Positions 1 through 64,000 of a DNA stretch of 64,000 nt are shown here, piece by piece. The position numbers and the translations under genes are program-made. The DNA is taken from the NCBI GenBank assembly GCA_018240695.1, contig JAFEFH010000004.1, forward strand, positions 1,032 to 65,031, written 5' to 3'. This stretch comes from Pseudomonadota bacterium (GTDB taxonomy: Bacteria; Pseudomonadota; Alphaproteobacteria; Reyranellales; Reyranellaceae). Positions within the stretch are counted from its first letter, which is position 1. The number at the start of each line of letters is the position of its first letter. Under the pieces are notes generated by a model. That model ran no database searches and was not told the origin of the DNA. It worked only from the letters and a program-made list of their open reading frames with translations.

Positions 1-124
1 CGCCGCCCGAGACCAGCAGCACATCGAACCCGCCGCGCGACAGCGCGCGGGCAAGCGTCGCGGCGCGGCGCAGATGGCCGATGCCCAACAGGTGCTGGAC
101 ATAGAAGAAGACGCGCTGGCTCAT
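1..124 (-). CDS. Glycosyltransferase, GT-B/GT28-like (COG4671-type), 5' fragment running off the window start
   Basis: Manual translation MSQRVFFYVQHLLGIGHLRRAATLARALSRGGFDVLLVSGG; same GxGH motif as the GT at 3170-4450; ATG overlaps the upstream stop (ATGA at 121-124). Confidence 0.85.
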   Translation of the reverse strand, partial: MSQRVFFYVQHLLGIGHLRRAATLARALSRGGFDVLLVSGG

Positions 125-723
125 CTTGGACCGAGCGGCACGTTGACCTCGCCCAGCCGTACGCTGCCGTCGGGACGCGCGTGGAAGAAATGCAGCGCAC
201 GCCAGTCGAGCTTGAGCGGGGGGCGGTCCATCATGTCCCAGCCGGTGGCCATCGCCAGCACGGCGCGGATCGCGGCCTTGTGCGAGACCGCGACGACCGG
301 CTCGCCCGCCGCGGCGATTTCCTTGGCCCAGTCGCCGATGCGGCCCATCACGGCGCGCGGCGACTCGCCGCCCGGCGGCTCGAAATCGAGCCCCTTGTTC
401 TCGGCGTCGATGAAGGCCTGTCCGACCGTCGCGCGCAGCTCGGCGATGGTACGGCCCTCCCACTGGCCGAAGCTCATCTCGCGCAGGCGCTGCTCGATCG
501 CGACGCCGCCCGCCGGCTGCAACAGCTCGGCGGTGCGGCGTGCGCGCTTCAGCGGGCTGCACAGCCGCTTCCAGCCGTCGGCGGGCGCCGGCAGCCGCCA
601 CGTGCGCGCGTCGGCTTCACCCTTGGTGCTGAGGTCGGTATCGGTGAGGCCTTGCAGGCGGCCATCCTCGTTCCACGCGGTCGAGGCATGTCGCAGCAGC
701 GCAAAGGCGACGCCGTCGCTCAT
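121..723 (-). CDS. Histidine phosphatase / phosphoglycerate-mutase family protein
   Basis: LLRHASTAWN (RHG-like), SPLKRARRTA, LREMSFGQWEG, PGGES, AVSHK motifs. Confidence 0.9.
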   Translation of the reverse strand: MSDGVAFALLRHASTAWNEDGRLQGLTDTDLSTKGEADARTWRLPAPADGWKRLCSPLKRARRTAELLQPAGGVAIEQRLREMSFGQWEGRTIAELRATVGQAFIDAENKGLDFEPPGGESPRAVMGRIGDWAKEIAAAGEPVVAVSHKAAIRAVLAMATGWDMMDRPPLKLDWRALHFFHARPDGSVRLGEVNVPLGPR

Positions 724-1838
724 CGGTGGACTCCGGGCAGCGTCTTCAGCGCGGCGCCCAGCGCATGCGCGGCGGCGCGGTCGTCATGGCGCGCGGCGAT
801 GCGGGCGGCGGTGTTGGCCGCGAGCCGCGCGCGCTCGGCCGGATCGTCGAGCAGGCGGGCGACCGCCGCAGCAAACGCCGCCGCATCGCCAATCGGCGTC
901 AGCAGGCCGGCGATACCATCGGCCACCACCGCGGGCACGCCGCCAGTGCGGCCCCCGACCACGGGTACGCCCGCCGCCTGCGCTTCGAGAAAGGCCATGC
1001 CATAGGCTTCGTTGATCGCGGGCCAGACGTAAAGGTCGGCCGACGCATACAGGGACAGCAGCTCGTCCTGGCTGACCGCGCCGGCGAAGCGGATGCGCGC
1101 GCCGAACGGCGCCATCAGCTGCTCGATCTCTGGCCGCGCTGCGCCGTCGCCCACCAGCACCGCGCGCCATTTGCGATCGCCCAGCCGATGAAAGGCGGCG
1201 GCCAGCACGCGATACGACTCGAGCTTGTCGCGCGTGCGCATCATGCCGACGGCCAGCAGCACCGGCACGTCGTTGGCGGCGCGGCGCGCCCGCGTGGCGA
1301 GATAGGGCGCGACGTCGATGAACGGCGGCAGCCAGACCTGGCGCGCCCCGGGCCGCAGGCGCGTGGCGACGCCCGCGACGTCGCGCGGATTGACGGTGAT
1401 CGCGAGGTCGGCGGCGGCGAGCGCGCGCTCGTTGGCGCGATGGCCGAGCCGCGTCTCGCCAACCGCGCGCTGCGCGGCGTGCGAGGCTTCGGCGATCACA
1501 TAGGGTACGCCCAGCGCGCGGCTGACGGCCGGGCCCAGCCAGTCGGGCTTGCGATAGTAGGAATGGTAGGTGAACCACAGATCGAAGCGCTCGGGATGGC
1601 GCGCCGGCAGCGCGCGCCAGCGTTCGACGATGCGTCCGGCCTGGCGGCGCGCGCGGCGTTCGAGATCGAGATGGGCGGCGGGATCGGGCACGCCCTGCGC
1701 CACGCGGGTATGGGCCGGCATCAGGACCGTGTGGCCGAGGCGCTTCAGCAGGCGCGCCAGGCCGCGCGCCATCTCGCGGTCGCCCGAGGGCACCGGATGA
1801 TCGGGCGGCTTCAGCGGCGTGTGCAGCAGCACGCGCAT
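720..1838 (-). CDS. Glycosyltransferase family 4
   Basis: Start reassigned to MRVLLHTPLKPPDHPVPSGDR (ATG 1838); ADLYVWPAINEAYGMAFLEAQAAGVPVV GT4 signature. Confidence 0.9.
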   Translation of the reverse strand: MRVLLHTPLKPPDHPVPSGDREMARGLARLLKRLGHTVLMPAHTRVAQGVPDPAAHLDLERRARRQAGRIVERWRALPARHPERFDLWFTYHSYYRKPDWLGPAVSRALGVPYVIAEASHAAQRAVGETRLGHRANERALAAADLAITVNPRDVAGVATRLRPGARQVWLPPFIDVAPYLATRARRAANDVPVLLAVGMMRTRDKLESYRVLAAAFHRLGDRKWRAVLVGDGAARPEIEQLMAPFGARIRFAGAVSQDELLSLYASADLYVWPAINEAYGMAFLEAQAAGVPVVGGRTGGVPAVVADGIAGLLTPIGDAAAFAAAVARLLDDPAERARLAANTAARIAARHDDRAAAHALGAALKTLPGVHR

Positions 1839-1855
1839 GGCGACGAGCCCCCCAA

Positions 1856-3148
1856 TTACTCGGCGGCGCGGGCCTCGGGTTGCTCGATCTGGGCGGCGAG
1901 GCTGGCGCCGCGCGGCTGCATCAGCGCGCGGCCGATGAAGTCGACGCCGGCCTCGTAGGAAAAGCGCGTGCGCACGATCTCGTTGGAGCGCTTGCCGAAG
2001 CGCGCGCGCAGGTCGGGATCGCGCGCCAGTTTCTCGAGCGCCGCGGCGAGCTGGTCGGGCGAGGCGGGATCGCACATCAGGCCGTTCTCGCCGTCCTTCA
2101 CGAACTCGCCGATCGCGGCCGAGCGCGTCGAGACGATCGCCATCTGCTGGTAGCCCGCCTCCTGCAACACGTTGGGCATGCCCTCGCGGTCGCCGTCGCT
2201 CGCGGTCTTGCTGGCCAGCACGAAGATGTCGGCGCGCTGGTAGGCCTCGAACACGGTCTTCTGCGGCAGCGCGCCGTGCCAGGTGCAGCGGTCGGCGATG
2301 CCGGCCTGCTCGGCCAGGTGCACGACCGAATCGCCCAGCACGCCGGCGCCGATATGCTCGAAGCGCCAGTTGAGGTCCTTCGGCAGCTTCGCAAGGGCGG
2401 CGATCAGGTCGTCATAGCCCTTCTTCGCCACGCGGCGGCCGACCGACAGGATCACCACCGGATCGTTGGGGTTCGAGCCGTCGCGGCGCGAGCGCGTCGC
2501 CGGCGGCGCCGGCAGGTTGGCGAGATCGAGGCCGTGATAGACCAGCCGCAGCCGGTCGCGGTCGCTCACCAGCTCGTCGAGGCGCGCGCGCGCGTACTGC
2601 GTGCAGGTCACGATCCAGTCGATGTCGGCGAGCTTGGTCTTCAGCTCCCATTCCTGGCTGGTCCAGATGTCCTTGGCGTGCGCCGAGGCGCTCCACGGCA
2701 GGCCGCGCATGATCGCGGCGTAGCGCGTCGCCGAAGCCGGCGTATGGATGAAGTGCGCGTACATCCGCTCGATGCCGGCCGGCATCTCGGCGGCGAGCAC
2801 GAGGCCCTGGCCGAAGCGCCTGATCCGGTTGGGCGTGCGGTCGCGCACGACGTCGTGCAGGAAGCGCGCGCGCGCGGCCTTGTAGCCCGGCAGCTTGCGC
2901 GCCTTCCACCAGGCACGGATCACGCGCATCGGATCGTTCTTGAGATACTCCGGCAGGTAGACGATCGGCGCCTTGACGCGCGCGTGCACCGGATGGATCG
3001 CGGGATCGGTCGGCAGGCGCAGCGAATAGATCACCAGCTTCAGGCCCCGCGCCTCGAGGCCCGCCATCTCCTGCGCGATGAAGGTTTCTGACAGTCGCGG
3101 CCAGCACTTGACCACGACCGCGATGCGCGCGTCATTCGACTCAACCAT
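1856..3148 (-). CDS. Glycosyltransferase family 4 (WcaL-like)
   Basis: WPRLSETFIAQEM, AHFIHTP, SVGRRVAKKG, DREGMPNVLQEA motifs. Confidence 0.9.
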   Translation of the reverse strand: MVESNDARIAVVVKCWPRLSETFIAQEMAGLEARGLKLVIYSLRLPTDPAIHPVHARVKAPIVYLPEYLKNDPMRVIRAWWKARKLPGYKAARARFLHDVVRDRTPNRIRRFGQGLVLAAEMPAGIERMYAHFIHTPASATRYAAIMRGLPWSASAHAKDIWTSQEWELKTKLADIDWIVTCTQYARARLDELVSDRDRLRLVYHGLDLANLPAPPATRSRRDGSNPNDPVVILSVGRRVAKKGYDDLIAALAKLPKDLNWRFEHIGAGVLGDSVVHLAEQAGIADRCTWHGALPQKTVFEAYQRADIFVLASKTASDGDREGMPNVLQEAGYQQMAIVSTRSAAIGEFVKDGENGLMCDPASPDQLAAALEKLARDPDLRARFGKRSNEIVRTRFSYEAGVDFIGRALMQPRGASLAAQIEQPEARAAE

Positions 3149-3169
3149 GAAACACCGATGTCTGCAGAA

Positions 3170-4450
3170 TCAGAAACTGGCCCGTGTCGCCGCGGGCTCG
3201 AGGGGAACGGCCGCGGGCGCTTCGGCCGGCGCGGGAGGATCGATCGAGGCGGGGCCGCGATTGGGATGCGCGAGACCGCGCGCGACGAGCTTGATGACGT
3301 TGGGCAGGCCGTCGAGCAGGCCGGGCACGATGACGTCGCTCGGCGCGCGCTGCTGCGGCAGCTGGCGCAGCGCGGTGGCCATGACGTGCGGATCGCGGCC
3401 CTTGTCGGCGTCGAGCATCTCCATCAGCCCGAGGTTGCGCGCGGCGCGCGCCCGGATGAGCTGCTCCATGCGCGGCCGCGTGCGCGGGATGATCAGCGCC
3501 TTCTTGTCGAACGACAGGATCTCGCAGAACGTGTTGTAGCCGCCCATCGCCACGACGCCGGCTGCGCGCTGCATCAGCGCGCCGAGATTGTTGGTGAAGG
3601 TGAGCGTGCGGATGTGCGGGAACTTCGCGGCGCGCTCCTTGAAGCTCTCGCGCGCGGCCGCCGACATGAACGGGCCGAACGCGATCACCGCGCCGTAGGG
3701 AATGTTGGGATCGCTCTCGTAAGCCGACAGCACCCAGTCGACCAGCGCGTCGCCGTCGCCGCCGCCGCCCGGCGTCACCAGGATGAACGGCCGGTCGAGC
3801 TCGTCGCCCTCGTGCGGCACGTCGGTGTGCAGCGGAAGCTCGCGGCGCAGGTAGCCGGTGTAGACGGTCTTGTGGCGGACCGACGGCGGCACGTCGATGC
3901 CCTGCAGCGGCTTGTTGATCTGCGGCAGGCCGTAGATCCAGATCTGGTCGTAGAGGTCGGCGAGCGCTGGCACGACGTTCTTGCGCTCCCACTCGACGGC
4001 GAGCTGGCCGGGATCGTCCATGACATCGCGCAGGCCCATGATCAGCGGCGTGCCGCGGTCCTTCAGCATCCGCAAGGTCGGCTCGACCTCGCCACGCAGG
4101 CCGAGCGGCTCCTTGTCGACGATGAACAGGTCGGGCCGGTAGATGTCGGCGGTGTCCTTGATGATGCGGGTGCGCATCTCCAGCGTGTGCTCGACGCCGA
4201 CCCGCAGGTTGGCGGAGTCGTACTCGCCGGTGTCGATCTGCTTGACCACGCCCGGGATGCGCACGAAGTCGATGCCGGAGCGGAATTCGTAGGAGCCGAT
4301 CACCGCCGAGCCCGAGACGATCAGGACCGAGATCGAGCTGTCGGCGCCGACGACCGCGTTGGCGATGGTCCGGCAGCGGCTGACATGGCCGAGGCCGTAG
4401 GAATCGTGGCTGTAGAGCAGCACACGCTTTGGCCGGCTGTTTGCAGGCAT
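3170..4450 (-). CDS. Glycosyltransferase, GT-B/GT28 C-terminal-like (COG4671-type)
   Basis: True start MPANSRPKRVLLYSHDSYGLGHVSR (ATG 4450) inside the long ORF 3170-6316; ILVTPGGGGDG and VAMGGYNTFCEI motifs. Confidence 0.88.
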   Translation of the reverse strand: MPANSRPKRVLLYSHDSYGLGHVSRCRTIANAVVGADSSISVLIVSGSAVIGSYEFRSGIDFVRIPGVVKQIDTGEYDSANLRVGVEHTLEMRTRIIKDTADIYRPDLFIVDKEPLGLRGEVEPTLRMLKDRGTPLIMGLRDVMDDPGQLAVEWERKNVVPALADLYDQIWIYGLPQINKPLQGIDVPPSVRHKTVYTGYLRRELPLHTDVPHEGDELDRPFILVTPGGGGDGDALVDWVLSAYESDPNIPYGAVIAFGPFMSAAARESFKERAAKFPHIRTLTFTNNLGALMQRAAGVVAMGGYNTFCEILSFDKKALIIPRTRPRMEQLIRARAARNLGLMEMLDADKGRDPHVMATALRQLPQQRAPSDVIVPGLLDGLPNVIKLVARGLAHPNRGPASIDPPAPAEAPAAVPLEPAATRASF

Positions 4451-4612
4451 CGAAAAGCCTCTCCCCCTGGCCGCGGCAGTGCCCCGGCCAGTTCTTGGCC
4501 GGACTATGCCATAAGCCGCCAGCGGCGCGAACCCCCGCTCCTGGCGTAAAATATCTAATGTAATCAATGGCATGATCGAATATAGGTAAGGTCGGTCGCG
4601 ACCCGGGTTTCG

Positions 4613-7324
4613 ATGCAGCGCAATCTTTTCACCTACATTTGGCGCCACAGCCGGCACGAGCAGCTCGTGATCCTGCTGCTCGTGGTGTTCGCGCAGGTCT
4701 TCTATTTCCTGTCGCTGAGCGTGCCGAAGTCGATCGTGAACAACGGCATCTCGGGCAATGCCTTCAAGGACAGCCCGACCGTCACCATGCTGTCGATGAC
4801 GATCCCGCTGCCCGGCTTTCTGGGCGGCAGCATCCGGCTGTTCGACGGCTTCTCGGCCGACCAGATGACCTATCTGGTGATCATGAGCTTCGTCTACCTG
4901 GGCGCGGTGATCGTGAACGCCCAGTTCAAGCGCAACATCAACACCCAGAAGGGCCGGATGGGCGAGCGCATGCTGCGCCGCCTGCGCTACGAGCTCTACG
5001 ACCGCATCCTGCGCTTCCCGGCCGCCCATTTCCGCAAGGTCAAGCAGGCCGAACTCGCGACCATGATCAAGGACGAGGTCGAGCCGCTCGGCGGCTTCAT
5101 CGGCGACGCCTACGTCCAGCCGATGTTCCTCGGCGGCCAGGCGCTGACGGCCGTCGCCTTCATCTTCATGCAGAACTGGCTGCTCAGCCTGGTGGTGATC
5201 GCGCTGCTGGCGGTGCAGATGATCATCGTGCCGCGGCTGCGCAAGCCGGTGCTGGTGCTCGGCCGCCAGCGCCAGCTCTCGGCGCGCCTGCTGGCCGGCC
5301 GCATCGCCGAGACCGCCGACGGCGTGAACGAGATCCACATCCACGGCTCGTCGAATTACGAGCGCGCCGACATCTCCGAGCGGCTGGGCCACATCTTCCG
5401 GATCCGCTTCGACCTCTACAACAAGAAGTTCGTCGCCAAGTTCTGGAACAACATCCTGTCGCAGGCGACGCCGTTCGCGATCTATCTGCTGGGCGGCTAC
5501 TTCGCGATCACCGGCAAGATGGACGTCGGCGCCGTGGTCGGCGTGCTGCTGGCCTACAAGGACCTGCCCTCGCCGATCAAGGAGCTGATCGACTGGGACC
5601 AGCAGCGCCAGGACGTGCAGATCAAGTACGAGCAGGTGATCGACCAGTTCCAGCCCGAGGGCATGATGCCCGAGGAGCTGCAGGCGATTCCCGAGGGCCC
5701 GCCGCCGCCGCTCGGCCACGAGATGGTGCTGTCGGGCATCACCGTGACCGAGGACGGCCGCGTGAAGCAGCTCGACGGCGTGTCGCTGGTCATCCCCACG
5801 GACAAGAAGATCGCCGTCATCGGCGCGTCGAGCTCGGGCAAGGACGTGCTGGGCCAGGTGATGGCGCGCATCGTCTATCCGTCGAGCGGGTCGGTGAAGA
5901 TCGACGGCAAGGACCTGCTGCAGATCCCCGAATTCCTGCTCGGTTCGCGCATGGCCTATATCGGCCAGGAGACCTACCTCTTCCCGCAAAGCGTGCGTGA
6001 CAACCTGCTGTTCGGCCTCAAGCACCGGCCGACGACGCCGGCCACCTACGAGGGCGAGCTTCAGACCGCGCGCGAGCTGTTCTGGCGCGAGGCCGAGCGC
6101 TCGGGCAACCCGGTGCTCGATCCCAACGCCGACTGGATCGACTACGAGCTGGCCGGCGCCACCGGCCCGGCCGACCTGCTGCCGTGCATGGTGCACGCGC
6201 TGAAGCAGGTCGAGCTCGACGACGACATCTATTCGCTCGGCCTGCGCGGCGCGATCGACGCGGGCAAGCGGCCCGACCTCGCCGACAAGATCCTGAAGGC
6301 GCGCCACGCGCTGCACGGCCGCTTGCAGGCGCCCGAGAACGCCGGGCTGATCGAGCCGTTCAACGCCGACAAGTACAACAAGAACCTGTCGGTGGCGGAG
6401 AACCTGCTGTTCGGCACCGCGCTCGGCGCGGCGTTCGACGGCGACAACCTCGCGGCCGATCCCTACATGCAGACGGTGCTGGCCCGCACCGGCCTCGACC
6501 AGGACCTGCTGCGCATGGGTCTGTCGATCGCCGAGACGATGGTCGAACTGTTCTCCGGCCTGTCACCCGACAACCCGCTGTTCGAGCAGTACAGCTTCAT
6601 CTCCGCCGACGAGCTGCCCAACGTCCGCCTGCTGTTGCAGCGCCTGGGCGGCAAGGGCGTCGAGGCGGTCCCGCCGGCCGACCGCGCGCGCCTGATGACC
6701 CTGCCGCTGCGCTACATCGAGGCGCGGCATCGCCTGGGCCTGATCGACGGCGCGATGGAGGACCGGCTGCTGGCCGCCCGCCGGGCGTTCGCCGAGAACC
6801 TGCCGCCGGCGCTGCGCGGCAATGTCGAATTCTACGACTTCGCCAAGTACAACAGCGCCGCCACCCTGCTGGACAACATCCTGTTCGGCCGCGTCGTCTA
6901 CGGCCAGGCGCAGGCCGAGAGCCGCATCCGCAAGCTGCTGACGGAGGTGATGGCCGAGCTGCACCTGCGCGATTCCGTGATCGAGGTCGGGCTGGAGTAC
7001 AATGTCGGCGTCGCGGGACGGCGCCTGCCGGCCACCCAGCGCCAGAAGCTCGGCATCGCGCGCGCGCTGATCAAGCGGCCGCAGTTCCTGGTGGTCAACG
7101 AGGCCGTTGCCGTGTTCGACGGGCGCACCCAGGATCGCATGCGCGACAACATCCTGGCCGCCGCCGACGGGCGCGGCGTGATGTGGATCGCCAACCGGCC
7201 GAGCCAGGCTTTGTCGTTCGACGAGGTCGTGGTCATGCAGGCGGGCAAGATCGTGGCGCACGGCGCGCCGCAGGAACTCGAGGCCAAGGGCGGGCTCTAT
7301 GCCGAGCTCATGGCGTCGACGTAG
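4613..7324 (+). CDS. ABC exporter (TMD + NBD fusion) with degenerate, insertion-split ATPase domain
   Basis: Multi-TM ABC membrane domain; Walker A-like GASSSGKD, Q-loop YIGQE, signature-like LPATQRQK, Walker B-like FLVVNE. Confidence 0.88.
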   Translation: MQRNLFTYIWRHSRHEQLVILLLVVFAQVFYFLSLSVPKSIVNNGISGNAFKDSPTVTMLSMTIPLPGFLGGSIRLFDGFSADQMTYLVIMSFVYLGAVIVNAQFKRNINTQKGRMGERMLRRLRYELYDRILRFPAAHFRKVKQAELATMIKDEVEPLGGFIGDAYVQPMFLGGQALTAVAFIFMQNWLLSLVVIALLAVQMIIVPRLRKPVLVLGRQRQLSARLLAGRIAETADGVNEIHIHGSSNYERADISERLGHIFRIRFDLYNKKFVAKFWNNILSQATPFAIYLLGGYFAITGKMDVGAVVGVLLAYKDLPSPIKELIDWDQQRQDVQIKYEQVIDQFQPEGMMPEELQAIPEGPPPPLGHEMVLSGITVTEDGRVKQLDGVSLVIPTDKKIAVIGASSSGKDVLGQVMARIVYPSSGSVKIDGKDLLQIPEFLLGSRMAYIGQETYLFPQSVRDNLLFGLKHRPTTPATYEGELQTARELFWREAERSGNPVLDPNADWIDYELAGATGPADLLPCMVHALKQVELDDDIYSLGLRGAIDAGKRPDLADKILKARHALHGRLQAPENAGLIEPFNADKYNKNLSVAENLLFGTALGAAFDGDNLAADPYMQTVLARTGLDQDLLRMGLSIAETMVELFSGLSPDNPLFEQYSFISADELPNVRLLLQRLGGKGVEAVPPADRARLMTLPLRYIEARHRLGLIDGAMEDRLLAARRAFAENLPPALRGNVEFYDFAKYNSAATLLDNILFGRVVYGQAQAESRIRKLLTEVMAELHLRDSVIEVGLEYNVGVAGRRLPATQRQKLGIARALIKRPQFLVVNEAVAVFDGRTQDRMRDNILAAADGRGVMWIANRPSQALSFDEVVVMQAGKIVAHGAPQELEAKGGLYAELMAST

Positions 7325-7345
7325 GATGGCAAACAGGAGGACACG

Positions 7346-7801
7346 ATGAACCTCAACGAGGAAGTCGAGATTCTCAAGGGCGTACCGCTCTTCGCCAAGA
7401 TGGAGGCGGCGAAGCTCAAGCTGCTGGCGTTCACCGGCGAGCGCATGACGTTCAGCACCGACCAGGAAGTCTGCCACCAGGGCGACCCCGGGGATGCCAT
7501 GTACGTCATCCTGGGCGGCGTGGCCGACGTGCTGATCGACACCCCGACCGGCCCGCTGCGCGTGGCCCAGCTGAAGAAGAACGGCTTCTTCGGCGAGACC
7601 GCCATCCTCTGCGACGCGCCGCGCAATGCCACGATCCGCGCCAGCGAATCGCTTCTGACGCTGCGCATCACCAAGGACATGTTCTATCGCCTGGTCACCG
7701 AGTTCCCGACCATGGCGATCGAGATGATGCGCGAGCTCGCGCACCGCGTCGAGGACACCAACCGCAAGCTGCGCGACGCCACGGCCAACAAGGCGGCCTG
7801 A
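7346..7801 (+). CDS. Stand-alone cyclic nucleotide-binding domain protein
   Basis: HQGDPGDAMYVILGG and FFGETAILCDAPRNAT phosphate-binding cassette; RBS GGAGG; no HTH. Confidence 0.9.
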   Translation: MNLNEEVEILKGVPLFAKMEAAKLKLLAFTGERMTFSTDQEVCHQGDPGDAMYVILGGVADVLIDTPTGPLRVAQLKKNGFFGETAILCDAPRNATIRASESLLTLRITKDMFYRLVTEFPTMAIEMMRELAHRVEDTNRKLRDATANKAA

Positions 7802-7809
7802 TCGTCCGC

Positions 7810-8298
7810 ATGAGCCGTCTCGATAGTTTCATCGCGCGCATGCAGGCGCAGCGCGACTGCCTGAATTTCCTCAAGCCCCGGATCGACGCGATCGCCGGGC
7901 CGATCCTCGAGGTCGGGCTGGGCAACGGCCGCACTTACGACCATCTGCGCGATCTCTTTCCCGCGCGCGACGTCTACGTGTTCGAGCGCAAGGTCGCGGC
8001 CCATCCCGACTGCATCCCGCCCGACGACCGGCTGTTCCTGGGCGACGCCGACAAGACCATCCCGCAGGCCGCGGCGAGGCTCGGCGCCACGGCGGCGCTG
8101 ATCCACACCGATCTCGGCACCGGCGATCACGCGGCCAATGTCGAGATGGGCAAGTGGCTGGGGCCGGCGCTCGACACGCTGGCCGCCACCGGCGGCTATG
8201 TGCTGGCCAACCAGGCGCTCAACGTGAAGCGCTGGCAGTTGCTGCCCGAGCCGCCGGGCGTCCCGAAGGACCGCTACTTCCTCTACCGCGTGACCTGA
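7810..8298 (+). CDS. Small class I SAM-dependent methyltransferase-like protein
   Basis: MSRLDSFIARMQAQR; ILEVGLGNGRTYDHLR glycine-rich motif I; embedded in ORF 6184-8298. Confidence 0.82.
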   Translation: MSRLDSFIARMQAQRDCLNFLKPRIDAIAGPILEVGLGNGRTYDHLRDLFPARDVYVFERKVAAHPDCIPPDDRLFLGDADKTIPQAAARLGATAALIHTDLGTGDHAANVEMGKWLGPALDTLAATGGYVLANQALNVKRWQLLPEPPGVPKDRYFLYRVT

Positions 8299-8316
8299 TC
8301 GGCCCGTGGGGGCCGT

Positions 8317-8559
8317 CTAGTGGCCGAACAGGCGGACCAGCGCCAGCAGCACGATCGCGCCCACCACCGAGCCGATGAAGCCCGCCGGACGGCCCGCGCG
8401 ATAGAGACCGAGCGCCTGGCCGCCGTACGTCGCGATCACCGAACCGACGATGCCGATCAGCACCGTGATCCAGAAGCCGTAGATGTGCGGGCCGGGCCCG
8501 ATCCAGCGCGCGACCAGGCCCACCAGGAAGCCGATCAGGATGATGCCGATGATCTGCAT
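8317..8559 (-). CDS. GlsB/YeaQ/YmgE (transglycosylase-associated) small membrane protein
   Basis: IIGIILIGFLVGLVARWI, GIVGSVIA, GFIGSVVGAIVLL pattern; RBS GGGGAGAG. Confidence 0.88.
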   Translation of the reverse strand: MQIIGIILIGFLVGLVARWIGPGPHIYGFWITVLIGIVGSVIATYGGQALGLYRAGRPAGFIGSVVGAIVLLALVRLFGH

Positions 8560-8572
8560 GTGCTCTCCCCCT

Positions 8573-9394
8573 TCAGACGTCGAGTGTCGCCAGCACCGGC
8601 ACGTGATCGGACGGCACGTTCCAATCCCGCAGGTCGGTGTCGATGCGATAGCTGCGCAACGCCCCGCCGAGCGCCGGCGTCGCCAGGATGTGGTCGAGGC
8701 GGCGGCCGCGGTTGGACACGCGCCAGTCGTTGTTGCGGTAGCTCCACCATGAATAGAGCTTCTCGGTCTCGGGAACGAAGCGGCGCGGCACGTCGATCCA
8801 GTCGAGCGACGCCATCATGCCGCCGAACAGCTCGACCTCGACGGGGGTGTGCGACACGATCTTGAGGAGCTGCTTGTGGCTCCAGACGTCGTGCTCGAGC
8901 GGCGCCACGTTGAGGTCGCCGACGGCGATGCGGCGCAGACCCTTCTTCGCCCGCGGCTTGGGCTTGCGGTCGGCGTACCACCGGGCCATCTCGCGATAGA
9001 AGTCGAGCTTATGCGCGAACTTCAGGTTGGCCTCCGGATCGGGGATGTCGCCGCCGGCCGGGATGTAGAGATTGTCGAGCAGGATCGGATCGCCGCCGAT
9101 GTCGAGCGCGGCCTCGATGTGGCGGCAGTCCTCCTTGCCGCAGCGATGGTGAACGTTCATCGCGGTGAACGGCACCTTGGAGAGGATGGCGACGCCGTTA
9201 TAGGCCTTCATGCCCTGGATCAGCCGGTGCGTGTATCCCAGGGCCTCGAACGGCTGGTGCGGGAAGAATTCGTCGGGACACTTGGTCTCCTGGAGACACA
9301 GCACGTCGGGCTTGCGCAACTTCAGAAAGCGTTCGACGTTGGCGATCCGCAGACGGACGGAATTGATGTTCCAGGTGGCGACGGTCAGACTCAT
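8573..9394 (-). CDS. xth: Exodeoxyribonuclease III (AP endonuclease)
   Basis: ATWNINSVR, DVLCLQETK, YNGVAILS, GDLNVAP, YSWWSYR, RRLDHIL, SDHVPV; ATG 9394. Confidence 0.95.
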   Translation of the reverse strand: MSLTVATWNINSVRLRIANVERFLKLRKPDVLCLQETKCPDEFFPHQPFEALGYTHRLIQGMKAYNGVAILSKVPFTAMNVHHRCGKEDCRHIEAALDIGGDPILLDNLYIPAGGDIPDPEANLKFAHKLDFYREMARWYADRKPKPRAKKGLRRIAVGDLNVAPLEHDVWSHKQLLKIVSHTPVEVELFGGMMASLDWIDVPRRFVPETEKLYSWWSYRNNDWRVSNRGRRLDHILATPALGGALRSYRIDTDLRDWNVPSDHVPVLATLDV

Positions 9395-9430
9395 GCGCCG
9401 CCAATATAGGAAGAGGACGGAGACGCTGCC

Positions 9431-10387
9431 ATGGAGATAGACGGCCAGGAGAGCAGCAACATCGAGGACCGCCGCGGCGACGGCGGCGGCTTCGGCGGTG
9501 GATTCGGCGGCGGCGGGTTCGGTGGCATGGGCGGCGGCTTCGGCGGCCCCGGCATCCCGCTCCCGATGGGCGGCGGCCTGTTCAAGGGCGGCTTCGGCCT
9601 GATCGCGATCGTGGTGATCAGCCTGATCCTGGGCATCAATCCGCTGTCGCTGCTGGGCGGCATGGTCGATGGCGGCGGCGGCAGCTACGTGGCGCCGCAG
9701 AGCCAGCAGCGCACCGCCGGCCGGCCGGCGACCAACGATCCCGAGACGCAGTTCGTGGCGCGCGTGCTGAAGAGCACCGAGGACGTGTGGGGCGAGATCT
9801 TCCAGCAGATGGGCCGGCAGTACCGCCAGCCGCGGCTGGTGCTGTTCCGCAACGGCACGCAGACCGCCTGCGGTCCGGGCCAGACCGCGATGGGCCCGTT
9901 CTATTGCCCGCCCGACCAGCGGGTCTATATCGACCTGCAATTCTTCGACGAGCTGGCGCAGCGCTTCCACTCGCCCGGCCAGTTCCCGCAGGCCTATGTG
10001 ATCGCGCACGAGGTCGGGCATCACGTGCAGAACCTGTTCGGCATCTCGAACAAGGTGGCAGAGCTGCGCGAGAAAATGAGCAAGCGCGACGCCAACGCGA
10101 TGTCGGTGCGGGTCGAGCTCCAGGCCGATTGCTTCGCCGGCGTCTGGGCCTATCACGCCGACAAGCAGCGCGGCGGCACGGTCACGCTGGCCGACAAGGA
10201 CGTCGAGCAGGCGATCGCCGCCGCCACCGCGATCGGCGACGACCGGCTCCAGCAACAGGCGCAGGGCCGCATCGTGCCCGACAGCTTCACCCACGGGTCC
10301 AGCGCACAGCGGGTGCGCTGGTTCAAGACCGGTCTACAGAGTGGTGACGTGAAGCGCTGCGATACGTTCAATGCGAAGCAGCTCTGA
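9431..10387 (+). CDS. Neutral zinc metallopeptidase, YpfJ family
   Basis: GPFYCPPD, YVIAHEVGHHVQ (HExxH), VELQADCFAG, DSFTHGSS. Confidence 0.92.
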   Translation: MEIDGQESSNIEDRRGDGGGFGGGFGGGGFGGMGGGFGGPGIPLPMGGGLFKGGFGLIAIVVISLILGINPLSLLGGMVDGGGGSYVAPQSQQRTAGRPATNDPETQFVARVLKSTEDVWGEIFQQMGRQYRQPRLVLFRNGTQTACGPGQTAMGPFYCPPDQRVYIDLQFFDELAQRFHSPGQFPQAYVIAHEVGHHVQNLFGISNKVAELREKMSKRDANAMSVRVELQADCFAGVWAYHADKQRGGTVTLADKDVEQAIAAATAIGDDRLQQQAQGRIVPDSFTHGSSAQRVRWFKTGLQSGDVKRCDTFNAKQL

Positions 10388-10406
10388 GCGCGCGTCGCGC
10401 GCTCAG
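10384..10406. terminator. Perfect inverted repeat spanning both convergent stop codons; likely bidirectional terminator hairpin
   Basis: ctgagcgcgcg-t-cgcgcgctcag; no U-tract. Confidence 0.45.
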
Positions 10407-11104
10407 GTGTAGGTAACGCTGACCGTACCGCACTTGTCGACGAAGCCTTGCAGCGTGTCGCCCGCCACCACGGCGGCGACGCCGTCGGGCGTGCCGCTGT
10501 AGATCAGGTCGCCGGCGGCCAGCGTCACGAGGCCCGAGAGATAGGAGATCGTCTCCGGGATGCTCCAGATCAGCGCGTTGAGATCCGACTTCTGGCGGGT
10601 CTTGCCGTTGACGTCGAGCTGGATGGTGCCCTTGTCGATGTGGCCGACTTCGCTCACCGGATAGATCACGCCGATCGGCGCGGACTGGTCGAAGCCCTTG
10701 CCCATGTCCCACGGGCGGCCCATGTCCTTGGCCTGGTTCTGGAGGTCGCGGCGGGTCATGTCGAGGCCGACGGCATAGCCGTAGACGTGATCGAGGGCCT
10801 TCTCGACGGGGATGTTCGCGCCACCGGACTTCATGCAGACGACCAGCTCCATCTCGTGGTGCAGGTTCTTGGTCGCCGGCGGATACTTGATCTTGGTTGG
10901 GTTCTTCGGATCGGCGCAGAGCACGATGGCGTCGGCCGGCTTGCTGAAGAAGAAGGGCGGCTCGCGGTCGGGATCGTGGCCCATCTCGCGCGCATGAGCG
11001 GCATAGTTGCGGCCGACGCAGAAGACGCGGCGGACCGGGAAGAGATCCTTGCTGCCGTGGACCGGAACGCCGACGGTCGCGGGCGGGGTGACAACGTAGG
11101 CCAT
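10403..11104 (-). CDS. Fumarylacetoacetate hydrolase family protein
   Basis: VFCVGRNYAAHAREMG, FFFSKP, HHEMEL, GLDMTRRDLQ, KGFD, LIYSGTP; ATG 11104 with RBS AAGGAG. Confidence 0.93.
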   Translation of the reverse strand: MAYVVTPPATVGVPVHGSKDLFPVRRVFCVGRNYAAHAREMGHDPDREPPFFFSKPADAIVLCADPKNPTKIKYPPATKNLHHEMELVVCMKSGGANIPVEKALDHVYGYAVGLDMTRRDLQNQAKDMGRPWDMGKGFDQSAPIGVIYPVSEVGHIDKGTIQLDVNGKTRQKSDLNALIWSIPETISYLSGLVTLAAGDLIYSGTPDGVAAVVAGDTLQGFVDKCGTVSVTYT

Positions 11105-11156
11105 CGCTTTCTCCTTCAAGAGACCGGCTTTATGAAGGGCGCAGGAGTTCGATTCA

Positions 11157-11780
11157 ATGTCCGATGACGGTGGTTTGATCCTGACGGTACAGGCGGATTC
11201 GGCCGATTCAGCCCTGGGCTGGGCGGTCCTGGGCGCGCGCCGCTGGCGCTGCGTGGTGGGCGCGGGCGGCATCCGCGAGGACAAGGTCGAGGGCGACGGT
11301 GCGACGCCGGTCGGCACCTTTCCGCTGCGCCACATCTACTACCGCAACGACCGGCTGGTGCTGCCCAAGCCGATCGGCCTGCCGGCGCGGCCGATCTCGC
11401 AGCACGACGGCTGGTGCGACGACCCACGCTCGGATTCCTACAACCGGCTGGTGCGCACGCCCAACGACTGGAGCCACGAGAAGATGTGGCGCGAGGACGG
11501 GCTGTACGATCTCGTGGTCGTGGTCGGCTACAACGACGATCCGCCGGAGGGTGAATGGGGCAGCGCGATCTTCCTCCACATCGCGCGCGACGACAAAGCC
11601 GGCACGCAAGGCTGCATCGCCTTCGCGCGCGAGGACCTGCTGGAGTTGCTGCCGCTGATCACCGCCCAGACGCGCCTGCGGGTGCTTTCCCATCCCGCCA
11701 ACGAACAGCCGGGGCCGCCCTCCGAAGACGAGGAGCTGATGAAGGAGTTCGAGGATTTCGACGAGAAGGACTGGTCGTAA
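11157..11780 (+). CDS. L,D-transpeptidase-like (YkuD-fold, COG3786-type) protein
   Basis: KVEGDGATPVG, GWCDDP, EKMWREDGLYD, SAIFLH...TQGC (His/Cys catalytic pair). Confidence 0.85.
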   Translation: MSDDGGLILTVQADSADSALGWAVLGARRWRCVVGAGGIREDKVEGDGATPVGTFPLRHIYYRNDRLVLPKPIGLPARPISQHDGWCDDPRSDSYNRLVRTPNDWSHEKMWREDGLYDLVVVVGYNDDPPEGEWGSAIFLHIARDDKAGTQGCIAFAREDLLELLPLITAQTRLRVLSHPANEQPGPPSEDEELMKEFEDFDEKDWS

Positions 11781-11786
11781 GGCTTG

Positions 11787-12887
11787 TCAGCCGACCATGC
11801 GGCCGATCGTGCGGGCGGTGTAGTCGACCAGCGGGATGATGCGCGCATAGTTGAGGCGCGTCGGGCCGATCACGCCTATCGCGCCCAGGATGCGCTCCTG
11901 CGAATCGCGGAACGGCGCCACCACCATCGAGCAGCCGGTGTTGGCGAACAGCGGATTGTCCGCACCGATGAAGATCTGCACGCCCGCCGCGCCGTTGGCC
12001 AGTTCGAGCAGGCGCGCGAAGCTCTCGCCGCGCTCGAGCGCATCGAACAGCGTGCGCACGCGCTCGAGGTCGGCGAGGACGGTGATGTCCTCGAGCAGCC
12101 GCGCCTGGCCGCGCACGATCAGGTTGCCGCCGGGCTCGCCGGCCCAGCTCGCGAGGCCCGATTCGATCACGCGCGCGGTGAGATCGTTGAGCTCGGCGCG
12201 CTTCAGCTTCAGGTCTTCGAGGATGAGGCGGCGCGCATCCTCGAACGTCCGGCCGGTGAGGCGCGCGTTCAGGTAGTTGCTCGCCTCGATAAGCGCCGAC
12301 GCCGGCATGCCGATCGGCGTGTCGATCAGCCGGTTCTCGACATGGCCCGACTGCGTGACCGTCACGACCAGCGCGCGGCCCGGGCCGAGGTTCACGAACT
12401 CGATGTGCTTCAGCGGCTGCTCGGTCTTGGGCGCCATCACGAGGCTGGCGCAGCGCGACAGGCCGGAGAGCAGAGACGTCGCCTGCTCGAGCGCCTCGTT
12501 GACGCTGCGGCCGGCGGCGGCGCAGCGCGATTCGATGCTCTTGCGCTCGTCTTCCGAGACGTTGCCGACCTCGAGCAGGCCGTTCACGAACAGCTTCAGC
12601 CCGGCATGCGTGGGCAGGCGGCCGGCCGACGTGTGCGGGGCATAGAGCAGGCCGAGGTCCTGGAGATCGGCCATGATATTGCGGATGGTGGCCGGAGAGA
12701 GCGCCTCGGTGATCTTGCGGGTGAGCGCCCGCGAGCCGACCGGCTCGCCGGTCTCGACGTAGCTCTCGACCACGCCGCGCAACACTTCGCGCGCTCGATC
12801 GTTCAGCTCGTTGACTGAGGCGGTTTGCCGCTGGCCTACGGGGGCCTCGGTGAGGGCCCCGGGAAGGCCGAGGCGATGGATGGCCAT
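11787..12887 (-). CDS. hrcA: Heat-inducible transcription repressor HrcA
   Basis: YVETGEPVGSRAL, SPATIRNIMADL, PHTSAGRLPT, GVIGPTRLNY. Confidence 0.97.
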   Translation of the reverse strand: MAIHRLGLPGALTEAPVGQRQTASVNELNDRAREVLRGVVESYVETGEPVGSRALTRKITEALSPATIRNIMADLQDLGLLYAPHTSAGRLPTHAGLKLFVNGLLEVGNVSEDERKSIESRCAAAGRSVNEALEQATSLLSGLSRCASLVMAPKTEQPLKHIEFVNLGPGRALVVTVTQSGHVENRLIDTPIGMPASALIEASNYLNARLTGRTFEDARRLILEDLKLKRAELNDLTARVIESGLASWAGEPGGNLIVRGQARLLEDITVLADLERVRTLFDALERGESFARLLELANGAAGVQIFIGADNPLFANTGCSMVVAPFRDSQERILGAIGVIGPTRLNYARIIPLVDYTARTIGRMVG

Positions 12888-12894
12888 GTGAAAA

Positions 12895-12922
12895 ATGTAG
12901 GAAGTGGTTTTGGTCCGGTCAA
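12895..12922 (-). promoter_or_regulatory. Putative RpoH (sigma32)-type promoter of hrcA
   Basis: Minus strand TTGAC-N16-CCTACAT, 7 nt before the ATG; resembles the alphaproteobacterial RpoH -10 CYTATNT. Confidence 0.5.
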
Positions 12923-13028
12923 CGAGCGCGGGCGTACTCTCGCAGACTGGAAGCTATACCTGGTATGGCTAGCCTGACTTTGCCCCTACCCCCTCGCTCC
13001 ATTCGCACTCATAGTGTAAAAGACCTCC

Positions 13029-13361
13029 ATGCCCTTCCGACCTTACCGATTCGAGCATCCCAACACGGAAGAAAGCGAACTGATTTCCGTCTCGTCCTAT
13101 GCGGCGGCCGCATTCTTTGGCCCCTTCTATATCCTCTACAAGCGCTCTACGGGCTTCTGGCCGGCCCTCGGCATGATGATCTTCCTCACCGCGGGCATCG
13201 TGGGCGTCACCGGCGTGACCTCGTTCTTCCTGCCGCCCCGCACCCAGCTCATCGTCATCCTGATCTCCATCCCGGTGGCGCTGATCATCCAGGCCCACTT
13301 CGTCGTCAATCGCGTGAAGATCTGGTACCGCCGCCGCGGCTGGCTGGTGCGCGCACCCTAG
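13029..13361 (+). CDS. Small membrane protein, DUF2628-like
   Basis: [13 protein letters not shown] motif, two hydrophobic segments, C-terminal RRRGW. Confidence 0.65.
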
Positions 13362-13440
13362 GGCCTGCCCCTCTTTTCGGGCCGTCTTGTTCGGGGCGCC
13401 GGCTTTGGCCATAAGCCCCCCACCAAGACAGGAGACACGC

Positions 13441-14160
13441 ATGCGCCCCTCCGGCCGCGCCCCCGACCAGCTACGCAAGGTTTCGCTCGAGCCAGGCTTC
13501 TCCCGCCATGCCGAGGGATCGTGCCTCGTGAAGTTCGGCGACACCCATGTTCTGTGCACCGCCTCCGTCGACGAGCGCGTGCCGCCGTGGATGCGCAACT
13601 CGGGCAAGGGCTGGGTGACGGCGGAGTACGGCATGCTGCCGCGCTCGACCCACACCCGCACCGATCGCGAAGCGGCGCGCGGCAAGCAGTCGGGCCGCAC
13701 GCAGGAAATCCAGCGCCTGATCGGTCGCGCGCTGCGTGCGGTCGTGAACCTGCCGGCGATGGGCGAACGCCAGATCAACATCGACTGCGACGTGTTGCAG
13801 GCCGACGGCGGCACGCGCACCGCCTCGATCACCGGCGCGTGGGTCGCGCTGAACTTCGCCTTCGAGCGCCTGATCAAGGAAGGCAAGCTCACGGCCAACC
13901 CGATGACCGGCCAGGTCGCCGCCGTTTCGTGCGGCCTGTGGGAGGGCACCGCATTGCTCGACCTCGACTATCCCGAGGACTCCAAGGCGCAGGCCGACGC
14001 CAACTTCGTGCTGACCGGCGACGGCGGCATCGTCGAGGTCCAGGGCACCGCCGAGGACAAGCCGTTCAGCGAGCCGCAGTTCATGCAGTTGCTGGCACTC
14101 GCCAAGAAGGGCGTCACCGAGCTCACGCATCTCCAGCGCCTGGCCGTCGGGAAAAGCTGA
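13441..14160 (+). CDS. rph: Ribonuclease PH
   Basis: [49 protein letters not shown]; RBS AGGAG. Confidence 0.98.
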
Positions 14161-14774
14161 TGGCGCGCCGTTTCGCCCTGCCGAAGCTCGTTGTGGCGAC
14201 CCACAATCGCGGCAAGGCGGGCGAGATCGGCACGATGCTGAAGCCGTACGGCGTGACCATCGTCTCGGCCGGTGAATTGGGACTGCCGTCACCGGAAGAA
14301 ACCGGCACGACCTTCGAGGCCAACGCCACGCTCAAGGCGCTGGCCGCCACGCGGGCCAGCGGCCTGCCGGCGCTGGCCGACGATTCGGGATTGAGCGTGC
14401 ATGCGCTCGACGATCAGCCCGGCGTCTACACAGCCGACTGGGAAGGCCCGACACGCGACGCCATGGTCGGCATGCAGCGCATCCAGGACGAGCTGGCGAA
14501 GCGCAACGTGCCGCAGACGGTCGCCGCGCGCGCCGCGACCTTCCATTGCGTGCTGGTGCTGGCCTGGCCGGACGAGCATCTCGAACTGTTCCATGGCACC
14601 TGCGACGGCGCGATCGTCTGGCCGATCCGCGGCAGCGGCGGCCACGGCTACGATCCGTGCTTCCAGCCCGCCGGGGACACGCGCACCACCGCGGAGATGA
14701 GCGACGCCGAGAAGAACGCGATCAGCCATCGCGGCCGCGCCTTCCGGATGATGGTCGAGGCCTGCTTCCGGTGA
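14160..14774 (+). CDS. rdgB: Non-canonical purine NTP pyrophosphatase (RdgB/HAM1)
   Basis: VATHNRGK, EETGTTFEANA, LADDSGL, GYDP, KNAISHRGRA; TGATG coupling to rph. Confidence 0.93.
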   Translation: MARRFALPKLVVATHNRGKAGEIGTMLKPYGVTIVSAGELGLPSPEETGTTFEANATLKALAATRASGLPALADDSGLSVHALDDQPGVYTADWEGPTRDAMVGMQRIQDELAKRNVPQTVAARAATFHCVLVLAWPDEHLELFHGTCDGAIVWPIRGSGGHGYDPCFQPAGDTRTTAEMSDAEKNAISHRGRAFRMMVEACFR

Positions 14775-15928
14775 GCGCGCGCGCGCCGCTCGGCATCTAC
14801 GTGCACTGGCCCTTCTGCAAGTCGAAGTGCCCCTACTGCGACTTCAACAGCCATGTGCGCGATGGCGTCGAGCAGGCACGCTGGCGCGCCGCGTTGCTCA
14901 CCGAACTCGAGCATGCCGCCCGCGAGGCGCCGGAGCGTCGCGTCGAGACGATGTTCTTCGGCGGCGGCACGCCGTCGCTGATGGAGCCTGAGACCGTGGC
15001 CGCCGTGATCGCCCGCGCGCGCGCGCTGTGGAACACCGCGACCGACATCGAGATCACACTCGAGGCCAATCCGACGTCGGTCGAAGCTGACCGCTTCGCG
15101 GCGCTGGCGCAGGCCGGCATCAATCGCGTGTCGCTGGGCGTGCAGGCGCTGTCGGCCGACGACCTGCGTTTTCTCGGCCGCGAGCATTCGCCCGACGAGG
15201 CCCTGGCGGCGCTCGACACGGCGCGCCGTCATTTCACCCGCCATTCCTTCGACCTGATCTATGCCCGTCCCGGCCAGACGCAAGAGGCGTGGGCGGCCGA
15301 ACTGGAGCGCGCGTTGGCGCTCGCCGGCGAGCATCTGTCGCTCTACCAGCTCACCATCGAACGCGGCACACGCTTCTTCACCGATCACGCGCGCGGCAAA
15401 TTCGTGCTGCCGGGCGAGGAGGCCGCCGCCGCGATGTTCGAGCTGACGCAGGCCCGCCTCGCCACGGCGGGGCTGCCGGCCTACGAGATCTCGAACCACG
15501 CGCGGCCGGGCGCGGCGTGTCGCCACAATTTGATCTACTGGCGCTATCAGGATTACGTCGGTATCGGTCCAGGAGCGCACGGCCGCTTCGGCGAAGCCGG
15601 CGGCAAGCGCGCGACGCGCCGCCTGAGCGGGCCCGAGGCCTGGCTGGAGGCGGTGGAGCGCGACGGCCACGGCACTGCCGAGAGCAGCCTGGTCACGGGC
15701 CGCGACCTGGTGGAGGAAGCGTTGATGATGGGGCTGAGACTGAGCGAGGGCATCGATCGCGCGATCTTCGCGGCCAATACCGGCGCCGATCCCGTCGAGG
15801 CCGTCGGCGAGCCGGCCCTGGCGCCGCTGGTCCGCGGCGGATTCCTCGACGTCAGCCCGACCCATCTCACGGCCACGCCGGCCGGCCGCCAGCGCCTCAA
15901 CGCCGTGCTGGAGCGCCTGATCGCATGA
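14771..15928 (+). CDS. hemW: Radical SAM heme chaperone HemW
   Basis: YVHWPFCKSKCPYCDFNS, FFGGGTPS, EITLEANP, RVSLGVQ, YEISNHA; GTG start overlaps the rdgB stop. Confidence 0.93.
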   Translation: MSARAPLGIYVHWPFCKSKCPYCDFNSHVRDGVEQARWRAALLTELEHAAREAPERRVETMFFGGGTPSLMEPETVAAVIARARALWNTATDIEITLEANPTSVEADRFAALAQAGINRVSLGVQALSADDLRFLGREHSPDEALAALDTARRHFTRHSFDLIYARPGQTQEAWAAELERALALAGEHLSLYQLTIERGTRFFTDHARGKFVLPGEEAAAAMFELTQARLATAGLPAYEISNHARPGAACRHNLIYWRYQDYVGIGPGAHGRFGEAGGKRATRRLSGPEAWLEAVERDGHGTAESSLVTGRDLVEEALMMGLRLSEGIDRAIFAANTGADPVEAVGEPALAPLVRGGFLDVSPTHLTATPAGRQRLNAVLERLIA

Positions 15929-16761
15929 GGACGCTGATCGCCCTCGCGGCGCTGCTGGCGGCGGCCGCGACGACCGCCTTCGCCCAGACGGCCAAGCCCG
16001 CGCCGCGTGCGCCGGTGCCGGTGACCAAGCCCACCGGGCCGAAGTCGCCGTTCGCACCGCCCGCCTTCAAGGTCTCGATCGCCACGGAAGCGGCCTATCC
16101 GCCGTTCAACTACCTCGACCGCAAGGGGCTGCCCGCCGGCTTCGAGATGGATATCGCCCAGGAAGCCTGCATGCGCATGAAGGCCGAGTGCGAGTTCGTC
16201 GTGGCCAAGTGGGACGACCTGATCCCCGGTCTGCTCGACAAGAAGTTCGACATCGTCATGTCGTCGCTCGACGTAACGCCGGAACGACGCCGCCGGCTCG
16301 GCATGTCGCGGCGGTATTATCTGTCGCCCGGCGCCTTCATCGCCAAGAAGGGCGCGCCCTATGACGGGCCGCCCTCGCTGCTGCGCAACAAGAAGATCGG
16401 CATCCAGAAGGATTCCATGCACGCCGACTGGGCCGACAAGAGCTTCCGCCGCTCCGCGCAGCTCAAGCGCTACCCGTCGGTGAAGGACGAGCTAACGGCT
16501 TTGGCCAACGACGAGGTCGACGCCGTGTTCGGCGACAAGGTCGAGCTGTGGCTGTGGTCGCAGAAGCCCGAGGGCAAGTGCTGCGAGCTGATCGGCCAGG
16601 ACATCAAGGACACGCAGACGCTCGGCATCGGCGTCTCCGCCGGCCTGCGGCGGGAGGACATCAAGCTGCGCGAGGCCTTCAACAAGGCGATCGGCGAGAT
16701 GATGAGCGACGGGACCTACAAGAAGCTGAACGAGAAATACTTCCCGTTCGCGCTTAACTGA
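15925..16761 (+). CDS. Amino-acid ABC transporter substrate-binding protein (family 3)
   Basis: Signal peptide MRTLIALAALLAAAATTAFA; ATEAAYPPFN, GFEMDIA, WDDLIPGL, DGTYKKLNEKYF. Confidence 0.88.
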   Translation: MRTLIALAALLAAAATTAFAQTAKPAPRAPVPVTKPTGPKSPFAPPAFKVSIATEAAYPPFNYLDRKGLPAGFEMDIAQEACMRMKAECEFVVAKWDDLIPGLLDKKFDIVMSSLDVTPERRRRLGMSRRYYLSPGAFIAKKGAPYDGPPSLLRNKKIGIQKDSMHADWADKSFRRSAQLKRYPSVKDELTALANDEVDAVFGDKVELWLWSQKPEGKCCELIGQDIKDTQTLGIGVSAGLRREDIKLREAFNKAIGEMMSDGTYKKLNEKYFPFALN

Positions 16762-16766
16762 GAGTT

Positions 16767-16865
16767 CTTCCCCATTCATATGGGGAAGTGCCCGCGTCTT
16801 ACGCGGGCGATGGGGTCATGACCCCTCCGGGCCCTGCGGGCCACCTCCCCATTTGAATGGGGAGG
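16767..16865. repeat. 99-bp multi-hairpin palindromic intergenic element (RIME/CIR/MITE-like)
   Basis: Outer arms cttccccattcatatggggaag and cctccccatttgaatggggagg are near-inverted copies and each self-complementary; inner hairpins gcccgcg-tctta-cgcgggc and ggggtcatgacccc. Confidence 0.7.
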
Positions 16866-16880
16866 CTTCGAGATGATGAA

Positions 16881-17252
16881 CTAGTTGAGCGCGCGATCGC
16901 GGCTGACGTACTGGCCGCGCTTCAGTTCCTTGAAGAAGTGCGGCACCTGCGGATGGCCGACCGGCTTGCCGGTCTCGTCGGGCAGCAGGTTCTGCTCGGA
17001 GACGTAGGCGACGTAGGTCGTCTGCGCGTTCTCGGCGAGCAGGTGGTAGAACGGCTGGTCGCGGCGTGGGCGCACTTCCTCGGGGATCGACGCCAGCCAC
17101 TCCTCGGTGTTCGCGAACACCGGATCGACGTCGAAGATCACGCCCCGGAAGGGATACAGGCGGTGTTTCACCACCTGACCGATGGAGAACTTGGCCGTGC
17201 GCATCGGCAGCTCGGCGATCGCGGGACCCGCAGTCTGGTTGGCGATGTTCAT
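16881..17252 (-). CDS. hspQ: Heat shock protein HspQ (YccV-like)
   Basis: AKFSIGQVVKHRLYPFRGVIFDVDP, RDQPFYHLLAEN, YVAYVSEQNL. Confidence 0.93.
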   Translation of the reverse strand: MNIANQTAGPAIAELPMRTAKFSIGQVVKHRLYPFRGVIFDVDPVFANTEEWLASIPEEVRPRRDQPFYHLLAENAQTTYVAYVSEQNLLPDETGKPVGHPQVPHFFKELKRGQYVSRDRALN

Positions 17253-17476
17253 GGCGAAAGTATTACTCCGAACGGGGGTTCAGGCAACGCGCCAGGCGGG
17301 GGGTCAAATCCTCCCCCACTCTGCAGCAATACGCCGGAAATGCCCGGCCGGATTGCTCGGCGGCCACTTCGAGAGAACAGAGCCGGAATCACCCTCTCGG
17401 CCCCATCGGTTGACGCGCGGCCCGGCCTGTGGACTCTGTGCCGCGGGCACTTTGGGAAACAGCTTTGGCCGACGGT

Positions 17477-18313
17477 TTGAAAGTCCGCTTCTGGGGCGTG
17501 CGAGGCTCCATCTCCTGCGCGGGCCCGGAATATGTTCGTTACGGCGGCAATACGTCGTGTCTCGAAGTGACCGCGGGCGGCCGCCGGCTGATCTTCGACG
17601 CCGGCAGCGGCATCCGCACCCTGGGCCTCGACCTGGTCCGGCAGGCGCCGCTCGACCTCGACATCTATTTCACGCACACGCATCTCGACCACCTGTCGGG
17701 CCTGACGTTCTTCGCCCCGCTGTTCGACGCGCGCAATTCGGTGCGGCTGTGGGCCGGCCACCTCGAGGCGCCGCACACGCTGAAGTCGGTCGTGAACAAC
17801 CTGATGCAGGCGCCGATCTATCCGGTGACGCTCGACATCTTCCGTGCCAGCGTCGGCTTCAAGGAATTCAGGTGCGGCGACACGCTCGACTGCGGTCCCA
17901 TCACCTTGCGCACCGCGCCGCTCAACCATCCCAACGGCGCGACCGGCTACCGCATCGAGCATGGCGGCAAGTCGATCTGCTACATCACCGACACCGAGCA
18001 CCGCGACGGCGAACGCGACAAGACGATCGTCGAGCTGTGCCGCGGCGCCGACGTGATGATCTACGATTCGAGCTATACCGACGAGGAATACGAGCGCTAT
18101 CGCGGCTGGGGCCATTCGACCTGGCAGGAAGGCGTGCGGGTCGCCGACGCCGCCGGAGTCGGCACGCTCGCGATCTTCCACCACGATCCCAGCCACGACG
18201 ACGCCTTCATGGACGACGTCGCGCGCAAGGCGGCGGTGCTGCGCCCGGGCTCGGTGCCCGGCGGGCTGCCGCGTGTGATCGTGGCCCATGAAGGCCTGAC
18301 GCTCGTTCCCTGA
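17477..18313 (+). CDS. MBL-fold metallo-hydrolase (putative cyclic-nucleotide phosphodiesterase-like)
   Basis: Likely TTG start (alternative GTG 17429); KVRFWGVRGS, GGNTSC, FTHTHLDH (HxHxDH), LNHPNG, YITDTEH, WGHSTW, FHHDP. Confidence 0.88.
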   Translation: MKVRFWGVRGSISCAGPEYVRYGGNTSCLEVTAGGRRLIFDAGSGIRTLGLDLVRQAPLDLDIYFTHTHLDHLSGLTFFAPLFDARNSVRLWAGHLEAPHTLKSVVNNLMQAPIYPVTLDIFRASVGFKEFRCGDTLDCGPITLRTAPLNHPNGATGYRIEHGGKSICYITDTEHRDGERDKTIVELCRGADVMIYDSSYTDEEYERYRGWGHSTWQEGVRVADAAGVGTLAIFHHDPSHDDAFMDDVARKAAVLRPGSVPGGLPRVIVAHEGLTLVP

Positions 18314-18315
18314 TC

Positions 18316-19152
18316 ATGAGTCGTTCCCTGTCTTTGCGCGGCCGTTGGCGGCGCCTGATGCTTGGCCTGCCGACGGTGCTGGGCCTCACGCCCGGCGGCT
18401 GGTTCATCCCGCACCGCTATGCGCCGCTGCTCGCGCCTCCCGGCGCGCAGCCGCCCTATGCCGCGATCGAGGTGCTGTTCGAGGAGAAGAGCGCGGCGTT
18501 CGGCGCCATGCTCGACCTGCTCGATGGGCGCGCCGCCGAGTTCGAGGCCATGCGCGGCCTGTTCGACCAGGCCTGGTTCCCCTCGCTCGACGCCGCCATG
18601 GCCTACACGCTGGTGCGCGAGCGCAAGCCGCTGCGCATCGTCGAGATCGGCTCCGGCCATTCCACTCGCGTGCTGGCCAAGGCCTCGGCCGGCGTCGCCG
18701 AGATCCTGGCGATCGACCCCGCGCCCCGCGCCGACATCGCGGGCCTGCCGGGCGTCACCATCGTGCCGTCGACCCTCCAGGCCGCCCCGACCGACCTGTT
18801 CGATCGCCTGCAAGGCGGCGACCTGCTGTTCATCGATTCCAGCCATATCCTGATGCCGGGCAGCGACGTCGACTATCTGCTGAACCGCGTGCTGCCGCGC
18901 CTGCCGGCGCGCACGCTGGTCCACATCCACGACATCTACCTGCCGTTCGACTATCCCGCGATGTGGGGCTGGCGGAACTACAACGAGCAGCAGGGCGTGC
19001 TGCCGCTGCTGACCACCGGCGCCTACACGCCGCTGTTCTCGAGCGTGTGGGCGGAGCGGCGCCTCGGCGACCGCCTCGCGCGGTCGGTCGTGCCCCGCCT
19101 GCCGCGCCCGGCCGACGCGCTGGCCGCCAGTCTCTGGCTCGAGAAGCGCTGA
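18316..19152 (+). CDS. Class I SAM-dependent methyltransferase (Methyltransf_24-like)
   Basis: RIVEIGSGHST, LFIDSSH, HIHDIYLPFDYP, YNEQ motifs. Confidence 0.82.
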   Translation: MSRSLSLRGRWRRLMLGLPTVLGLTPGGWFIPHRYAPLLAPPGAQPPYAAIEVLFEEKSAAFGAMLDLLDGRAAEFEAMRGLFDQAWFPSLDAAMAYTLVRERKPLRIVEIGSGHSTRVLAKASAGVAEILAIDPAPRADIAGLPGVTIVPSTLQAAPTDLFDRLQGGDLLFIDSSHILMPGSDVDYLLNRVLPRLPARTLVHIHDIYLPFDYPAMWGWRNYNEQQGVLPLLTTGAYTPLFSSVWAERRLGDRLARSVVPRLPRPADALAASLWLEKR

Positions 19153-20507
19153 TGTTCGCGGCGCTCCGCGGCTGGTTGTTCGACAGCGGCGGCGCCGACA
19201 AGCTTCCCGAGCGCGTGCGCGAGGCGATCCGCCTCCAGCAGGAGCGCAGCGAGATCCTGATCGCCTGGATCCAGCTCGCCATCGTGGCGCTGGTCACCAC
19301 GGTCTACGAGACCAGCGCCATGCCCGAGGGCGTGGTGCAGTACGACTTCGCGTTCGAGACGCAGGTCTTCGCCACCTACGGCGTGTTCTGCGTGATCCGC
19401 CTGTTCCTCGCGTGGCGGCGCCTGCTGCGGCCGTGGATGCTCTATGTGTCCGTCGTGGCCGACATGGCGCTGCTGATGGGGTTGATCTTCTCGTTTCCGC
19501 TGAAATACGCCCAGCCGGCGGCTTTCTATCTGAAGGTGCCGACCCTTCTCTATGTCTTCCTGTTCATCGCGCTGCGGGCGCTGCGCTTCGAGGCGCGCTT
19601 CGTCGTCTTCACCGGCCTCGTCGCCGTCGCCGGCTGGATCGGCCTGGTGCTCTACGTCGAAAGCGGCAAGGGCGGCCCGCTCGACGTCCGCACCGACGAC
19701 TTCGTCGAGTACATGACCTCGAACTCCCTGCTGATCCACGCCGAGGTCGACAAGATCATCGCCATCCTGCTCACCACCGCGGTACTGGCCATCGCCATCG
19801 CGCGGGCGCGGCATCTGCTGGTTCGCGCGGTGAGCGAAGGGGCGGCGGCGCGCGACCTCTCGCGCTTCTTCGATCCCGACGTCGCCGACCGCATCCGTTC
19901 GGCGCATGTCTCGGTGAAGGCCGGCGAAGGCGAGCTGCGCGACGCCACGATCCTGACCGTCGACCTGCGCGGCTTCACGCGCCTCTCGGTCGAGCTGGCG
20001 CCGGCCGACGTGATGAAGCTGTTGCAGGACTATCAGGGCAGGGTCTGCCCCTTGATCGTCGCGAACGGCGGCAACATCGACAAGTTCCTGGGCGACGGCA
20101 TCCTGGCCTCCTTCGGCGCGGTCACTCCCTCATCGACCGCCGCCGCCGATGCGATGCGCGCAGCCGATGCCATCCTCGCCGCCACGGCGGTGTGGGCGGC
20201 GGAACGGCAAGCCGCCGGCCTCGCCCCGCTCGCGGTAGGCCTGGCGTTGACGGCCGGCCGGGTCGTGTTCGGCGCGGTGGGCGACGGCGAGCGGCTTGAA
20301 TTCACCGTGATCGGCGACGCCGTGAACCTCGCGGCCAAGCTCGAGAAGCACAACAAGGAAGAGAAGACGCAGGGCCTGACCGATGCCGCGACCTATGCCC
20401 TCGCCGAGCGCCAGGGCTATCGGGCCCCTCGGCCGCACGAGCACCGCGCGGGACGCGTCGTCGGCGGCGTGCCGGATTTGGTCGATATTGTGGTTTTAGG
20501 GACCTGA
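19152..20507 (+). CDS. Membrane-anchored class III adenylate/guanylate cyclase
   Basis: TGATG coupling; several TM helices; TVDLRGFT, DKFLGDG, FTVIGDAVNLAAKLE. Confidence 0.9.
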   Translation: MFAALRGWLFDSGGADKLPERVREAIRLQQERSEILIAWIQLAIVALVTTVYETSAMPEGVVQYDFAFETQVFATYGVFCVIRLFLAWRRLLRPWMLYVSVVADMALLMGLIFSFPLKYAQPAAFYLKVPTLLYVFLFIALRALRFEARFVVFTGLVAVAGWIGLVLYVESGKGGPLDVRTDDFVEYMTSNSLLIHAEVDKIIAILLTTAVLAIAIARARHLLVRAVSEGAAARDLSRFFDPDVADRIRSAHVSVKAGEGELRDATILTVDLRGFTRLSVELAPADVMKLLQDYQGRVCPLIVANGGNIDKFLGDGILASFGAVTPSSTAAADAMRAADAILAATAVWAAERQAAGLAPLAVGLALTAGRVVFGAVGDGERLEFTVIGDAVNLAAKLEKHNKEEKTQGLTDAATYALAERQGYRAPRPHEHRAGRVVGGVPDLVDIVVLGT

Positions 20508-20530
20508 CCGGGGGCCGGCAGCCCCGCTGC

Positions 20531-20559
20531 CTTGCCCTTTTCCCAATCGCAGCCTATGT
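20531..20559 (+). promoter_or_regulatory. Putative RpoH-type promoter of tim44-mltA
   Basis: CTTG-N18-CCTATGT, matching the alphaproteobacterial RpoH consensus CTTG-N17/18-CYTATNT. Confidence 0.55.
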
Positions 20560-20592
20560 AATTTCAAGTGGGTTTATCGCAGGCGGAAACTC

Positions 20593-21315
20593 GTGGGAAA
20601 TAACTACGACATCATCCTGATCGGGCTGGTCGCGGTCTTCTTGATCCTGCGACTGCGTTCCGTCCTCGGAAAGCGCACGGGCAACGAGCGTCCGCCGGCG
20701 CGCGACCCGTTCACGCCGCCCGCGCCGCCGTCCTCTCCGCAGCCGCGCCTGGGCGACGCGCCGTCGGGCAACGACAATGTCGTTCCGCTGCCGTCCTCGG
20801 GCGCGCCACGCACCTCCGCGCCGACCAGCGGTCCGGGCGGCATCCGCGCTACCGTGCTGCCGACGGCGTCGGCCGGCGTCAACGCGGTGCGCGCCGCCGA
20901 TCCTTCCTTCGATGCGCTGGGCTTCGCCGCCGGCGCGCGGGCGGCCTTCGGCACCATCGTCGAGGCTTTTGCGCGCGGTGATACAAACACGCTCCGGCCG
21001 CTGCTCGATCCGCCGACCTTCACCAGCTTCGACAACGAGATCCGCGCCCGCCTCGGGCGTCGTGAGAAGGTCGAGACGACGCTGATCGGCTTCGAGGCGT
21101 CCGATATCGCCGCCGCCGAGATGCAGGGCAGTTTCGCCGAAGTCACCGTCCGCTTCGTCACCGAGCAGATCAACGTCACGCGCGACGCCGAGGGCCAGGT
21201 GGCCGACGGCAATCCCAACGAGGTCGTGAAGGCGATCGACCTTTGGACGTTCCGCCGCGACACCAAGTCGAGCGATCCCAACTGGGTTCTGATCAAGACC
21301 GAAAGCGAAGGCTGA
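20593..21315 (+). CDS. Tim44/TimA-like adaptor protein
   Basis: GTG start; FLILRLRSVLGKRTG N-terminus; F...GARAAFGTIVEAFARGD, VRFVTEQ, DLWTFRRD...PNW. Confidence 0.9.
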   Translation: MGNNYDIILIGLVAVFLILRLRSVLGKRTGNERPPARDPFTPPAPPSSPQPRLGDAPSGNDNVVPLPSSGAPRTSAPTSGPGGIRATVLPTASAGVNAVRAADPSFDALGFAAGARAAFGTIVEAFARGDTNTLRPLLDPPTFTSFDNEIRARLGRREKVETTLIGFEASDIAAAEMQGSFAEVTVRFVTEQINVTRDAEGQVADGNPNEVVKAIDLWTFRRDTKSSDPNWVLIKTESEG

Positions 21316-21332
21316 AGGGGAGAGACGACCGA

Positions 21333-22433
21333 ATGCGCGGACTCTTTCCGGCCGGTGGCGTCGCACTTCTCGCAGCCGCCGGACTTCTCTCGGCCTGTGC
21401 CTCCACGACGCCGCGCGACGCGGCCAACACCGTCGCCATGGAGCCGATCTCCTTCAACGAGATTCCCGGATGGGCCGACGACCACCAGACCGAGGCGCTG
21501 AACGCCTTCCGTCGCTCCTGCACCAAGCTGGTGAGCGGTGCCGATACGCGCATCTCGACCGACGGCGCCGCCAAGGTCGTGACCGCCGCTGAGTGGAAAG
21601 GCATCTGCGCCGCCGCCAACGAAGTGAAGGACGGCGACAACCGCGCCGCCCGCGCCTTCTTCGAGAACAATTTCCGGCCGCTCGAGGTCAAGGTACCGGC
21701 CAAGTTCACCGGCTACTTCGAGCCCGAGATGCGCGGCAGCCGCGCGCCGTCGCGCATCTTCAACGTGCCGGTCTATCGCCGTCCGCCCGACCTCACCGAC
21801 CAGCCGTTCCTCACCCGCGCCGAGATCGAGCAGGGCGCGCTGAAGGGCAAGGGGCTGGAAATCCTCTGGGTGCAGGACCCGGTGGCCCTGTTCGAGGTCC
21901 AGGTGCAGGGCAGCGGCCGCGTGCATCTGGCCGAAGGCGGCACGATCAGCCTCGGCTTCGACGGCTCCAACAACCGCCCCTATACCGCCATCGGCAACAC
22001 GCTGGTCGAGATGGGCGTGCTCCAGAAGGACAAGGCGACCTGGCCCGCGATCAAGGCGTGGTTGAAGCGCAACCCGATCAAGGGTCGCGACGTCATGCGC
22101 AAGAACGAGCGCTATATCTTCTTCAAGGACACGAAGACGGCCGCCGCCGTGGGCTCGCAGGGCGTGCCGCTCACCGCGCAGCGCAGCCTCGCCATCGACA
22201 CGACGTACGTGCCCTACGGCACGCCGGTCTGGATCGAGACGACTCGGCCGGTCTACAACAAGCCCACGACGGAGTCCTACCGCCATCTCATGATCGCGCA
22301 GGACAGCGGCGCGGCCATCAAGGGACCGGCGCGCGGCGACATCTTCTTCGGCAGCAACGCGCAGGCCGCCGACTGGGCCGGCCGCATGGTCGCGGGCGGC
22401 CGGGCGATCATCCTGGTCCCCAACAAGGGCTAA
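21333..22433 (+). CDS. mltA: Membrane-bound lytic murein transglycosylase A
   Basis: Lipobox LSAC; FTGYFEP, QVQGSG, RYIFF, RSLAID, AQDSGAAIKG...RGDIFFG. Confidence 0.93.
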   Translation: MRGLFPAGGVALLAAAGLLSACASTTPRDAANTVAMEPISFNEIPGWADDHQTEALNAFRRSCTKLVSGADTRISTDGAAKVVTAAEWKGICAAANEVKDGDNRAARAFFENNFRPLEVKVPAKFTGYFEPEMRGSRAPSRIFNVPVYRRPPDLTDQPFLTRAEIEQGALKGKGLEILWVQDPVALFEVQVQGSGRVHLAEGGTISLGFDGSNNRPYTAIGNTLVEMGVLQKDKATWPAIKAWLKRNPIKGRDVMRKNERYIFFKDTKTAAAVGSQGVPLTAQRSLAIDTTYVPYGTPVWIETTRPVYNKPTTESYRHLMIAQDSGAAIKGPARGDIFFGSNAQAADWAGRMVAGGRAIILVPNKG

Positions 22434-23215
22434 TGCGGCGCGGCCGGCGGCGCGCCGTCGGTCTTCTGTCCGGCCATGTAGCGATAGAGCGCGACCAGCC
22501 GGTTGACGTAGGGCGAGGCGCTGCGCACGGCGAGGAAGTCCGATCCTTGGCCGACGCCGATCGTCTGGAAATAGGTCCAGTCCTGCGGCCCGCGACGTTC
22601 GATCACCATCGCCGTCTTGAGCGCGCCGGGTTCGAACACGGTGAACAGCGCGGCGCGCACCGGTGTCACGTTCTCGGTGGTGATCTCGGCGCGATCGGCG
22701 GTGTGCTGGCGCACCGTCAGGTGATGGATCGTGCGGCCCGCGCGGCCGATCTCGTAGTAGTAGAAGTCGCGGCCGGCGACGAAGTCCTCGGCCTTCATAT
22801 CCGGATAGGTGTAGGCGGCGTTCGGCCCGTCGGTGAAGCCTGCCTGGCTGACGAACTCCTCCCAACCCTGATGCAGGATCGACCAGAAGCGGATCGACTT
22901 GTACTGCGACAGCGCCCCATAGCGCACGAGCAGCGCGTCGAGCGACGACGCGGGAATGGCCGCGGACAAGGCCGTCGCCATCCGCATCTTGCCGGCATTC
23001 CAGTGCAGGCACGGCGCATGCTGCCACGCCGCCTTCTCGAGATCGGCTTCGGACCAGGTGCCGATGGCCGGTGACCCGCCGGACGTGGCCAGCGGCTGAG
23101 GCGGGCTCTCGCCACATGGGGGATGAGGGACGAAGCCTTGGAACGCGGTCTGCGCGCCGGCCGCACCGGGCGCGAGCGTCACGATCAGGGCGAGGAGAAG
23201 GATGGACCGCTTCAC
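22430..23215 (-). CDS. Secreted hypothetical protein
   Basis: Signal peptide MKRSILLLALIVTLAPGAAGA; GC3-rich codon pattern; 4-nt convergent overlap with mltA. Confidence 0.7.
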   Translation of the reverse strand: MKRSILLLALIVTLAPGAAGAQTAFQGFVPHPPCGESPPQPLATSGGSPAIGTWSEADLEKAAWQHAPCLHWNAGKMRMATALSAAIPASSLDALLVRYGALSQYKSIRFWSILHQGWEEFVSQAGFTDGPNAAYTYPDMKAEDFVAGRDFYYYEIGRAGRTIHHLTVRQHTADRAEITTENVTPVRAALFTVFEPGALKTAMVIERRGPQDWTYFQTIGVGQGSDFLAVRSASPYVNRLVALYRYMAGQKTDGAPPAAPH

Positions 23216-23344
23216 GCCGGAGATAATGCCACGGCCGAGGGTGCCGTTGCCTGCTCGGCGCCGATCACGTTCGCGCGCGAATAATTAGGACTGTTCTAAA
23301 CAACCCCCGTTGCACGTGATTTTGCACGCTGCCATGGTGCCCGC

Positions 23345-24139
23345 GTGTCCATCTCGCCGTCCCGCTCCACCCATCCGCGCCGTGTCGCGCTGTTCGTCAC
23401 CTGCCTGGTCGACCTGTTCCGGCCCTCGGTCGGCTTTGCCGCGATCAAGTTGCTGGAAGACGCCGGTTGCAGCGTCGAGGTTCCGCCATTGCAGGTGTGC
23501 TGCGGTCAGCCCGCCTACAATTCCGGCGATCGCGAGACCACCCGCGCCATCGCCACGCAGATCATCGACGCCTTCGAGGGCTACGAGGCCGTGGTCGCCC
23601 CCTCCGGCTCGTGCGGCGGCATGCTCTCCCATCACTATCCCGGCCTGTTCGACGACGACCCTGCGATGAAGGCGCGGGCGGAGAACCTGGCCGGCCGCAG
23701 CTTCGAACTGATGTCGTTCCTGGTCGATGTGCTGGGCGTCGAAAAAGTCGCCGCCCACTATGACGGCACCGTCACCTATCACGACTCCTGCTCGGGTCTG
23801 CGCGAGCTCGGCGTGAAGGTGCAGCCGCGCCGGTTGCTCAATTCGGTCGAGGGACTTCGCTTTTGCGAGATGAAGACGCCAGAGGTCTGCTGCGGATTCG
23901 GTGGCACCTTTTGTGTGAAATATCCTGAAATATCGAATGCCATGGTCGGCGAAAAATCGGCCGATATCCTGAACACCGGTGCGCAGACGTTGCTGGCGGG
24001 CGATCTCGGCTGCCTGATGAACATGGCCGGCAAGTTGCAGCGCGAAGGCAGCCCTGTGCAGGTGCGGCATGTGGCCGAAGTGCTGGCCGACATGGGCAAT
24101 CTCGCGCCGATCGGTGCGCCGGACGAGGGCAAACGCTGA
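23345..24139 (+). CDS. lutA: Lactate utilisation protein A (CCG-domain Fe-S protein)
   Basis: LFVTCLVD, QVCCGQPAYNSG, TYHDSCSGLR, CCGFGGTFCVK, DLGCLMN. Confidence 0.92.
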   Translation: MSISPSRSTHPRRVALFVTCLVDLFRPSVGFAAIKLLEDAGCSVEVPPLQVCCGQPAYNSGDRETTRAIATQIIDAFEGYEAVVAPSGSCGGMLSHHYPGLFDDDPAMKARAENLAGRSFELMSFLVDVLGVEKVAAHYDGTVTYHDSCSGLRELGVKVQPRRLLNSVEGLRFCEMKTPEVCCGFGGTFCVKYPEISNAMVGEKSADILNTGAQTLLAGDLGCLMNMAGKLQREGSPVQVRHVAEVLADMGNLAPIGAPDEGKR

Positions 24140-25572
24140 TGCAGTCGACCGCCCACGACTTCAAGGACAATGTCGGCGCGGCGCTGGCCAATCCCAATCT
24201 CCAGGAATCGCTCACCATGCTGAAGGTGGGCTTCTCGGAGCGGCGGCGGCTGGCCGCCGAGCGGCTGCCGGAGTTCGAGGCGCTGCGCGACCGCGCGCGC
24301 GACATCAAGAACCACGCGCTCGCCAACCTCGACTTCTACCTCGAGGAGTTCGAGCGCAAGGTGATCGGCCTGGGCGGCCATGTGCACTGGGCGCCGACCG
24401 CGGCCGACGCGCGGCGCATCATCGCCGAGCTGTGCCAGAGCGTGGGCGCGCGCACGGTCGCCAAATCCAAGTCGATGGTCGCCGAGGAGATCGCGCTCAA
24501 CGAACATCTCGAGGCGATCGGCATCGCCCCGATCGAGACCGACCTCGGCGAGTACATCATCCAGCTGCGCAACGAGCCGCCCAGCCACATCATCGCGCCG
24601 GCCGTCCACCTGACCAAGGACCAGGTCGCCGATACGTTCCTCGAGCACCACACGCCGCTCGGCTTCACCAAGCGCCTGACCGAGCGTAACGATCTTGTCG
24701 CCGAGGCGCGCTATGTGCTGCGCCAGAAGTTCCTCGACGCCGATGTCGGCCTCACGGGCGCGAATTTCCTGGTGGCCGAGACCGGCTCGTCGATGCTGGT
24801 GACCAACGAGGGCAATGCGGACCTGTCGAACACGCTGCCCAAGATGCACATCGTGCTGGCAACCATCGAGAAGGTGATCCCGACACTCGAGGATGCGGCC
24901 GTCCTGCTGCGCGTGCTGGCGCGCTCGGCGACCGGCCAGGAGTCCTCGGCATACACGACGCTCAACACCGGGCCCAAGCGCGCGGGCGATCTCGACGGCC
25001 CGTCGGCCTATCACGTCGTCATCCTCGACAACGGCCGCTCGAACGTGCTGGGCACGGAGATGCAGGAGATCCTGCGCTGCATCCGCTGCGGCGCCTGCAT
25101 GAACCATTGCCCGGTCTACGGCGCCGTCGGCGGCCACGCCTATGGCTGGGTCTATCCCGGCCCGATGGGCGCCGTGCTGACGCCGCAGCTGATCGGCGTC
25201 GAGGAAGCGAGCAACCTGCCCAACGCCTCGACTTTCTGCGGCCGCTGCGAGAGCGTCTGTCCGGTGCGCATCCCGCTGCCCAAGCTGATGCGGCACTGGC
25301 GAGAGCGCGAGTTCGAGCGGCATCTGACGCCCAAGGCGGTGCGCCAGGGACTGGCGCTCTGGGGCTTCCTGGCGCGCCGGCCGAAGCTCTATCGCCGACT
25401 CACCGGCATCGCCAATCGTGTGCTGGCGCTGTTCGGACGCGCCGAGGGCCGTTACGGCGCCCTACCTCTGGCCGGCGGCTGGACGCGCTTCCGCGACTTC
25501 CCGGCTCCGCAACCGGGAGGAACGTTCCATTCGCAGTGGGCGCGCCACGGCGGCACGCGGACCCGGCCATGA
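24139..25572 (+). CDS. lutB: Lactate utilisation protein B (LUD + 4Fe-4S)
   Basis: ETDLGEYIIQL, PSHIIAPAVH, RSATGQ, LRCIRCGACMNHCPVY, STFCGRCESVCPV. Confidence 0.94.
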   Translation: MQSTAHDFKDNVGAALANPNLQESLTMLKVGFSERRRLAAERLPEFEALRDRARDIKNHALANLDFYLEEFERKVIGLGGHVHWAPTAADARRIIAELCQSVGARTVAKSKSMVAEEIALNEHLEAIGIAPIETDLGEYIIQLRNEPPSHIIAPAVHLTKDQVADTFLEHHTPLGFTKRLTERNDLVAEARYVLRQKFLDADVGLTGANFLVAETGSSMLVTNEGNADLSNTLPKMHIVLATIEKVIPTLEDAAVLLRVLARSATGQESSAYTTLNTGPKRAGDLDGPSAYHVVILDNGRSNVLGTEMQEILRCIRCGACMNHCPVYGAVGGHAYGWVYPGPMGAVLTPQLIGVEEASNLPNASTFCGRCESVCPVRIPLPKLMRHWREREFERHLTPKAVRQGLALWGFLARRPKLYRRLTGIANRVLALFGRAEGRYGALPLAGGWTRFRDFPAPQPGGTFHSQWARHGGTRTRP

Positions 25573-26255
25573 GCGGCTCCCACGACGACGCCCGCGCGCA
25601 GATCCTGGGCGGCATCCGCCGCTCGCTGCATCGTGGCGAATTGTCGGGTGGCCCGCGTCAGGCCGTCGAGGCACGGCTGGCCGCGCCGCCGCGCGGACCC
25701 GATGTGGCACGGGCGCGGCTCGCGCAGCCCGAGAAGGTCGAGCTGTTCTGCCAATGGGCCGAGGCCAACAACGCGACCGTCGCGCGCGTCGCCGCGGGCG
25801 ATGTGCCGGGCGAAGTCACCGCCTATCTCGCGCGCAACAACCTGCCGGCGCGCGCGGCGATGGCGCCCTCCCCCCAGCTCGACGGTTTCGACTGGGCCGG
25901 CCAGAAGATGCTGTCGTTGCGCCGCGGCCGCGGCGAAGGCAGCGACCAGGTGTCGATCACCGGTGCCTTTGCCGCGATCGCCGAGACCGGCACGCTGGTC
26001 ATGGCGTCGGGCCCCGAGCATCCGGTGACGCTCAATCTCCTGCCCGACACCCACATCGTCGTGCTGCGCGAGGCCGACATCGTGGGCGGCTACGAGGATG
26101 TGTGGGAGCGGCTGCGCGCGCGCTACGGCAAGGACCGCATGCCGCGCACGGTCAACACCATCACCGGCCCGTCGCGCACCGGCGACATCGAGCAGGCCAT
26201 GGAGCTGGGCGCGCACGGGCCGCGCCGCATGCACATCGTCGTGGTGCGCGAGTGA
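25569..26255 (+). CDS. lutC: Lactate utilisation protein C (LUD domain)
   Basis: ATG 25569 overlaps the lutB stop; AIAETGTL, ITGPSRTGDIE...GAHGP. Confidence 0.92.
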   Translation: MSGSHDDARAQILGGIRRSLHRGELSGGPRQAVEARLAAPPRGPDVARARLAQPEKVELFCQWAEANNATVARVAAGDVPGEVTAYLARNNLPARAAMAPSPQLDGFDWAGQKMLSLRRGRGEGSDQVSITGAFAAIAETGTLVMASGPEHPVTLNLLPDTHIVVLREADIVGGYEDVWERLRARYGKDRMPRTVNTITGPSRTGDIEQAMELGAHGPRRMHIVVVRE

Positions 26256-27016
26256 CGGTCGCCGGCGGCGTCTCTCCCTCGGATCACAAGGGTGAGCTTC
26301 GCGTCGTCGGCACGAGCGTCACGCGCGAGGTCGAGTTGCTGCTCGACAGGCTCGCGGCCGCGACGGGCAAGCGCGCGCTGCGCGTCCTGCAGGTCGGTTC
26401 GCGCTCCCTTGTCTCCGATCGCAACGAGCGCAACTGGCGCGCTCTGCTCACCAGGCGCTTCGGCGAGCGCGCGACCTTCATCGGCATCGACCTGTTCGAA
26501 GGCAGCAACGTCGACGAGCTGCTCGACATTTGCAGTCCGCCCAAGGCCCTGAAGGCCGCGCTCGGCGAGGAACCGTTCGACCTCGTGATCTGCTGCCACG
26601 TGCTCGAGCACACGCGCGACCCGATGCGGGCGGCGCGCAACATCGAGAGCGTGCTGCGGCCGGGCGGCCTCGCGTTCGTCGCCACCCCCTGGTCGCAGGC
26701 GTTCCACGCCACGCCGGACGATTATTGGCGCTTCTCGGTGCGCGGGCTGATGCTGATGTTCGAAGGGCTCGAGATCCTGTCGGCCTTCTACAGCGGCGGC
26801 GACGTCGGGCTCGACGTCGCCTATCGCGTCGAGCGCGACGGCAAGCCGGAGCTCGATTCACGGGCCGGCGCCGTCGAGCAGGGACTGTTCCAGCTCGTCC
26901 TCGACCACGAGGACAATCGCGCCGTACTGGCCCGCCAGGCGACGGAGCGCCTCCCGGTGTCGCGGACCTACATGCCGACGCTGTTCGTCAACGTCGTGGG
27001 CCGCAAGTCCGCCTGA
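26252..27016 (+). CDS. Methyltransferase-domain protein
   Basis: GTG start overlaps the lutC stop; RVLQVGS, FIGIDLFEG, FDLVICCHVLEH, VLRPGG, DYWRFS. Confidence 0.78.
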   Translation: MTVAGGVSPSDHKGELRVVGTSVTREVELLLDRLAAATGKRALRVLQVGSRSLVSDRNERNWRALLTRRFGERATFIGIDLFEGSNVDELLDICSPPKALKAALGEEPFDLVICCHVLEHTRDPMRAARNIESVLRPGGLAFVATPWSQAFHATPDDYWRFSVRGLMLMFEGLEILSAFYSGGDVGLDVAYRVERDGKPELDSRAGAVEQGLFQLVLDHEDNRAVLARQATERLPVSRTYMPTLFVNVVGRKSA

Positions 27017-27041
27017 TCCGGCAAAGTCTGGCGCACAAATG

Positions 27042-27066
27042 AAAAGAGCGGGCTTTCGCCCGCTCT
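27042..27066 (-). terminator. Rho-independent terminator of the porin gene
   Basis: agagcgggc-tttc-gcccgctct stem followed by TTTT on the minus strand, 25 nt after the porin stop. Confidence 0.8.
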
Positions 27067-27091
27067 CTCCGTTTCGATCCAGTCGTAGAGA

Positions 27092-28462
27092 CTAGAAGCG
27101 GAAGTCCATGCCCAGCAGCGCGGCCCAAGACTGGCCGGCGACGAGGTTGGAGGGGCCGCTGAGGTTGTTGAAGATCACGCCGCCCATCATCTTCACGCCC
27201 GGTCCGAGCGCGTAGTTGGCGCCGACTTCGATCTTCGAAGCGGTTTCCGTACCGAAGGACAGAGCGCCGGCGTTCGGGTTCGTGCCGAACGCGGCGGCCT
27301 GCGTGGCCGGAGCAGTGGCGGTGCCACCGCTCGTGGTGCCCTGAGCGAGGGTCGCGAGCGAGAGGCTGCCGTTACCGTTGTTGTTGTACGAGACGGTACC
27401 GCCGGCAGACAGCTGCCACGGGCCGGTTTCGTACATCACGCCCAGCGAGTAGGCGCGCGTGTCGTTGTCCACACCGGTGTAGTAGTTCGAGCCGAGACCG
27501 TTGTTGTCCCAGATGTACGAACCGCCGATGGTGAAGCCCGCGACGCTGAACTGCAAGCCAGCGGCCAGCTGCTTCCACGAGGACAGGTTCATACCCGTCG
27601 TCGTGTTGGCGCCGCCGAAGCCGCCCGGACCGTTGTTCAGGCCACCCACGAACGACATGTACGAGTAAGCGCCGTACACAGCGACCGAGACGTTACCGAA
27701 CTTGTTCAGGTAGTTGGCACCGATAACGAGCGCGTCCTGATAGGAGTTGTCGTTCGTCGGGCAGCCGTTGGCCGTCGTCGCGTCATTGAAGCCGCAAGTC
27801 TGGTTCGCGCCGGTACCCGGACCGAGGAGCGCAGCGGCCGTCGGGCCCACCACGTTGATCTTCGGCGAGTAACCAACACCGATCTGCAGGCCGGCGAAGC
27901 GCGGCGTGTAGTAGTTGAAGCGATTGACGTCCTGATACTGGGCGTCGATCGTCATCGCGGTGATGTGGGTGTTCGCCTTGTTGTTGGCGGCAGCGGTGGG
28001 ATTCGCCCACTGGAACGACGTGTTGTGCTGGAAGAAGCCGAAGCCCAGGAGGGCCGACGGCGTGCCGTAGTACATGATGTAGCCGGCGTCGTCCTTCGCA
28101 CCGAACTCGACGCGGCCCCAGTCGCCGAAGGCGAACAGGTAGGCTTCGTCGATCTGACGGGTGCCAGCGGCGGTGCCGGCCGGGTTCCAGCCTTCGAGCT
28201 CGACGCGAACGCCGATCGAAGTGCCGTTGTCCAGCTTGGTCTGGCCGATGAAGTGGATTTCACCTTCCTGAATGAACTGGATGCCCTTGTACTGGACGGA
28301 CGAGCCGTTCAGGGCGTAGCTCGACTCGATCGAGCCAGCCAGAGCGTAGAACTGGTAGTAGCCGCCAACGCCCATCTTGATGGGGTCGGCTGCCATGGCG
28401 GGGGCGGCCATCAGACCGCCAACTGCCAAGGCGGTCGAGCCTAGCAAAATCTTCTTCATCAT
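27092..28462 (-). CDS. Outer-membrane porin (alphaproteobacterial Omp2b/Porin_4-like)
   Basis: MMKKILLGSTALA signal peptide, EIHFIG...LDNG, IDEAYLF, YYTPRFAG, C-terminal Phe; highly-expressed-type codon usage. Confidence 0.92.
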   Translation of the reverse strand: MMKKILLGSTALAVGGLMAAPAMAADPIKMGVGGYYQFYALAGSIESSYALNGSSVQYKGIQFIQEGEIHFIGQTKLDNGTSIGVRVELEGWNPAGTAAGTRQIDEAYLFAFGDWGRVEFGAKDDAGYIMYYGTPSALLGFGFFQHNTSFQWANPTAAANNKANTHITAMTIDAQYQDVNRFNYYTPRFAGLQIGVGYSPKINVVGPTAAALLGPGTGANQTCGFNDATTANGCPTNDNSYQDALVIGANYLNKFGNVSVAVYGAYSYMSFVGGLNNGPGGFGGANTTTGMNLSSWKQLAAGLQFSVAGFTIGGSYIWDNNGLGSNYYTGVDNDTRAYSLGVMYETGPWQLSAGGTVSYNNNGNGSLSLATLAQGTTSGGTATAPATQAAAFGTNPNAGALSFGTETASKIEVGANYALGPGVKMMGGVIFNNLSGPSNLVAGQSWAALLGMDFRF

Positions 28463-28859
28463 TCTCCCTCTCTCATTGATCAGAGACTGGTACGTACCAA
28501 AAGGCCTTTGTCTGATCGACGGAAGCGGGCCCTCAACCACGGGCACGCGGAACCCCGCCAACGCGACCGGCCGATAAAACACGCGGCCCAAAGCCGGGTC
28601 AAGAAATGGTCGGCCTCTCACCGGATTCTCTCCGTACCTGTGGCGAGTTTGTCACATTTTCCCCCGCCGCCAGCGGCCTCGAAGCCGATGGCAAAAGGCT
28701 CGGATGCTTTTATAGTCTCTTAAAGAAACCCACATCATCTTGACGCAAAACGCGTCGATACGGCCTTGATTCCGCCGCTTGCAGTAGCCCAAACCTCCGC
28801 TTATGGTCCGGCCGCCGCGCTCGACGCGCCGCGACCCAAGTCGCTTGCAACAGGCTCCA

Positions 28860-29447
28860 ATGAAGTTTTTTGACACGGACGGCAGCAAATCGCGGAGGCA
28901 CGGGGCCTTCCGCCTCCTCATGGGAGCGCTGCTTTTTGCCGGCCTCGCGGGCTGTGGCGGCGATCCAGGCGCTGTCAAGGAACGCGATTATGGCGGCGGC
29001 CGCGCGGCAAAGCAGGAGGCCGCACAGGGTCTGGGGGGTCAGAATCGCGAGAACGGTAGCCTGTTCGGCCCGGGCGGCCTGTTCGGCTCCAAGGCGGAGC
29101 GGAAGGAAGGCTCGGACAGCGGCGTGGCGGTCAACGCCTACCTGTGGCGCGCCTCCCTCGACACGATCAACTTCATTCCGCTGATCTCGGCCGACCCGTT
29201 CGGCGGCGTGATCATCACCGACTGGTACACGCCGGCTGAAGCGCCCAACGAGCGGATGAAGGTCCAGATCACCATTCTCGACCGCGAGCTGCGCGCCGAC
29301 GGCGTGCGCGTGGCGGTCTTCAAGCAGCAGGCCTCGGCCAAGGGCGGCGGCTGGGTCGACAGCGCCGTCGACCCCCACACCAACACCGATATCGAGAACG
29401 CCATCCTGACCCGTGCTCGCCAGCTCCGGATTGCGCAGGGCGGCTGA
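28860..29447 (+). CDS. DUF3576-domain lipoprotein
   Basis: Lipobox LAGC; VNAYLWRASLDT, ADPFGGVIITDWY, ENAILTRAR; start uncertain (28860 or 28920). Confidence 0.85.
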   Translation: MKFFDTDGSKSRRHGAFRLLMGALLFAGLAGCGGDPGAVKERDYGGGRAAKQEAAQGLGGQNRENGSLFGPGGLFGSKAERKEGSDSGVAVNAYLWRASLDTINFIPLISADPFGGVIITDWYTPAEAPNERMKVQITILDRELRADGVRVAVFKQQASAKGGGWVDSAVDPHTNTDIENAILTRARQLRIAQGG

Positions 29448-29521
29448 GCCACGTCAAATACTTGACTTGAGGGGCCGCAGCTTGCACTCGCTGCGGCCTC
29501 TGTCGTTTTGGGAGCCTGCCT

Positions 29522-32122
29522 GTGTCGTCGTCCGCCGCGTCCGAACCCAAGCGCTATAATTTCCGCGAGACCGAAGCCAAGTGGCAGAAGGTCTGGGACG
29601 GCAAGCAGACCTTCCGCGCCGTCATGGATAAGGCGCGCCCCAAATACTACGTGCTGGAGATGTTCCCGTATCCGTCGGGACGCATCCACATGGGCCACGT
29701 GCGCAACTACACGCAGGGCGACGTGATCGCCCGCTACAAGCGCGCCAAGGGCTTCAACGTGCTGCATCCCATGGGCTGGGACGCGTTCGGCCTGCCTGCC
29801 GAGAACGCCGCGATCGAGAAGAAGACCCATCCCAAGACCTGGACCTACGCCAACATCGCCACGATGAAGGCGCAGCTGAAGTCGATGGGCCTGTCGCTCG
29901 ACTGGAGCCGCGAGCTCGCGACCTGCGACCCGAGCTACTACCGGCACGAGCAGAAGATGTTCCTCGATTTCTGGAAGGCCGGCCTCGCCTATCGGCGCGA
30001 GGCGTGGGTCAACTGGGATCCCGTCGACAACACCGTGCTGGCCAACGAGCAGGTCATCGACGGCAAGGGCTGGCGCACCGGCGCCACCGTCGAGCGCCGC
30101 AAGCTGACGCAGTGGAACCTCAAGATCACGACCTTCGCCGACGAGCTGCTGAGCCGGCTCGACACGCTCGACCGCTGGCCGGAGAAGGTCCGCCTGATGC
30201 AGGCGAACTGGATCGGCAAGAGCCGCGGCGCACGCCTGTCGTTCGAGCTGACCGACGCGTCCGGTGCCGATCGGGGAAAGCTCGAAATCTTCACGACCCG
30301 TCCCGACACGCTGTTCGGCGCGTCGTTCATGGCGCTGTCGCCCGAGCATCCGATCACCGCCCAGCTGGCCGCCGACGACCCCGGCCTGCAACGCTTCGTC
30401 GCCGAGTGCCGCAAGACCGGCACGGCCGCGGCCGAGATCGAGACGGCCGAGAAGCAGGGCTACAAGCTGCCGCTGCTGGCCAAGCATCCGCTGGTCCCCG
30501 GCCGCACCATGCCGGTCTACGCCGCCAACTTCGTGCTGATGGAATACGGCACCGGCGCGATCTTCGGCTGCCCCGCGCACGACGAGCGCGACCACGAGTT
30601 CGCCACCAAGTACGGCCTGCCGATTCTCCAGGTGGTTGCACCCGCCAACGCCAAGGAAAAGATCGACGTGCAGGCCGCGCCGTTCGTCGACGACGGCGTG
30701 ATCGTGAACTCCGAGTTCCTGAACGGGCTCGCGGTCGAGGACGCCAAGGCGAAGGTCATCGCCCGCCTCGAGGAGATGAAGGTCGGCACGGGCACGACGC
30801 AGTACCGTCTGCGCGACTGGCTGGTGTCGCGTCAGCGCTATTGGGGCTGCCCGATTCCCGCGATCCACTGCGAGAAGTGCGGCGTGGTGCCGGTGCCGGA
30901 GAAGGACCTGCCGGTGAAACTGCCGGACGACGTCACCTTCGACCGGCCCGGCAATCCGCTCGACCACCATCCGACGTGGAAGCACGTGCCGTGCCCGACC
31001 TGCGGCGGCGCCGCGCGCCGCGAGACCGACACGTTCGACACGTTCATCGACTCGAGCTGGTACTTCGACCGCTTCACCTCGCCCGGCCTCGAGACCGCGC
31101 CGTTCGACCGCGCGGAGAACGAGTACTGGATGCCCGTCGACCAGTATATCGGCGGCGTCGAGCACGCGATCCTGCACCTGCTCTACTCGCGCTTCTGGAC
31201 GCGCGCGATGCGCGAGGTCCAGCTGACCGGCCGCGACGAACCGTTCGACGGCCTGTTCACCCAGGGCATGGTCTGCCACGAGACCTATCGCGCCAGCGAC
31301 GGCACGTGGCTGCTGCCCGAGGAGATCGAGCGCACCGCCGGCGGCAACGTCGTGCGCGCGTCCGACAAGTCGCCCGTCGAGGTCGGCCGTTCGGAGAAGA
31401 TGTCCAAGTCGAAGAAGAACGTCGTCGACCCGGACCAGATCATCCGCGACTACGGCGCCGACACCGCGCGCTGGTTCATGCTGTCCGACAGCCCGCCCGA
31501 GCGCGACCTCGAATGGACCGAGGCCGGCGTCACCGGCGCGTGGCGCTTCCAGCAGCGCCTGCACCGCATCGCCAGCGAGGCGATGAACGGCCTGCCGGCC
31601 GCCGGCACCGCCAAACCCGCAGCGCTGTCCGACGCCGCGACCGAGCTGCGCCGCGCGGCGCACAAGACGGTCGCGGGCCTGTCGGCCGACATCGAGGCGT
31701 TCCACTTCAACAAGGCCGTGGCGCGGCTCTACGAACTGGCCAACACGATCTCGGGCTTCGCCGCCAAGGATGCGGGCGACGCCTGGGCGCAGCGCGAGGC
31801 GCTCGAGATCTTCGTGCGCCTGATCGGCCCGATGACGCCGCACCTCGCCGAGGAGCTGTGGCAGGAGCTCGGCCACACGACCCTGCTGGCCGACTCGCCG
31901 TGGCCGGTGGCCGACGCGGGCCTGCTGGTCGACGACACGGTGACGGTGGCTGTCCAGCTCAACGGCAAGCTGCGCGGCACGATCGCGCTGCCCAAGGATG
32001 CGGCCAAGGATGTCGCCGAGAAGACCGCTCTCGCCTTGCCCGAGCTGGTGCGCGGGCTCGAGGGCAAGACGCCCAAGCGCGTGATCGTCGTCCCCAACCG
32101 GATCGTCAACGTCGTGGTATGA
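29522..32122 (+). CDS. leuS: Leucine--tRNA ligase
   Basis: [15 protein letters not shown] (HIGH), [16 protein letters not shown]. Confidence 0.99.
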
Positions 32123-32129
32123 TCGCGGC

Positions 32130-33173
32130 GTGAAGATCGAACCGCGCCAGGCCGAGGCCTTCCTCAAGAAGCCGGATCCGAAGATCCGGGCGGTGGTGAT
32201 CTACGGCAACGACGACGGGCTGATCGCCGAGCGCGCCACGCAACTCGCCAAGACCGTCTGCGAGGACCTCAAGGATCCGTTTCGCGTCATCGACATCGCG
32301 GGCGAAGCGCTGAAGCACGATCCGGCGCGGCTGGCCGACGAGTTCTCCGCCATGTCGCTGATGGGCGGGCGGCGCGTGATCCGCGTGCGGCCGGCCGGCG
32401 AGGAAGCGGCCGAGGCGCTGGAGAACCTGGTCGCCGCGACGGCGGGCGATGCGCTGATCGTCATCGAAGGCGGCAACCTCACGCCGCGCTCGACCTTGCG
32501 CACCATGGCCGAGACCGAGCCGACGCTGGCCGCCATGCCCTGCTACATGGATTCAGCGGAGGCACTGGAAGGGCTGGTCGAAAGCTCGGCACGCGCGCAG
32601 GGCCTCAACGTCGACGCCGATGCGCTGGACTGGATCGTCGAGCGGCTGGGCGGCGATCGCGGCCAGACGCGCAGCGAGATCGACAAGCTGCTGCTCTACA
32701 AGGCGGGCGACGACGCCAATACCATCACCATGGCCGACGCGATGGCGGTGCTGGGCGACACGGCGTCGATCGGCATCGACAATGTGATCGCCGCGACCTT
32801 CGACGGCGAGATGGTGGCGCTCGATCGCGCGCTCGACCGCGTGTTCGCCGAAGGCGGCAACCCGATCCAGCTCGTGCGCTCGTTGCAGCGTCACGCCGAC
32901 CAGCTTCACCTCGTGTCGGGACACGCCGCGCGCGGCGGCAACCTCGAGGGCGCGATGTTCAAGGCGCGCGGCCTGCCGCGCGGCGGCCCGGTGCGCCAGC
33001 GTTTCGAGCGGCACCTGCGGAGCTGGCCGCTCGCGCGCCTGAGCGCCGCGCTCACGCGCATCCTCGATGCCGAGCTGGAATGCAAGAGTACCGGCCTGCC
33101 CGACGAGGCGATCGCCCGCCGGCTGTGCCTCGGCCTGGCGAGCGCTGCCCGCCAGGCGCGCGCGCGCCGCTAG
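32130..33173 (+). CDS. holA: DNA polymerase III delta subunit
   Basis: VIYGNDDGLI, DPARLADE, LMGGRRVI, LGGDRGQTRSEIDKL; follows leuS. Confidence 0.92.
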   Translation: MKIEPRQAEAFLKKPDPKIRAVVIYGNDDGLIAERATQLAKTVCEDLKDPFRVIDIAGEALKHDPARLADEFSAMSLMGGRRVIRVRPAGEEAAEALENLVAATAGDALIVIEGGNLTPRSTLRTMAETEPTLAAMPCYMDSAEALEGLVESSARAQGLNVDADALDWIVERLGGDRGQTRSEIDKLLLYKAGDDANTITMADAMAVLGDTASIGIDNVIAATFDGEMVALDRALDRVFAEGGNPIQLVRSLQRHADQLHLVSGHAARGGNLEGAMFKARGLPRGGPVRQRFERHLRSWPLARLSAALTRILDAELECKSTGLPDEAIARRLCLGLASAARQARARR

Positions 33174-33994
33174 CCCTTCTTGCCGGCGCTCCCCGCCGAC
33201 AGCGGCGTCGCCGCATTCTCGGTCAGGATCAGGAAGGTGAAGCTCTCCTCGATGTAGAGCCGTACTTTTTCGGTGTCGTGCTCGAGGTAACCCAGCGAGA
33301 AGTCCTGGCCGACGGTGAGCTCGAAGTCGCCGCCGCGCTGGGAGATCACGAGACCGCCGTCGATGCCCGGCGCCCACACGATCTCGCCGTCGATCAGGCG
33401 ATTGACGTGGCTGATGATCGGATAGCCGCCGTCGGTGCGCGCCGCGAGGTCCTTGTAGAGCTGCTCGTTCAGCACCACGGAGAACGGGCCTTCGATGCCG
33501 TCGTCGCGCATGCGCGTGAGCGCCGATGCGACGGCGAGCGGATAGTCGGTATGGCTGGTGCCCAGCGGCACGGCCACGCCCTTGCGCGCTTCGCAGATGC
33601 CGGTGATCTGGGCGGCCTTGTAGCCGTGGAAGATCGCGCGGTCCTCGGCGATCGCGATCTCGCGCGCCGCCGCCGTCACTGAATCGAGATTGGGATCGCG
33701 CGCGCCGCGATCGATCGCGTCGAGTTCGGCGCGGCTGACGTCGAAGGGAATGCGCAGCTCGACCAGCGGCTGGATGCGGCGCAGGCGCGCCTGCACGTTC
33801 TTGCCCTTGGGCGGCGATTCGATCGGATCGGCGCGGCCGAGCTCGACGTCGGAGGCGCCCCAGCCGAGAGGTCCGCGGAAGTCGACGACGCGGCGCGCCG
33901 CCAGCAGCGCGCGCAGGGTGCGCTTGGCTTCCTTTTCGATCTCGACCCAGCCGGCCGGGGTGATCGGCGCGCGCTTATGGAAAAGATGGTTCAT
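33170..33994 (-). CDS. Family 1 encapsulin shell protein (Linocin M18-like)
   Basis: APITPAGWVEIE, RRVVDFRGPLG, PLVELRIPF, AIAEDRAIFHG, LTVGQDFSLGY, EESFTF. Confidence 0.96.
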   Translation of the reverse strand: MNHLFHKRAPITPAGWVEIEKEAKRTLRALLAARRVVDFRGPLGWGASDVELGRADPIESPPKGKNVQARLRRIQPLVELRIPFDVSRAELDAIDRGARDPNLDSVTAAAREIAIAEDRAIFHGYKAAQITGICEARKGVAVPLGTSHTDYPLAVASALTRMRDDGIEGPFSVVLNEQLYKDLAARTDGGYPIISHVNRLIDGEIVWAPGIDGGLVISQRGGDFELTVGQDFSLGYLEHDTEKVRLYIEESFTFLILTENAATPLSAGSAGKKG

Positions 33995-34392
33995 TGGTCC
34001 TGTCCTCCGGTCTTGCGCAGGCTGCCGATGCCGAGACTGCCGTCCTTCGACGGCCGCTCGTCGTCGCCGCCGTCACCACCGCCCGCTTCGCCTTTGCTCG
34101 CGGCCTCGACCGCCGTCAGCGAGCCCTCGGTGAACAGGTAGGTCTTGAGATGCTCGTCCATCTTGGGGTCGTTGCGCCGGATCCACTCCAGCGCCATCGC
34201 CGCGTGCTCCTTCTCCTCGTCGCGGTTGTGCTCGAGGATGGCGCGCAGCTCGGGATTCTTGGTGGCCTTTGCGCGCTGGTTGTACCAGTCGACCGCCTCC
34301 AGCTCTTCCATCAGCGACACGATCGCGCGGTGATTGTCGATGACGTCCGCCCCGAGCTTGTCGGGGTCTTCGTGCAGTGTCTCGCTCGCCAT
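33991..34392 (-). CDS. Encapsulated ferritin-like protein (EncFtn/Flp) with cargo-loading peptide
   Basis: SLMEELEAVDWYNQR and HNRDEEKEHAAM ferroxidase motifs; C-terminal DGSLGIGSLRK targeting peptide; ATG 34392. Confidence 0.96.
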   Translation of the reverse strand: MASETLHEDPDKLGADVIDNHRAIVSLMEELEAVDWYNQRAKATKNPELRAILEHNRDEEKEHAAMALEWIRRNDPKMDEHLKTYLFTEGSLTAVEAASKGEAGGGDGGDDERPSKDGSLGIGSLRKTGGQDQ

Positions 34393-34447
34393 TCGCCCAA
34401 ACCTTTCGCACGCGGACGAACGCATAGTCCGGCCGTTTCACCCCTTA

Positions 34448-34472
34448 AACGTCAGGGGCGTGCGCGAGTTCC
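34448..34472 (-). promoter_or_regulatory. EcfG (sigmaT/RpoE2)-type promoter of the encapsulin operon
   Basis: Minus strand GGAAC-TCGCGCACGCCCCTGA-CGTT (exact GGAAC-N16-CGTT), 55 nt before the Flp ATG. Confidence 0.75.
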
Positions 34473-34493
34473 GGCGATCGGGAAGATTCGAAA

Positions 34494-35219
34494 TCAGTCC
34501 TCGGGCGGCACGAACATATAGCCCGCGCCGCGCACCGTGCGGATAGATGTGGGGTGCGCGGGATCGACCTCGATCTTGCGGCGGATGCGCAGGATGCGGA
34601 TGTCGATCGCCCGGTCGAAGGCTTCCATCTCGCGGTGGCTGGTCGTCTCGAGCAGCCAGTCGCGGCTGAGCGGCCGGTTGGGATTCTCGGCGAAGATGCG
34701 CAGCAGCTCGAACTCGCCGGCGCGCAGCGGCACTTCCTCGCCGCTCAGCGCCGTCATGCGCCGCGCCACGAGATCGAGCAGGCACTTGCCGACACGGACC
34801 CGCTCGCCGGGCGTCGCCGCACTGGCGCCGCCGGCGCGGCGCAGCAGGGCCTTCATGCGCGCCAGCAGCGCGCGCGGCTCGTAGGGCTTGGCGATGTAGT
34901 CGTCGGCGCCGGTCTCGAGGCCGACCACCTGGTCGACCGTGTCGCCGCTCGCCGTGACCATGATGATGCCGACCCTGCGGCTGCGCTCGCGCAGGAAGCG
35001 GGCGAGAGCGAAGCCGTCGTCGCCGCCCGGCAGCCGAAGGTCGAGCAGTACCAGGGCCGGCGGGTCTTTCTCGACCAGCTTGCGCAAACCGGCGCCGGAC
35101 TCGACGCCGGACGCGCGATAGCCGTTTTCCTCGAGGAAATCAGTGAGAGTTTCACGTTGAAACTGTTCGTCTTCGACGACGATGACGTGCGGACGCGTAT
35201 CTTTAGGGCGGACAGCCAT
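34494..35219 (-). CDS. OmpR-family response regulator
   Basis: VEDE, VLLDLRLPG (phospho-Asp), GADDYIAKP, winged helix DRAIDIRILRIRRKIE...TVRGAGY. Confidence 0.94.
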   Translation of the reverse strand: MAVRPKDTRPHVIVVEDEQFQRETLTDFLEENGYRASGVESGAGLRKLVEKDPPALVLLDLRLPGGDDGFALARFLRERSRRVGIIMVTASGDTVDQVVGLETGADDYIAKPYEPRALLARMKALLRRAGGASAATPGERVRVGKCLLDLVARRMTALSGEEVPLRAGEFELLRIFAENPNRPLSRDWLLETTSHREMEAFDRAIDIRILRIRRKIEVDPAHPTSIRTVRGAGYMFVPPED

Positions 35220-35283
35220 ACCACTCCATCCTGCCGCCCGCGGCCCCCGACCACAAGCTGCGCGAAAGTTCTCCCAAACGAGA

Positions 35284-35311
35284 GCAGCGGCGCCGGGAGG
35301 GGCGCCGCTGC
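35284..35311 (-). terminator. GC hairpin, possible terminator between the small gene and the response regulator
   Basis: gcagcggcgcc-gggagg-ggcgccgctgc 11-bp stem; weak U-tract (TCTCGTTT) on the minus strand. Confidence 0.45.
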
Positions 35312-35382
35312 AAGACCGGTGATGGGAGTCCCGGCCGTCTCTCGCCGGGGTGTGCGTCCGGCGAAGGGGGATTTCGGGAAGT

Positions 35383-35646
35383 CTAGCGAAGCGCGCCGCC
35401 CGCGAGCGGGGTCTGGCCGCGGATCGCCGCGAGGAAGAAGGCGCGGGCCTGGTCCGGCGCCATCGCCTGGAGCCGCCGGGTCTCGGCCGGCGCGGGGGCG
35501 GCGGCGACAGCGACCGCGGGAGCGGCCGTTTCGGCTTCGCCGACCGGGGCGGCGTAGACCCGGCTGCAGATCATGGTGGCGAGAACGCCGGAGGTGACGA
35601 GAACGAGGGCTTCCTTGACCATCGGACGGTACAGAATGTTCATCAT
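35383..35646 (-). CDS. Small exported/membrane hypothetical protein
   Basis: 87 aa; RBS GAGGGAG; hydrophobic segment then VYA-AP cleavage-like site; Ala/Pro linker. Confidence 0.6.
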   Translation of the reverse strand: MMNILYRPMVKEALVLVTSGVLATMICSRVYAAPVGEAETAAPAVAVAAAPAPAETRRLQAMAPDQARAFFLAAIRGQTPLAGGALR

Positions 35647-35719
35647 CGTCTTTCTCCCTCTTGCGGCGTCGGCGCCGTTTCGATGAGGCGAACCTAGGCC
35701 TCGGCGGTTTCCCGAAGAT

Positions 35720-35821
35720 TACGGGTACCTGTCGTTTGGTTTCGTGGGTTACGCGGACCTTGCCCGCACACCCTTCGAAAGCGCTCGCGAAACCCACGAA
35801 ACATTTTCGCCGCGCCGCGTT
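35720..35821. promoter_or_regulatory. Mirror-symmetric divergent promoter/operator region
   Basis: 16/17 inverted repeat gtttcgtgggttacgcg (35739-35755) / cgcgaaacccacgaaac (35786-35802); each outward arm reads GAAAC-N15-CGTW. Confidence 0.55.
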
Positions 35822-35855
35822 ACCGGCAGGAAACCCGGACAGGGGACGATAAGGG

Positions 35856-38800
35856 ATGAACGACAATCAGCGCCTCGAACGGGTCCTTACCGATCGCCTG
35901 ATGACCGGCAACGTCGCGTTGCGGACCCTGGCGCTCGCCCTGTGGCTGGTCTTCGCCATCGTTTACTGGGACATCGCGCCATGGTGGATGATCGCCGGTC
36001 CGCTCGCGCTGCACATGCTGGCGATGGGCGGCTTCATGCTGCTGACGATGACCTATCGCGCGCGGCCCGAGTCGCGACCGGTCGCGCTCTGGCGTCGCGA
36101 CTACATCCTCTATGCGGCGCTCACGGGCATTTCGTACGGCGCGGGCGGCGCTCTCCTGGTCGGCTTGCCGCCGGCCGAGCCGCGGCTGGTCGTCACGACA
36201 GCGCTGCTGCTGTGCGCGGCGCTGGCGCCGGGCCGTCTCTACGAACCGCGCTCGTATCTCGCCTTCGCCGGCCTGTCGCTGCTCATCCTCGCGATCGGTC
36301 TGTTGAAGGCGCAGGACCCGCTGTCCTGGGCGCTGGCCACCGGCACGATGATCTATCTCGTGGCGCTGGTGCTGCAAAACCGGCCGCAGTATCGCGCCCA
36401 GCGCGAGCAGATCGCGCTCACGCTCGCCAATGAAGACCTCGCCAAGCGCCACGCCGCGGCCGAGGCCGACGCGCGCGCCGCCCGCGACACCTTGAACGAC
36501 GCGCTCGAGAGCCTGCCGGTGGCGATCGCGCTGTGGGATGCCGACGACCGCCTGATCCTGCGCAACAAGAATTACGCCGAGCGCCTGCAGAACCTGCCGG
36601 AAGCGACCACGCCCGGCGTGCGCTTCGCCGACGCCGTGCGCGCCGCCACGTACAAGGCGCCCACGCCGGTCGCGCCCCAAGGCAAGGAAGAGGGCTTCAT
36701 CGCCGGCGCCACCAAGATGCATCAGGAAGGAGGTACGGCGGAGTATCGCGCCGGCGACGACCACTGGCTGCGCGGCCAGTCGCGCCGCACCGGCAATGGC
36801 GGCACGGTCACCACCATCGTCGACATCTCCGAACTGAAGCGCCGCGAAAAGGAGGCGACCGATTCGCGCGCCGTGCTCCAGTCGGTGTTCGACAACATGA
36901 ACGACGGCGTCATGCTCTACGAAGCCGACGGCCGATGGGTCTACCAGAACCCGGCGATGGCGCGCCTGCACGAGATGCCCAACGAACTGCTGGCGACGCT
37001 GCCGACTTTCGCCGACATCGTGCGCTACCGCGCCCAGCGCGGCGACTACGGCCCGGTCGAGGACCTGCCGGGCGGGCTTGAAGGCTGGATCGAAAGCAGG
37101 GTCGACCGCTTCAAGGGCGCCGACCAGCCGGCCGAGCGGCGGCGCGCCGTCTCCGGCCGCACCGTCGAGGTGACGTACCGCCGCCTGAGCGACGGCCGCG
37201 TGCTCACCAACCATCGCGACATCACCGCGATCGTCGAGCAGGAGGAACGGCTGAACGCCGCGCGCACGGAATCGGAGAACGCGCGCACCACGCTCCAGAC
37301 CGTGCTCGACAACATGATCGACGGCGTCATGCTGTTCGACCAGGGCTTCCGCTGGCGCTTCATGAACCGCCAGCTCATGGAGTTTCAGCGCTTCACCACC
37401 GACGTGGCGTTCCCGGGCGCCTCGGGCCGCGACATCCTGCGCTTCCAGGCGCGGCGCGGCGACTTCGGGCCGGCCAGGGACGAGGCCGAGGTCGAGGCCA
37501 TGGTCGAGGACCGCGCGCAGCGCATGCTGGCCGCCGACGGCGCGCGCTACGCGCGGCGCACCGCCTCCGGCCGGATCATCGAGTTCAACTTCAAGCCGCT
37601 GCCCGACGGCGGCACGCTCGCGATCTATCGCGACATCACCGAGATCGAGGAGGCGCGCGCCAAGGCCGAGGCGGCGCAGACCCTGCTCGACGACGCGCTC
37701 GACAGCATGACCAGCGGCGTGGCGATCTGGGATCGCGACGAGCGGCTGATCCAGGGCAACGCGGCCTATCGCTCGGTCAACCGCGACCTGCCGGAGATCG
37801 TCATGCCCGGCACTCCCTTGCCGGTCGCCGCCGCCGCCGCCATGCGCGCGCAGAACCTGCTGCTCGACCACCCCATTCCCGAGGCCGAGGTCGAGCGGCT
37901 GACGCAGGCTGTCGTGCAGCAGCATCACAAGGGCGAGGGCGCGTTCGAGTACCAGACCGGCCCGCAAGCCTGGACCCGCCTCACCGCCGCGCGCACCAAG
38001 GCCGGCGGCTTCGTGTCGGTGTTCGCCGACATCACCGAATTGCGGCAGCGCCAGCGCGACCTGCGCCGCGAACGCGACGCGGCCCGGACGGCACGCACCG
38101 AGGCCGAGGCCGCCAACCAGGCCAAGTCGACCTTCCTCGCCACCATGAGCCACGAGATCCGCACGCCGATGAACGGCGTCGTCGGCACCGCCGAGCTGCT
38201 GGAGCGCGAGCCGCTGAACGAACGCCAGAAGCGGTTGGTCGGCACGGTGCGCAGCTCGGCCGCGGCGCTGCTGCGCATCATCGACGACGTGCTCGACTTC
38301 TCGAAGATCGAGGCCGGCCGCATGGAGCTGGAGGAGGCGCCGTTCTCGTTGCGCGGGCTGATCGACGGCATGACCGAGACGCTGTCGGTGCAGGTCGAGA
38401 AGAAGGGCCTGGCGATCGCCGCCATCGTCGAGCCGGGCGTGCCCGACCTGCTGCTGGCCGACGCCACGCGGCTGCGCCAGATCCTGTTCAACCTGATCGG
38501 CAACGCCACCAAGTTCACCGACCGTGGCGCCATCACCGTGCGCGCCCATGCGCTGCGCATCGACCCCGAGCATGTGACCCTCGGCATCGCCGTCAGCGAC
38601 ACCGGCATCGGCATGGACGCCGCCCAGCAGGCGCGCCTGTTCCAGCCTTTCTCGCAGGCCGACAGTTCGACCACGCGCCGCTATGGCGGCACGGGTCTCG
38701 GCCTGTCGATCGTGCGGCGCCTCGCCGAGCTGATGGACGGCACGGTGTCGGTCGACAGCGCGCCGGGCCGCGGCTCGACCTTCAACGTCACGGTGAAGGT

Positions 38801-39596
38801 GAAACGCGCCGCCGACGTCCCGCCGGCCCCGCGCCCTTCGGAGCCGCTGCCGCTCCAGACCGCGGGCAAGCGCGTCCTGGCGGTCGACGACTACGACGTG
38901 AATCTCGAGGTGCTGGCGGGCCAGTTCGAGATCCTCGGCGTGGCGCTCGACACCGCGATCAACGGCATCGAGGCGCTGAACCTGTGGCGCGCCCAGCCCT
39001 ATGCGCTGGTGCTGACCGACATCCACATGCCCGACATGGACGGCTTCGAGCTGACGCGCCAGATCCGCGCCGAGGAGGGCGTGCAGGGCGGCCGGGGAAG
39101 TGGGCGGCCACGCACGCCGATCGTGGCGCTGACCGCCAACGCGCTGAAGGGCGAGGCCGAGCGCTGCCTGACGGCCGGCATGGACGACTACCTGACCAAG
39201 CCCCTGACCCTCGACCGGTTGCGCGAGGCCGTCGCGCGCTGGACGAGCGATGCGCCCGCCACCGCACCGGCCGCCCAGAGCCCGCCGCCGGCCGACGTCG
39301 CTGTCGACCGCTCCGTGGTCGCGCAGATGTTCGGCGACAACCAGGCCGCCATCGCCCGCGTGCTCGGCCGCTTCCGCGACGCCGGGGTGAAGCTGCTGGC
39401 CGAGATCGACGCGGCCAAGGCCGACGCCAAGCTTGTGCGCGAGCTCGCCCACAAGCTGAAGGGCGCCGCGCGCGCCGCTGGCGCCGTGCGGCTCGGCGAT
39501 CTCGCGGCCATGCTCGAGAAGTCGGGCGCCTCGGAGGATATCGAGCCGCTCCACACCGAATGGGAGCGCGTCGCCGCCGCCCTCGCCGCCGGCTGA
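35856..39596 (+). CDS. Hybrid sensor histidine kinase (TM sensor, 4 PAS-like repeats, HisKA, HATPase, REC, Hpt)
   Basis: [57 protein letters not shown]. Confidence 0.96.
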
Positions 39597-39618
39597 CGAA
39601 GGGAGTAGCGTTCGGGCC

Positions 39619-39909
39619 ATGACCGCCGTCGACACTCTCCGTCAGAGCCTATCCGCGCCCGCCGATCAAGGCCCCGCGATCGAAGCGCTGTGGTGGCTGC
39701 ACAAGGGCGACTGGAACAAGGCGCATGAGTGCGTGCAGGCGCACGAAGGCGTTCCCGACTGCGATTCGGTGCATGCCCATCTGCACCGCGTCGAAGGCGA
39801 CCTCGGCAACGCGGGCTACTGGTATCGCCGCGCCGGACGGCCGGTCTCGAAGGCCTCGCTCGACGAGGAGTGGGCCGCGCTCGCGGCGGAGTTGCTCGCG
39901 CGTCGTTGA
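39619..39909 (+). CDS. Conserved hypothetical helical protein
   Basis: GDWNKAHECVQ, HAHLHRVEGDLGNAGYWYRRAG; RBS GGGAG. Confidence 0.75.
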   Translation: MTAVDTLRQSLSAPADQGPAIEALWWLHKGDWNKAHECVQAHEGVPDCDSVHAHLHRVEGDLGNAGYWYRRAGRPVSKASLDEEWAALAAELLARR

Positions 39910-39911
39910 GC

Positions 39912-39984
39912 GTCTTACGGGACCGCGGGCGTCCAGGCCCGCCTCATGACGATGAGCGGGCCTGGAGGCCCGCGGTCCCAAGAC
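39912..39984. repeat. REP-doublet (REPIN-like) long hairpin
   Basis: Two inverted arms GGGACC-GCGGGC-N6-GCCCGC around tcat-gacg-atga; fills the convergent intergenic gap. Confidence 0.65.
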
Positions 39985-40947
39985 TCAGCGCCGCGTCAGC
40001 TTCTCGACGACGTTGTCGAGCTGGTCGAAGTCGTTGATCTCCAAGGTCAGCATCGTCTTCTCGCCACCCTCGATGGTGAGCGACGCCTTGAGGCCGAGCG
40101 CCTCCTCGATGCGCTTCTCGAGCGCGCGGGTGTCGCCGGTCTTCTCGCCCGACGGCACCGGCTTCTTGCCCTTGGTCTTGAGCACGGGCCGCGTCTTGGC
40201 TTTCTCGCCGGCGGCCAGCTTTTCGAGATCGCGGACGGAGAGCTTCTCCTTGATCGCCCGCTCGGCGATCTTCGCCGGATCGGGAAAGCCCAGCAGCGCG
40301 CGGCCGTGGCCGGCGGTGATCTTCTCCTCGCGGATCAGCTCCTGCACATCGGCCGGCAGGTCGAGCAGGCGCAGCGTGTTGGCGACATGCGGGCGGCTCT
40401 TGCCCACGGTCTTCGCCACGTCTTCCTGGGTCTGGTTGAAGTCGGCGATCAGGCGGCGCAGGCCCATGGCCTCGTCGATCGGCGACAGGTCGGTGCGTTG
40501 CAGGTTCTCGACCAGGCCGATCTGCAAGGCCTCGAGATTGTCGAGGCTGCGCACGACGACCGGCACGTCATGGAGCTGCGCCTTTTGCGCCGCGCGCCAA
40601 CGGCGCTCGCCGGCGATGATCTCGTAGGCATCGGCCTCGCCGCGAATCGGCCGCACCAGGATCGGCTGGAGCAGGCCGAACTGGCGCACCGATTCGATCA
40701 GCACATCGAGGCCTTCGAAGGTCGTGCGCGGCTGGTACTCGCCCGGCCGCAACTGGCCGATCGGCAAGGTGAGCGGCGCGCGATTGGCGGCAGGACGCGC
40801 GGTGGGTGCTGCCGCAGCCGGCGGTGTCGCGGCCGGCGCGGGAGCAGGCGCGGCGGGCGTTGGGGCAACGGTCGCGGCGACTTCATCGTCGCCCAGCAGG
40901 GCGGAGAGGCCGCGGCCGAGACCGCGGGGCTTGGGAGGCTGGCTCAT
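39985..40947 (-). CDS. parB: Chromosome partitioning protein ParB
   Basis: RGLGRGLSALLG, YQPR, GLLQPILVR, IIAGERRWRAA, LVENLQRTDL, HTH VGKSRPHVANTLRLL; ATG 40947. Confidence 0.97.
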   Translation of the reverse strand: MSQPPKPRGLGRGLSALLGDDEVAATVAPTPAAPAPAPAATPPAAAAPTARPAANRAPLTLPIGQLRPGEYQPRTTFEGLDVLIESVRQFGLLQPILVRPIRGEADAYEIIAGERRWRAAQKAQLHDVPVVVRSLDNLEALQIGLVENLQRTDLSPIDEAMGLRRLIADFNQTQEDVAKTVGKSRPHVANTLRLLDLPADVQELIREEKITAGHGRALLGFPDPAKIAERAIKEKLSVRDLEKLAAGEKAKTRPVLKTKGKKPVPSGEKTGDTRALEKRIEEALGLKASLTIEGGEKTMLTLEINDFDQLDNVVEKLTRR

Positions 40948-41801
40948 GACGGGACCTGTTGCGCGGCAGCGGCGTTGCGCCGGCGGCGGATGAACTCGCT
41001 CGCCAGCAGGATGTAGGCCTGCGATCCGGCGCAGGCATTGTCGTAGATCAGGACGGGCAGGCCGTGCGACGGCGCCTCGGCGATGCGCACGTTGCGCGGG
41101 ATCGTCGTGCCGAACACCAGCTCGCCGAAATGCTGACGCGCATCGGCTTCGACCTGCTGGCTGAGCACGTTGCGCCGATCGACCATGGTCAACACGACGC
41201 CGGCGATATGCAACTTCGGGTTGAGTCTTTTCTTGATCCTCTCCACCGTGTTGACCAACGCGCCGATGCCCTCGAGCGCGAGGAACTCGGCCTGAAGCGG
41301 CACGAGCACCGCGTCGACGGCGACGAAGGCATTCAGCGTCACGAGGCCGAGCGACGGCGGACAGTCGATCAGGATCGTCGTCCATTGCGCGCGTGCCGCG
41401 GACTCGTCGGCGGCGAGCGCATCGAACAGCCGATGCTCGCGGCGCTCCATGTCGATCAGTTCGATCTCCGCGCCGGCCAGCGACACCGACGCCGGCATCA
41501 CCGACAGGCCCGGGATCTGCGAGGTGCGGATGCATTGGGCCATGGGGGAGAGGCCCAGGATGAATTCGTAGGCACCGGGCGCACGCTCGTTGCGCGGCAC
41601 GCCGAGGCCGGTCGAGGCATTGCCCTGGGGATCGAGATCGATCAGCAACACCTTCTCGCCCACCGCGGCGAGGGCGGTGGCGAGATTGATCGCCGTCGTC
41701 GTCTTACCGACGCCGCCCTTTTGATTGGCGATCGCGAATATCTGCGGCCCCGGGGGTGTCGAGGGGCCGGTAGTCGTCGATTCGGAGGAGGACGGCGTCA
41801 C
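40944..41801 (-). CDS. parA: Chromosome partitioning ATPase ParA
   Basis: [57 protein letters not shown]; nearest start GTG 41801 (alternatives 41813, 41855). Confidence 0.95.
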   Translation of the reverse strand: MTPSSSESTTTGPSTPPGPQIFAIANQKGGVGKTTTAINLATALAAVGEKVLLIDLDPQGNASTGLGVPRNERAPGAYEFILGLSPMAQCIRTSQIPGLSVMPASVSLAGAEIELIDMERREHRLFDALAADESAARAQWTTILIDCPPSLGLVTLNAFVAVDAVLVPLQAEFLALEGIGALVNTVERIKKRLNPKLHIAGVVLTMVDRRNVLSQQVEADARQHFGELVFGTTIPRNVRIAEAPSHGLPVLIYDNACAGSQAYILLASEFIRRRRNAAAAQQVPS

Positions 41802-42387
41802 GGTCGGTGGCACTTCTGAAATGTTGAGGGCTAATGTCCCAGCCGCGCTGGGCATCGGTCAATTCGGCCTGCCAGTCTTTGCCCTTGTGAAAAAGGCAAA
41901 TAGCGGGGTCGTTCCGGTGCCGCGCGGCCCAAAACAGCAACTGTCCGAGCGGCGCGAGCGCCCGGGCCGTCACCACATCGGCCTTGGCAGGCGGCACCGC
42001 TTCGATCCGTCCTATCACGATTTTAGGCTGCTTTGCCAAGGACATACGACGGCCGGCCTCGCCCAGGAACGCGGCTTTTCGCGCATCCGATTCGACCAGC
42101 ATGACGTCGAGGTCGGGCCGCAGCGCCGCCACCACGAGACCCGGGAATCCGGCCCCCGTGCCGAGGTCCGCCAAGGTCCGCGCACCGGCCGGGATGTGGG
42201 GCAGGATCTGCGCGGAATCGAGGATATGGCGCCCCCAGATATCATCGACCGTGGCCGGCCCGATCAGGTTGATGGCCTTCTGCCATTTCAGGAGGATTTC
42301 GACATAGGCTTCGAGCCGGCCCTCTGTTTCACGTGAAACATCGGGCAGGAACTCGGCCAGCCTACGCCGCGCGTCGACGCCGGACAT
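41704..42387 (-). CDS. rsmG: 16S rRNA m7G527 methyltransferase RsmG (GidB)
   Basis: [44 protein letters not shown]; ATG 42387. Confidence 0.95.
42325..42340. promoter_or_regulatory. parS centromere site 1 (inside rsmG)
   Basis: Perfect palindrome TGTTTCACGTGAAACA, encoding VSRET. Confidence 0.95.
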
Positions 42388-44269
42388 ATTTGAGCAGGGC
42401 AACGAGGGCGGCCGGGGTGACGCCGGAGATCCGGGCGGCCTGACCGAGGGTGGCGGGCTTGTGGGTGTCGAGCTTCTGGCGGATTTCGTTCGAGAGGCTT
42501 CCCACGGCGCCATAGTCGAGATCGCCCGGCAGCTCCAAGGCCTCGTCCCGGCGGTAGGCCGCAATATCCTCCCGCTGACGGCCGAGATAGCCCTCGTACT
42601 TGGCGTCGATGGAAAGCTGCTCGGAAATCGCCGGGGAAATGGCTCTCAATTCGGGCCAGAGCGCCGTCAAACGGCCCCAATCCATATCTGGATAAGCCAG
42701 CAATTCCAATGAGTTACGGATCACGCCATCCTGGTTGATGGCGACGCCGCGCTTGGCGAGAGCGGACGGGCTCAGGCGCAGGGTTTCCGCCAGCGCCCGG
42801 GCGTCGGCGAGGGCCTGTTGTTTCACGTGAAACATCCCGGCTCGCTCCGTCCCGACGCACCCGATGGCCAGTCCGCGCGGGGTCAGACGCTGGTCGGCAT
42901 TGTCGGCCCGCAGCCACAGCCGGTACTCGGCCCGGGACGTGAACATGCGGTAAGGCTCGGTGATGCCCAGCGAGACCAAGTCGTCGATCAGGACGCCGAC
43001 GTAGCCGTCCGCGCGGTCCACGGCGAACGGCTCCGAACCCGAGGCGGCCAGCGCCGCGTTCAGGCCGGCGATCAGACCTTGGGCCGCCGCTTCTTCATAG
43101 CCGGTCGTGCCGTTGATCTGGCCCGCCATGTAGAGGCCTGGCACGCGCCGCGTCTCGAGCGTCGCGTGCAACTCGCGCGGATCGATATGGTCGTATTCGA
43201 TGGCATAGCCCGGCCGCAGCATGACCGCGCGCTCCAGGCCCGGAATTGTCTGCAACAGCTCGAGCTGAACCTCGCGCGGCAGGGAGGTCGAGATTCCGTT
43301 GGGATAGACCGTCGGATCGTCCAGACCCTCCGGCTCCAGGAAGATCTGGTGCCGCTCGCGGCCGGCGAAGCGCACGACCTTGTCCTCGATCGACGGGCAA
43401 TAGCGCGGGCCGACACTCTCGATCTGGCCCGAATACATCGGCGCGCGGTGAAGGTTGGCGCGGATGATCTCGTGCGTCGCCGGCGTCGTCTCGGTGACAT
43501 GGCAGGCGATCTGCGGCGTCGTGATCTCGCGCGTCAGATAGGAGAAGGGCACCGGCGGCGTATCGCCGTCCTGCCGATCGAGGCCGCTGTAGTCGATCGT
43601 GCGGCTGTCGAGTCGCGCCGGTGTGCCGGTCTTCAAGCGGCCCAGGGCAAAGCCGAGCGCCTGCAACCTCTGCGCGAGTGCCGTTGAGGGCTCTTCGACC
43701 GCATCGGCCGCGAGGTCTTCCGGCACACCGTTGCGCTGGCCGCGCGCGCGGCCGGCGGGGATCTTGACTTCGCCCAGATGAATCAGGCCCCGGAGGAACG
43801 TGCCGGTGGTCAGCACGACGCGGCCGGCAGCGATCTCCGCACCACGCTCGGTCACGACGCCGATACACGTTCCGCGGGCATCCACAACGATGTCGGCGAC
43901 CGCGTCTGCGCGAATCTCGAGATTGTCCTGCTCGGCCAGGATCGCCTGCATGGCCTCGCGATAGAGCTTGCGATCGGCCTGCGCGCGCGGCCCGCGCACG
44001 GCGGGACCCTTGGAGAGATTGAGCGTCCGGAACTGGATGCCGGCCCGGTCGATGGCGCGGCCCATCACGCCGTCGAGCGCATCGATCTCCCGCACGAGGT
44101 GGCCCTTGCCCAGCCCGCCGATCGCCGGATTGCACGACATCTCGCCGATCGTATCGAGCCGGTGGGTCAGCAGCAGCGTGCGCGCGCCCAGCCGCGCGGC
44201 GGCGGCGGCGGCCTCGCACCCGGCATGGCCACCCCCGACCACGATCACATCATAGGCGATGCCCGACAT
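42362..44269 (-). CDS. mnmG: tRNA uridine-5-carboxymethylaminomethyl(34) synthesis enzyme MnmG (GidA)
   Basis: [65 protein letters not shown]; ATG 44269. Confidence 0.98.
42819..42834. promoter_or_regulatory. parS centromere site 2 (inside mnmG)
   Basis: Perfect palindrome TGTTTCACGTGAAACA, encoding MFHVKQ. Confidence 0.95.
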
Positions 44270-44317
44270 GGCCGGTCTTGTACGCCGCTTGATCGACAGC
44301 GGCCAGAGAGGCGGCAA

Positions 44318-44345
44318 TTGCACTCCGCATGCGCGTAGATAGTAT
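44318..44345 (+). promoter_or_regulatory. Putative sigma70 promoter of the lipoprotein gene
   Basis: TTGCAC-N16-TAGTAT, 24 nt before the ATG at 44370. Confidence 0.45.
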
Positions 44346-44369
44346 GCTCTTGGGAACTTGGGGAGTTAT

Positions 44370-45560
44370 ATGCACTATCGTGTTTTCAAGACGTTCTGTG
44401 GCGTCGGCGTACTTCTCACAATGGCTGCAGTCGGCGGTTGTGTGCGTGTTGCCGACAGCAATCTCGGGTACGACGCAATGAAGGCGGGCGACTACGCCAA
44501 GGCGGTCGCCGCCTACGATCGCGATGTCGTCTCTTCGGACAAATACTGCCGGGGCTACTCGGCGCCGGATTGCCCGACCTATGGGCGGGCCAAGGCGAAT
44601 GCGGGACTGGCGCACCTGCGGGCCGGTGATACCGCCAACGGCGAGCGCCTGGTCCGCGAAGGCCTCGACATCCTGAAGAGCAGCTTTCCGTCGTCGGACG
44701 ACATCGGCTATGTCGGCATCGAAAGCCGCGCCGGCGTCTATGCCAGCGTCGTCGAGACTTATGTTGCCCTGGGCCGCTTCGACGAAGCGCGCGCCTTCTA
44801 TCTCGAGGGCGCGTCGCACGGCTACTTCGCGTCGACTTCATCAATGGCCGCGATCGTGAAAAGCGAGCAGGCCGTCGATCCGATCGCTGCACTGATTTTG
44901 GAAATCGCCGTCGCGCTTAGCGTTCCGCAGAAGCAGGACCGCTACAGGGCGCTGATCGAGCAGGCGCGCAGCAACAAGTGGGCAGGGCTCGTCACCCAGC
45001 TTCAGAAGGCGATGGCGGCGACGGCGAAGATCGATCCGTCGGGCGAGTTCGGCTTGAGCTCCGGCGCCTCGAGCACGCAGTCGGCGGAAGCCCGCGCCAA
45101 GGCCGCCGCCTACGCCGCCGCCGGCTTCCCGTCCTACGGCAAGTGGTACCAGATGGAGGCCGCCGTGGCGGATCGCTACAACCGCCAGCAGGCCGAAGAG
45201 GCCGAGCGCATGGCGTCGACACCGTCCTTCAGCGAACAGCTGCTGGCCGCGATGAACGTGGCGGTTCAGAACAGCGCGCGCAGTTCGGGAGCGACGCGCA
45301 CGTCGGCGACGGGTGCGAGACCGACGGGCGGCAACTGCTCGAACACGGTCTATGTCATCCGCTGGACGACGCGGAACATGGGTGAGACCGAGACGCGCGT
45401 GTCGCCCCGGCAGTTCGTCGCCTCGACCGGCAGCGTCGATGCGGCGATCTCGCAGACCCGCTCGCAGATCGCGGCGATCCAGGCCAATCCTTATCCCGGC
45501 AACGAGCGCGCCCTCGCGCAATTCCGCAGCTTCGAGGGTGACCTGCAACGCTGCCGCTGA
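44370..45560 (+). CDS. Hypothetical lipoprotein with TPR-like N-terminal region
   Basis: RBS GGGGAG; hydrophobic leader ending AVGG-C24; helical repeats (YAKAVAAYDR, LGRFDEARAFY). Confidence 0.7.
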   Translation: MHYRVFKTFCGVGVLLTMAAVGGCVRVADSNLGYDAMKAGDYAKAVAAYDRDVVSSDKYCRGYSAPDCPTYGRAKANAGLAHLRAGDTANGERLVREGLDILKSSFPSSDDIGYVGIESRAGVYASVVETYVALGRFDEARAFYLEGASHGYFASTSSMAAIVKSEQAVDPIAALILEIAVALSVPQKQDRYRALIEQARSNKWAGLVTQLQKAMAATAKIDPSGEFGLSSGASSTQSAEARAKAAAYAAAGFPSYGKWYQMEAAVADRYNRQQAEEAERMASTPSFSEQLLAAMNVAVQNSARSSGATRTSATGARPTGGNCSNTVYVIRWTTRNMGETETRVSPRQFVASTGSVDAAISQTRSQIAAIQANPYPGNERALAQFRSFEGDLQRCR

Positions 45561-45579
45561 ACCGGCGCCGGCAGCAGGA

Positions 45580-45605
45580 GCGCGCAGCCTGACTAGGCTG
45601 CGCGC
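45580..45605. terminator. Hairpin at the convergent lipoprotein/ku junction
   Basis: gcgcgcagcct-gact-aggctgcgcgc 11-bp stem overlapping the ku stop. Confidence 0.5.
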
Positions 45606-46465
45606 TTCTTCGCGCCGCCGCCCTTGAGGCTCTTCTTCAGCGCTTCCATCAGGTCGACCACCTTGCCGTCGTCCTCATCTTCCTCGGGCTCGGTGGCGAC
45701 CAGCTTGCCTTTCTTCTTGCGGGCGATCAGCTCACGCAGCGCGTCCTCGTAGCGGTCCTTGAATTCGGTGGGATCGAACGCGGCGGCCTGCTGCTCGATG
45801 ATCTTCTCGGCGATGTCGAGCATGCCCTTCTCGGGCTTGGGCAAGTCGCGGTCGAAAATCTCGGCCGTGCTGCGGATCTCGTCGTGGGTACGCAGGGTCG
45901 TGAGCAGGATGCCGGTCTCGCGCGGCTCGAGCGCGCACACCCGCTCGCGCGTGTGCAGCACCACCCGGCCCAGCGCCACCTTGTTCTGCTTGCTCATTGC
46001 CGCCTGGATCACCGAGAAGGCCTCGATGCCCGTCTTGCCGGCGGGGGCGAGGTAATAGGGCTCGTCCCAGTAGATGCGGTCGATCGAGTCGGCATCGACG
46101 AACTCCTGGATGTCGATGATGCGCGTCGATTCGAGCTTCACCGCGTCGAGCTCTTCCTTCTCGAGCAGGATGTACTTGTTCTTCGAAACCTCGAAGCCGC
46201 GCACCAGGTCGGCGCGGTCGACCGGCTTGCCGGTGCCGGCATCGACCGTCTGCATGCGGATGCGATTGTTGGTCTTGGGATTGATCATGTTGAAGTGGAT
46301 TTCGGAGGTACGTTCTGTCGCCGTATAGAGCGCCACCGGACAGGTCACCAGCGACAGCCGCAGATGGCCCTCCCAGGTCGGCCGCAACGCCTTGTGATGG
46401 CCGGCCGCAGCAGGGGCAGCGCGAGAAGTCCGCTTGCTCTTCGCGGTGCTGCGTTTCTTTGCCAT
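45593..46465 (-). CDS. ku: NHEJ DNA end-binding protein Ku
   Basis: WEGHLRLSLVTCPVALY, GFEVSK, IDIQEFV, YWDEPYYLAP, VVDLMEALKKSL. Confidence 0.96.
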   Translation of the reverse strand: MAKKRSTAKSKRTSRAAPAAAGHHKALRPTWEGHLRLSLVTCPVALYTATERTSEIHFNMINPKTNNRIRMQTVDAGTGKPVDRADLVRGFEVSKNKYILLEKEELDAVKLESTRIIDIQEFVDADSIDRIYWDEPYYLAPAGKTGIEAFSVIQAAMSKQNKVALGRVVLHTRERVCALEPRETGILLTTLRTHDEIRSTAEIFDRDLPKPEKGMLDIAEKIIEQQAAAFDPTEFKDRYEDALRELIARKKKGKLVATEPEEDEDDGKVVDLMEALKKSLKGGGAKKRAA

Positions 46466-46473
46466 GACGTGCC

Positions 46474-49104
46474 TCAGCGTTTGGTTTCGATCAGAGTTTC
46501 GATGGCGGCGCGCAGCGGCCTCGCCGCATCCTCATAGCCGCGCCAGGGCTTGGTCTTCTTCAGCAGCGCCGGCGCGGTCTTCACCGTGTATTTCATGGGA
46601 TCGAGCCCAGCCTTCACGGCCTTCCAGTCGACCGGCATCGACACCGGCGCGCCCGCGCGCGCGCGCGGCGACAGCGGCGCCACCGCGGTCGAGGTTTTGT
46701 CGTTGCGCAGATAGTCGAGAAAGATCCGCCCGGTGCGCTCCTTCTTCGCCATGTTGAGCACGTAGCGGTCGGGAAACTGCGCGGCCAGGCGGCGGCAGAC
46801 TTCCTTGGCGAACATCTTGGCCGCGTCCCAATCGGGACTCTTCTTGTCGGCGGTGAGCGGCACCACGACATGCAGGCCCTTGCCGCCGGTCGTCTTGCAG
46901 AAGGCCTCGAGTCCCAGCGCCTCGAGCCGCTCGCGCACTTCCAACGCGCCCTTGATCACGTCGTTGAACTTCACATCGGGCGCGGGGTCGAGATCGAATA
47001 CCAGTCGGCCCGGCAGCTCGGGCTGGTCGGGCTGGCAGTTCCAGGGATGCAGCTCGGTCGTGCCCATCTGCGCCGCCGCGATCAGTCCCTCGACCCGGTC
47101 GATCTGGAGATAGGGCTTCTTGTCGCCTTTGACCTTCACCGCCTCGAAGAGATGCGAGCCGCCGGCCATGGCATGGCGCTGGAAGAACTTCTGTTTGCCG
47201 TCGATGCCGTCGGGCGTGCGCACGATCGAGCAGGGCCGCCCCTTGATGTGCGGCAGCATCCACTCGCCGACTTCCTCGAAATAGTGCGCGAGGTCGAGCT
47301 TGCTGACCTTGTCCTTGGGCCACAGCAACTTGTCGGGATGGGAGAGGGACACGCCCATCACCATGCCCGGGCCGCCGGCCTTGACCGCGCGCACCGCCTT
47401 TTTGGGAGTGGGTTCCGCGACCTCGGTATCCTCGGGTTCGGCAGGTTTTTCGGCCTCGACGTCCTCGGCCGGCTTGTCGGCGCGCAAGCCCTTGAAGGCT
47501 GCCTGCCGCACGTTGCCCGCGCCCGTCCAGCCGGCGAACTCGATCTCGGCCACCAGCTCGGGCGCGGCCCAGTGCATGTTGCTCTCGCGCGGCGGCGATG
47601 CGGCGGCATCGAACGGCGACTTCTTGCTCTCGACCGCCTTCAGCTTCGGCAGGACGGCGCGCATCACCTTCTCGCTGAAGCCGGTGCCGACACGGCCGAC
47701 ATACACCAGCTTGTCGCCGCCCCCATCAACTTTCCGATGCACGCCCGCCAACAGCGAGCGCAGCTTCCTGCCTTCCTGCGTCCAGCCGCCGATCACCACC
47801 TCATGGCCGGCGCGGCACTTGGCCTTGGTCCAGGTGCCGTGACGGCCGGACTTGTAGGGCGCGCCGAGCTCCTTCGACACGATGCCCTCGAGATGCATCT
47901 TGCAGGCCGACTGGAGGACGGCATCGCCGCCGGTCTCGAAGTGCTCGACGTAGCGGATGGTCTGCTTCCTGGCTTCGGTCGCCGCCAGCAACGCGCGCAG
48001 CCTGTCCTTGCGCTCCGACAGCGGCAGCGGCCGCAGGTCCTCGCCGTCGGCGAACAGCAGGTCGAAGGCGAAGAAGATGAGATTCTTGGAATCGTCCTCC
48101 GACAAGGCGGCCTGGAGCGCCGCGAAGTCGGGCGCCCCATGCTCGTCGAGCGCACAGGCCTCGCCGTCGATGAGGCAGTCGGGCAGGGCAGCCGCCGCCT
48201 CGGCGATGGCGGCGAACTTGCGCGTCCAGTCGAGCCCCTTGCGGGTGCGCAACGCGGCCTCGCCATCCTCGACGCGCAGTTGCAGGCGGTAGCCGTCGAA
48301 CTTCACCTCGTGGGCCCAACCGGCGCCGGAGGGCGCGCGCTCGACCAGCTTGCAGAGTTGCGGCTCGACGAATTCCGGCAGGTCCGCGGCCTTCCTGGCA
48401 TGTGCGGCCTTGCCCTTCTTGCGGATGTTCGTCTTGCCGCTCTCCTTGCTGTTCCAGACGGCGCCGGCGGTGGCCTTGTTCCTGCGGCTCATGAAGGGCG
48501 TCGGCGCCTTGCCGGTGCCGAGCTCGATCTGCTTCAGCGTGCGGCCCGAGGCCACCGACTTCGGGTCCTTCAGGAGCTTGTCGCCATTGCCTTCCTCGGC
48601 AGCGCCGTCGCGATGCTTGATCAGCAGCCAGTTGGTGCGCTTGCTGTCGCCGCTCTTTTTGCCCCACTTCATGCGCACCAGCACCCAACTGCCGCCCAGC
48701 CGCTCGCCCTCCAGGGTGAACTTGAGGTCGCCGCGCTTCAGCCCTTCGTGCGGATCGCCCTCGGGAATCCAGTAGCCGCGGTCCCAGAGCTGGACCGTGC
48801 CGCCGCCATACTGGCCCTTCGGGATGGTGCCTTCGAAGTCTCCATAGTCCAGCGGATGGTCCTCGACCTCGACCGCCAGGCGCTTGTCGGCGGGATCGAG
48901 CGACGGACCCTTGGTCACGGCCCAAGACTTGAACACGCCGTCGAGCTCGAGCCGGAAGTCGTAGTGCAGCCGCGTGGCATCGTGGCGCTGGATGACGAAT
49001 CGGAGTCCCGCCCCCTTCGCCACCACCGCCTTGCCCGAGGGCTCGGCGGTCTTGGCGAAATCGCGCTTGGCGCGATAGGTGTCGAGGCTCCCCTTGGCGC
49101 TCAT
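46474..49104 (-). CDS. ligD: NHEJ DNA ligase D (phosphoesterase-ligase-polymerase)
   Basis: [18 protein letters not shown] (PE), HEVKFDGYR (ligase Lys), [27 protein letters not shown] (Pol). Confidence 0.97.
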
Positions 49105-51194
49105 ACCGGCGGCCGCACCAGCTTCTCGCGGTCCCAGATACGGTGCTTCTTGGCGGCGGCGATGAAGTCCTGCACGCCGCGCTTGCTGTCGAGTTCGACA
49201 ACGCCGAGATCGACGTCGGGCTCGATCGCGGCCTCGTCGAACAACGGCGCGGCCGCGTCGGCATAGGCGATGGCCTTGAGGTGTCCGTAGGCGTCACGGA
49301 TCCAGTTGATCGCGGCGGCCATGTTCAGCAACTCCGCCGCCCCGTCTTCCGACGGCAACACTACGACGGCGTCGAACAGCACCGACGGGCCGCCGTCGAT
49401 CGTCTCGTCCGGCCGGTGCGTGGCCCCACTCGAGTCCTTCAACGGACCGATCTTCGGCGCCACGAGCTTCAGCTTCGCGCCTTCCTTTTTCAGTGCCGTG
49501 GCGAGAGCGGCCAGCAGCTTGCCGTCACAGCCCGGCGTCACCAGCGCGGCGATCGTACGGCCCTCGATGGTGGCCGGCGCCTTGGCGACGATGCTGAGGG
49601 GCGGCGAGGGCGGCAGGTCGTCGCGCGGCTCGACCGCCGGCACGATGTCGTCGGCCTTGCCCTCCATGCCCATCGCCGCGGCGACGCGCTGGCCGAGTTC
49701 GGGCTCGATCAGGTCGAGATGGCCGAGCATCCGGGTCCGGACGGCGAGCGTCGTCACCTTGCTCAGCTCGAACGTGAAGGCCGACACGATATGTGCCTGC
49801 TCCGGCGGCGTCATCGACCGCCAGAACTGGCGGGCCTGCGAGTAATGATCGGCGAAGGTCTCCGACCGCTCGCGCACCTTCGGTCCGGCATTGGGATCGG
49901 GGAAGCTCGCGAAGCCGCGCACCGGGTTCTCGCGCGGGCTCGCGGGATCGAGCGAGTTCGGCTCGTAGTTGGTGCGGCCCGGCACCGCCAGCATGCGCAT
50001 GTGACCGTCGCGCTGGAAGTTGCGCATCGGACAGACCGGCTTGTTGATCGGGATCTCGTGGAAGTTCGGCCCGCCCAACCGCGACAGCTGGGTGTCGAGG
50101 TAGGAATGGAGGCGGCCCTGGAGCAGCGGGTCCGGCGTGAAGTCGATGCCGGGCACGATGTGGCCGGGGTGGAACGCGACCTGCTCGGTCTCGGCGAAGA
50201 AGTTCACCGGATTGCGGTCGAGCACCATGCGGCCGATCGGGGTGAGCGGCACGATCTCTTCCGGAATGATCTTGGTGGGATCGAGGATGTCGAAGTCGAG
50301 CGAATCGGCGATCTTCTCGTCGAACGCCTGAACGCTCAACGTCCATTCCGGGAAGGCGCCGGTGTCGATCGACTCCCACAGGTCGCGGCGGTGATAGTCG
50401 GGGTCGGCGCCGGCGATCTTGACCGCCTCCTCCCAGACCAGCGAGGCCGCGCCGATGGTCGGCCGCCAGTGGAACTTCACGAAGGTCGACTTGCCGGCTA
50501 CGTCGATCAGCCGGAACGTATGGATGCCGAAGCCCTCGATATGGCGCAGCGAGCGCGGGATGGCGCGGTCCGACATCGCCCACATCAGCATGTGCATGCT
50601 CTCGGGCATCAGCGAGACGAAGTCCCAGAAGGTGTCATGCGCCGAGGCGGCCTGCGGGAAGGCGCGATCGGCCTCCATCTTCACCGAGTGGACCAGGTCG
50701 GGGAACTTCATCGCGTCCTGGATGAAGAAGACCGGGATGTTGTTGCCGACCAGGTCGAAGTTGCCTTCCTCGGTGTAGAACTTCACGGCGAAGCCGCGCA
50801 CGTCGCGCGGCGTGTCGACCGAGCCCGCGCCGCCCGCGACGGTCGAGAATCGTACGAAGACCTTGGTGCGCTTGCCGGGCTGCAGGAACGCCGCCTTGCT
50901 GAGCTTGGAGGCACCGCGCGCCGCCTCGAAATATCCGTGCGCTCCCGAACCCCGGGCGTGGACGATGCGCTCGGGAATGCGCTCATGGTCGAAGTGCGTG
51001 ATCTTCTCGCGGAGGATGAAATCCTCGAGCAGGGTCGGACCGCGCGCCCCGCTTTTCAGCGAGTTCTGGTTGTCGGCGACCGGGGTGCCCTGATTGGTCG
51101 TCAGCGTCTGGTTGTCGGCCGCAGTCGTTTGATGCAACTCGCCACCCGCGACCTTCCGGTTCACCGGCTTCTTGCCCGCCTTTGCCTTCGCCAC
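49101..51194 (-). CDS. katE: Large-subunit monofunctional catalase (HPII-type, C-terminal DJ-1/GATase-like domain)
   Basis: [43 protein letters not shown]; likely GTG start 51194. Confidence 0.96.
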
Positions 51195-51247
51195 GATGGA
51201 GACCCCGCGAAATGGAAATCGACCCGATATTGGGAGATGCGGACTCA

Positions 51248-51272
51248 AACGGGCAGGAAAGGAACGGGTTGC
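51248..51272 (-). promoter_or_regulatory. EcfG-type promoter candidate for katE-ligD-ku
   Basis: Minus strand GCAAC-N16-CGTT (one mismatch from GGAAC), 53 nt before the katE GTG. Confidence 0.55.
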
Positions 51273-51318
51273 CACAAAGACGCCGCAACGGCCTTCCTCG
51301 GGGAGTCGTTAGGACTCC

Positions 51319-51975
51319 ATGCCGCAAAAGCATCTCCTCACCCGCCGGCTGCTCGGCACCACCGCCGTCGCCACGGCCATGACCGGCGTCGCCGCCCGCG
51401 CCCAGATCCCCCAACCCAAGGACGTCCAGACCGCCATCGCGCCGGCGCCCTCCTTTCCAGGAAATCTCGACATGAATCTCGACGTGAACGGCCGGCAGCA
51501 CCGGCTGTCGCTCGACCCGCGCACGACGCTGCTCGACGCCCTGCGCGACCATCTCGGCCTCACCGGCACCAAGAAGGGCTGCGACCATGGGCAGTGCGGC
51601 GCCTGTACGGTGCTGATCAACGGCGTGCGGATGAATTCCTGCCTGTCGCTGGCCGCCAGCCGCGAGGGTGACAAGATCGTCACCATCGAGGGCCTGGCCG
51701 ACGGCGAGAAGCTGCACCCGATGCAGACCTCGTTCGTGCATGCCGACGCCTTCCAGTGCGGCTTCTGCACGCCGGGCCAGATCTGCTCGGCGGTCGGCAT
51801 GGCCAACGAGCTGAAGCGCGGCGTGCCATCGGCCGTGACGATCGACGTCGCCGCCGCGCCGACCGCCAGCGTCGACGAAGTGCGCGAGCGCATGAGCGGC
51901 AACATCTGCCGCTGCTCGGCCTATCCTAACATCGTGGCGGCCATCCTCGCCGCTACCGAGGGGGTGACGAAATGA
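51319..51975 (+). CDS. paoA: Aldehyde oxidoreductase 2Fe-2S subunit with Tat-like signal (PaoA/YagT-like)
   Basis: TRRLLG; [30 protein letters not shown]. Confidence 0.9.
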
Positions 51976-52967
51976 AGGCCTTCACCTTCGAACGCGCCAC
52001 CGACGTCGACGCCGCGGTCGCTTCCTCCGCCAAGCCCGGCGCGCGCTTCATCGCCGGCGGCACCAACCTGCTCGATCTCATGAAGGTCGAGGTCGAAAAG
52101 CCCGCGCATCTGATCGACATCTCGCGCCTGCCGTTGCGTGACATCGCCGAGACGCCGGAGGGCGACCTCACGGTGGGAGCGCTGGTCAGCAACACCGACC
52201 TCGCCGCGCATCCCAAGGTGCGCGAACGCTATCCGATGCTGGCGCGCGCGGTCGTCAACGGCGCCTCGGCGCAGCTGCGCAACCAGGCGACAACCGGCGG
52301 CAATCTCCTTCAGCGCACGCGCTGCCCGTACTTCTATGACGTGGCCAAGTCCTGCAACAAGCGCACGCCGGGCGCGGGCTGCTCGGCCTTGCAGGGCATC
52401 AACCGCATGACCGCCGTGCTGGGCGGCAGCGACGCCTGCATCGCCGCGCACCCGTCGGACATGGCGGTCGCCCTGATGGCGCTCGAGGCCACCATCGAGA
52501 CCAAGGGCGGCAGCAAAGGCGGACGCAAGATCGCCATCGCGGATTTCTACCGCCTGCCCGGCGACACACCGCACCGGGAAACCAACCTGGAGCCCGGCGA
52601 GCTGATCGTCTCGGTGGCGCTGCCGCCGCCGCCGGCCGGGCAACAGACCTATCGCAAGGTGCGCGACCGCGCGTCCTACGCTTTCGCGCTGGTGTCGGTC
52701 GCCGCCATCCTCGATCTCGACGCCGACAAGCGCGTGCGTGGTGCGCGGCTGGCGCTGGGCGGTGTCGGCACGATGCCGTGGCGCGCGCTCGATGCCGAGA
52801 AGGGCATGGTCGGCGCCGAGGCGGGCGACAAGGCCTTCGCCGCGGCGGGCGCCGTGGCGATGGCCGGCGCGCGCGGCCGCGGCGGCAACGACTTCAAGAT
52901 CCCGCTGGCCAAGCGCGTCGTGGCGCGCACCTTCGCCGGCCTCGCGACCTCCATTTCGAAGGGCTGA
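51972..52967 (+). CDS. paoB: Aldehyde oxidoreductase FAD subunit (PaoB/YagS-like)
   Basis: [54 protein letters not shown]. Confidence 0.9.
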
Positions 52968-52972
52968 TTCCC

Positions 52973-55069
52973 ATGGCAACTGTCATCGGCATGCCGATCG
53001 ACCGCATCGACGGGCCCGCCAAGGTGACCGGCAAGGCGATCTATGCCGCCGACGTCGGCGCGGACAAGCCGGTGTTCGGCGCGATCGCCACCGCCACCAT
53101 CGCCTACGGGTCCATCAAGTCGATCGATGCCAGCGAAGCGCGCCGCCAGCCCGGCGTGCTGCTGGTGTGGACGCACGAGAACGCCCCGGCCCAGGCGCCG
53201 TGGGTGCCCAAGGCCGAGGATCCGTTCGCCCGTCCCAAGCCCCAGCTCGACAGCAAGAAGATCCAATATTACGGCCAGCCCGTCGCGCTGGTCGTCGCCA
53301 CCACCTTCGAGGCCGCGCGCGAAGCCGCCGCCCTGATCGACGTGACGTACGAGAAGGGCGAAGGGGTGTTCGATCTCGAGAACGCCGGCAAGGACACCAA
53401 GACGCCCAAGCAGGACAATGTCGGCAAGCCTGCCGCCAGCAAGGTGGGCGACGTCGACATGGCGATGCGCACCGGCTTCGTCTCGGTCGACGAGACCTAC
53501 AAGACGCCCTACCAGAACCACAACCAGATGGAGCCGCATGCCAGCACGGCGATCTGGGACGGCGACAAGCTCACCGTGCACTGCGCGGTCCAGCTCGTGG
53601 AATCCGCGCACGCCTGCATCGCCACCACGCTCAAGCTGCCGCCCGAGAAGGTCGAAATCGTGGCCGAGTTCATCGGCGGCGGCTTCGGCGGCAAGCTGCC
53701 GGTCTATGGCGACGCCATCCTGGCCGGTCTGGCCGCGCGCGAGTTGAAGCGGCCGGTCAGGGTCGTGCTGACCCGCCAGCAGATGGCGCACGTCACCACC
53801 CATCGCGGCGCCTCGGTGCAGCGCGTGCGCCTGGCCGCGCAGCGCGACGGCACCCTGACGGCCATCGCGCACGAATCTCTGGCCCAGACCGCGCGCGCCG
53901 ACGACTTCGTCGAGCCGATCGTGGCCTCGACGCGCTCGCTCTACGCCGCGCCCAACCGCTTCACCCAGCAGCGCACCGCCGTGCTCGACCTGCCGATCCC
54001 GGGCTCGATGCGGGCGCCGGGCGAGGCGATCGGCCTGCTGGCGCTCGAGCAGGCGATCGACGAGCTGGCGGTGAAGCTCGACATGGATCCGATCGCGCTG
54101 CGCCTCAAGAACGAGCCCAAGGACGACCCCGAGAAGCACATCCCGTTCTCGACGCGCAACCTGGTGGCGTGCCTGCAACAGGGCGCCGACCGCTTCGGCT
54201 GGAACAAGCGCAACCCCAAGCCCGGCGCCAACCGGCAGGGCCAGTGGCTGGTGGGCATGGGCGTGGCGGCGGCGATCCGCGGCAACTTCCTGCGCAAGGC
54301 AGAAGCCAAAGTCACCATGACCAGCGCGAAGACCGCGACGGTCGAGATGGACATGACCGACATCGGCACCGGCTCCTACACCATCTTCGCGCAGATCGCG
54401 GCCGAAACGCTCGACATTCCGGTCGAGGCGGTGACGGTGAAACTCGGCCACAGCTCCTATCCCGACACGCCGGGCTCGGGGGGCTCGTTCGGCGCGTCGA
54501 GCTGCGGCGCGGCGCTGCTCGATGCCTGCCAGAAGCTGAAGGCGCGCCTCGACAAGGGTGAAGGGCCGCAGGGTTTGACGGCAATGGGCAAGGCCGCGCC
54601 CGGCGACGACTACAAGAAGTACGCGCAGTTCGCCTACGGCGCCCATTTCGCCGAGGTCGGCGTCGACGCCGATACCGGCGAGGTGCGCCTTCGCCGCATG
54701 CTGGGCGTGTTCGATGCCGGCCGCATCCTCAACGCCAAGACCGCGCGCTCGCAGCTGATCGGCGGCATGATCTGGGGTGTGAGTTCGGCGCTCTACGAGG
54801 AGCAGCCGCTCGACCTGCGCTTCGGCTCGTTCATGAGTGTCGACCTCGCCAACTATCACGTGCCGGTGCATGCCGACATCCCGAGCGTCGAAGCCGCGAC
54901 CTTGAAGGAGTTCGACCGCCACGCCAACGCGCTGGGCTCGAAGGGCGTGGGCGAACTCGGCATCTGCGGCGCCGGCGCCGCGGTCGCCAACGCCGTCTAC
55001 AACGCCTGCGGCGCCCGCGTGCGGGAGTACCCGATCACCGTCGACAAGATCCTGCCGGCGTTGAGCTAG
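52973..55069 (+). CDS. paoC: Aldehyde oxidoreductase molybdopterin subunit (PaoC/YagR-like)
   Basis: ATG 52973; DGPAKVTG, HNQMEPH, IGGGFGGK, MRAPG, DIGTG, KGVGELG. Confidence 0.92.
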   Translation: MATVIGMPIDRIDGPAKVTGKAIYAADVGADKPVFGAIATATIAYGSIKSIDASEARRQPGVLLVWTHENAPAQAPWVPKAEDPFARPKPQLDSKKIQYYGQPVALVVATTFEAAREAAALIDVTYEKGEGVFDLENAGKDTKTPKQDNVGKPAASKVGDVDMAMRTGFVSVDETYKTPYQNHNQMEPHASTAIWDGDKLTVHCAVQLVESAHACIATTLKLPPEKVEIVAEFIGGGFGGKLPVYGDAILAGLAARELKRPVRVVLTRQQMAHVTTHRGASVQRVRLAAQRDGTLTAIAHESLAQTARADDFVEPIVASTRSLYAAPNRFTQQRTAVLDLPIPGSMRAPGEAIGLLALEQAIDELAVKLDMDPIALRLKNEPKDDPEKHIPFSTRNLVACLQQGADRFGWNKRNPKPGANRQGQWLVGMGVAAAIRGNFLRKAEAKVTMTSAKTATVEMDMTDIGTGSYTIFAQIAAETLDIPVEAVTVKLGHSSYPDTPGSGGSFGASSCGAALLDACQKLKARLDKGEGPQGLTAMGKAAPGDDYKKYAQFAYGAHFAEVGVDADTGEVRLRRMLGVFDAGRILNAKTARSQLIGGMIWGVSSALYEEQPLDLRFGSFMSVDLANYHVPVHADIPSVEAATLKEFDRHANALGSKGVGELGICGAGAAVANAVYNACGARVREYPITVDKILPALS

Positions 55070-56449
55070 TTATTTTCCGATACAGAAGTCGCGGAAGATC
55101 ACGTCGAGCAGCTCGTCGATGCGCACGGCGCCGGTGATGCGGCCCAGCGCGCGCATGGCGAGGCGCAAATCCTCGGCGGCGAGCGCGATCTCCGGGGCGG
55201 CGAGCGCGCGGCCGATCGCGGCCTGCGCCTCGACCAGGGCCTCGCGGTGACGGGCGCGGGTCAAGGGCGGCGCGGCGCCTTCTTCCATCAAGAGGCCGGT
55301 CGCGCGCTCGATGCGCTGAAGCAGGTCCGGCAAGCCTGCACCGGTCGCGGCCGACAGGGCGACGACCCCGCTGCCGTCGACGGCCGCGAGATCGCTCTTG
55401 TTGACCACGACGATGTCGCGCGCCGCGTCCCAGCGCTCGGTCGCGGCGGTCAGCGCCTGCATCTCCTTCTTCCAGTCTCCGGCCGCGTCCAGCACCAGCA
55501 GGCGCAGGTCGGCCTCGGCGGCGCGCTGCCGGGCCCGGCGCACGCCTTCCTGCTCGATCGCGTCCGCCGACTCGCGCAGGCCCGCGGTATCGGCCAGCAC
55601 AACCGGCCAGCCGCCGAGATCGAGATGGACCTCGATCACGTCGCGCGTCGTGCCGGCGGTCTCCGACACGATGGCGGCGTCGCGGCGCGCCAGCAGGTTG
55701 AGCAGCGACGACTTGCCGGCGTTGGGCGGGCCGACGATGGCGATGTGCACGCCGTCGCGCAGCCGCTCGCCGCGCTTGTCGTCGAGATGCGTCGCGATCT
55801 CGGCGCGCAGCTTGGCAATCGCGGTCTGCACTTCAGCGCCGATGCCGTCAGGCAGGTCCTCGTCGGGAAAATCGATCGCCGCCTCGAGATGCGCCAGCGC
55901 GCGCAAACCAACCGTGCGCCAATCCTCGTAGAGCCGGTGCAGCGCGCCACCCATCTGGCGCATCGCCAGCCGGCGCTGCTGGTCGGTCTCGGCGGCCACG
56001 AGATCGGCGATGCCTTCGGCCTCGGTGAGGCCGAGCTTGCCGTGCTCGAAGGCGCGGCGCGTGAACTCGCCGGGCTCAGCCAGACGGCAGAAGCCGAGCT
56101 TGGCGATCGCGGCCAAGGCGGCGGTGGCGACGGCGCGGCCGCCGTGCAGGTGCAGCTCGACCATCATCTCGCCGGTCTCGGTGTGCGGCGCCTCGAAATA
56201 GACGGCGATGCCGCGGTCGATCGCCTCGCCGGTCAGCGGATCGTAGATCGTGCGCAGCACCATGCGCCGCGTCTCGGGCAGCGAGGGATCGCGCGCCGAA
56301 TGGCCGCGCTCGAACGCTTTGGCTTCGGTGAGAAAGACGAACGCGTCGGGCGCGCGCGGGCCGCTGATGCGGATGACCGAGAGCGCGCCGGGCGCCGCCC
56401 TCGACGGGGCCGGCGTGCCGAGCGCATAGATCGTGGCAGCGTCCATCAC
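55070..56449 (-). CDS. mnmE: tRNA modification GTPase MnmE (TrmE)
   Basis: AEPGEFTRRAF, GPPNAGKSS, GTTRDVIE, DTAGLR, NKSD, C-terminal FCIGK. Confidence 0.97.
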   Translation of the reverse strand: MMDAATIYALGTPAPSRAAPGALSVIRISGPRAPDAFVFLTEAKAFERGHSARDPSLPETRRMVLRTIYDPLTGEAIDRGIAVYFEAPHTETGEMMVELHLHGGRAVATAALAAIAKLGFCRLAEPGEFTRRAFEHGKLGLTEAEGIADLVAAETDQQRRLAMRQMGGALHRLYEDWRTVGLRALAHLEAAIDFPDEDLPDGIGAEVQTAIAKLRAEIATHLDDKRGERLRDGVHIAIVGPPNAGKSSLLNLLARRDAAIVSETAGTTRDVIEVHLDLGGWPVVLADTAGLRESADAIEQEGVRRARQRAAEADLRLLVLDAAGDWKKEMQALTAATERWDAARDIVVVNKSDLAAVDGSGVVALSAATGAGLPDLLQRIERATGLLMEEGAAPPLTRARHREALVEAQAAIGRALAAPEIALAAEDLRLAMRALGRITGAVRIDELLDVIFRDFCIGK

Positions 56450-56781
56450 CGCCGGGCAGGCGGCGCGGCGGGACGCGCGGGCGCGGCAGGGGCCGCCGCC
56501 ACCGGACGCGCATAGACCTTGTCCGACAGCTTCTCGTACAGCGCCTCGGGAATGATGTGCCGCTCGACCAGCTCGGTCTTCGCGCGGAACGGGCGCGAGC
56601 GGATGATCGCATCGGCGCGCACGTCGCCGATCCCGTCGAGCGTCAGGAGCTGGTCGCGGCTCGCACTGTTGAGGTCGATCTGGTTGGCCGCCGGCGGGGC
56701 GGACGCGGGCGCGCGGGTCTGCGCGGAAGCGACTCCCGCGAACAGCAGGACAACGGCGAAGACGGAGGCGGCGAAACGCAT
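56446..56781 (-). CDS. Exported helix-hairpin-helix (ComEA-like) protein
   Basis: Signal peptide MRFAASVFAVVLLFAGVASA; IDLNSASRDQLLTLDGIG...ADAII; stop overlaps the mnmE start. Confidence 0.85.
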   Translation of the reverse strand: MRFAASVFAVVLLFAGVASAQTRAPASAPPAANQIDLNSASRDQLLTLDGIGDVRADAIIRSRPFRAKTELVERHIIPEALYEKLSDKVYARPVAAAPAAPARPAAPPARR

Positions 56782-56788
56782 CGGCGGA

Positions 56789-57682
56789 TTATCGCACGAT
56801 CTCTTCCCAGGCGGGACAGGGACGCTCGGCGAACGGCATCTTCCAGCGGGCATAATTGCCGCGGTCGATCAGCTCGGCCGGCACCATGATCTCGCGCGGC
56901 ACCTGCTGGCCCGCGAGATGGCGCAGCACCGCGCGCGTGGCGATGGCCGCGATGTTGAACGCGCTGAAGTCGGCGCTGGCCAGCATCGTGCCGCGCTCAA
57001 TGTGTTCGATCGCCTGCGGCAGGCCGTTGATGCCGACGACCTGCGCCGTGCGGCCGGCCGCCCGGAGCGCGTCGAGCGCGCCGAAGGCCATCAGGTCGTT
57101 GGCCGTCCACACGCCGTCGATGCGCGGATGGCGCGCGAGCAGGGCGGCCATCGCCTCGGCGGCCGGCGGCTGTTGCAGGTAGCCGACCGCCATGTCGATC
57201 AACTGGACGCCCGGATAGCGCGCCACGGTCTCGCGCAGGCCCTGGACCCGGGCGCGGCTGGTGGGTGCGGCTTGCGGGCCTTCGAGTCCGACGATGCGGC
57301 CCTTTCCGCCCAACCTTTCGCAGAGGGCGGTCGCGGTGCGCCGGCCGATAGCTATATCGTCGGAGCCGACGAAGGTCAGGGCGGGCCCCTGCATGCGGTT
57401 GATGAACACCGCCACCGGGATGCCGGCGGTGGCGATGCGGACGAGGTCGTCCTGCATCTTCACGTCGTCTGCGGGGTTCAGGACGATGCCGGCGGGGCGG
57501 GCGGCCAGCGCCTCGCTCACCTGCGCCTTCTGCTCGTCGACGTCGTCGGGCGTCGCCGGCGCGTAATGGATGGTGCGGGCGCCGGCCTCGGCCGCGACCC
57601 GGTCGGCGGCCAGGCGCGCGGCGGCGTAGGCCGGATTGACCCGGTTCTTGGTGAAAACCGCGAGAATCGGGGGCTTTTCCAT
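56789..57682 (-). CDS. Sugar-binding periplasmic-binding-protein-like (RbsB/LacI fold) protein without signal peptide
   Basis: ATG 57682; FVGSDD, SRARVQG, GVWTANDLMAFGA, VVGING. Confidence 0.8.
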   Translation of the reverse strand: MEKPPILAVFTKNRVNPAYAAARLAADRVAAEAGARTIHYAPATPDDVDEQKAQVSEALAARPAGIVLNPADDVKMQDDLVRIATAGIPVAVFINRMQGPALTFVGSDDIAIGRRTATALCERLGGKGRIVGLEGPQAAPTSRARVQGLRETVARYPGVQLIDMAVGYLQQPPAAEAMAALLARHPRIDGVWTANDLMAFGALDALRAAGRTAQVVGINGLPQAIEHIERGTMLASADFSAFNIAAIATRAVLRHLAGQQVPREIMVPAELIDRGNYARWKMPFAERPCPAWEEIVR

Positions 57683-57725
57683 GCGCCCTATTTTAAGCCT
57701 TCCGCGCCCTATATCATCAGGCGCC

Positions 57726-60518
57726 ATGGCCACGCCGTACGATTCCATTCCCGACCGCCGCGCCATCGTGCGGCGGCGCGCGCTCGAGGAGGCCCTGGCC
57801 GCTCTGGTCGAGGACCGGCCGACGGGCGACGTGCCGCGCACCGAGGTACTGGCGATCCTGCGCGACGCGCTCGCGACCGGCCGCGCCGAGATCCGCCGCC
57901 GCTTCGAGGACGAGAAGGGCAAGCTGCGCAACGACGGGCCGGCGGTGCTGGCCGCGACCTCGTTCCTGATGGATCAGATCATCCGCGTGCTGTTCGACTT
58001 CGCGGAGAAGTACGCCTATCCCGCCGCCAACCCCAGCGCCGCCGAGCGGCTGGGCGTCGTCGCGACCGGCGGCTTCGGCCGCGGCGAGCTGGCGCCGCTG
58101 TCCGATCTCGATCTCCTGTTCCTGCGGCCCTACAAGCAGACGCCGCGCGGCGAGCAGATCGTCGAGTTCATGCTCTATCTCCTGTGGGACATGGGCCTGA
58201 AGGTCGGCCACGCCACGCGCACGGTCGAGGAGAGCATCCGCTATGCCGAGCGCGACCAGACGATCCGCACCGCGCTGCTCGAGGCGCGCTATCTGTGGGG
58301 CGACCGCGAACTCTACGACGAGCTGACGCGCACCTTCGCGCAGAAGTTCCTGGGCGGCGACGGGCGCGACTTCGTCGAGGCCAAGCTCGCCGAGCGCGAC
58401 CAGCGCCACCAGCGCATGGGCGACTCGCGTTACGTCGTCGAGCCCAACGTGAAGGAAGGCAAGGGCGGCCTGCGCGACCTGCACCTGCTGTTCTGGATCG
58501 CCAAGTATCTCTATCGCGTCGACGAACCGGCCGAGCTGATCGCCAAGGGCGTGCTGACCTCGGGCGAGGCGCGGCACTTCGAGCGCGCCGAGCGCTTCTT
58601 CGCCACCGTGCGCTGCCACATCCACTATCTCACCAACCGCGCCGACGACCGGCTGTCGTTCGATCTCCAGCGCGACATCGCGCGGCGGCTGGGCTACCAG
58701 GATCGGCCGGGCAGCCAGGGCGTCGAGCGCTTCACCAAGCACTATTATCTCCACGCCAAGACGGTCGGCGATCTCACGCGCATCTTCGTCGCCGCACTGG
58801 AAGACAGCCAGCGCCGCAAGCCCAAGCTCGCCGCGCTGTGGCAGACCCTGCGGCCGCGCCAGCTCGAGGGCTTCCGTCTCGACGGCGAGCGGCTGGGCGT
58901 CTCCGGTCCCGACATGTTCGAGAAGGATCCGGTGGCGATCCTGCGCCTGTTCCATGTGGCGCAGGAGAACGGGCTCGACATCCATCCCGCGACCCTGCGG
59001 CTGATCACGCAGAACATCCGCCTGGTCGACCGGCTGCGCAGCGATCCCGAGGCCAACCGTCTCTTCATGGAGATGCTGACCTCGCCGAACGATCCGGAGA
59101 CGACCTTGCGCCGGCTGAACGAGGCGGGTGTGTTCGGCCGCTTCGTGCCGGACTTCGGCCGGGTCGTGGCGCAGACGCAGCACGACATGTACCACACGTA
59201 CACGGTCGACGAGCACACGATCCGCGCCATCGGCATCCTCGCCAACATCGAGAACGGCACGCTGAAGGAAGACCATCCGGTGTCGACCGACGTGGTGCAC
59301 AAGATCCTGTCGCGCCCGGTCCTCTATCTCGCGGTGCTGCTGCACGACATCGCCAAGGGCCGCGGCGGCGATCACTCGGTGCTGGGCGCCGACGTCGCCA
59401 TGCAGGTCTGCCCGCGCCTCGGCCTCAGCCCGCAGGAGACGGAGACCGTGGCGTGGCTGGTGCGCAACCATCTCGCCATGTCGGCCACCGCGTTCCAGCG
59501 CGACCTGATGGATCCCAAGACCATCGAGGACTTCGCGGCCCTCATCCAGTCGCCCGAGCGGCTGCGCCTGCTGCTGGTGTTGACCGTGTGCGACATCCGC
59601 GCCGTCGGCCCCAATGTGTGGAACGGCTGGAAGGCCGCTCTCCTGCGCCAGCTCTATCACGCGGCCGAGCAGCTGCTGTCGGGCGGCACCTTGGCCGGCG
59701 GCCGCGCCGAGCGCATCAAGCAGATCCAGGGCGAGGTCGCCAAGCGCCTGACCGGGTGGACCGACGCCGAGAAGGACGAGCATTTCGGCCGCGGTTATGC
59801 GCCCTACTGGCTGTCGTTCGATCCCGACACGCTCGCGCGCCAGGCCGAGCTGGTGCGCCGCGCCGAGCGCGACAAGCAGCCGCTCGCCATCGAGCAGCGG
59901 GTCGACACGCACCGCTCGGTAACCGAGATCACGATCTACACGCTCGACACGCACGGGCTGTTCGCGCGGCTCGCCGGCGCCATGGCGATCAGCGGCGCCA
60001 ACATCGTCGATGCCAAGATCTTCACCCTGGCCAACGGCATGGCGCTCGACACCTTCTGGATCCAGGACCTCGACGGCCGGCCATTCGACGGGCCGCAGCG
60101 GCTCGCCCGCCTGTCGGCGCGGGTCGAGCTGTCGCTTTCCAACCGCCTCGACATCCAGCGGGAGCTCGACGCCCAGCGCAGCGCCTGGCCCAAGCGCGAC
60201 CGCGTCTTCACCGTCGAGCCGCGCGTGCTGGTCGACAACGCCGCGTCCGACACCTTCACCGTGATCGAGGTCAACGGCCGCGACCGGCCGGGCTTCCTGC
60301 ACGTCGTCACGCGCGCGCTGACGCGATGCAGCCTGCAGATCGCCTCGGCGCACATCACCACCTACGGCGAGCGCGCGGTCGACGTGTTCTACGTCAAGGA
60401 CGTGTTCGGCCTGAAGGTCGTGAACCAGGCCAAGCTGAAGCAGATCTCCGAGATCGTGAACGACTCGATCCGCGAGTTCGACGCCCGCTTCGATCCCGTC
60501 CCCAAGGCCGCCGAGTAG
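57726..60518 (+). CDS. glnD: [Protein-PII] uridylyltransferase/uridylyl-removing enzyme
   Basis: ATGGFGRGELAPLSDLDLL, EPNVKEGKGGLRD, HTYTVDEH...LLHDIAKG (HD), two ACT domains. Confidence 0.97.
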   Translation: MATPYDSIPDRRAIVRRRALEEALAALVEDRPTGDVPRTEVLAILRDALATGRAEIRRRFEDEKGKLRNDGPAVLAATSFLMDQIIRVLFDFAEKYAYPAANPSAAERLGVVATGGFGRGELAPLSDLDLLFLRPYKQTPRGEQIVEFMLYLLWDMGLKVGHATRTVEESIRYAERDQTIRTALLEARYLWGDRELYDELTRTFAQKFLGGDGRDFVEAKLAERDQRHQRMGDSRYVVEPNVKEGKGGLRDLHLLFWIAKYLYRVDEPAELIAKGVLTSGEARHFERAERFFATVRCHIHYLTNRADDRLSFDLQRDIARRLGYQDRPGSQGVERFTKHYYLHAKTVGDLTRIFVAALEDSQRRKPKLAALWQTLRPRQLEGFRLDGERLGVSGPDMFEKDPVAILRLFHVAQENGLDIHPATLRLITQNIRLVDRLRSDPEANRLFMEMLTSPNDPETTLRRLNEAGVFGRFVPDFGRVVAQTQHDMYHTYTVDEHTIRAIGILANIENGTLKEDHPVSTDVVHKILSRPVLYLAVLLHDIAKGRGGDHSVLGADVAMQVCPRLGLSPQETETVAWLVRNHLAMSATAFQRDLMDPKTIEDFAALIQSPERLRLLLVLTVCDIRAVGPNVWNGWKAALLRQLYHAAEQLLSGGTLAGGRAERIKQIQGEVAKRLTGWTDAEKDEHFGRGYAPYWLSFDPDTLARQAELVRRAERDKQPLAIEQRVDTHRSVTEITIYTLDTHGLFARLAGAMAISGANIVDAKIFTLANGMALDTFWIQDLDGRPFDGPQRLARLSARVELSLSNRLDIQRELDAQRSAWPKRDRVFTVEPRVLVDNAASDTFTVIEVNGRDRPGFLHVVTRALTRCSLQIASAHITTYGERAVDVFYVKDVFGLKVVNQAKLKQISEIVNDSIREFDARFDPVPKAAE

Positions 60519-60529
60519 GCGCGGCGTCC

Positions 60530-60694
60530 GTGGCCAACCCGTTCCTCGTCGTCGTGCTGGCGCTGCTCACGATCGCGGGGCTGGGCGGGGTCGCGCTGTT
60601 CCTGCTGCGGCCGGCGAAGGAAGAGGCGCCGCCGGCCGAGGAGTCGAACGTCCACCACGTCGACTTCGGCGGCGGCGGCCACACGCTGCACTAG
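60530..60694 (+). CDS. Putative 54-aa single-pass membrane protein
   Basis: GTG start 11 nt after the glnD stop; MANPFLVVVLALLTIAGLGGVALFLLRPAKEEAPPAEESNVHHVDFGGGGHTLH; GC3-rich codons. Confidence 0.55.
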   Translation: MANPFLVVVLALLTIAGLGGVALFLLRPAKEEAPPAEESNVHHVDFGGGGHTLH

Positions 60695-61971
60695 TGGCCG
60701 TAGACCAGCTGCGGCAGCCACATGGTGAGCGGCGGCCAGTAGGTGATGATCATCAGCACGATCAGCAGCAGGATCAGGAACGGCAGGATGCCGCGGATGA
60801 CCTCGCCGATCGGCGCCGTCGAGATGGTCGCCAGCACGTAGAGATTGAGGCCGACCGGCGGGTGGACCAGCGCGATCTCCATGTTGTGCGTGAAGATGAT
60901 CGAGAAGTGCACCGGATCGACGCCGAGCGGCACCAGGATCGGCGCCAGGATCGGCAACACCAGCAGCAGCGTCGCCACGACCTCGAGGAAGCAGCCCAGC
61001 ACCAGCAGCAGCACGTTGATGGCGAGCAGGAACTCCCAGGTCGAGAGATTGTGCGCGACCACCCACTTCACGAGCTCGGCCGGCACGCCCGAATCGGTCA
61101 TCCAGTGGCCGAAGGCGATGGCGGTGGCGACGATCAGCATGATCGTGCCGGCGCTCTTCAACGCGTCGGCGATCACCGACAGCGACTGCGTCCAGTGGAA
61201 GCCCTTGTAGAAGCCGAGGCTGATCACCATCGACGCCGCGGCGGCGATCGCGGCGGCCTCGGTGACGGTGACGAAGCCGCCATAGATGCCGACCAGCACG
61301 ATCACCGGCAGCATCAGCGCCGGCAGGGCGCGGCCGGTCACCCGCCAGCGCTCGGCCATCGGCAGCGACGGCTCGACCGGGAAGTTGTTCTTGCGCGCCG
61401 TGTACCAGACCCAGAGGAAGAAGGCGCCGGCCTGCAACAGGCCCGGCAGGATGCCGGCGAGAAACAGGCGCGGCACCGACTGCTCGGCCACGATGCCGTA
61501 GAGGATCAGCGCCAGGCTGGGCGGGATCACGATGCCGATCGTGCCCGAGGCGCCGATGACGCCCAGCGCGAACGAGCGCGGATAGCCCTTCTCGATCATC
61601 GCCGGCAGCAGGATCGTGCCCATGGCGAGCGCGGTCGCGACCGACGAGCCGCAGATCGCCGCGAACAGCGTGCAGGCCACGACGGTGACGAGGCCGAGCG
61701 AGCCGCGCACGCCGCCGATCCAGGCCGTGCAGAGATCGACCAGCGCCTTGGCGACGCCGCCCTGGCGCATGAAGGCCGCGGCCATCACGAACAGCGGCAG
61801 CGACATCAGCGTCGAGGAGTTCAGCGAATCGATGACCACCTGGGCCATGCCGATCAGCGGCTGGTCCGAGAAGAAGAACAGCACCGCCGCGCACGCGCCC
61901 AGCACCAGGAAGATCGGCATGCCCGAGGCGAGCAGGCCGAAGAACATCACGAAGAACAGGAAGGGCCACAT
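60691..61971 (-). CDS. dctM: TRAP transporter large permease
   Basis: LPLFVMAA, FAAICGSSVATA, GTIGIVIPPS, GGFVTVTEAA, HPPVGLNLYV. Confidence 0.93.
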   Translation of the reverse strand: MWPFLFFVMFFGLLASGMPIFLVLGACAAVLFFFSDQPLIGMAQVVIDSLNSSTLMSLPLFVMAAAFMRQGGVAKALVDLCTAWIGGVRGSLGLVTVVACTLFAAICGSSVATALAMGTILLPAMIEKGYPRSFALGVIGASGTIGIVIPPSLALILYGIVAEQSVPRLFLAGILPGLLQAGAFFLWVWYTARKNNFPVEPSLPMAERWRVTGRALPALMLPVIVLVGIYGGFVTVTEAAAIAAAASMVISLGFYKGFHWTQSLSVIADALKSAGTIMLIVATAIAFGHWMTDSGVPAELVKWVVAHNLSTWEFLLAINVLLLVLGCFLEVVATLLLVLPILAPILVPLGVDPVHFSIIFTHNMEIALVHPPVGLNLYVLATISTAPIGEVIRGILPFLILLLIVLMIITYWPPLTMWLPQLVYGH

Positions 61972-61976
61972 CGCGG

Positions 61977-62513
61977 TCAGTCCTTCGGAGCGATCATTTC
62001 ATGCTCGGCGGTGTGGCCGATGGTCATGCTCTGCGGATCGAACGCGAACACGTAGCGATAGAGGCGGATCGTGTAGCGCCCGAACATCAGCAGGCCGCCG
62101 ACGGGCAGCGCGCTGTAGTAGATCCACATCGGGAAGGAGAAGTCGGTCGCGCTGTGCTCGTCGAGCTCGAACGAGGAGTGCACGATGGCGAAGCCGTACC
62201 ACACCATGCCGACGCAGAAGGCGAGCGCCACGACGCAGTTGAACGCCTCCATCCAGCGCTGGCCGTTGATGCCGACGAGGCGCAGCACGAGATCGGGCCG
62301 CACGTGGCCGTCGCTGCGCACCAGCTGGCTCGAGATGATCATCACGCCCCAGACCACGAGGTAGACGATCACCTCCTCGGCCCACGAGATGGCGTATTGC
62401 GGGAAGAAGTAGCGGCCGACCACCTGGACGACCCCCACCACCATGGCGATCGCACCGAGCAGGCCCACCAGGGTCCTCTCGATGCGATCCCAGAACGTGT
62501 CGCGGTTCTGCAA
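61977..62513 (-). CDS. dctQ: TRAP transporter small permease
   Basis: TTG start; RYFF, WAEEVIVYL, GHVRPDL, four TM helices. Confidence 0.9.
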   Translation of the reverse strand: MQNRDTFWDRIERTLVGLLGAIAMVVGVVQVVGRYFFPQYAISWAEEVIVYLVVWGVMIISSQLVRSDGHVRPDLVLRLVGINGQRWMEAFNCVVALAFCVGMVWYGFAIVHSSFELDEHSATDFSFPMWIYYSALPVGGLLMFGRYTIRLYRYVFAFDPQSMTIGHTAEHEMIAPKD

Positions 62514-62516
62514 GCG

Positions 62517-63551
62517 TCAGGTCGCCGATCCGACGGCTTCCTTGACCAGACCGACGATGTCCGGCGAGAGCTTGGCGTCTTTGATCAGCGACGGCAGGTC
62601 GGCTATCATGCCCTTGCGGATCTCGGCCGCCTCGGCGGGCGAGGGATCGTGGAACTTCACGCCGTTGGTCTCCAGCACCTTGCGCGCGTTGGCCTGGCTG
62701 TCGGCCGACCCCTTGCGGTAGCCCGCGATGTTGGCCTGCCAGAGGTCGGTCATCATCTTGACCTGCGCCGGCTTCAGCTTGGCGGTGAACGCCTTGCTCA
62801 TCATCGGGATGTACTGGCCCATGAACTGGTGGTCGGCGTAGGAGTACTTCACGCCGGCTTCCCAGAGCTTGGCCGAGTTGCAGCTCTCGTCGGTCGACAC
62901 GAACGCGTCGAAGGTCCCCTGGCTGAGCGCCAGCGGCACGTTCGGCCACGCCGTGGTGTTGGGGATGCCGCCCGCGAACTTGATGCGCCACGAGATCGCG
63001 GCGCCGCCGGGGCTGCGGATCTTGAGGCCCTTCAGCGCGCTGAACTTGTCGAGCGGCGTCTTGGTCGAATACCAGTTCTGGTAACCGAGATCGATCCACG
63101 GCCCGAGCACCTGCGTCTTCAGCTTGGCCTCGAGCTCGCTGTTGATGCGATGCCCGGGCTTGCCGTCGGTCGCCTTGTAGGTGATCGCGGTCGGCACGCC
63201 GTAGAAATACGGCAGCTGGACCATGTCGCAGTCGGGCACGAGGCCCGTCAGCACCCAGGCGCCGGGCGCGGCCATGTCGACCTGGCCCTGGAGCAGCGCC
63301 TTCGACACGTTGAGGTCGGCGAAGAGCTGGCCCGAATGGAAGACCTCGCCCGCGAGCTCGCCGTTCGATTCCTTGGCGAGCTTGGTCACGAAGTCGACCA
63401 TCGCGACGTTGCGCGGATGGCTGGGCGCGGTGTCGAGCGAGCACTTGAACTTGATCGGCTCGGCGGCGCGCAGCACGGCGGGTGCGCCGAGCAGAACCGG
63501 AGCCGCGGTGAGGGCGCCGGCAAAGGCGCGCCGGGTGAGGCGTGTGGTCAT
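62517..63551 (-). CDS. dctP: TRAP transporter substrate-binding protein with Tat signal
   Basis: MTTRLTRRAF; VFHSGQL, GQVDM, LKGLKIRSP, LSQGTFD. Confidence 0.9.
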   Translation of the reverse strand: MTTRLTRRAFAGALTAAPVLLGAPAVLRAAEPIKFKCSLDTAPSHPRNVAMVDFVTKLAKESNGELAGEVFHSGQLFADLNVSKALLQGQVDMAAPGAWVLTGLVPDCDMVQLPYFYGVPTAITYKATDGKPGHRINSELEAKLKTQVLGPWIDLGYQNWYSTKTPLDKFSALKGLKIRSPGGAAISWRIKFAGGIPNTTAWPNVPLALSQGTFDAFVSTDESCNSAKLWEAGVKYSYADHQFMGQYIPMMSKAFTAKLKPAQVKMMTDLWQANIAGYRKGSADSQANARKVLETNGVKFHDPSPAEAAEIRKGMIADLPSLIKDAKLSPDIVGLVKEAVGSAT

Positions 63552-63692
63552 CGGTGAATCCTTCCCATCAGATGCCGGCCTGTTGCGCCGGCCGATCTGA
63601 ACGATCCTAGGCAGCGCGCGCAAGCGGGCCAAGGTCCACGCCATCATCGGGCGGAACTGCCGCAGGCTGCTCGGACTGACTACCTTGGATGA

Positions 63693-64000
63693 CTAGGGCG
63701 TCACCGATACCGCCGACGTACACGCCTTGCCGCCGGCTTCGCACACCGTGTGTCGTACGCGGCGGGCCTTCACATCGCTGCACGGCACGCCCAGGGCGCG
63801 CGACGTATCGAGATGCTGCTTCAGGGTCGCGCCGCCACCCGGCAGGATCGGATAGAGCACGCCTTCGCGATAGGCGGACTTCAATTCCACCGTGCGCTGT
63901 TGGCCGTCGGCCAGGGCGATCTCCACGTCGACCTGGAGATAGTCGATGGTTTCGCCGGACCTGTTCTGCACGACCAAGCTCGGCACGCAGCTGCCGAACA
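63693..64000 (-). CDS. Hypothetical protein, 3' fragment (open to the window end)
   Basis: Frame stays open to 64000 (FGSCVPSLVVQNRSGETIDYLQVD...); Cys residues suggest an exported protein. Confidence 0.55.
   Translation of the reverse strand, partial: FGSCVPSLVVQNRSGETIDYLQVDVEIALADGQQRTVELKSAYREGVLYPILPGGGATLKQHLDTSRALGVPCSDVKARRVRHTVCEAGGKACTSAVSVTP

Follow-up and report, generated by a model that had tools for sequence, protein, structure and literature searches.

An encapsulin–ferritin, a catalase–LigD–Ku and a PaoABC-like operon are predicted targets of the general stress sigma factor EcfG in Reyranella

A 64-kb stretch of DNA from a Reyranella soil bacterium (the window) carries three operons near two parS sites, encoding an encapsulin–ferritin compartment, a catalase with DNA end-joining proteins, and a molybdenum oxidoreductase. 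Are these operons controlled together, and does their position beside parS matter? A sequence-only reading had proposed that EcfG-like motifs co-regulate the three as a local regulon. We find that the co-regulation part of this proposal is well supported, since the operons share one EcfG promoter type that is enriched and conserved, while the part that ties a local regulon to parS is not. We give a probability of roughly 0.8 to the reading that all three are direct targets of EcfG in this Reyranella species. The features are collected in Table 1.

Table 1 Features of the three operons and their surroundings, in positions of the 64-kb window
Feature	Position	Strand	Evidence or sequence
Family 1 encapsulin shell protein	33170..33994	-	Pfam Linocin_M18 5e-88; NF041155
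EncFtn, encapsulated ferritin, C-terminal cargo peptide GSLGIGSL	33991..34392	-	Pfam EncFtn-like; TIGR04535
Conserved hairpin, EncFtn 5′ leader	34413..34435	-	CGG-C-CGGAC, loop, GTTCG-T-CCG
Predicted EcfG-type promoter, EncFtn–encapsulin operon	34448..34472 (34472..34448)	-	GGAAC-N16-CGTT, exact
OmpR-type response regulator, directly 5′ of EncFtn promoter (context only)	34494..35219	-	Pfam
PAS-rich hybrid histidine kinase with Hpt domain (context only)	35856..39596	+	Pfam
parB	39985..40947	-	Profile match
parA	40944..41855	-	Pfam
parS site 1, TGTTTCACGTGAAACA	42325..42340	.	16/16
mnmG (gidA)	42362..44323	-	Pfam
parS site 2, TGTTTCACGTGAAACA, inside mnmG	42819..42834	.	16/16
ku, last gene of katE–ligD–ku operon	45593..46465	-	Pfam Ku; TIGR02772
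ligD, phosphoesterase, ligase and polymerase domains	46474..49104	-	Pfam; TIGR02776
katE, large-subunit (HPII-type) catalase	49101..51194	-	Pfam Catalase, Catalase-rel, Catalase_C
Predicted EcfG-type promoter, katE–ligD–ku	51248..51272 (51272..51248)	-	GCAAC-N16-CGTT
Predicted EcfG-type promoter, paoABC	51285..51310	+	GCAAC-N17-CGTT
PaoA-like 2Fe-2S subunit, twin-arginine signal (TRRLLG)	51319..51975	+	Pfam; NCBIfam PaoA
PaoB-like FAD subunit	51972..52967	+	Pfam, NCBIfam
PaoC-like molybdopterin subunit	52973..55069	+	Pfam; NCBIfam PaoC; start corrected to ATG 52973
mnmE	55070..56449	-	Pfam

The first operon encodes a Family 1 encapsulin and its EncFtn cargo. The shell protein scores 305 bits against NF041155 (cut-off 100 bits), the ferritin-like cargo scores 141 bits against TIGR04535 (NCBIfam cut-off 125 bits), and the targeting peptide is invariant across 8 sequences. 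The shell gene overlaps the EncFtn gene by 4 nt. Orthologue starts place the EncFtn start codon at ATG 34392 rather than at 34425. Family 1 encapsulin of the EncFtn type is described in Rhodospirillum rubrum, and the two systems have in common a shell gene that overlaps an EncFtn gene with a C-terminal targeting peptide; what we propose here beyond that system is a regulatory link to general stress.

The second operon joins katE to the non-homologous end-joining (NHEJ) genes. KatE is a large-subunit (HPII-type) catalase with the C-terminal domain, and all three Pfam domains match; against the NF008422 equivalog it reaches 993 bits, below the cut-off of 1102 bits. Its start was corrected from 51275 to GTG 51194: third-position GC falls to ~50% upstream of 51194 in a by-eye reading of the sequence, and orthologue alignments start at or just after the residue encoded there. 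A 4-nt overlap joins the ligD gene (TIGR02776, 720 bits; cut-off 373 bits) to the katE stop, and a gap of 8 nt separates ligD from ku (TIGR02772, 296 bits; cut-off 150 bits). The three-domain LigD and the Ku homologue of a bacterial NHEJ system are both present. Like PaoABC (YagTSR), the periplasmic aldehyde oxidoreductase of Escherichia coli, the third operon comprises three proteins: a 2Fe-2S subunit with a Tat signal, an FAD subunit and a molybdopterin subunit. The NCBIfam models that match best are PaoA and PaoC, but at 282 bits (cut-off 322 bits) and 823 bits (cut-off 1180 bits) neither match is at equivalog level, and we therefore call the genes PaoABC-like and treat their substrate as uncertain. 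No terminators were found within the operons.

Upstream of each operon, in intergenic DNA, in the correct orientation and a short distance 5′ of the first gene, lies the canonical EcfG arrangement of GGAAC and CGTT 16–17 bp apart, or a variant of it that is as enriched as the consensus. The exact motif claimed earlier for the encapsulin–ferritin operon was recovered, as were the one-mismatch motif before katE–ligD–ku and the one suspected before paoABC (Table 1). EncFtn matches the GGAAC consensus, whereas the −35 elements of katE and paoA carry C as their second base; the katE and paoA motifs sit back to back in a divergent intergenic region of 124 bp. The start codon follows CGTT after 55 nt in EncFtn, 53 nt in katE and, in a leaderless geometry, 8 nt in paoA. 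Neither promoter region, that of EncFtn or that of katE/paoA, contains a sigma-70-like promoter.

Within the window alone the motif carries little weight: the exact form occurs 2 times against 1.4 expected, which is not significant, and one-mismatch matches are frequent, with 10 between 30 and 58 kb. Genome-wide, in intergenic and correctly oriented upstream DNA, the picture is different. With spacers of 16 or 17 there are 26 GGAAC sites and 27 GCAAC sites, each against ~4 expected from a background of control spacers that give ~2 sites per spacer. Together these 53 sites compare with ~8 expected (Poisson P = 7e-26). The counts are approximate because the gene calls are crude (a third-position GC filter, 74% coverage), and ~15% of the strict sites are expected to be false positives; two GGAAC matches resemble LexA boxes. 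GCAAC is enriched 6.1-fold, and every other single-mismatch variant at most 2.6-fold. The “one mismatch” is thus no defect, as the variant is enriched as strongly as GGAAC. At 7 of the 53 sites the start codon follows exactly 8 nt after CGTT, while any other distance recurs at most twice.

The genes behind these sites look like a general stress regulon. They encode CsbD (two), DUF4142 (two), S30AE/HPF, hemerythrin, DUF6496 and DUF3175 proteins, as well as Fe/Mn SOD, CBS, LpxR, PagL, CFA synthase, a ligase and ExoIII; the CsbD, DUF4142, HPF, SOD and hemerythrin genes are represented among the GCAAC targets.

The motifs are also retained across the genus. A motif lies upstream of katE in 14/14 same-genus homologues, of EncFtn in 19/20 same-genus orthologues (19/19 Reyranella-clade loci in a wider second scan), and of paoA in all 11 orthologues with upstream DNA, 7 of which share the same geometry. 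Where katE is absent the motif stands before ligD (11/11 genomes), and it precedes 20/22 SOD orthologues and 7/7 DUF72 genes. Some 50 EncFtn loci scanned outside the alphaproteobacteria had no motif. As a control, 11 of the 12 motif matches in 45 kb of ligD loci fell at the ligD start. The relatives share ancestry and are not independent samples. Spacer identity between the boxes is 0.29–0.31, the level of chance, and selection has maintained the motif before the orthologues across the genus. Enrichment together with conservation around chance-level spacers therefore leads us to predict that the three sites are genuine EcfG-type general-stress promoters.

Two of the regulators that such promoters call for are in place. 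NepR is present on another contig (PF18557, 27.1 bits; cut-off 25.7 bits; C311:21359-21430), with two EcfG-like sigma genes directly upstream. The best PDB match of the EcfG-like sigma is 5uxx_A (2.7e-41; the next is 6.5e-17), an EcfG–NepR complex. This genome has two, possibly three, EcfG-like paralogues, and two stand side by side in nearly all genus genomes searched. We did not find phyR in this assembly. The contig ends exactly where phyR would come next by synteny, and in 20/26 genus genomes a phyR above the cut-off adjoins the same sigma genes; loss at the contig break explains the gap, short of proving it. Among relatives, the nepR and EcfG-like sigma genes have phyR and an HWE kinase as neighbours, and both GCAAC and GGAAC promoters occur inside that locus.

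These observations suggest the following model, in which we infer the sigma-factor dependence, the inducing conditions and the physiological co-induction of the three operons. By analogy with studied species, stress would lead to phosphorylation of PhyR, and PhyR~P would sequester NepR and so free EcfG. RNA polymerase with EcfG would read a −35 element G(G/C)AAC and a −10 element CGTT, 16–17 bp apart, and start transcription ~8 nt 3′ of CGTT, which would leave the paoA mRNA leaderless and give EncFtn and katE leaders of ~45–50 nt. Made together would be a ferritin-loaded encapsulin cage for iron sequestration, an HPII catalase whose translation is coupled to that of LigD and Ku for peroxide removal and DNA end-joining, and a periplasmic PaoABC-like molybdenum oxidoreductase. 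The genome-wide regulon would comprise at least ~50 promoters, including those of SOD, CsbD, HPF and hemerythrin genes, and would extend to a LigC-like ligase with ExoIII and to lipid A and membrane remodelling genes.

We then considered whether the two −35 variants mark two promoter classes, each preferred by one of the EcfG paralogues at the phyR locus, with tiered induction. The choice of variant is biased by gene within the genus: proximal EncFtn promoters are GG in 18 cases and GC in 1, and katE and paoA together are GG in 3 and GC in 22 (Fisher P = 3e-8 against EncFtn if sites are independent, which samples of common ancestry are not). The first phyR-locus promoter, before csbD, is GCAAC in 5/5, and the second, before a lipoprotein gene, is GGAAC in 6/6 (ORFs read in L190 only). 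The retained pair of sigma paralogues would also suit two classes, and hierarchical EcfG paralogues are described for Sphingopyxis, Sphingomonas and Methylobacterium. Yet a G/C change can separate promoters that are otherwise the same, being all that sets L211 apart from L209, L210 and L212 in the SOD promoter; variants are mixed at ligD (7 GG, 4 GC), DUF72 (4 GG, 3 GC) and SOD (4 GG, 16 GC); and the two paralogues closely resemble each other in their sigma-4 recognition helices. We consider two such classes unlikely. Also rather unlikely is a fuller version, in which the second −35 base, G or C, tunes the choice of sigma paralogue between an EncFtn tier (GGAAC) and a katE/pao/SOD tier (GCAAC) and EncFtn–encapsulin is, separately, the first nanocompartment that is a core general-stress target; if true, the general stress response would have one tier for iron caging and another for the removal of peroxide, aldehyde and superoxide.

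Alternatively, the EcfG motif could be minor and each operon mainly under its own regulator: EncFtn under the adjacent OmpR-type regulator with the hybrid kinase, under read-through from the gene of that regulator or under a factor that binds the leader hairpin, and katE under a peroxide sensor. There is no terminator between the OmpR-type regulator gene and EncFtn, and that gene is the upstream neighbour of EncFtn in about half of the relatives. The EncFtn leader contains a hairpin or palindrome of 8 pairs, nearly invariant in 14 relatives with little covariation, that matches no Rfam family and whose loop includes the rejected ATG 34425. Against this, the EcfG motif persists before EncFtn whatever gene lies upstream, in many relatives the leader is missing altogether and the arrangement is leaderless, and a sigma-70-like promoter was not found. 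Separate control of this kind seems improbable to us.

Position is a further candidate explanation. The 16-bp palindrome TGTTTCACGTGAAACA occurs twice beside parAB, as expected of chromosomal parS, and two matches arose in 0/100 shuffles. The operon promoters lie 7.9 and 8.4 kb from the parS sites. Proximity to parS or the origin could itself be functional, as a protective island acting through, for example, ParB spreading or replication-linked gene dosage. The window has 3 strict sites against 0.72 expected (P = 0.04, chosen post hoc), and EncFtn and ligD–ku lie 7–16 kb apart around parAB–mnmG in most of the genus. However, the 53 sites are distributed over 41 contigs; most targets, like phyR and ecfG, lie in other parts of the genome; and in other Reyranella species katE and pao keep the same promoter at other, unrelated loci. 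The placement of EncFtn and ligD–ku around mnmE–mnmG–rsmG–parAB is the gene order of the genus, and in other Reyranella an EcfG promoter and (katE–)ligD–ku come directly after mnmE. A conserved gene order accounts for this more simply: proximity to parS looks like inheritance rather than function, and we regard a functional island as very unlikely. Finally, the idea that the EncFtn site alone is real, and that chance produced the one-mismatch motifs of katE and paoA, which the window count and its many one-mismatch matches might invite, is effectively refuted by the enrichment of GCAAC, the sole mismatch variant enriched like the consensus, and by its conservation, around spacers that have become randomised, before the orthologues of katE, paoA and SOD.

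Direct control by EcfG, the favoured reading, agrees with known PhyR–NepR–EcfG regulons (ECF15; SigT of Caulobacter, RpoE2 of Sinorhizobium meliloti, and EcfG of Sphingomonas melonis, Methylobacterium extorquens and Bradyrhizobium). The promoter architecture GGAAC-N16/17-CGTT is the same, NepR and EcfG-like sigma genes likewise stand beside phyR and an HWE kinase (here in relatives), and the targets match in catalase, Ku, Mo-hydroxylase subunits, CsbD and small envelope proteins (PMC6599016, PMC4814048, PMC6379672). In S. meliloti, ku3–ku4 and ligD4 are under RpoE2 control, and EcfG boxes precede ku in ~90% of ku-bearing alphaproteobacteria (Dupuy et al. 2019, PMC6379672). Reyranella likewise places its NHEJ genes behind an EcfG-type promoter, but with one ligD–ku pair in a single operon and, in a subclade, with the HPII catalase gene between promoter and ligD (4-nt ligD overlap). 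The EcfG regulon of S. melonis includes two catalases, Ku, CoxS/CoxM-like subunits that are among its most strongly EcfG-dependent genes, and several GCAAC promoters among validated targets (PMC6599016); its CoxSML-like genes are the counterpart of the PaoABC-like operon. Reyranella differs from these systems in using G or C equally at −35 position 2 (26 and 27 sites), in its two tandem EcfG paralogues at the phyR locus, and in having EncFtn–encapsulin as a predicted target.

Ku/LigD, catalase and Mo-hydroxylase as EcfG targets are already published for other alphaproteobacteria, as is the principle of NHEJ and catalase under EcfG, and the regulon predicted here, though solid, is for the most part ordinary. 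That the general stress sigma factor co-regulates the three operons, as predicted from the canonical EcfG motif of the one promoter type that they share, is well supported. Among the three, only the encapsulin cage appears, from its promoter, to be new as an EcfG regulon member; in full-text searches we found no paper that links encapsulin to EcfG, to PhyR or to the general stress response of alphaproteobacteria.

We know of no published Reyranella transcriptome, and the sites described here provide the first well-founded map of the predicted general stress regulon in this common but unstudied genus of soil and water. A search with the standard string GGAAC-N16/17-CGTT overlooks one promoter in two in the Reyranella clade, because GCAAC is equally common. 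A catalase and LigD–Ku behind one stress promoter would couple peroxide removal with double-strand-break repair. With the encapsulin iron-storage compartment joining the predicted EcfG targets, nanocompartments would be tied to a genetically testable stress pathway.

The three operons that the sequence-only reading had joined into one co-induced anti-oxidative-damage regulon near two parS sites, EncFtn (encapsulated ferritin)-encapsulin, katE-ligD-ku and paoABC, lie in a 4.71-Mb draft Reyranella genome of 360 contigs and 67% GC, in which the window is C305:1032-65031. Their proposed operon structure holds, since neighboring genes overlap by 4 nt at three junctions (katE/ligD, EncFtn/encapsulin and paoA/paoB) and no terminator-like sites were found within the three operons. 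Gene identities in the window were assigned with Pfam and NCBIfam, and for two genes the start codon had to be moved from the naive ORF call. EncFtn starts at ATG 34392, matching orthologue starts, and katE at GTG 51194; upstream of this GTG, third-position GC drops to ~50% (counted by eye), and katE orthologue alignments start at, or just after, the residue encoded there.

Each operon is preceded, where first reported, by a motif of the alphaproteobacterial general-stress sigma factor EcfG, exact before EncFtn and with one mismatch each before katE and paoA. The katE and paoA motifs stand back to back in a divergent intergenic region of 124 bp, their -35 boxes 12 bp apart. Scanning both promoter regions for sigma-70 promoters gave no relevant match. 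The two parS palindromes (42325-42340 and 42819-42834) are both perfect and adjoin parA and parB, which we confirmed. Elsewhere in this stretch, a strong terminator hairpin of 11 pairs (35284-35311, minus strand) lies 3' of an 87-aa ORF. A long hairpin at 39910-39991, between parB and a convergent 96-aa ORF downstream of the kinase gene, is probably a two-way terminator, and its comparison with Rfam gave spurious miRNA matches only. Rfam over 33-56 kb gave nothing but sub-threshold miRNA and snoRNA noise.

Features of the window and of the general stress regulatory locus (C311, another contig of the same genome)
Feature	Position	Strand	Remark
leuS and holA		+	start of listed gene order
encapsulin	33170-33994	-	Pfam/NCBIfam
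EncFtn	33991-34392	-	Pfam/NCBIfam
EncFtn promoter motif	34472..34448	-	GGAAC-N16-CGTT
OmpR-type response regulator	34494-35219	-	
PAS-rich hybrid histidine kinase	35856-39596	+	
parB, parA, rsmG, mnmG		-	
TPR protein		+	between mnmG and ku
ku	45593-46465	-	
ligD	46474-49104	-	
katE	49101-51194	-	
katE promoter motif	51272..51248	-	GCAAC-N16-CGTT
paoA promoter motif	51285..51310	+	GCAAC-N17-CGTT
paoA	51319-51975	+	
paoB	51972-52967	+	
paoC	52973-55069	+	
mnmE	55070-56449	-	
general stress regulatory locus	C311:21359-23286		nepR, ecfG-B, ecfG-A on one strand, then tandem GCAAC and GGAAC promoters

Within the window alone, the exact motif has 2 matches against 1.4 expected, which is not beyond chance, and we therefore tested it against the whole genome. 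Sites were kept if intergenic, correctly oriented and no more than 250 nt from a start codon, with crude gene calls by third-position GC. Because the flanks carry nearly no information, a position weight matrix extended into them was dropped in favor of core-variant counts against control spacers. The exact GGAAC motif occurs at 16 sites with spacer 16 and 10 with spacer 17 versus ~2 per control spacer, a 5.9-fold enrichment in upstream intergenic DNA genome-wide. When all single-mismatch variants are counted, GCAAC reaches 12 + 15 sites versus 2.0 per control spacer (6.1-fold), and every other variant stays at or below 2.6-fold. As this is on a par with the enrichment of the consensus, the 'one mismatch' is a second -35 form in full use, G(G/C)AAC. 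Together the two forms give 53 sites on 41 contigs against ~8 expected (P = 7e-26), so that scoring against the genome background, proposed in the sequence-only reading and run here as core-variant counts, comes out in favor of the motif. The distance from CGTT to the start codon is exactly 8 nt at 7 of the 53 sites, including paoA and DUF72, with no more than 2 sites at any other distance; random matches would not give so sharp a mode, which suggests leaderless mRNAs, apparently a common feature of Reyranella stress genes.

Two GGAAC sites that overlap GAAC-N7-GAAC-like LexA boxes, C294:70122 before a radical-SAM DNA-repair gene and C329:1151 before an imuA-like gene, were judged by eye to be false positives and are probably SOS operators. 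An inverted repeat, GTTTCGTGGGTT ... AACCCACGAAAC, at 35720-35821, separating the hybrid kinase gene from the 87-aa ORF for a secreted protein, can be read as twin ECF-like promoters (GAAAC-N15-CGTA); it departs from G(G/C)AAC-N16/17-CGTT, and the enrichment of GAAAC is only weak (2.4-fold). The window holds two further plus-strand GCAAC-N16-CGTT sites, one (9316-9340) 91 nt ahead of the gene for a putative neutral zinc metallopeptidase (9431-10387). The other (12779-12803) falls within a gene on the minus strand and 226 nt ahead of a 110-aa ORF that matches no Pfam family.

For conservation, we compared loci of 24-25 further Reyranella genomes. The motif G(G/C)AAC-N16/17-CGTT lies upstream of all 14 katE homologues and of 19 of 20 EncFtn orthologues, with GGAAT in the remaining one. 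All 11 paoA orthologues with upstream DNA carry the motif, seven of them in a shared geometry 8-10 nt from the ATG, and it precedes ligD in 11/11 genomes that lack a preceding katE, SOD in 20/22 and DUF72 in 7/7. Between orthologous promoters the 16-nt spacers share 29-31% identity, no more than chance at this GC content; selection acts on the two boxes only. A wider EncFtn scan found the motif in 19/19 Reyranella-clade records and in three other alphaproteobacteria, and in none of ~50 EncFtn loci of Frankia, Burkholderiales, Gammaproteobacteria, Acidimicrobiia and Polyangia.

The genome encodes the anti-sigma factor NepR, with a score above the Pfam cut-off, and two ECF sigma genes directly upstream of nepR whose products are 43% identical to each other. 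Against the PDB, the ecfG-A product matches 5uxx_A at 2.7e-41, far ahead of every other ECF sigma. It is improbable that GGAAC and GCAAC are two promoter classes serving the two sigma paralogues: the -35 variant is biased by gene (EncFtn 18 GG to 1 GC; katE and pao together 3 GG to 22 GC), but G and C flip within otherwise identical SOD promoters, and the variants are mixed at ligD and DUF72.

The gene for the response regulator PhyR was not found in the assembly by phmmer with the sigma protein, by jackhmmer for C-terminal receiver domains or with NF006623; 20 of 26 Reyranella genomes hold a single copy that passes the NCBIfam cut-off. In the relative read at ORF level, phyR lies beyond both sigma genes, preceded by csbD with a GCAAC promoter and a glycine-zipper lipoprotein gene with a GGAAC promoter, and is followed by an HWE/HisKA_2 kinase. 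Of five further relatives examined, four have this promoter pair upstream of phyR, and L191 shows the GGAAC site only. Contig C311 ends within the same lipoprotein gene, just past both promoters, so phyR was almost certainly lost from the assembly at the contig break.

The GCAAC targets are as expected for a general stress regulon, among them two CsbD proteins, DUF4142, an S30AE/HPF ribosome hibernation factor, hemerythrin, DUF6496, DUF3175, Fe/Mn superoxide dismutase, a CBS protein, LpxR and an EgtB-like DinB protein. GGAAC precedes, among others, genes for another DUF4142 protein, a LigC-like ATP-dependent ligase, an ExoIII-type nuclease, DUF72, an Mpo1-like protein, an NAD(P)H quinone reductase, PagL and cyclopropane fatty acid synthase. 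The nuclease and DNA ligase genes adjoin behind two GGAAC promoters (C27:626-3668) and would be a second DNA-repair module of the predicted regulon.

In Sinorhizobium meliloti, control of ku and ligD by EcfG (RpoE2) is experimental, and EcfG boxes precede ku in ~90% of ku-bearing alphaproteobacteria (PMC6379672). In Sphingomonas melonis, the EcfG regulon takes in two catalases and Ku as well as Dps proteins and CoxS/CoxM-like molybdenum hydroxylase subunits, with GCAAC at several of its strongest targets (PMC6599016); the Methylobacterium extorquens motif is GAAC-N16,17-C/GGTT (PMC4814048). By analogy with the published targets in Sinorhizobium and Sphingomonas, three of the four functions are expected regulon members. 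Within the open-access full-text literature, we found no paper linking encapsulin to EcfG, PhyR or the alphaproteobacterial general stress response, and encapsulin as a predicted general-stress target seems new there. The EncFtn 5' leader (34393-34447) contains a hairpin or palindrome on the minus strand (34413-34435; CGG-C-CGGAC, loop, GTTCG-T-CCG), followed by GGAGG. Nearly invariant across some 14 relatives, it matches no Rfam family; elsewhere in Reyranella, its place is taken by a leaderless arrangement or by tandem promoters. The element may serve as a binding site or in translational control, and EncFtn may have a second layer of control.

Across the genus the gene order is mnmE, EcfG promoter, ligD, ku, and in most species EncFtn lies 7-16 kb from ku, across parAB-mnmG. 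In a subclade of six genomes (G000, the present one, with G001, G004, G005, G013 and G023), katE stands between promoter and ligD, and in G000 and G001 paoABC, together with a divergent promoter of its own, is inserted between mnmE and katE. Other species keep katE and pao at other loci, with the promoter type unchanged in each. We therefore rejected parS proximity as function as the main reading, given also the spread of the 53 sites, and nothing indicates that the position has a role in function. The proposed regulon is thus supported in part: comparative evidence gives good support for co-regulation of EncFtn-encapsulin, katE-ligD-ku and paoABC by the general stress sigma factor, and their co-induction as a desiccation or dormancy programme is a conjecture. 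The parS link gives way to genus gene order, from which the position near parS is read as an inherited arrangement, with the stress genes apparently added onto it.

Follow-up and report, generated by a model that had tools for sequence, protein, structure and literature searches.

A katE–ligD–ku gene cluster behind an EcfG-type promoter box: a probable general-stress operon in an uncultured Reyranellaceae-like alphaproteobacterium

The genes katE, ligD and ku, which encode an HPII-like catalase and the end-joining proteins LigD and Ku, probably constitute a three-gene general-stress operon in an uncultured Reyranellaceae-like alphaproteobacterium, a reading to which we assign a probability of about three in four. 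They follow one another on the minus strand of a 64-kb window (the whole stretch of DNA analysed), at 51194–49101, 49104–46474 and 46465–45593, respectively. The link between catalase and end-joining is a regulatory one, a matter of timing, promoter and gene-order consolidation, and not a common biochemical pathway. The features of the locus are as follows.

51285–51310, plus strand: second EcfG-type box, GCAAC-N17-CGTT, adjoining the katE box in back-to-back orientation and outside the operon
51248–51272, minus strand: EcfG-type (general stress) box, with -35 GCAAC at 51272–51268, a 16-nt spacer and -10 CGTT at 51251–51248
51195–51241, minus strand: predicted 5' leader of about 47 nt, its start context conserved in relatives
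49101–51194, minus strand: katE, HPII-like large-subunit monofunctional catalase, 697 residues, GTG start
49101–49104, minus strand: ATGA overlap of the katE stop and ligD start, a candidate translational-coupling site
46474–49104, minus strand: ligD, three-domain NHEJ enzyme, 876 residues, in the order 3'-phosphoesterase, ATP-dependent ligase, primase-polymerase
46472–46475, minus strand: GAGG Shine-Dalgarno sequence of ku, overlapping the ligD stop, 6 nt ahead of the ATG
45593–46465, minus strand: ku, bacterial Ku DNA-end-binding protein, 290 residues, with basic N- and C-terminal tails
45579–45606, minus strand: GC-rich hairpin with a perfect 12-bp stem, straddling the ku stop, with no U tract

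The katE product carries the domain set of a large-subunit catalase: the core (Catalase, PF00199, 2e-175), the catalase-related domain (Catalase-rel, PF06628, 1.4e-24) and the C-terminal flavodoxin-like domain (Catalase_C, PF18011, 7.6e-12). Its residues 25–690 align with residues 74–745 of the E. coli HPII structures (E 2e-234), and in the alignment with 3ttt_A the VHARGS.AHGYF and GNN.P.FFIQD contexts are retained, as is the context of the proximal Tyr; the retained motif residues presumably act as the distal His, the distal Asn and the proximal Tyr heme ligand. Against the NCBIfam equivalog for catalase HPII (NF008422) the protein scores 993.5 where the cutoff is 1102, a shortfall owed to its missing N-terminal arm, the match beginning at profile position 68. 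For want of this arm, the name katE denotes here a type of catalase and not strict orthology. The gene has a GC3 of 0.91. Its start was placed at GTG 51194, since this position is conserved with relatives; the upstream GGGG is weak. A longer reading frame opening at GTG 51275 was rejected, as it runs over the promoter box and its start is not conserved in relatives.

Three catalytic modules, as expected of a bacterial LigD, are found in the single ligD product: LigD_N (PF13298, residues 39–144), DNA_ligase_A_M/C (PF01068 and PF04679, residues 260–544) and LigD_Prim-Pol (PF21686, residues 602–853). It scores 1276 against PRK05972 (cutoff 895) and 720 against TIGR02776 (cutoff 373), and matches the solved PE and Pol domains of P. 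aeruginosa LigD and the ligase domain of M. tuberculosis. The ku product matches the Pfam Ku family (PF02735, 6e-48) and, at the level of an equivalog, TIGR02772 (Ku_bact) of NCBIfam, with a score of 295.9 against a cutoff of 150.

Related loci have kept both the promoter box and the gene order. In all 16 related loci, the 90 nt that precede the first gene of the cluster contain a strict G(G/C)AAC-N16/17-CGTT box, 8–54 nt ahead of that gene, where chance predicts 0.005 boxes per 90-nt stretch; the loci, being related, do not count as independent. The gene behind the box is katE in seven of them and ligD in nine. Spacers and flanks have diverged while the boxes were kept, GGAAC and GCAAC alternate as the -35 element among orthologous loci, and the sequence directly after the -10 (CGTTGGACTC) is common to katE-bearing and katE-free loci. 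This pattern indicates that the box has not been conserved by chance. An earlier note on this DNA had pointed to the upstream motif and had proposed a synteny survey: the motif is borne out as a conserved EcfG-type promoter box, and the survey finds the order katE–ligD–ku in at least seven related loci (L005, the P0013 contigs, L008, L087, L167, L168 and L169/L170). The arrangement is common in public Reyranellaceae assemblies, and is seen in GCA_030684485.1 and GCA_041691635.1. The katE–ligD spacing is -4 nt in the P0013 contigs and +2, +3, +3, +3, +16 and +62 nt in other relatives, and that of ligD–ku is mostly 2–9 nt or overlapping, the start calls being approximate.

One explanation for so close an association is a functional dependency, in which end-joining in quiescent cells needs the simultaneous, fixed-ratio removal of H2O2 and selection has welded katE to ligD–ku. 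The position of katE, promoter-proximal and overlapping ligD, is in keeping with this, and the pairwise identities of KatE and LigD co-vary (r = 0.84), from which it follows that the pair has been inherited together. Parallels also exist elsewhere: in the metagenomic locus L096, of an unrelated lineage, katE is flanked by a Lig-Pol gene on one side and a separate PE-domain gene on the other, and in P. aeruginosa it lies between ligD and ku in a co-expressed island. However, about half of the Reyranellaceae loci sampled have no katE at ligD–ku, and katE-positive and katE-negative loci are interleaved on a rough LigD tree, so that selection for the fusion was not strong. Beyond the family, moreover, adjacency is rare, occurring at one of 80 LigD loci and at one of 79 KatE loci, the latter being L096, among the best 80 of some 600 candidates; these frequencies are samples and not censuses, and most of the close clade escaped the KatE scan. 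A brief look at two Rhizobium-type loci (L055 and L060), in which katE is 4–6 kb from ligD, found neither adjacency nor a clear common box. A dependency of this kind is therefore rather unlikely, and it is just as doubtful that one was selected independently in Reyranellaceae, in the L096 lineage and, more loosely, in P. aeruginosa. Its purpose might be, for example, the protection of DNA ends or of the metal-dependent LigD domains. In the reading preferred here, ligD–ku with its own EcfG box is the family-wide core, and katE is an extra, promoter-proximal gene in roughly half of the lineages sampled.

The architecture of the locus is that expected of a single operon. The three genes share a strand at spacings of -4 and +8 nt, their order is kept in relatives, and neither a terminator-like site on the minus strand nor a strict EcfG-type box was found within katE–ligD–ku of the window; a search of the same region for structured RNA or tRNA was likewise negative. 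The katE TGA (49103–49101) and the ligD ATG (49104–49102) overlap as ATGA, and the ku ATG at 46465 lies 8 nt past the ligD TGA (46476–46474) and is preceded by GAGG, as the earlier note had described. Its larger proposal, a coupled operon, is upheld at the level of architecture, namely strand, spacing, gene order and the want of an internal terminator or strict box; that katE, ligD and ku are co-transcribed is what we infer from this layout. No clear Shine-Dalgarno sequence was found ahead of the ligD ATG, and translation of katE and ligD may be coupled. Among public contigs, X5 (48829–49229) is the sole exact match across the katE–ligD junction and comes from a run of unknown type, while exact matches from runs guessed to be RNA are isolated pieces, one of 180 nt in katE (X12) and one of 186 nt in ligD (X13). 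No RNA run of the organism itself was found. At 90% likeness, the metatranscriptome contigs are for the most part conserved stretches of catalase from other organisms, and at 99% four short pieces are left.

The neighbours could alternatively be transcribed separately, with hidden promoters in katE or ligD, of sigma-70 or another type, driving ligD and/or ku. There is precedent for such an arrangement in S. meliloti, where the adjacent ligD2 and ku2 have independent promoters (PMC6379672), and there is an instance closer at hand: in L168 the katE–ligD spacer is 62 nt long and holds a second strict GCAAC-N16-CGTT box, 27 nt ahead of ligD. Independent transcription of ligD–ku would thus exist in the family, and the two-box state of L168 looks like an intermediate. 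The earlier note had named internal promoters as what would make the genes independent, and with the exception of L168 this does not hold for strict boxes: six of the seven katE-containing loci, the window and five others, combine tight spacing (-4 to +16 nt) with the lack of an internal strict box. In the window itself, where spacings of -4 and +8 nt leave no intergenic room, there is one relaxed-pattern match within ligD, 502 nt ahead of ku, and the positions of such relaxed matches are not conserved among the operons. There is also one weak sigma-70-like match (9/12) in katE, at 50293–50266, against 0.8 expected by chance. Since tight spacing has been kept across lineages, separate transcription of the window genes is considerably less probable than their expression as a single operon, and we regard it as improbable.

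The katE box lies 53 nt ahead of GTG 51194 and fits the EcfG consensus layout on the coding strand, with a -35 element, GCAAC, that departs from the canonical GGAAC. The consensus of EcfG promoters is GGAAC-N16-CGTT, with GCAAC a working -35 that ranks second in frequency among the -35 elements of those promoters that have been proven, and whose activity in vitro has been demonstrated for Sphingopyxis (PMC7083833). On its own the box is weak evidence, and 0.41 occurrences of GCAAC-N16-CGTT are expected per window by chance. Transcription of katE is predicted to start near 51241, and the sigma factor reading the box would be EcfG, which PMC3892343 describes as confined to Alphaproteobacteria and as a core part of their general stress response. 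No ecfG, nepR or phyR gene was found in the 64-kb window, among about 45 predicted proteins scanned (nearly all gene calls); the PhyR–NepR–EcfG module is assumed for the host genome because the host belongs to the alphaproteobacterial class. L005 shares the leader and GTG context (tttcgcgggg..catcGTGgcgaaggcaaag), L087 does so more loosely, and the leader has no match to an Rfam family.

The earlier note had counted one GCAAC-N16-CGTT motif upstream. This box is present at 51272–51248, but it is accompanied on the opposite strand by the second box at 51285–51310, whose -10 ends 8 nt ahead of ATG 51319 of a divergent gene for a Tat-signal 2Fe-2S subunit, and which is conserved at this same distance in L001, L004 and L087. 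The divergent neighbour operon comprises three genes which by Pfam belong to the xanthine-dehydrogenase/aldehyde-oxidoreductase family, and encodes a molybdo-flavo-FeS oxidoreductase. Elsewhere in the window, an encapsulated-ferritin/encapsulin operon has a perfect GGAAC-N16-CGTT box. It is very unlikely that the katE box is read by another ECF-type sigma factor, or is no promoter, which would place the operon outside the general stress response. In favour of such a reading, many ECF sigma families have in common a -35 with AAC (PMC7083833), the window -35 is not GGAAC and none of the three regulator genes was found in the window. Against it, both boxes and the 16/17-nt spacing fit the EcfG consensus, with GGAAC and GCAAC interchanging among orthologous loci, and EcfG transcribes GCAAC/CGTT promoters in vitro (PMC7083833); control by EcfG has been proven for ku, ligD and catalase genes in a further three alphaproteobacteria, and the remaining boxes of the window precede oxidative-stress-type genes.

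At its downstream end the cluster faces a convergent plus-strand ORF (44358–45560) with a coding-type GC3 of 0.82. Two minus-strand ORFs, 44841–45548 and 44250–44819, were considered as added operon genes and set aside, their GC3 being 0.61–0.64 against 0.82 for the overlapping plus-strand ORF. The GC-rich hairpin at the ku stop is likely to be the 3' end or a stabiliser of the transcript; its 111-nt context has a z-score of -1.65, not significant as a whole, and the hairpin was not found to be conserved in relatives. A canonical intrinsic terminator past ku was rejected, the sole candidate being this hairpin, which is without a U tract. The ligD–ku locus is chromosomal and lies between mnmE and mnmG in a chromosome-partition (parAB) neighbourhood. 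A plasmid origin was discarded, as a megablast search of PLSDB gave partial ligD matches alone, with coverage of up to 41% and identity near 72%, and revealed no common gene order. The host is an uncultured soil/freshwater alphaproteobacterium of the Reyranella family.

In Alphaproteobacteria, the PhyR–NepR partner switch frees EcfG under stress. Under the operon reading, stress or growth arrest would release EcfG by this switch in the host organism as well, and RNA polymerase with EcfG would engage GCAAC/CGTT at 51272–51248 and transcribe from near 51241. A single mRNA of about 5.7 kb would then encode the HPII-like catalase, LigD and Ku, and would have its 3' end at or close to the GC hairpin that spans the ku stop, just ahead of the convergent gene. 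Ribosomes finishing katE at the TGA at 49101 might restart at the overlapping ligD ATG at 49104, whilst ku would be translated from its own GAGG site within the ligD stop codon. From one switch, a non-growing cell with a single copy of its chromosome would thereby obtain both a very stable H2O2-removing enzyme and Ku/LigD end-joining.

The locus reveals no new enzyme, regulator or mechanism. What it offers, from gene order alone, is one family in which oxidative-stress defence and break repair appear to have been fused behind one general-stress promoter, and a concrete, testable pointer to a joint need for peroxide removal and end-joining. Related genomes still show the locus unfused, in transition and fused, and so provide a cheap natural experiment on the condensation of a regulon into an operon; were the functional dependency true, the family would furthermore form a natural test series of ligD–ku alone, two promoters and the fused operon. 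Stress-induced end-joining is a recent topic in DNA repair and bears on mutagenesis and the uptake of foreign DNA in non-growing cells.

A fused katE–ligD–ku operon was not found described in the literature searched. A similar gene order outside the family is that of L096, where the Lig-Pol gene, katE and the PE-domain gene lie on the same strand, separated by 35 and about 55 nt, catalase and end-joining genes co-occurring on at least four contigs. In contrast to the window, L096 has a split LigD and a GC content of 57%, lacks an EcfG-type box, and showed no Ku at distances of up to 5 kb. The L096 KatE is only 62% identical, which marks the arrangement as an independent event.

Parallels exist in other phyla and classes as well. 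[quoted passage not shown] There too, dormant cells that do not replicate express end-joining genes through an alternative sigma factor, although the sigma factor is another one and the unit contains no catalase. The domain order of B. subtilis LigD also differs from that of the window LigD. In P. aeruginosa, the stationary-phase island PA2134–PA2190 has one expression profile, many of its genes being regulated by RpoS or quorum sensing (PMC1525188), and Ku and LigD are PA2150 and PA2138, respectively (PMC12413089). Here a stretch of 12 genes has ligD on one side of the HPII katE (PA2147) and ku on the other; however, the linkage in this gammaproteobacterium is loose, with intervening genes, RpoS in place of EcfG, and neither an overlap nor a single operon.

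KatE of E. coli is the RpoS-dependent HPII catalase of stationary phase and the general stress response. The window catalase resembles it, and the catalases of Sphingopyxis and Sphingomonas, in having a stress sigma-factor promoter, in being of the large-subunit type and in possessing a C-terminal flavodoxin-like domain. Unlike E. coli HPII, it is without the N-terminal arm of some 50–70 residues and its gene is not monocistronic.

Close counterparts are found among the Alphaproteobacteria. In S. meliloti, ku3–ku4 and ligD4 depend on RpoE2/EcfG, and EcfG boxes are predicted ahead of ku in about 90% of ku-bearing alphaproteobacteria (PMC6379672). In Sphingopyxis, two catalases and ku–ligD are direct targets of the general stress response (PMC7083833), and in Sphingomonas catalases and a Ku gene are EcfG-regulated (PMC6599016). 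The view of the earlier note that catalase and Ku/LigD are each known general-stress targets is therefore well founded in PMC6379672, PMC7083833 and PMC6599016, whereas the novelty it had attached to their linkage was overstated, given that EcfG control of ku/ligD and of catalases has been published and that the P. aeruginosa island is co-expressed. S. meliloti (PMC6379672) and Sphingopyxis granuli (PMC7083833) likewise place Ku and a three-domain LigD behind GGAAC/GCAAC-N16-17-CGTT, induced by stress or in stationary phase. Their units hold NHEJ genes only, with catalases elsewhere in the regulon, while here the catalase gene opens the unit and overlaps ligD. The katE–ligD–ku cluster represents a neat variation on a stress regulon already known, and not a new kind of system.

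Three large ORFs follow one another on the minus strand at 45593-51275. The first encodes a protein with Catalase, Catalase-related and long-catalase C-terminal domains; the second, a LigD whose domains run from 3'-phosphoesterase through ATP-ligase to primase-polymerase; and the third, a bacterial Ku. The catalase matches E. coli HPII structures (E 2e-234) and retains the heme-pocket motif contexts, but is named HPII-like because the N-terminal arm of HPII is missing and its score of 993.5 falls below the NCBI HPII equivalog cutoff of 1102. LigD and Ku both score above their NCBIfam cutoffs, and the domains of the window LigD match ones solved from P. aeruginosa and M. tuberculosis. The GTG at 51275, which opens the mechanically longest katE ORF, was rejected as the start since it falls inside the promoter box; relatives share GTG 51194 instead, giving a protein of 697 aa. 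Besides the usual basic C-terminal tail, Ku bears at its N-terminus a basic stretch of some 27 residues, rich in Lys, Arg and Ala, that precedes the core (residues 1-27; 46378-46465, minus strand); this stretch aligns in the closest relatives (loci L004 and L005) and not in Reyranella-type proteins.

The junctions and limits of the unit are marked by the following sites.

51272-51248 (-): GCAAC-N16-CGTT box upstream of katE
49104-49101 (-): ATGA, in which the katE stop TGA and the ligD start ATG overlap
46475-46472 (-): GAGG, overlapping the ligD stop, 6 nt ahead of the ku ATG
46465 (-): start of the ku ATG, 8 nt past the ligD TGA
45606-45579: perfect 12-bp GC-rich hairpin across the ku stop codon, without a U tract

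The katE-ligD overlap, the ku spacing and the GAGG site are as the earlier note had described them. It had also reported one motif upstream; this is present, but the opposite strand carries another such box at 51285-51310. No terminator-like site was found on the minus strand inside the unit, and the single sigma-70-like match there is weak, one match being the chance level. The hairpin at the ku stop, looked for in relatives, is not conserved. Minus-strand ORFs beyond ku were rejected as genes on their third-position GC of 0.61-0.64, against a coding-type 0.82 for the convergent ORF after ku (44358-45560, plus strand). The 400-aa product of this ORF has a lipoprotein-like N-terminus (…LLTMAAVGGC…) and sub-threshold TPR matches only. 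What follows ku varies, relatives holding an HpcH/HpaI aldolase, a histidine phosphatase or an AHSA1/HTH pair at this place.

The decisive result is the conservation of the promoter box. A strict box, G(G/C)AAC-N15-18-(C/G)GTT, was sought in the 90 nt ahead of the leading gene of each cluster, where 0.005 matches are expected by background; it lies 8-54 nt upstream of that gene in 16/16 clade loci, the gene being katE in seven and ligD in nine. In all, 238 kb of locus sequence holds 29 strict matches on the plus strand, and these 16 boxes account for more than half of them. The loci share kinship, yet their spacers and flanks differ freely whilst both boxes stay. The bases directly after the -10, CGTTGGACTC, are common to loci with and without katE, and thus the same promoter serves both. 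GGAAC-N16-CGTT is a published target of EcfG, the alphaproteobacterial general-stress sigma factor; GCAAC is its second most frequent -35, and EcfG transcribes a GCAAC/CGTT promoter in vitro (PMC7083833).

Internal promoters, the earlier note had reasoned, would make the genes independent. In the window and five other katE-containing loci the operon is free of internal strict boxes; the exception is the comparison locus L168, with a second GCAAC-N16-CGTT at 5949-5973, between katE (3854-5938) and ligD (6001-8625) and 27 nt ahead of the latter. L168, with its two promoters, is intermediate between loci that have ligD-ku alone and those with the fused operon, and the boxes across the loci therefore define three states in the family.

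State 1: ligD-ku with its own box
State 2: katE and ligD-ku with a box each
State 3: a single box, with katE-ligD-ku tightly packed

The loci came from three sources: LigD homologues looked up exactly, GTDB species genomes scanned with a LigD profile, and metagenomes scanned for KatE. Same-strand ligD then ku is typical of the Reyranellaceae-type clade, mostly between mnmE and mnmG, and a catalase directly precedes ligD in the loci tabulated here.

Catalase directly upstream of ligD: distance between the two genes
Window: 4-nt ATGA overlap
P0013 contigs (further relatives): overlap of 4 nt
L087: 2 nt
L008, L167, L169/L170: 3 nt each
L005: gap of 16 nt
L168: 62 nt

Loci L001-L004, L007 and L009-L012 have no catalase in this position. 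About 12 of the top 120 LigD clusters putatively share a contig with a top-120 KatE cluster, four pairs being confirmed as adjacent. Together these loci and pairs establish the arrangement as common in the family. Outside it the arrangement is rare: L008 alone has a catalase upstream of ligD among the best 80 LigD loci listed from GTDB species, and L096 alone links a catalase to NHEJ genes among the 79 more distant KatE loci listed.

L096 (57% GC) encodes, on one strand, a Lig-Pol protein (3082-4962, +), a large-subunit catalase (katE; 4998-7058, +) and a stand-alone LigD phosphoesterase domain (7113-7775, +). Neither an EcfG-type box at this locus nor a Ku near these genes was seen. Four or more contigs carry its Lig-Pol and catalase proteins together, and the linkage is a separate invention in an unrelated metagenomic lineage.

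Pairwise identities of KatE and LigD co-vary (r = 0.84), and loci with and without katE interleave on a rough neighbour-joining LigD tree without branch support. An old union of katE with ligD-ku followed by repeated loss is the simpler reading of this pattern, though gains of katE may also have occurred.

The window has a GC content of 68%, and proteins source-named Reyranella, Enhydrobacter or Reyranellaceae share 71-86% identity with its LigD, Reyranella being an alphaproteobacterium. One deposited MAG includes a 6.2-kb contig with a LigD copy and a partial catalase, each 99% identical. The locus is chromosomal, flanked on one side by mnmG and parA and on the other by a divergent oxidoreductase operon, then mnmE and glnD; a plasmid search with the locus returned partial ligD matches only. 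In the window (40944-60518) and in L001-L005, L168 and L169, the ligD-ku cluster sits in an mnmE/mnmG (gidA)/gidB/parA/parB neighbourhood, a gene set which usually adjoins the chromosomal replication origin.

Further EcfG-type boxes and their genes lie at these positions.

33170-33994 (-): encapsulin shell gene (Linocin_M18)
33991-34425 (-): encapsulated-ferritin (EncFtn-like) gene, overlapping the shell gene
34448-34472 (-): perfect GGAAC-N16-CGTT, 22 nt upstream of the ferritin gene
51285-51310 (+): GCAAC-N17-CGTT, its -10 ending exactly 8 nt ahead of the ATG of the divergent operon
51302-51318 (+): 6-bp inverted repeat GGAGTC-GTTAG-GACTCC directly before that ATG, holding the -10 and weakly kept in L087
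51319-51975, 51972-52967, ~52970-55069 (+): Tat-signal 2Fe-2S, FAD and molybdopterin subunits

The iron-storage nanocompartment of ferritin and encapsulin is apparently also under a promoter of general-stress type. The divergent operon resembles a periplasmic aldehyde oxidoreductase of the xanthine-dehydrogenase family, and its box and the katE promoter point away from each other, the two -35 boxes being 12 bp apart. Its 8-nt box-to-ATG distance is kept in three relatives (L001, L004 and L087), which points to a general-stress transcript with little or no leader. The two additional boxes would fit a working regulon in the host; no ecfG, nepR or phyR gene occurs in the 64-kb window. In the Reyranella-type loci L009 (10179, +) and L010 (10177, +), a further GGAAC-N17-CGTT some 600-700 nt after ku, before the next gene, hints at another general-stress gene beside the NHEJ pair; L011 shows no more than a weaker GCAAC…GCGTT, at 10164.

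In the mechanism proposed, stress would free EcfG, transcription would start near 51241, and a single mRNA would carry katE, ligD and ku. Termination-reinitiation at the ATGA would give LigD, and the separate GAGG site Ku, so that a stable H2O2 scavenger and an end-joining machine are made at the same time. This scheme as a whole is probable (about 0.75): the genes, their spacing, conservation and distribution are direct observations, whilst the sigma factor, the point where transcription starts, the one mRNA and the translational coupling are inferred. Among contigs from public runs guessed to be RNA, exact matches cover 180 nt of katE (X12) and 186 nt of ligD (X13), and the sole exact contig over the katE-ligD junction (X5, 48829-49229) comes from a run not typed as RNA or DNA. 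Comparative anatomy lends the operon reading of the earlier note good support; these contigs lend it none and do not count against it.

Control of NHEJ by EcfG has been published before. In S. meliloti, ku3-ku4 and ligD4 require RpoE2, and ~90% of ku-bearing alphaproteobacteria have a putative EcfG box ahead of a ku gene (PMC6379672). EcfG of Sphingomonas melonis regulates catalases and a Ku gene (PMC6599016). Meanwhile, ligD (PA2138), katE (PA2147) and ku (PA2150) of P. aeruginosa lie in one 57-gene island with a single stationary-phase/biofilm expression profile, many of its genes being regulated by RpoS or quorum sensing (PMC1525188, PMC12413089). No description of a katE-ligD-ku operon, or of a catalase within an NHEJ operon, was found in full-text searches of open-access papers. 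The new part is the condensation of two known general-stress regulon members into one operon in one family, which retains an intermediate state and has an independent parallel elsewhere. A specialist would find the operon unsurprising; it nonetheless offers a clean natural system for asking if end-joining and the clearing of peroxide depend on each other. EcfG of Sphingopyxis granuli acts directly on two catalases and on ku-ligD as separate targets (PMC7083833), whilst in the window the catalase gene overlaps ligD.
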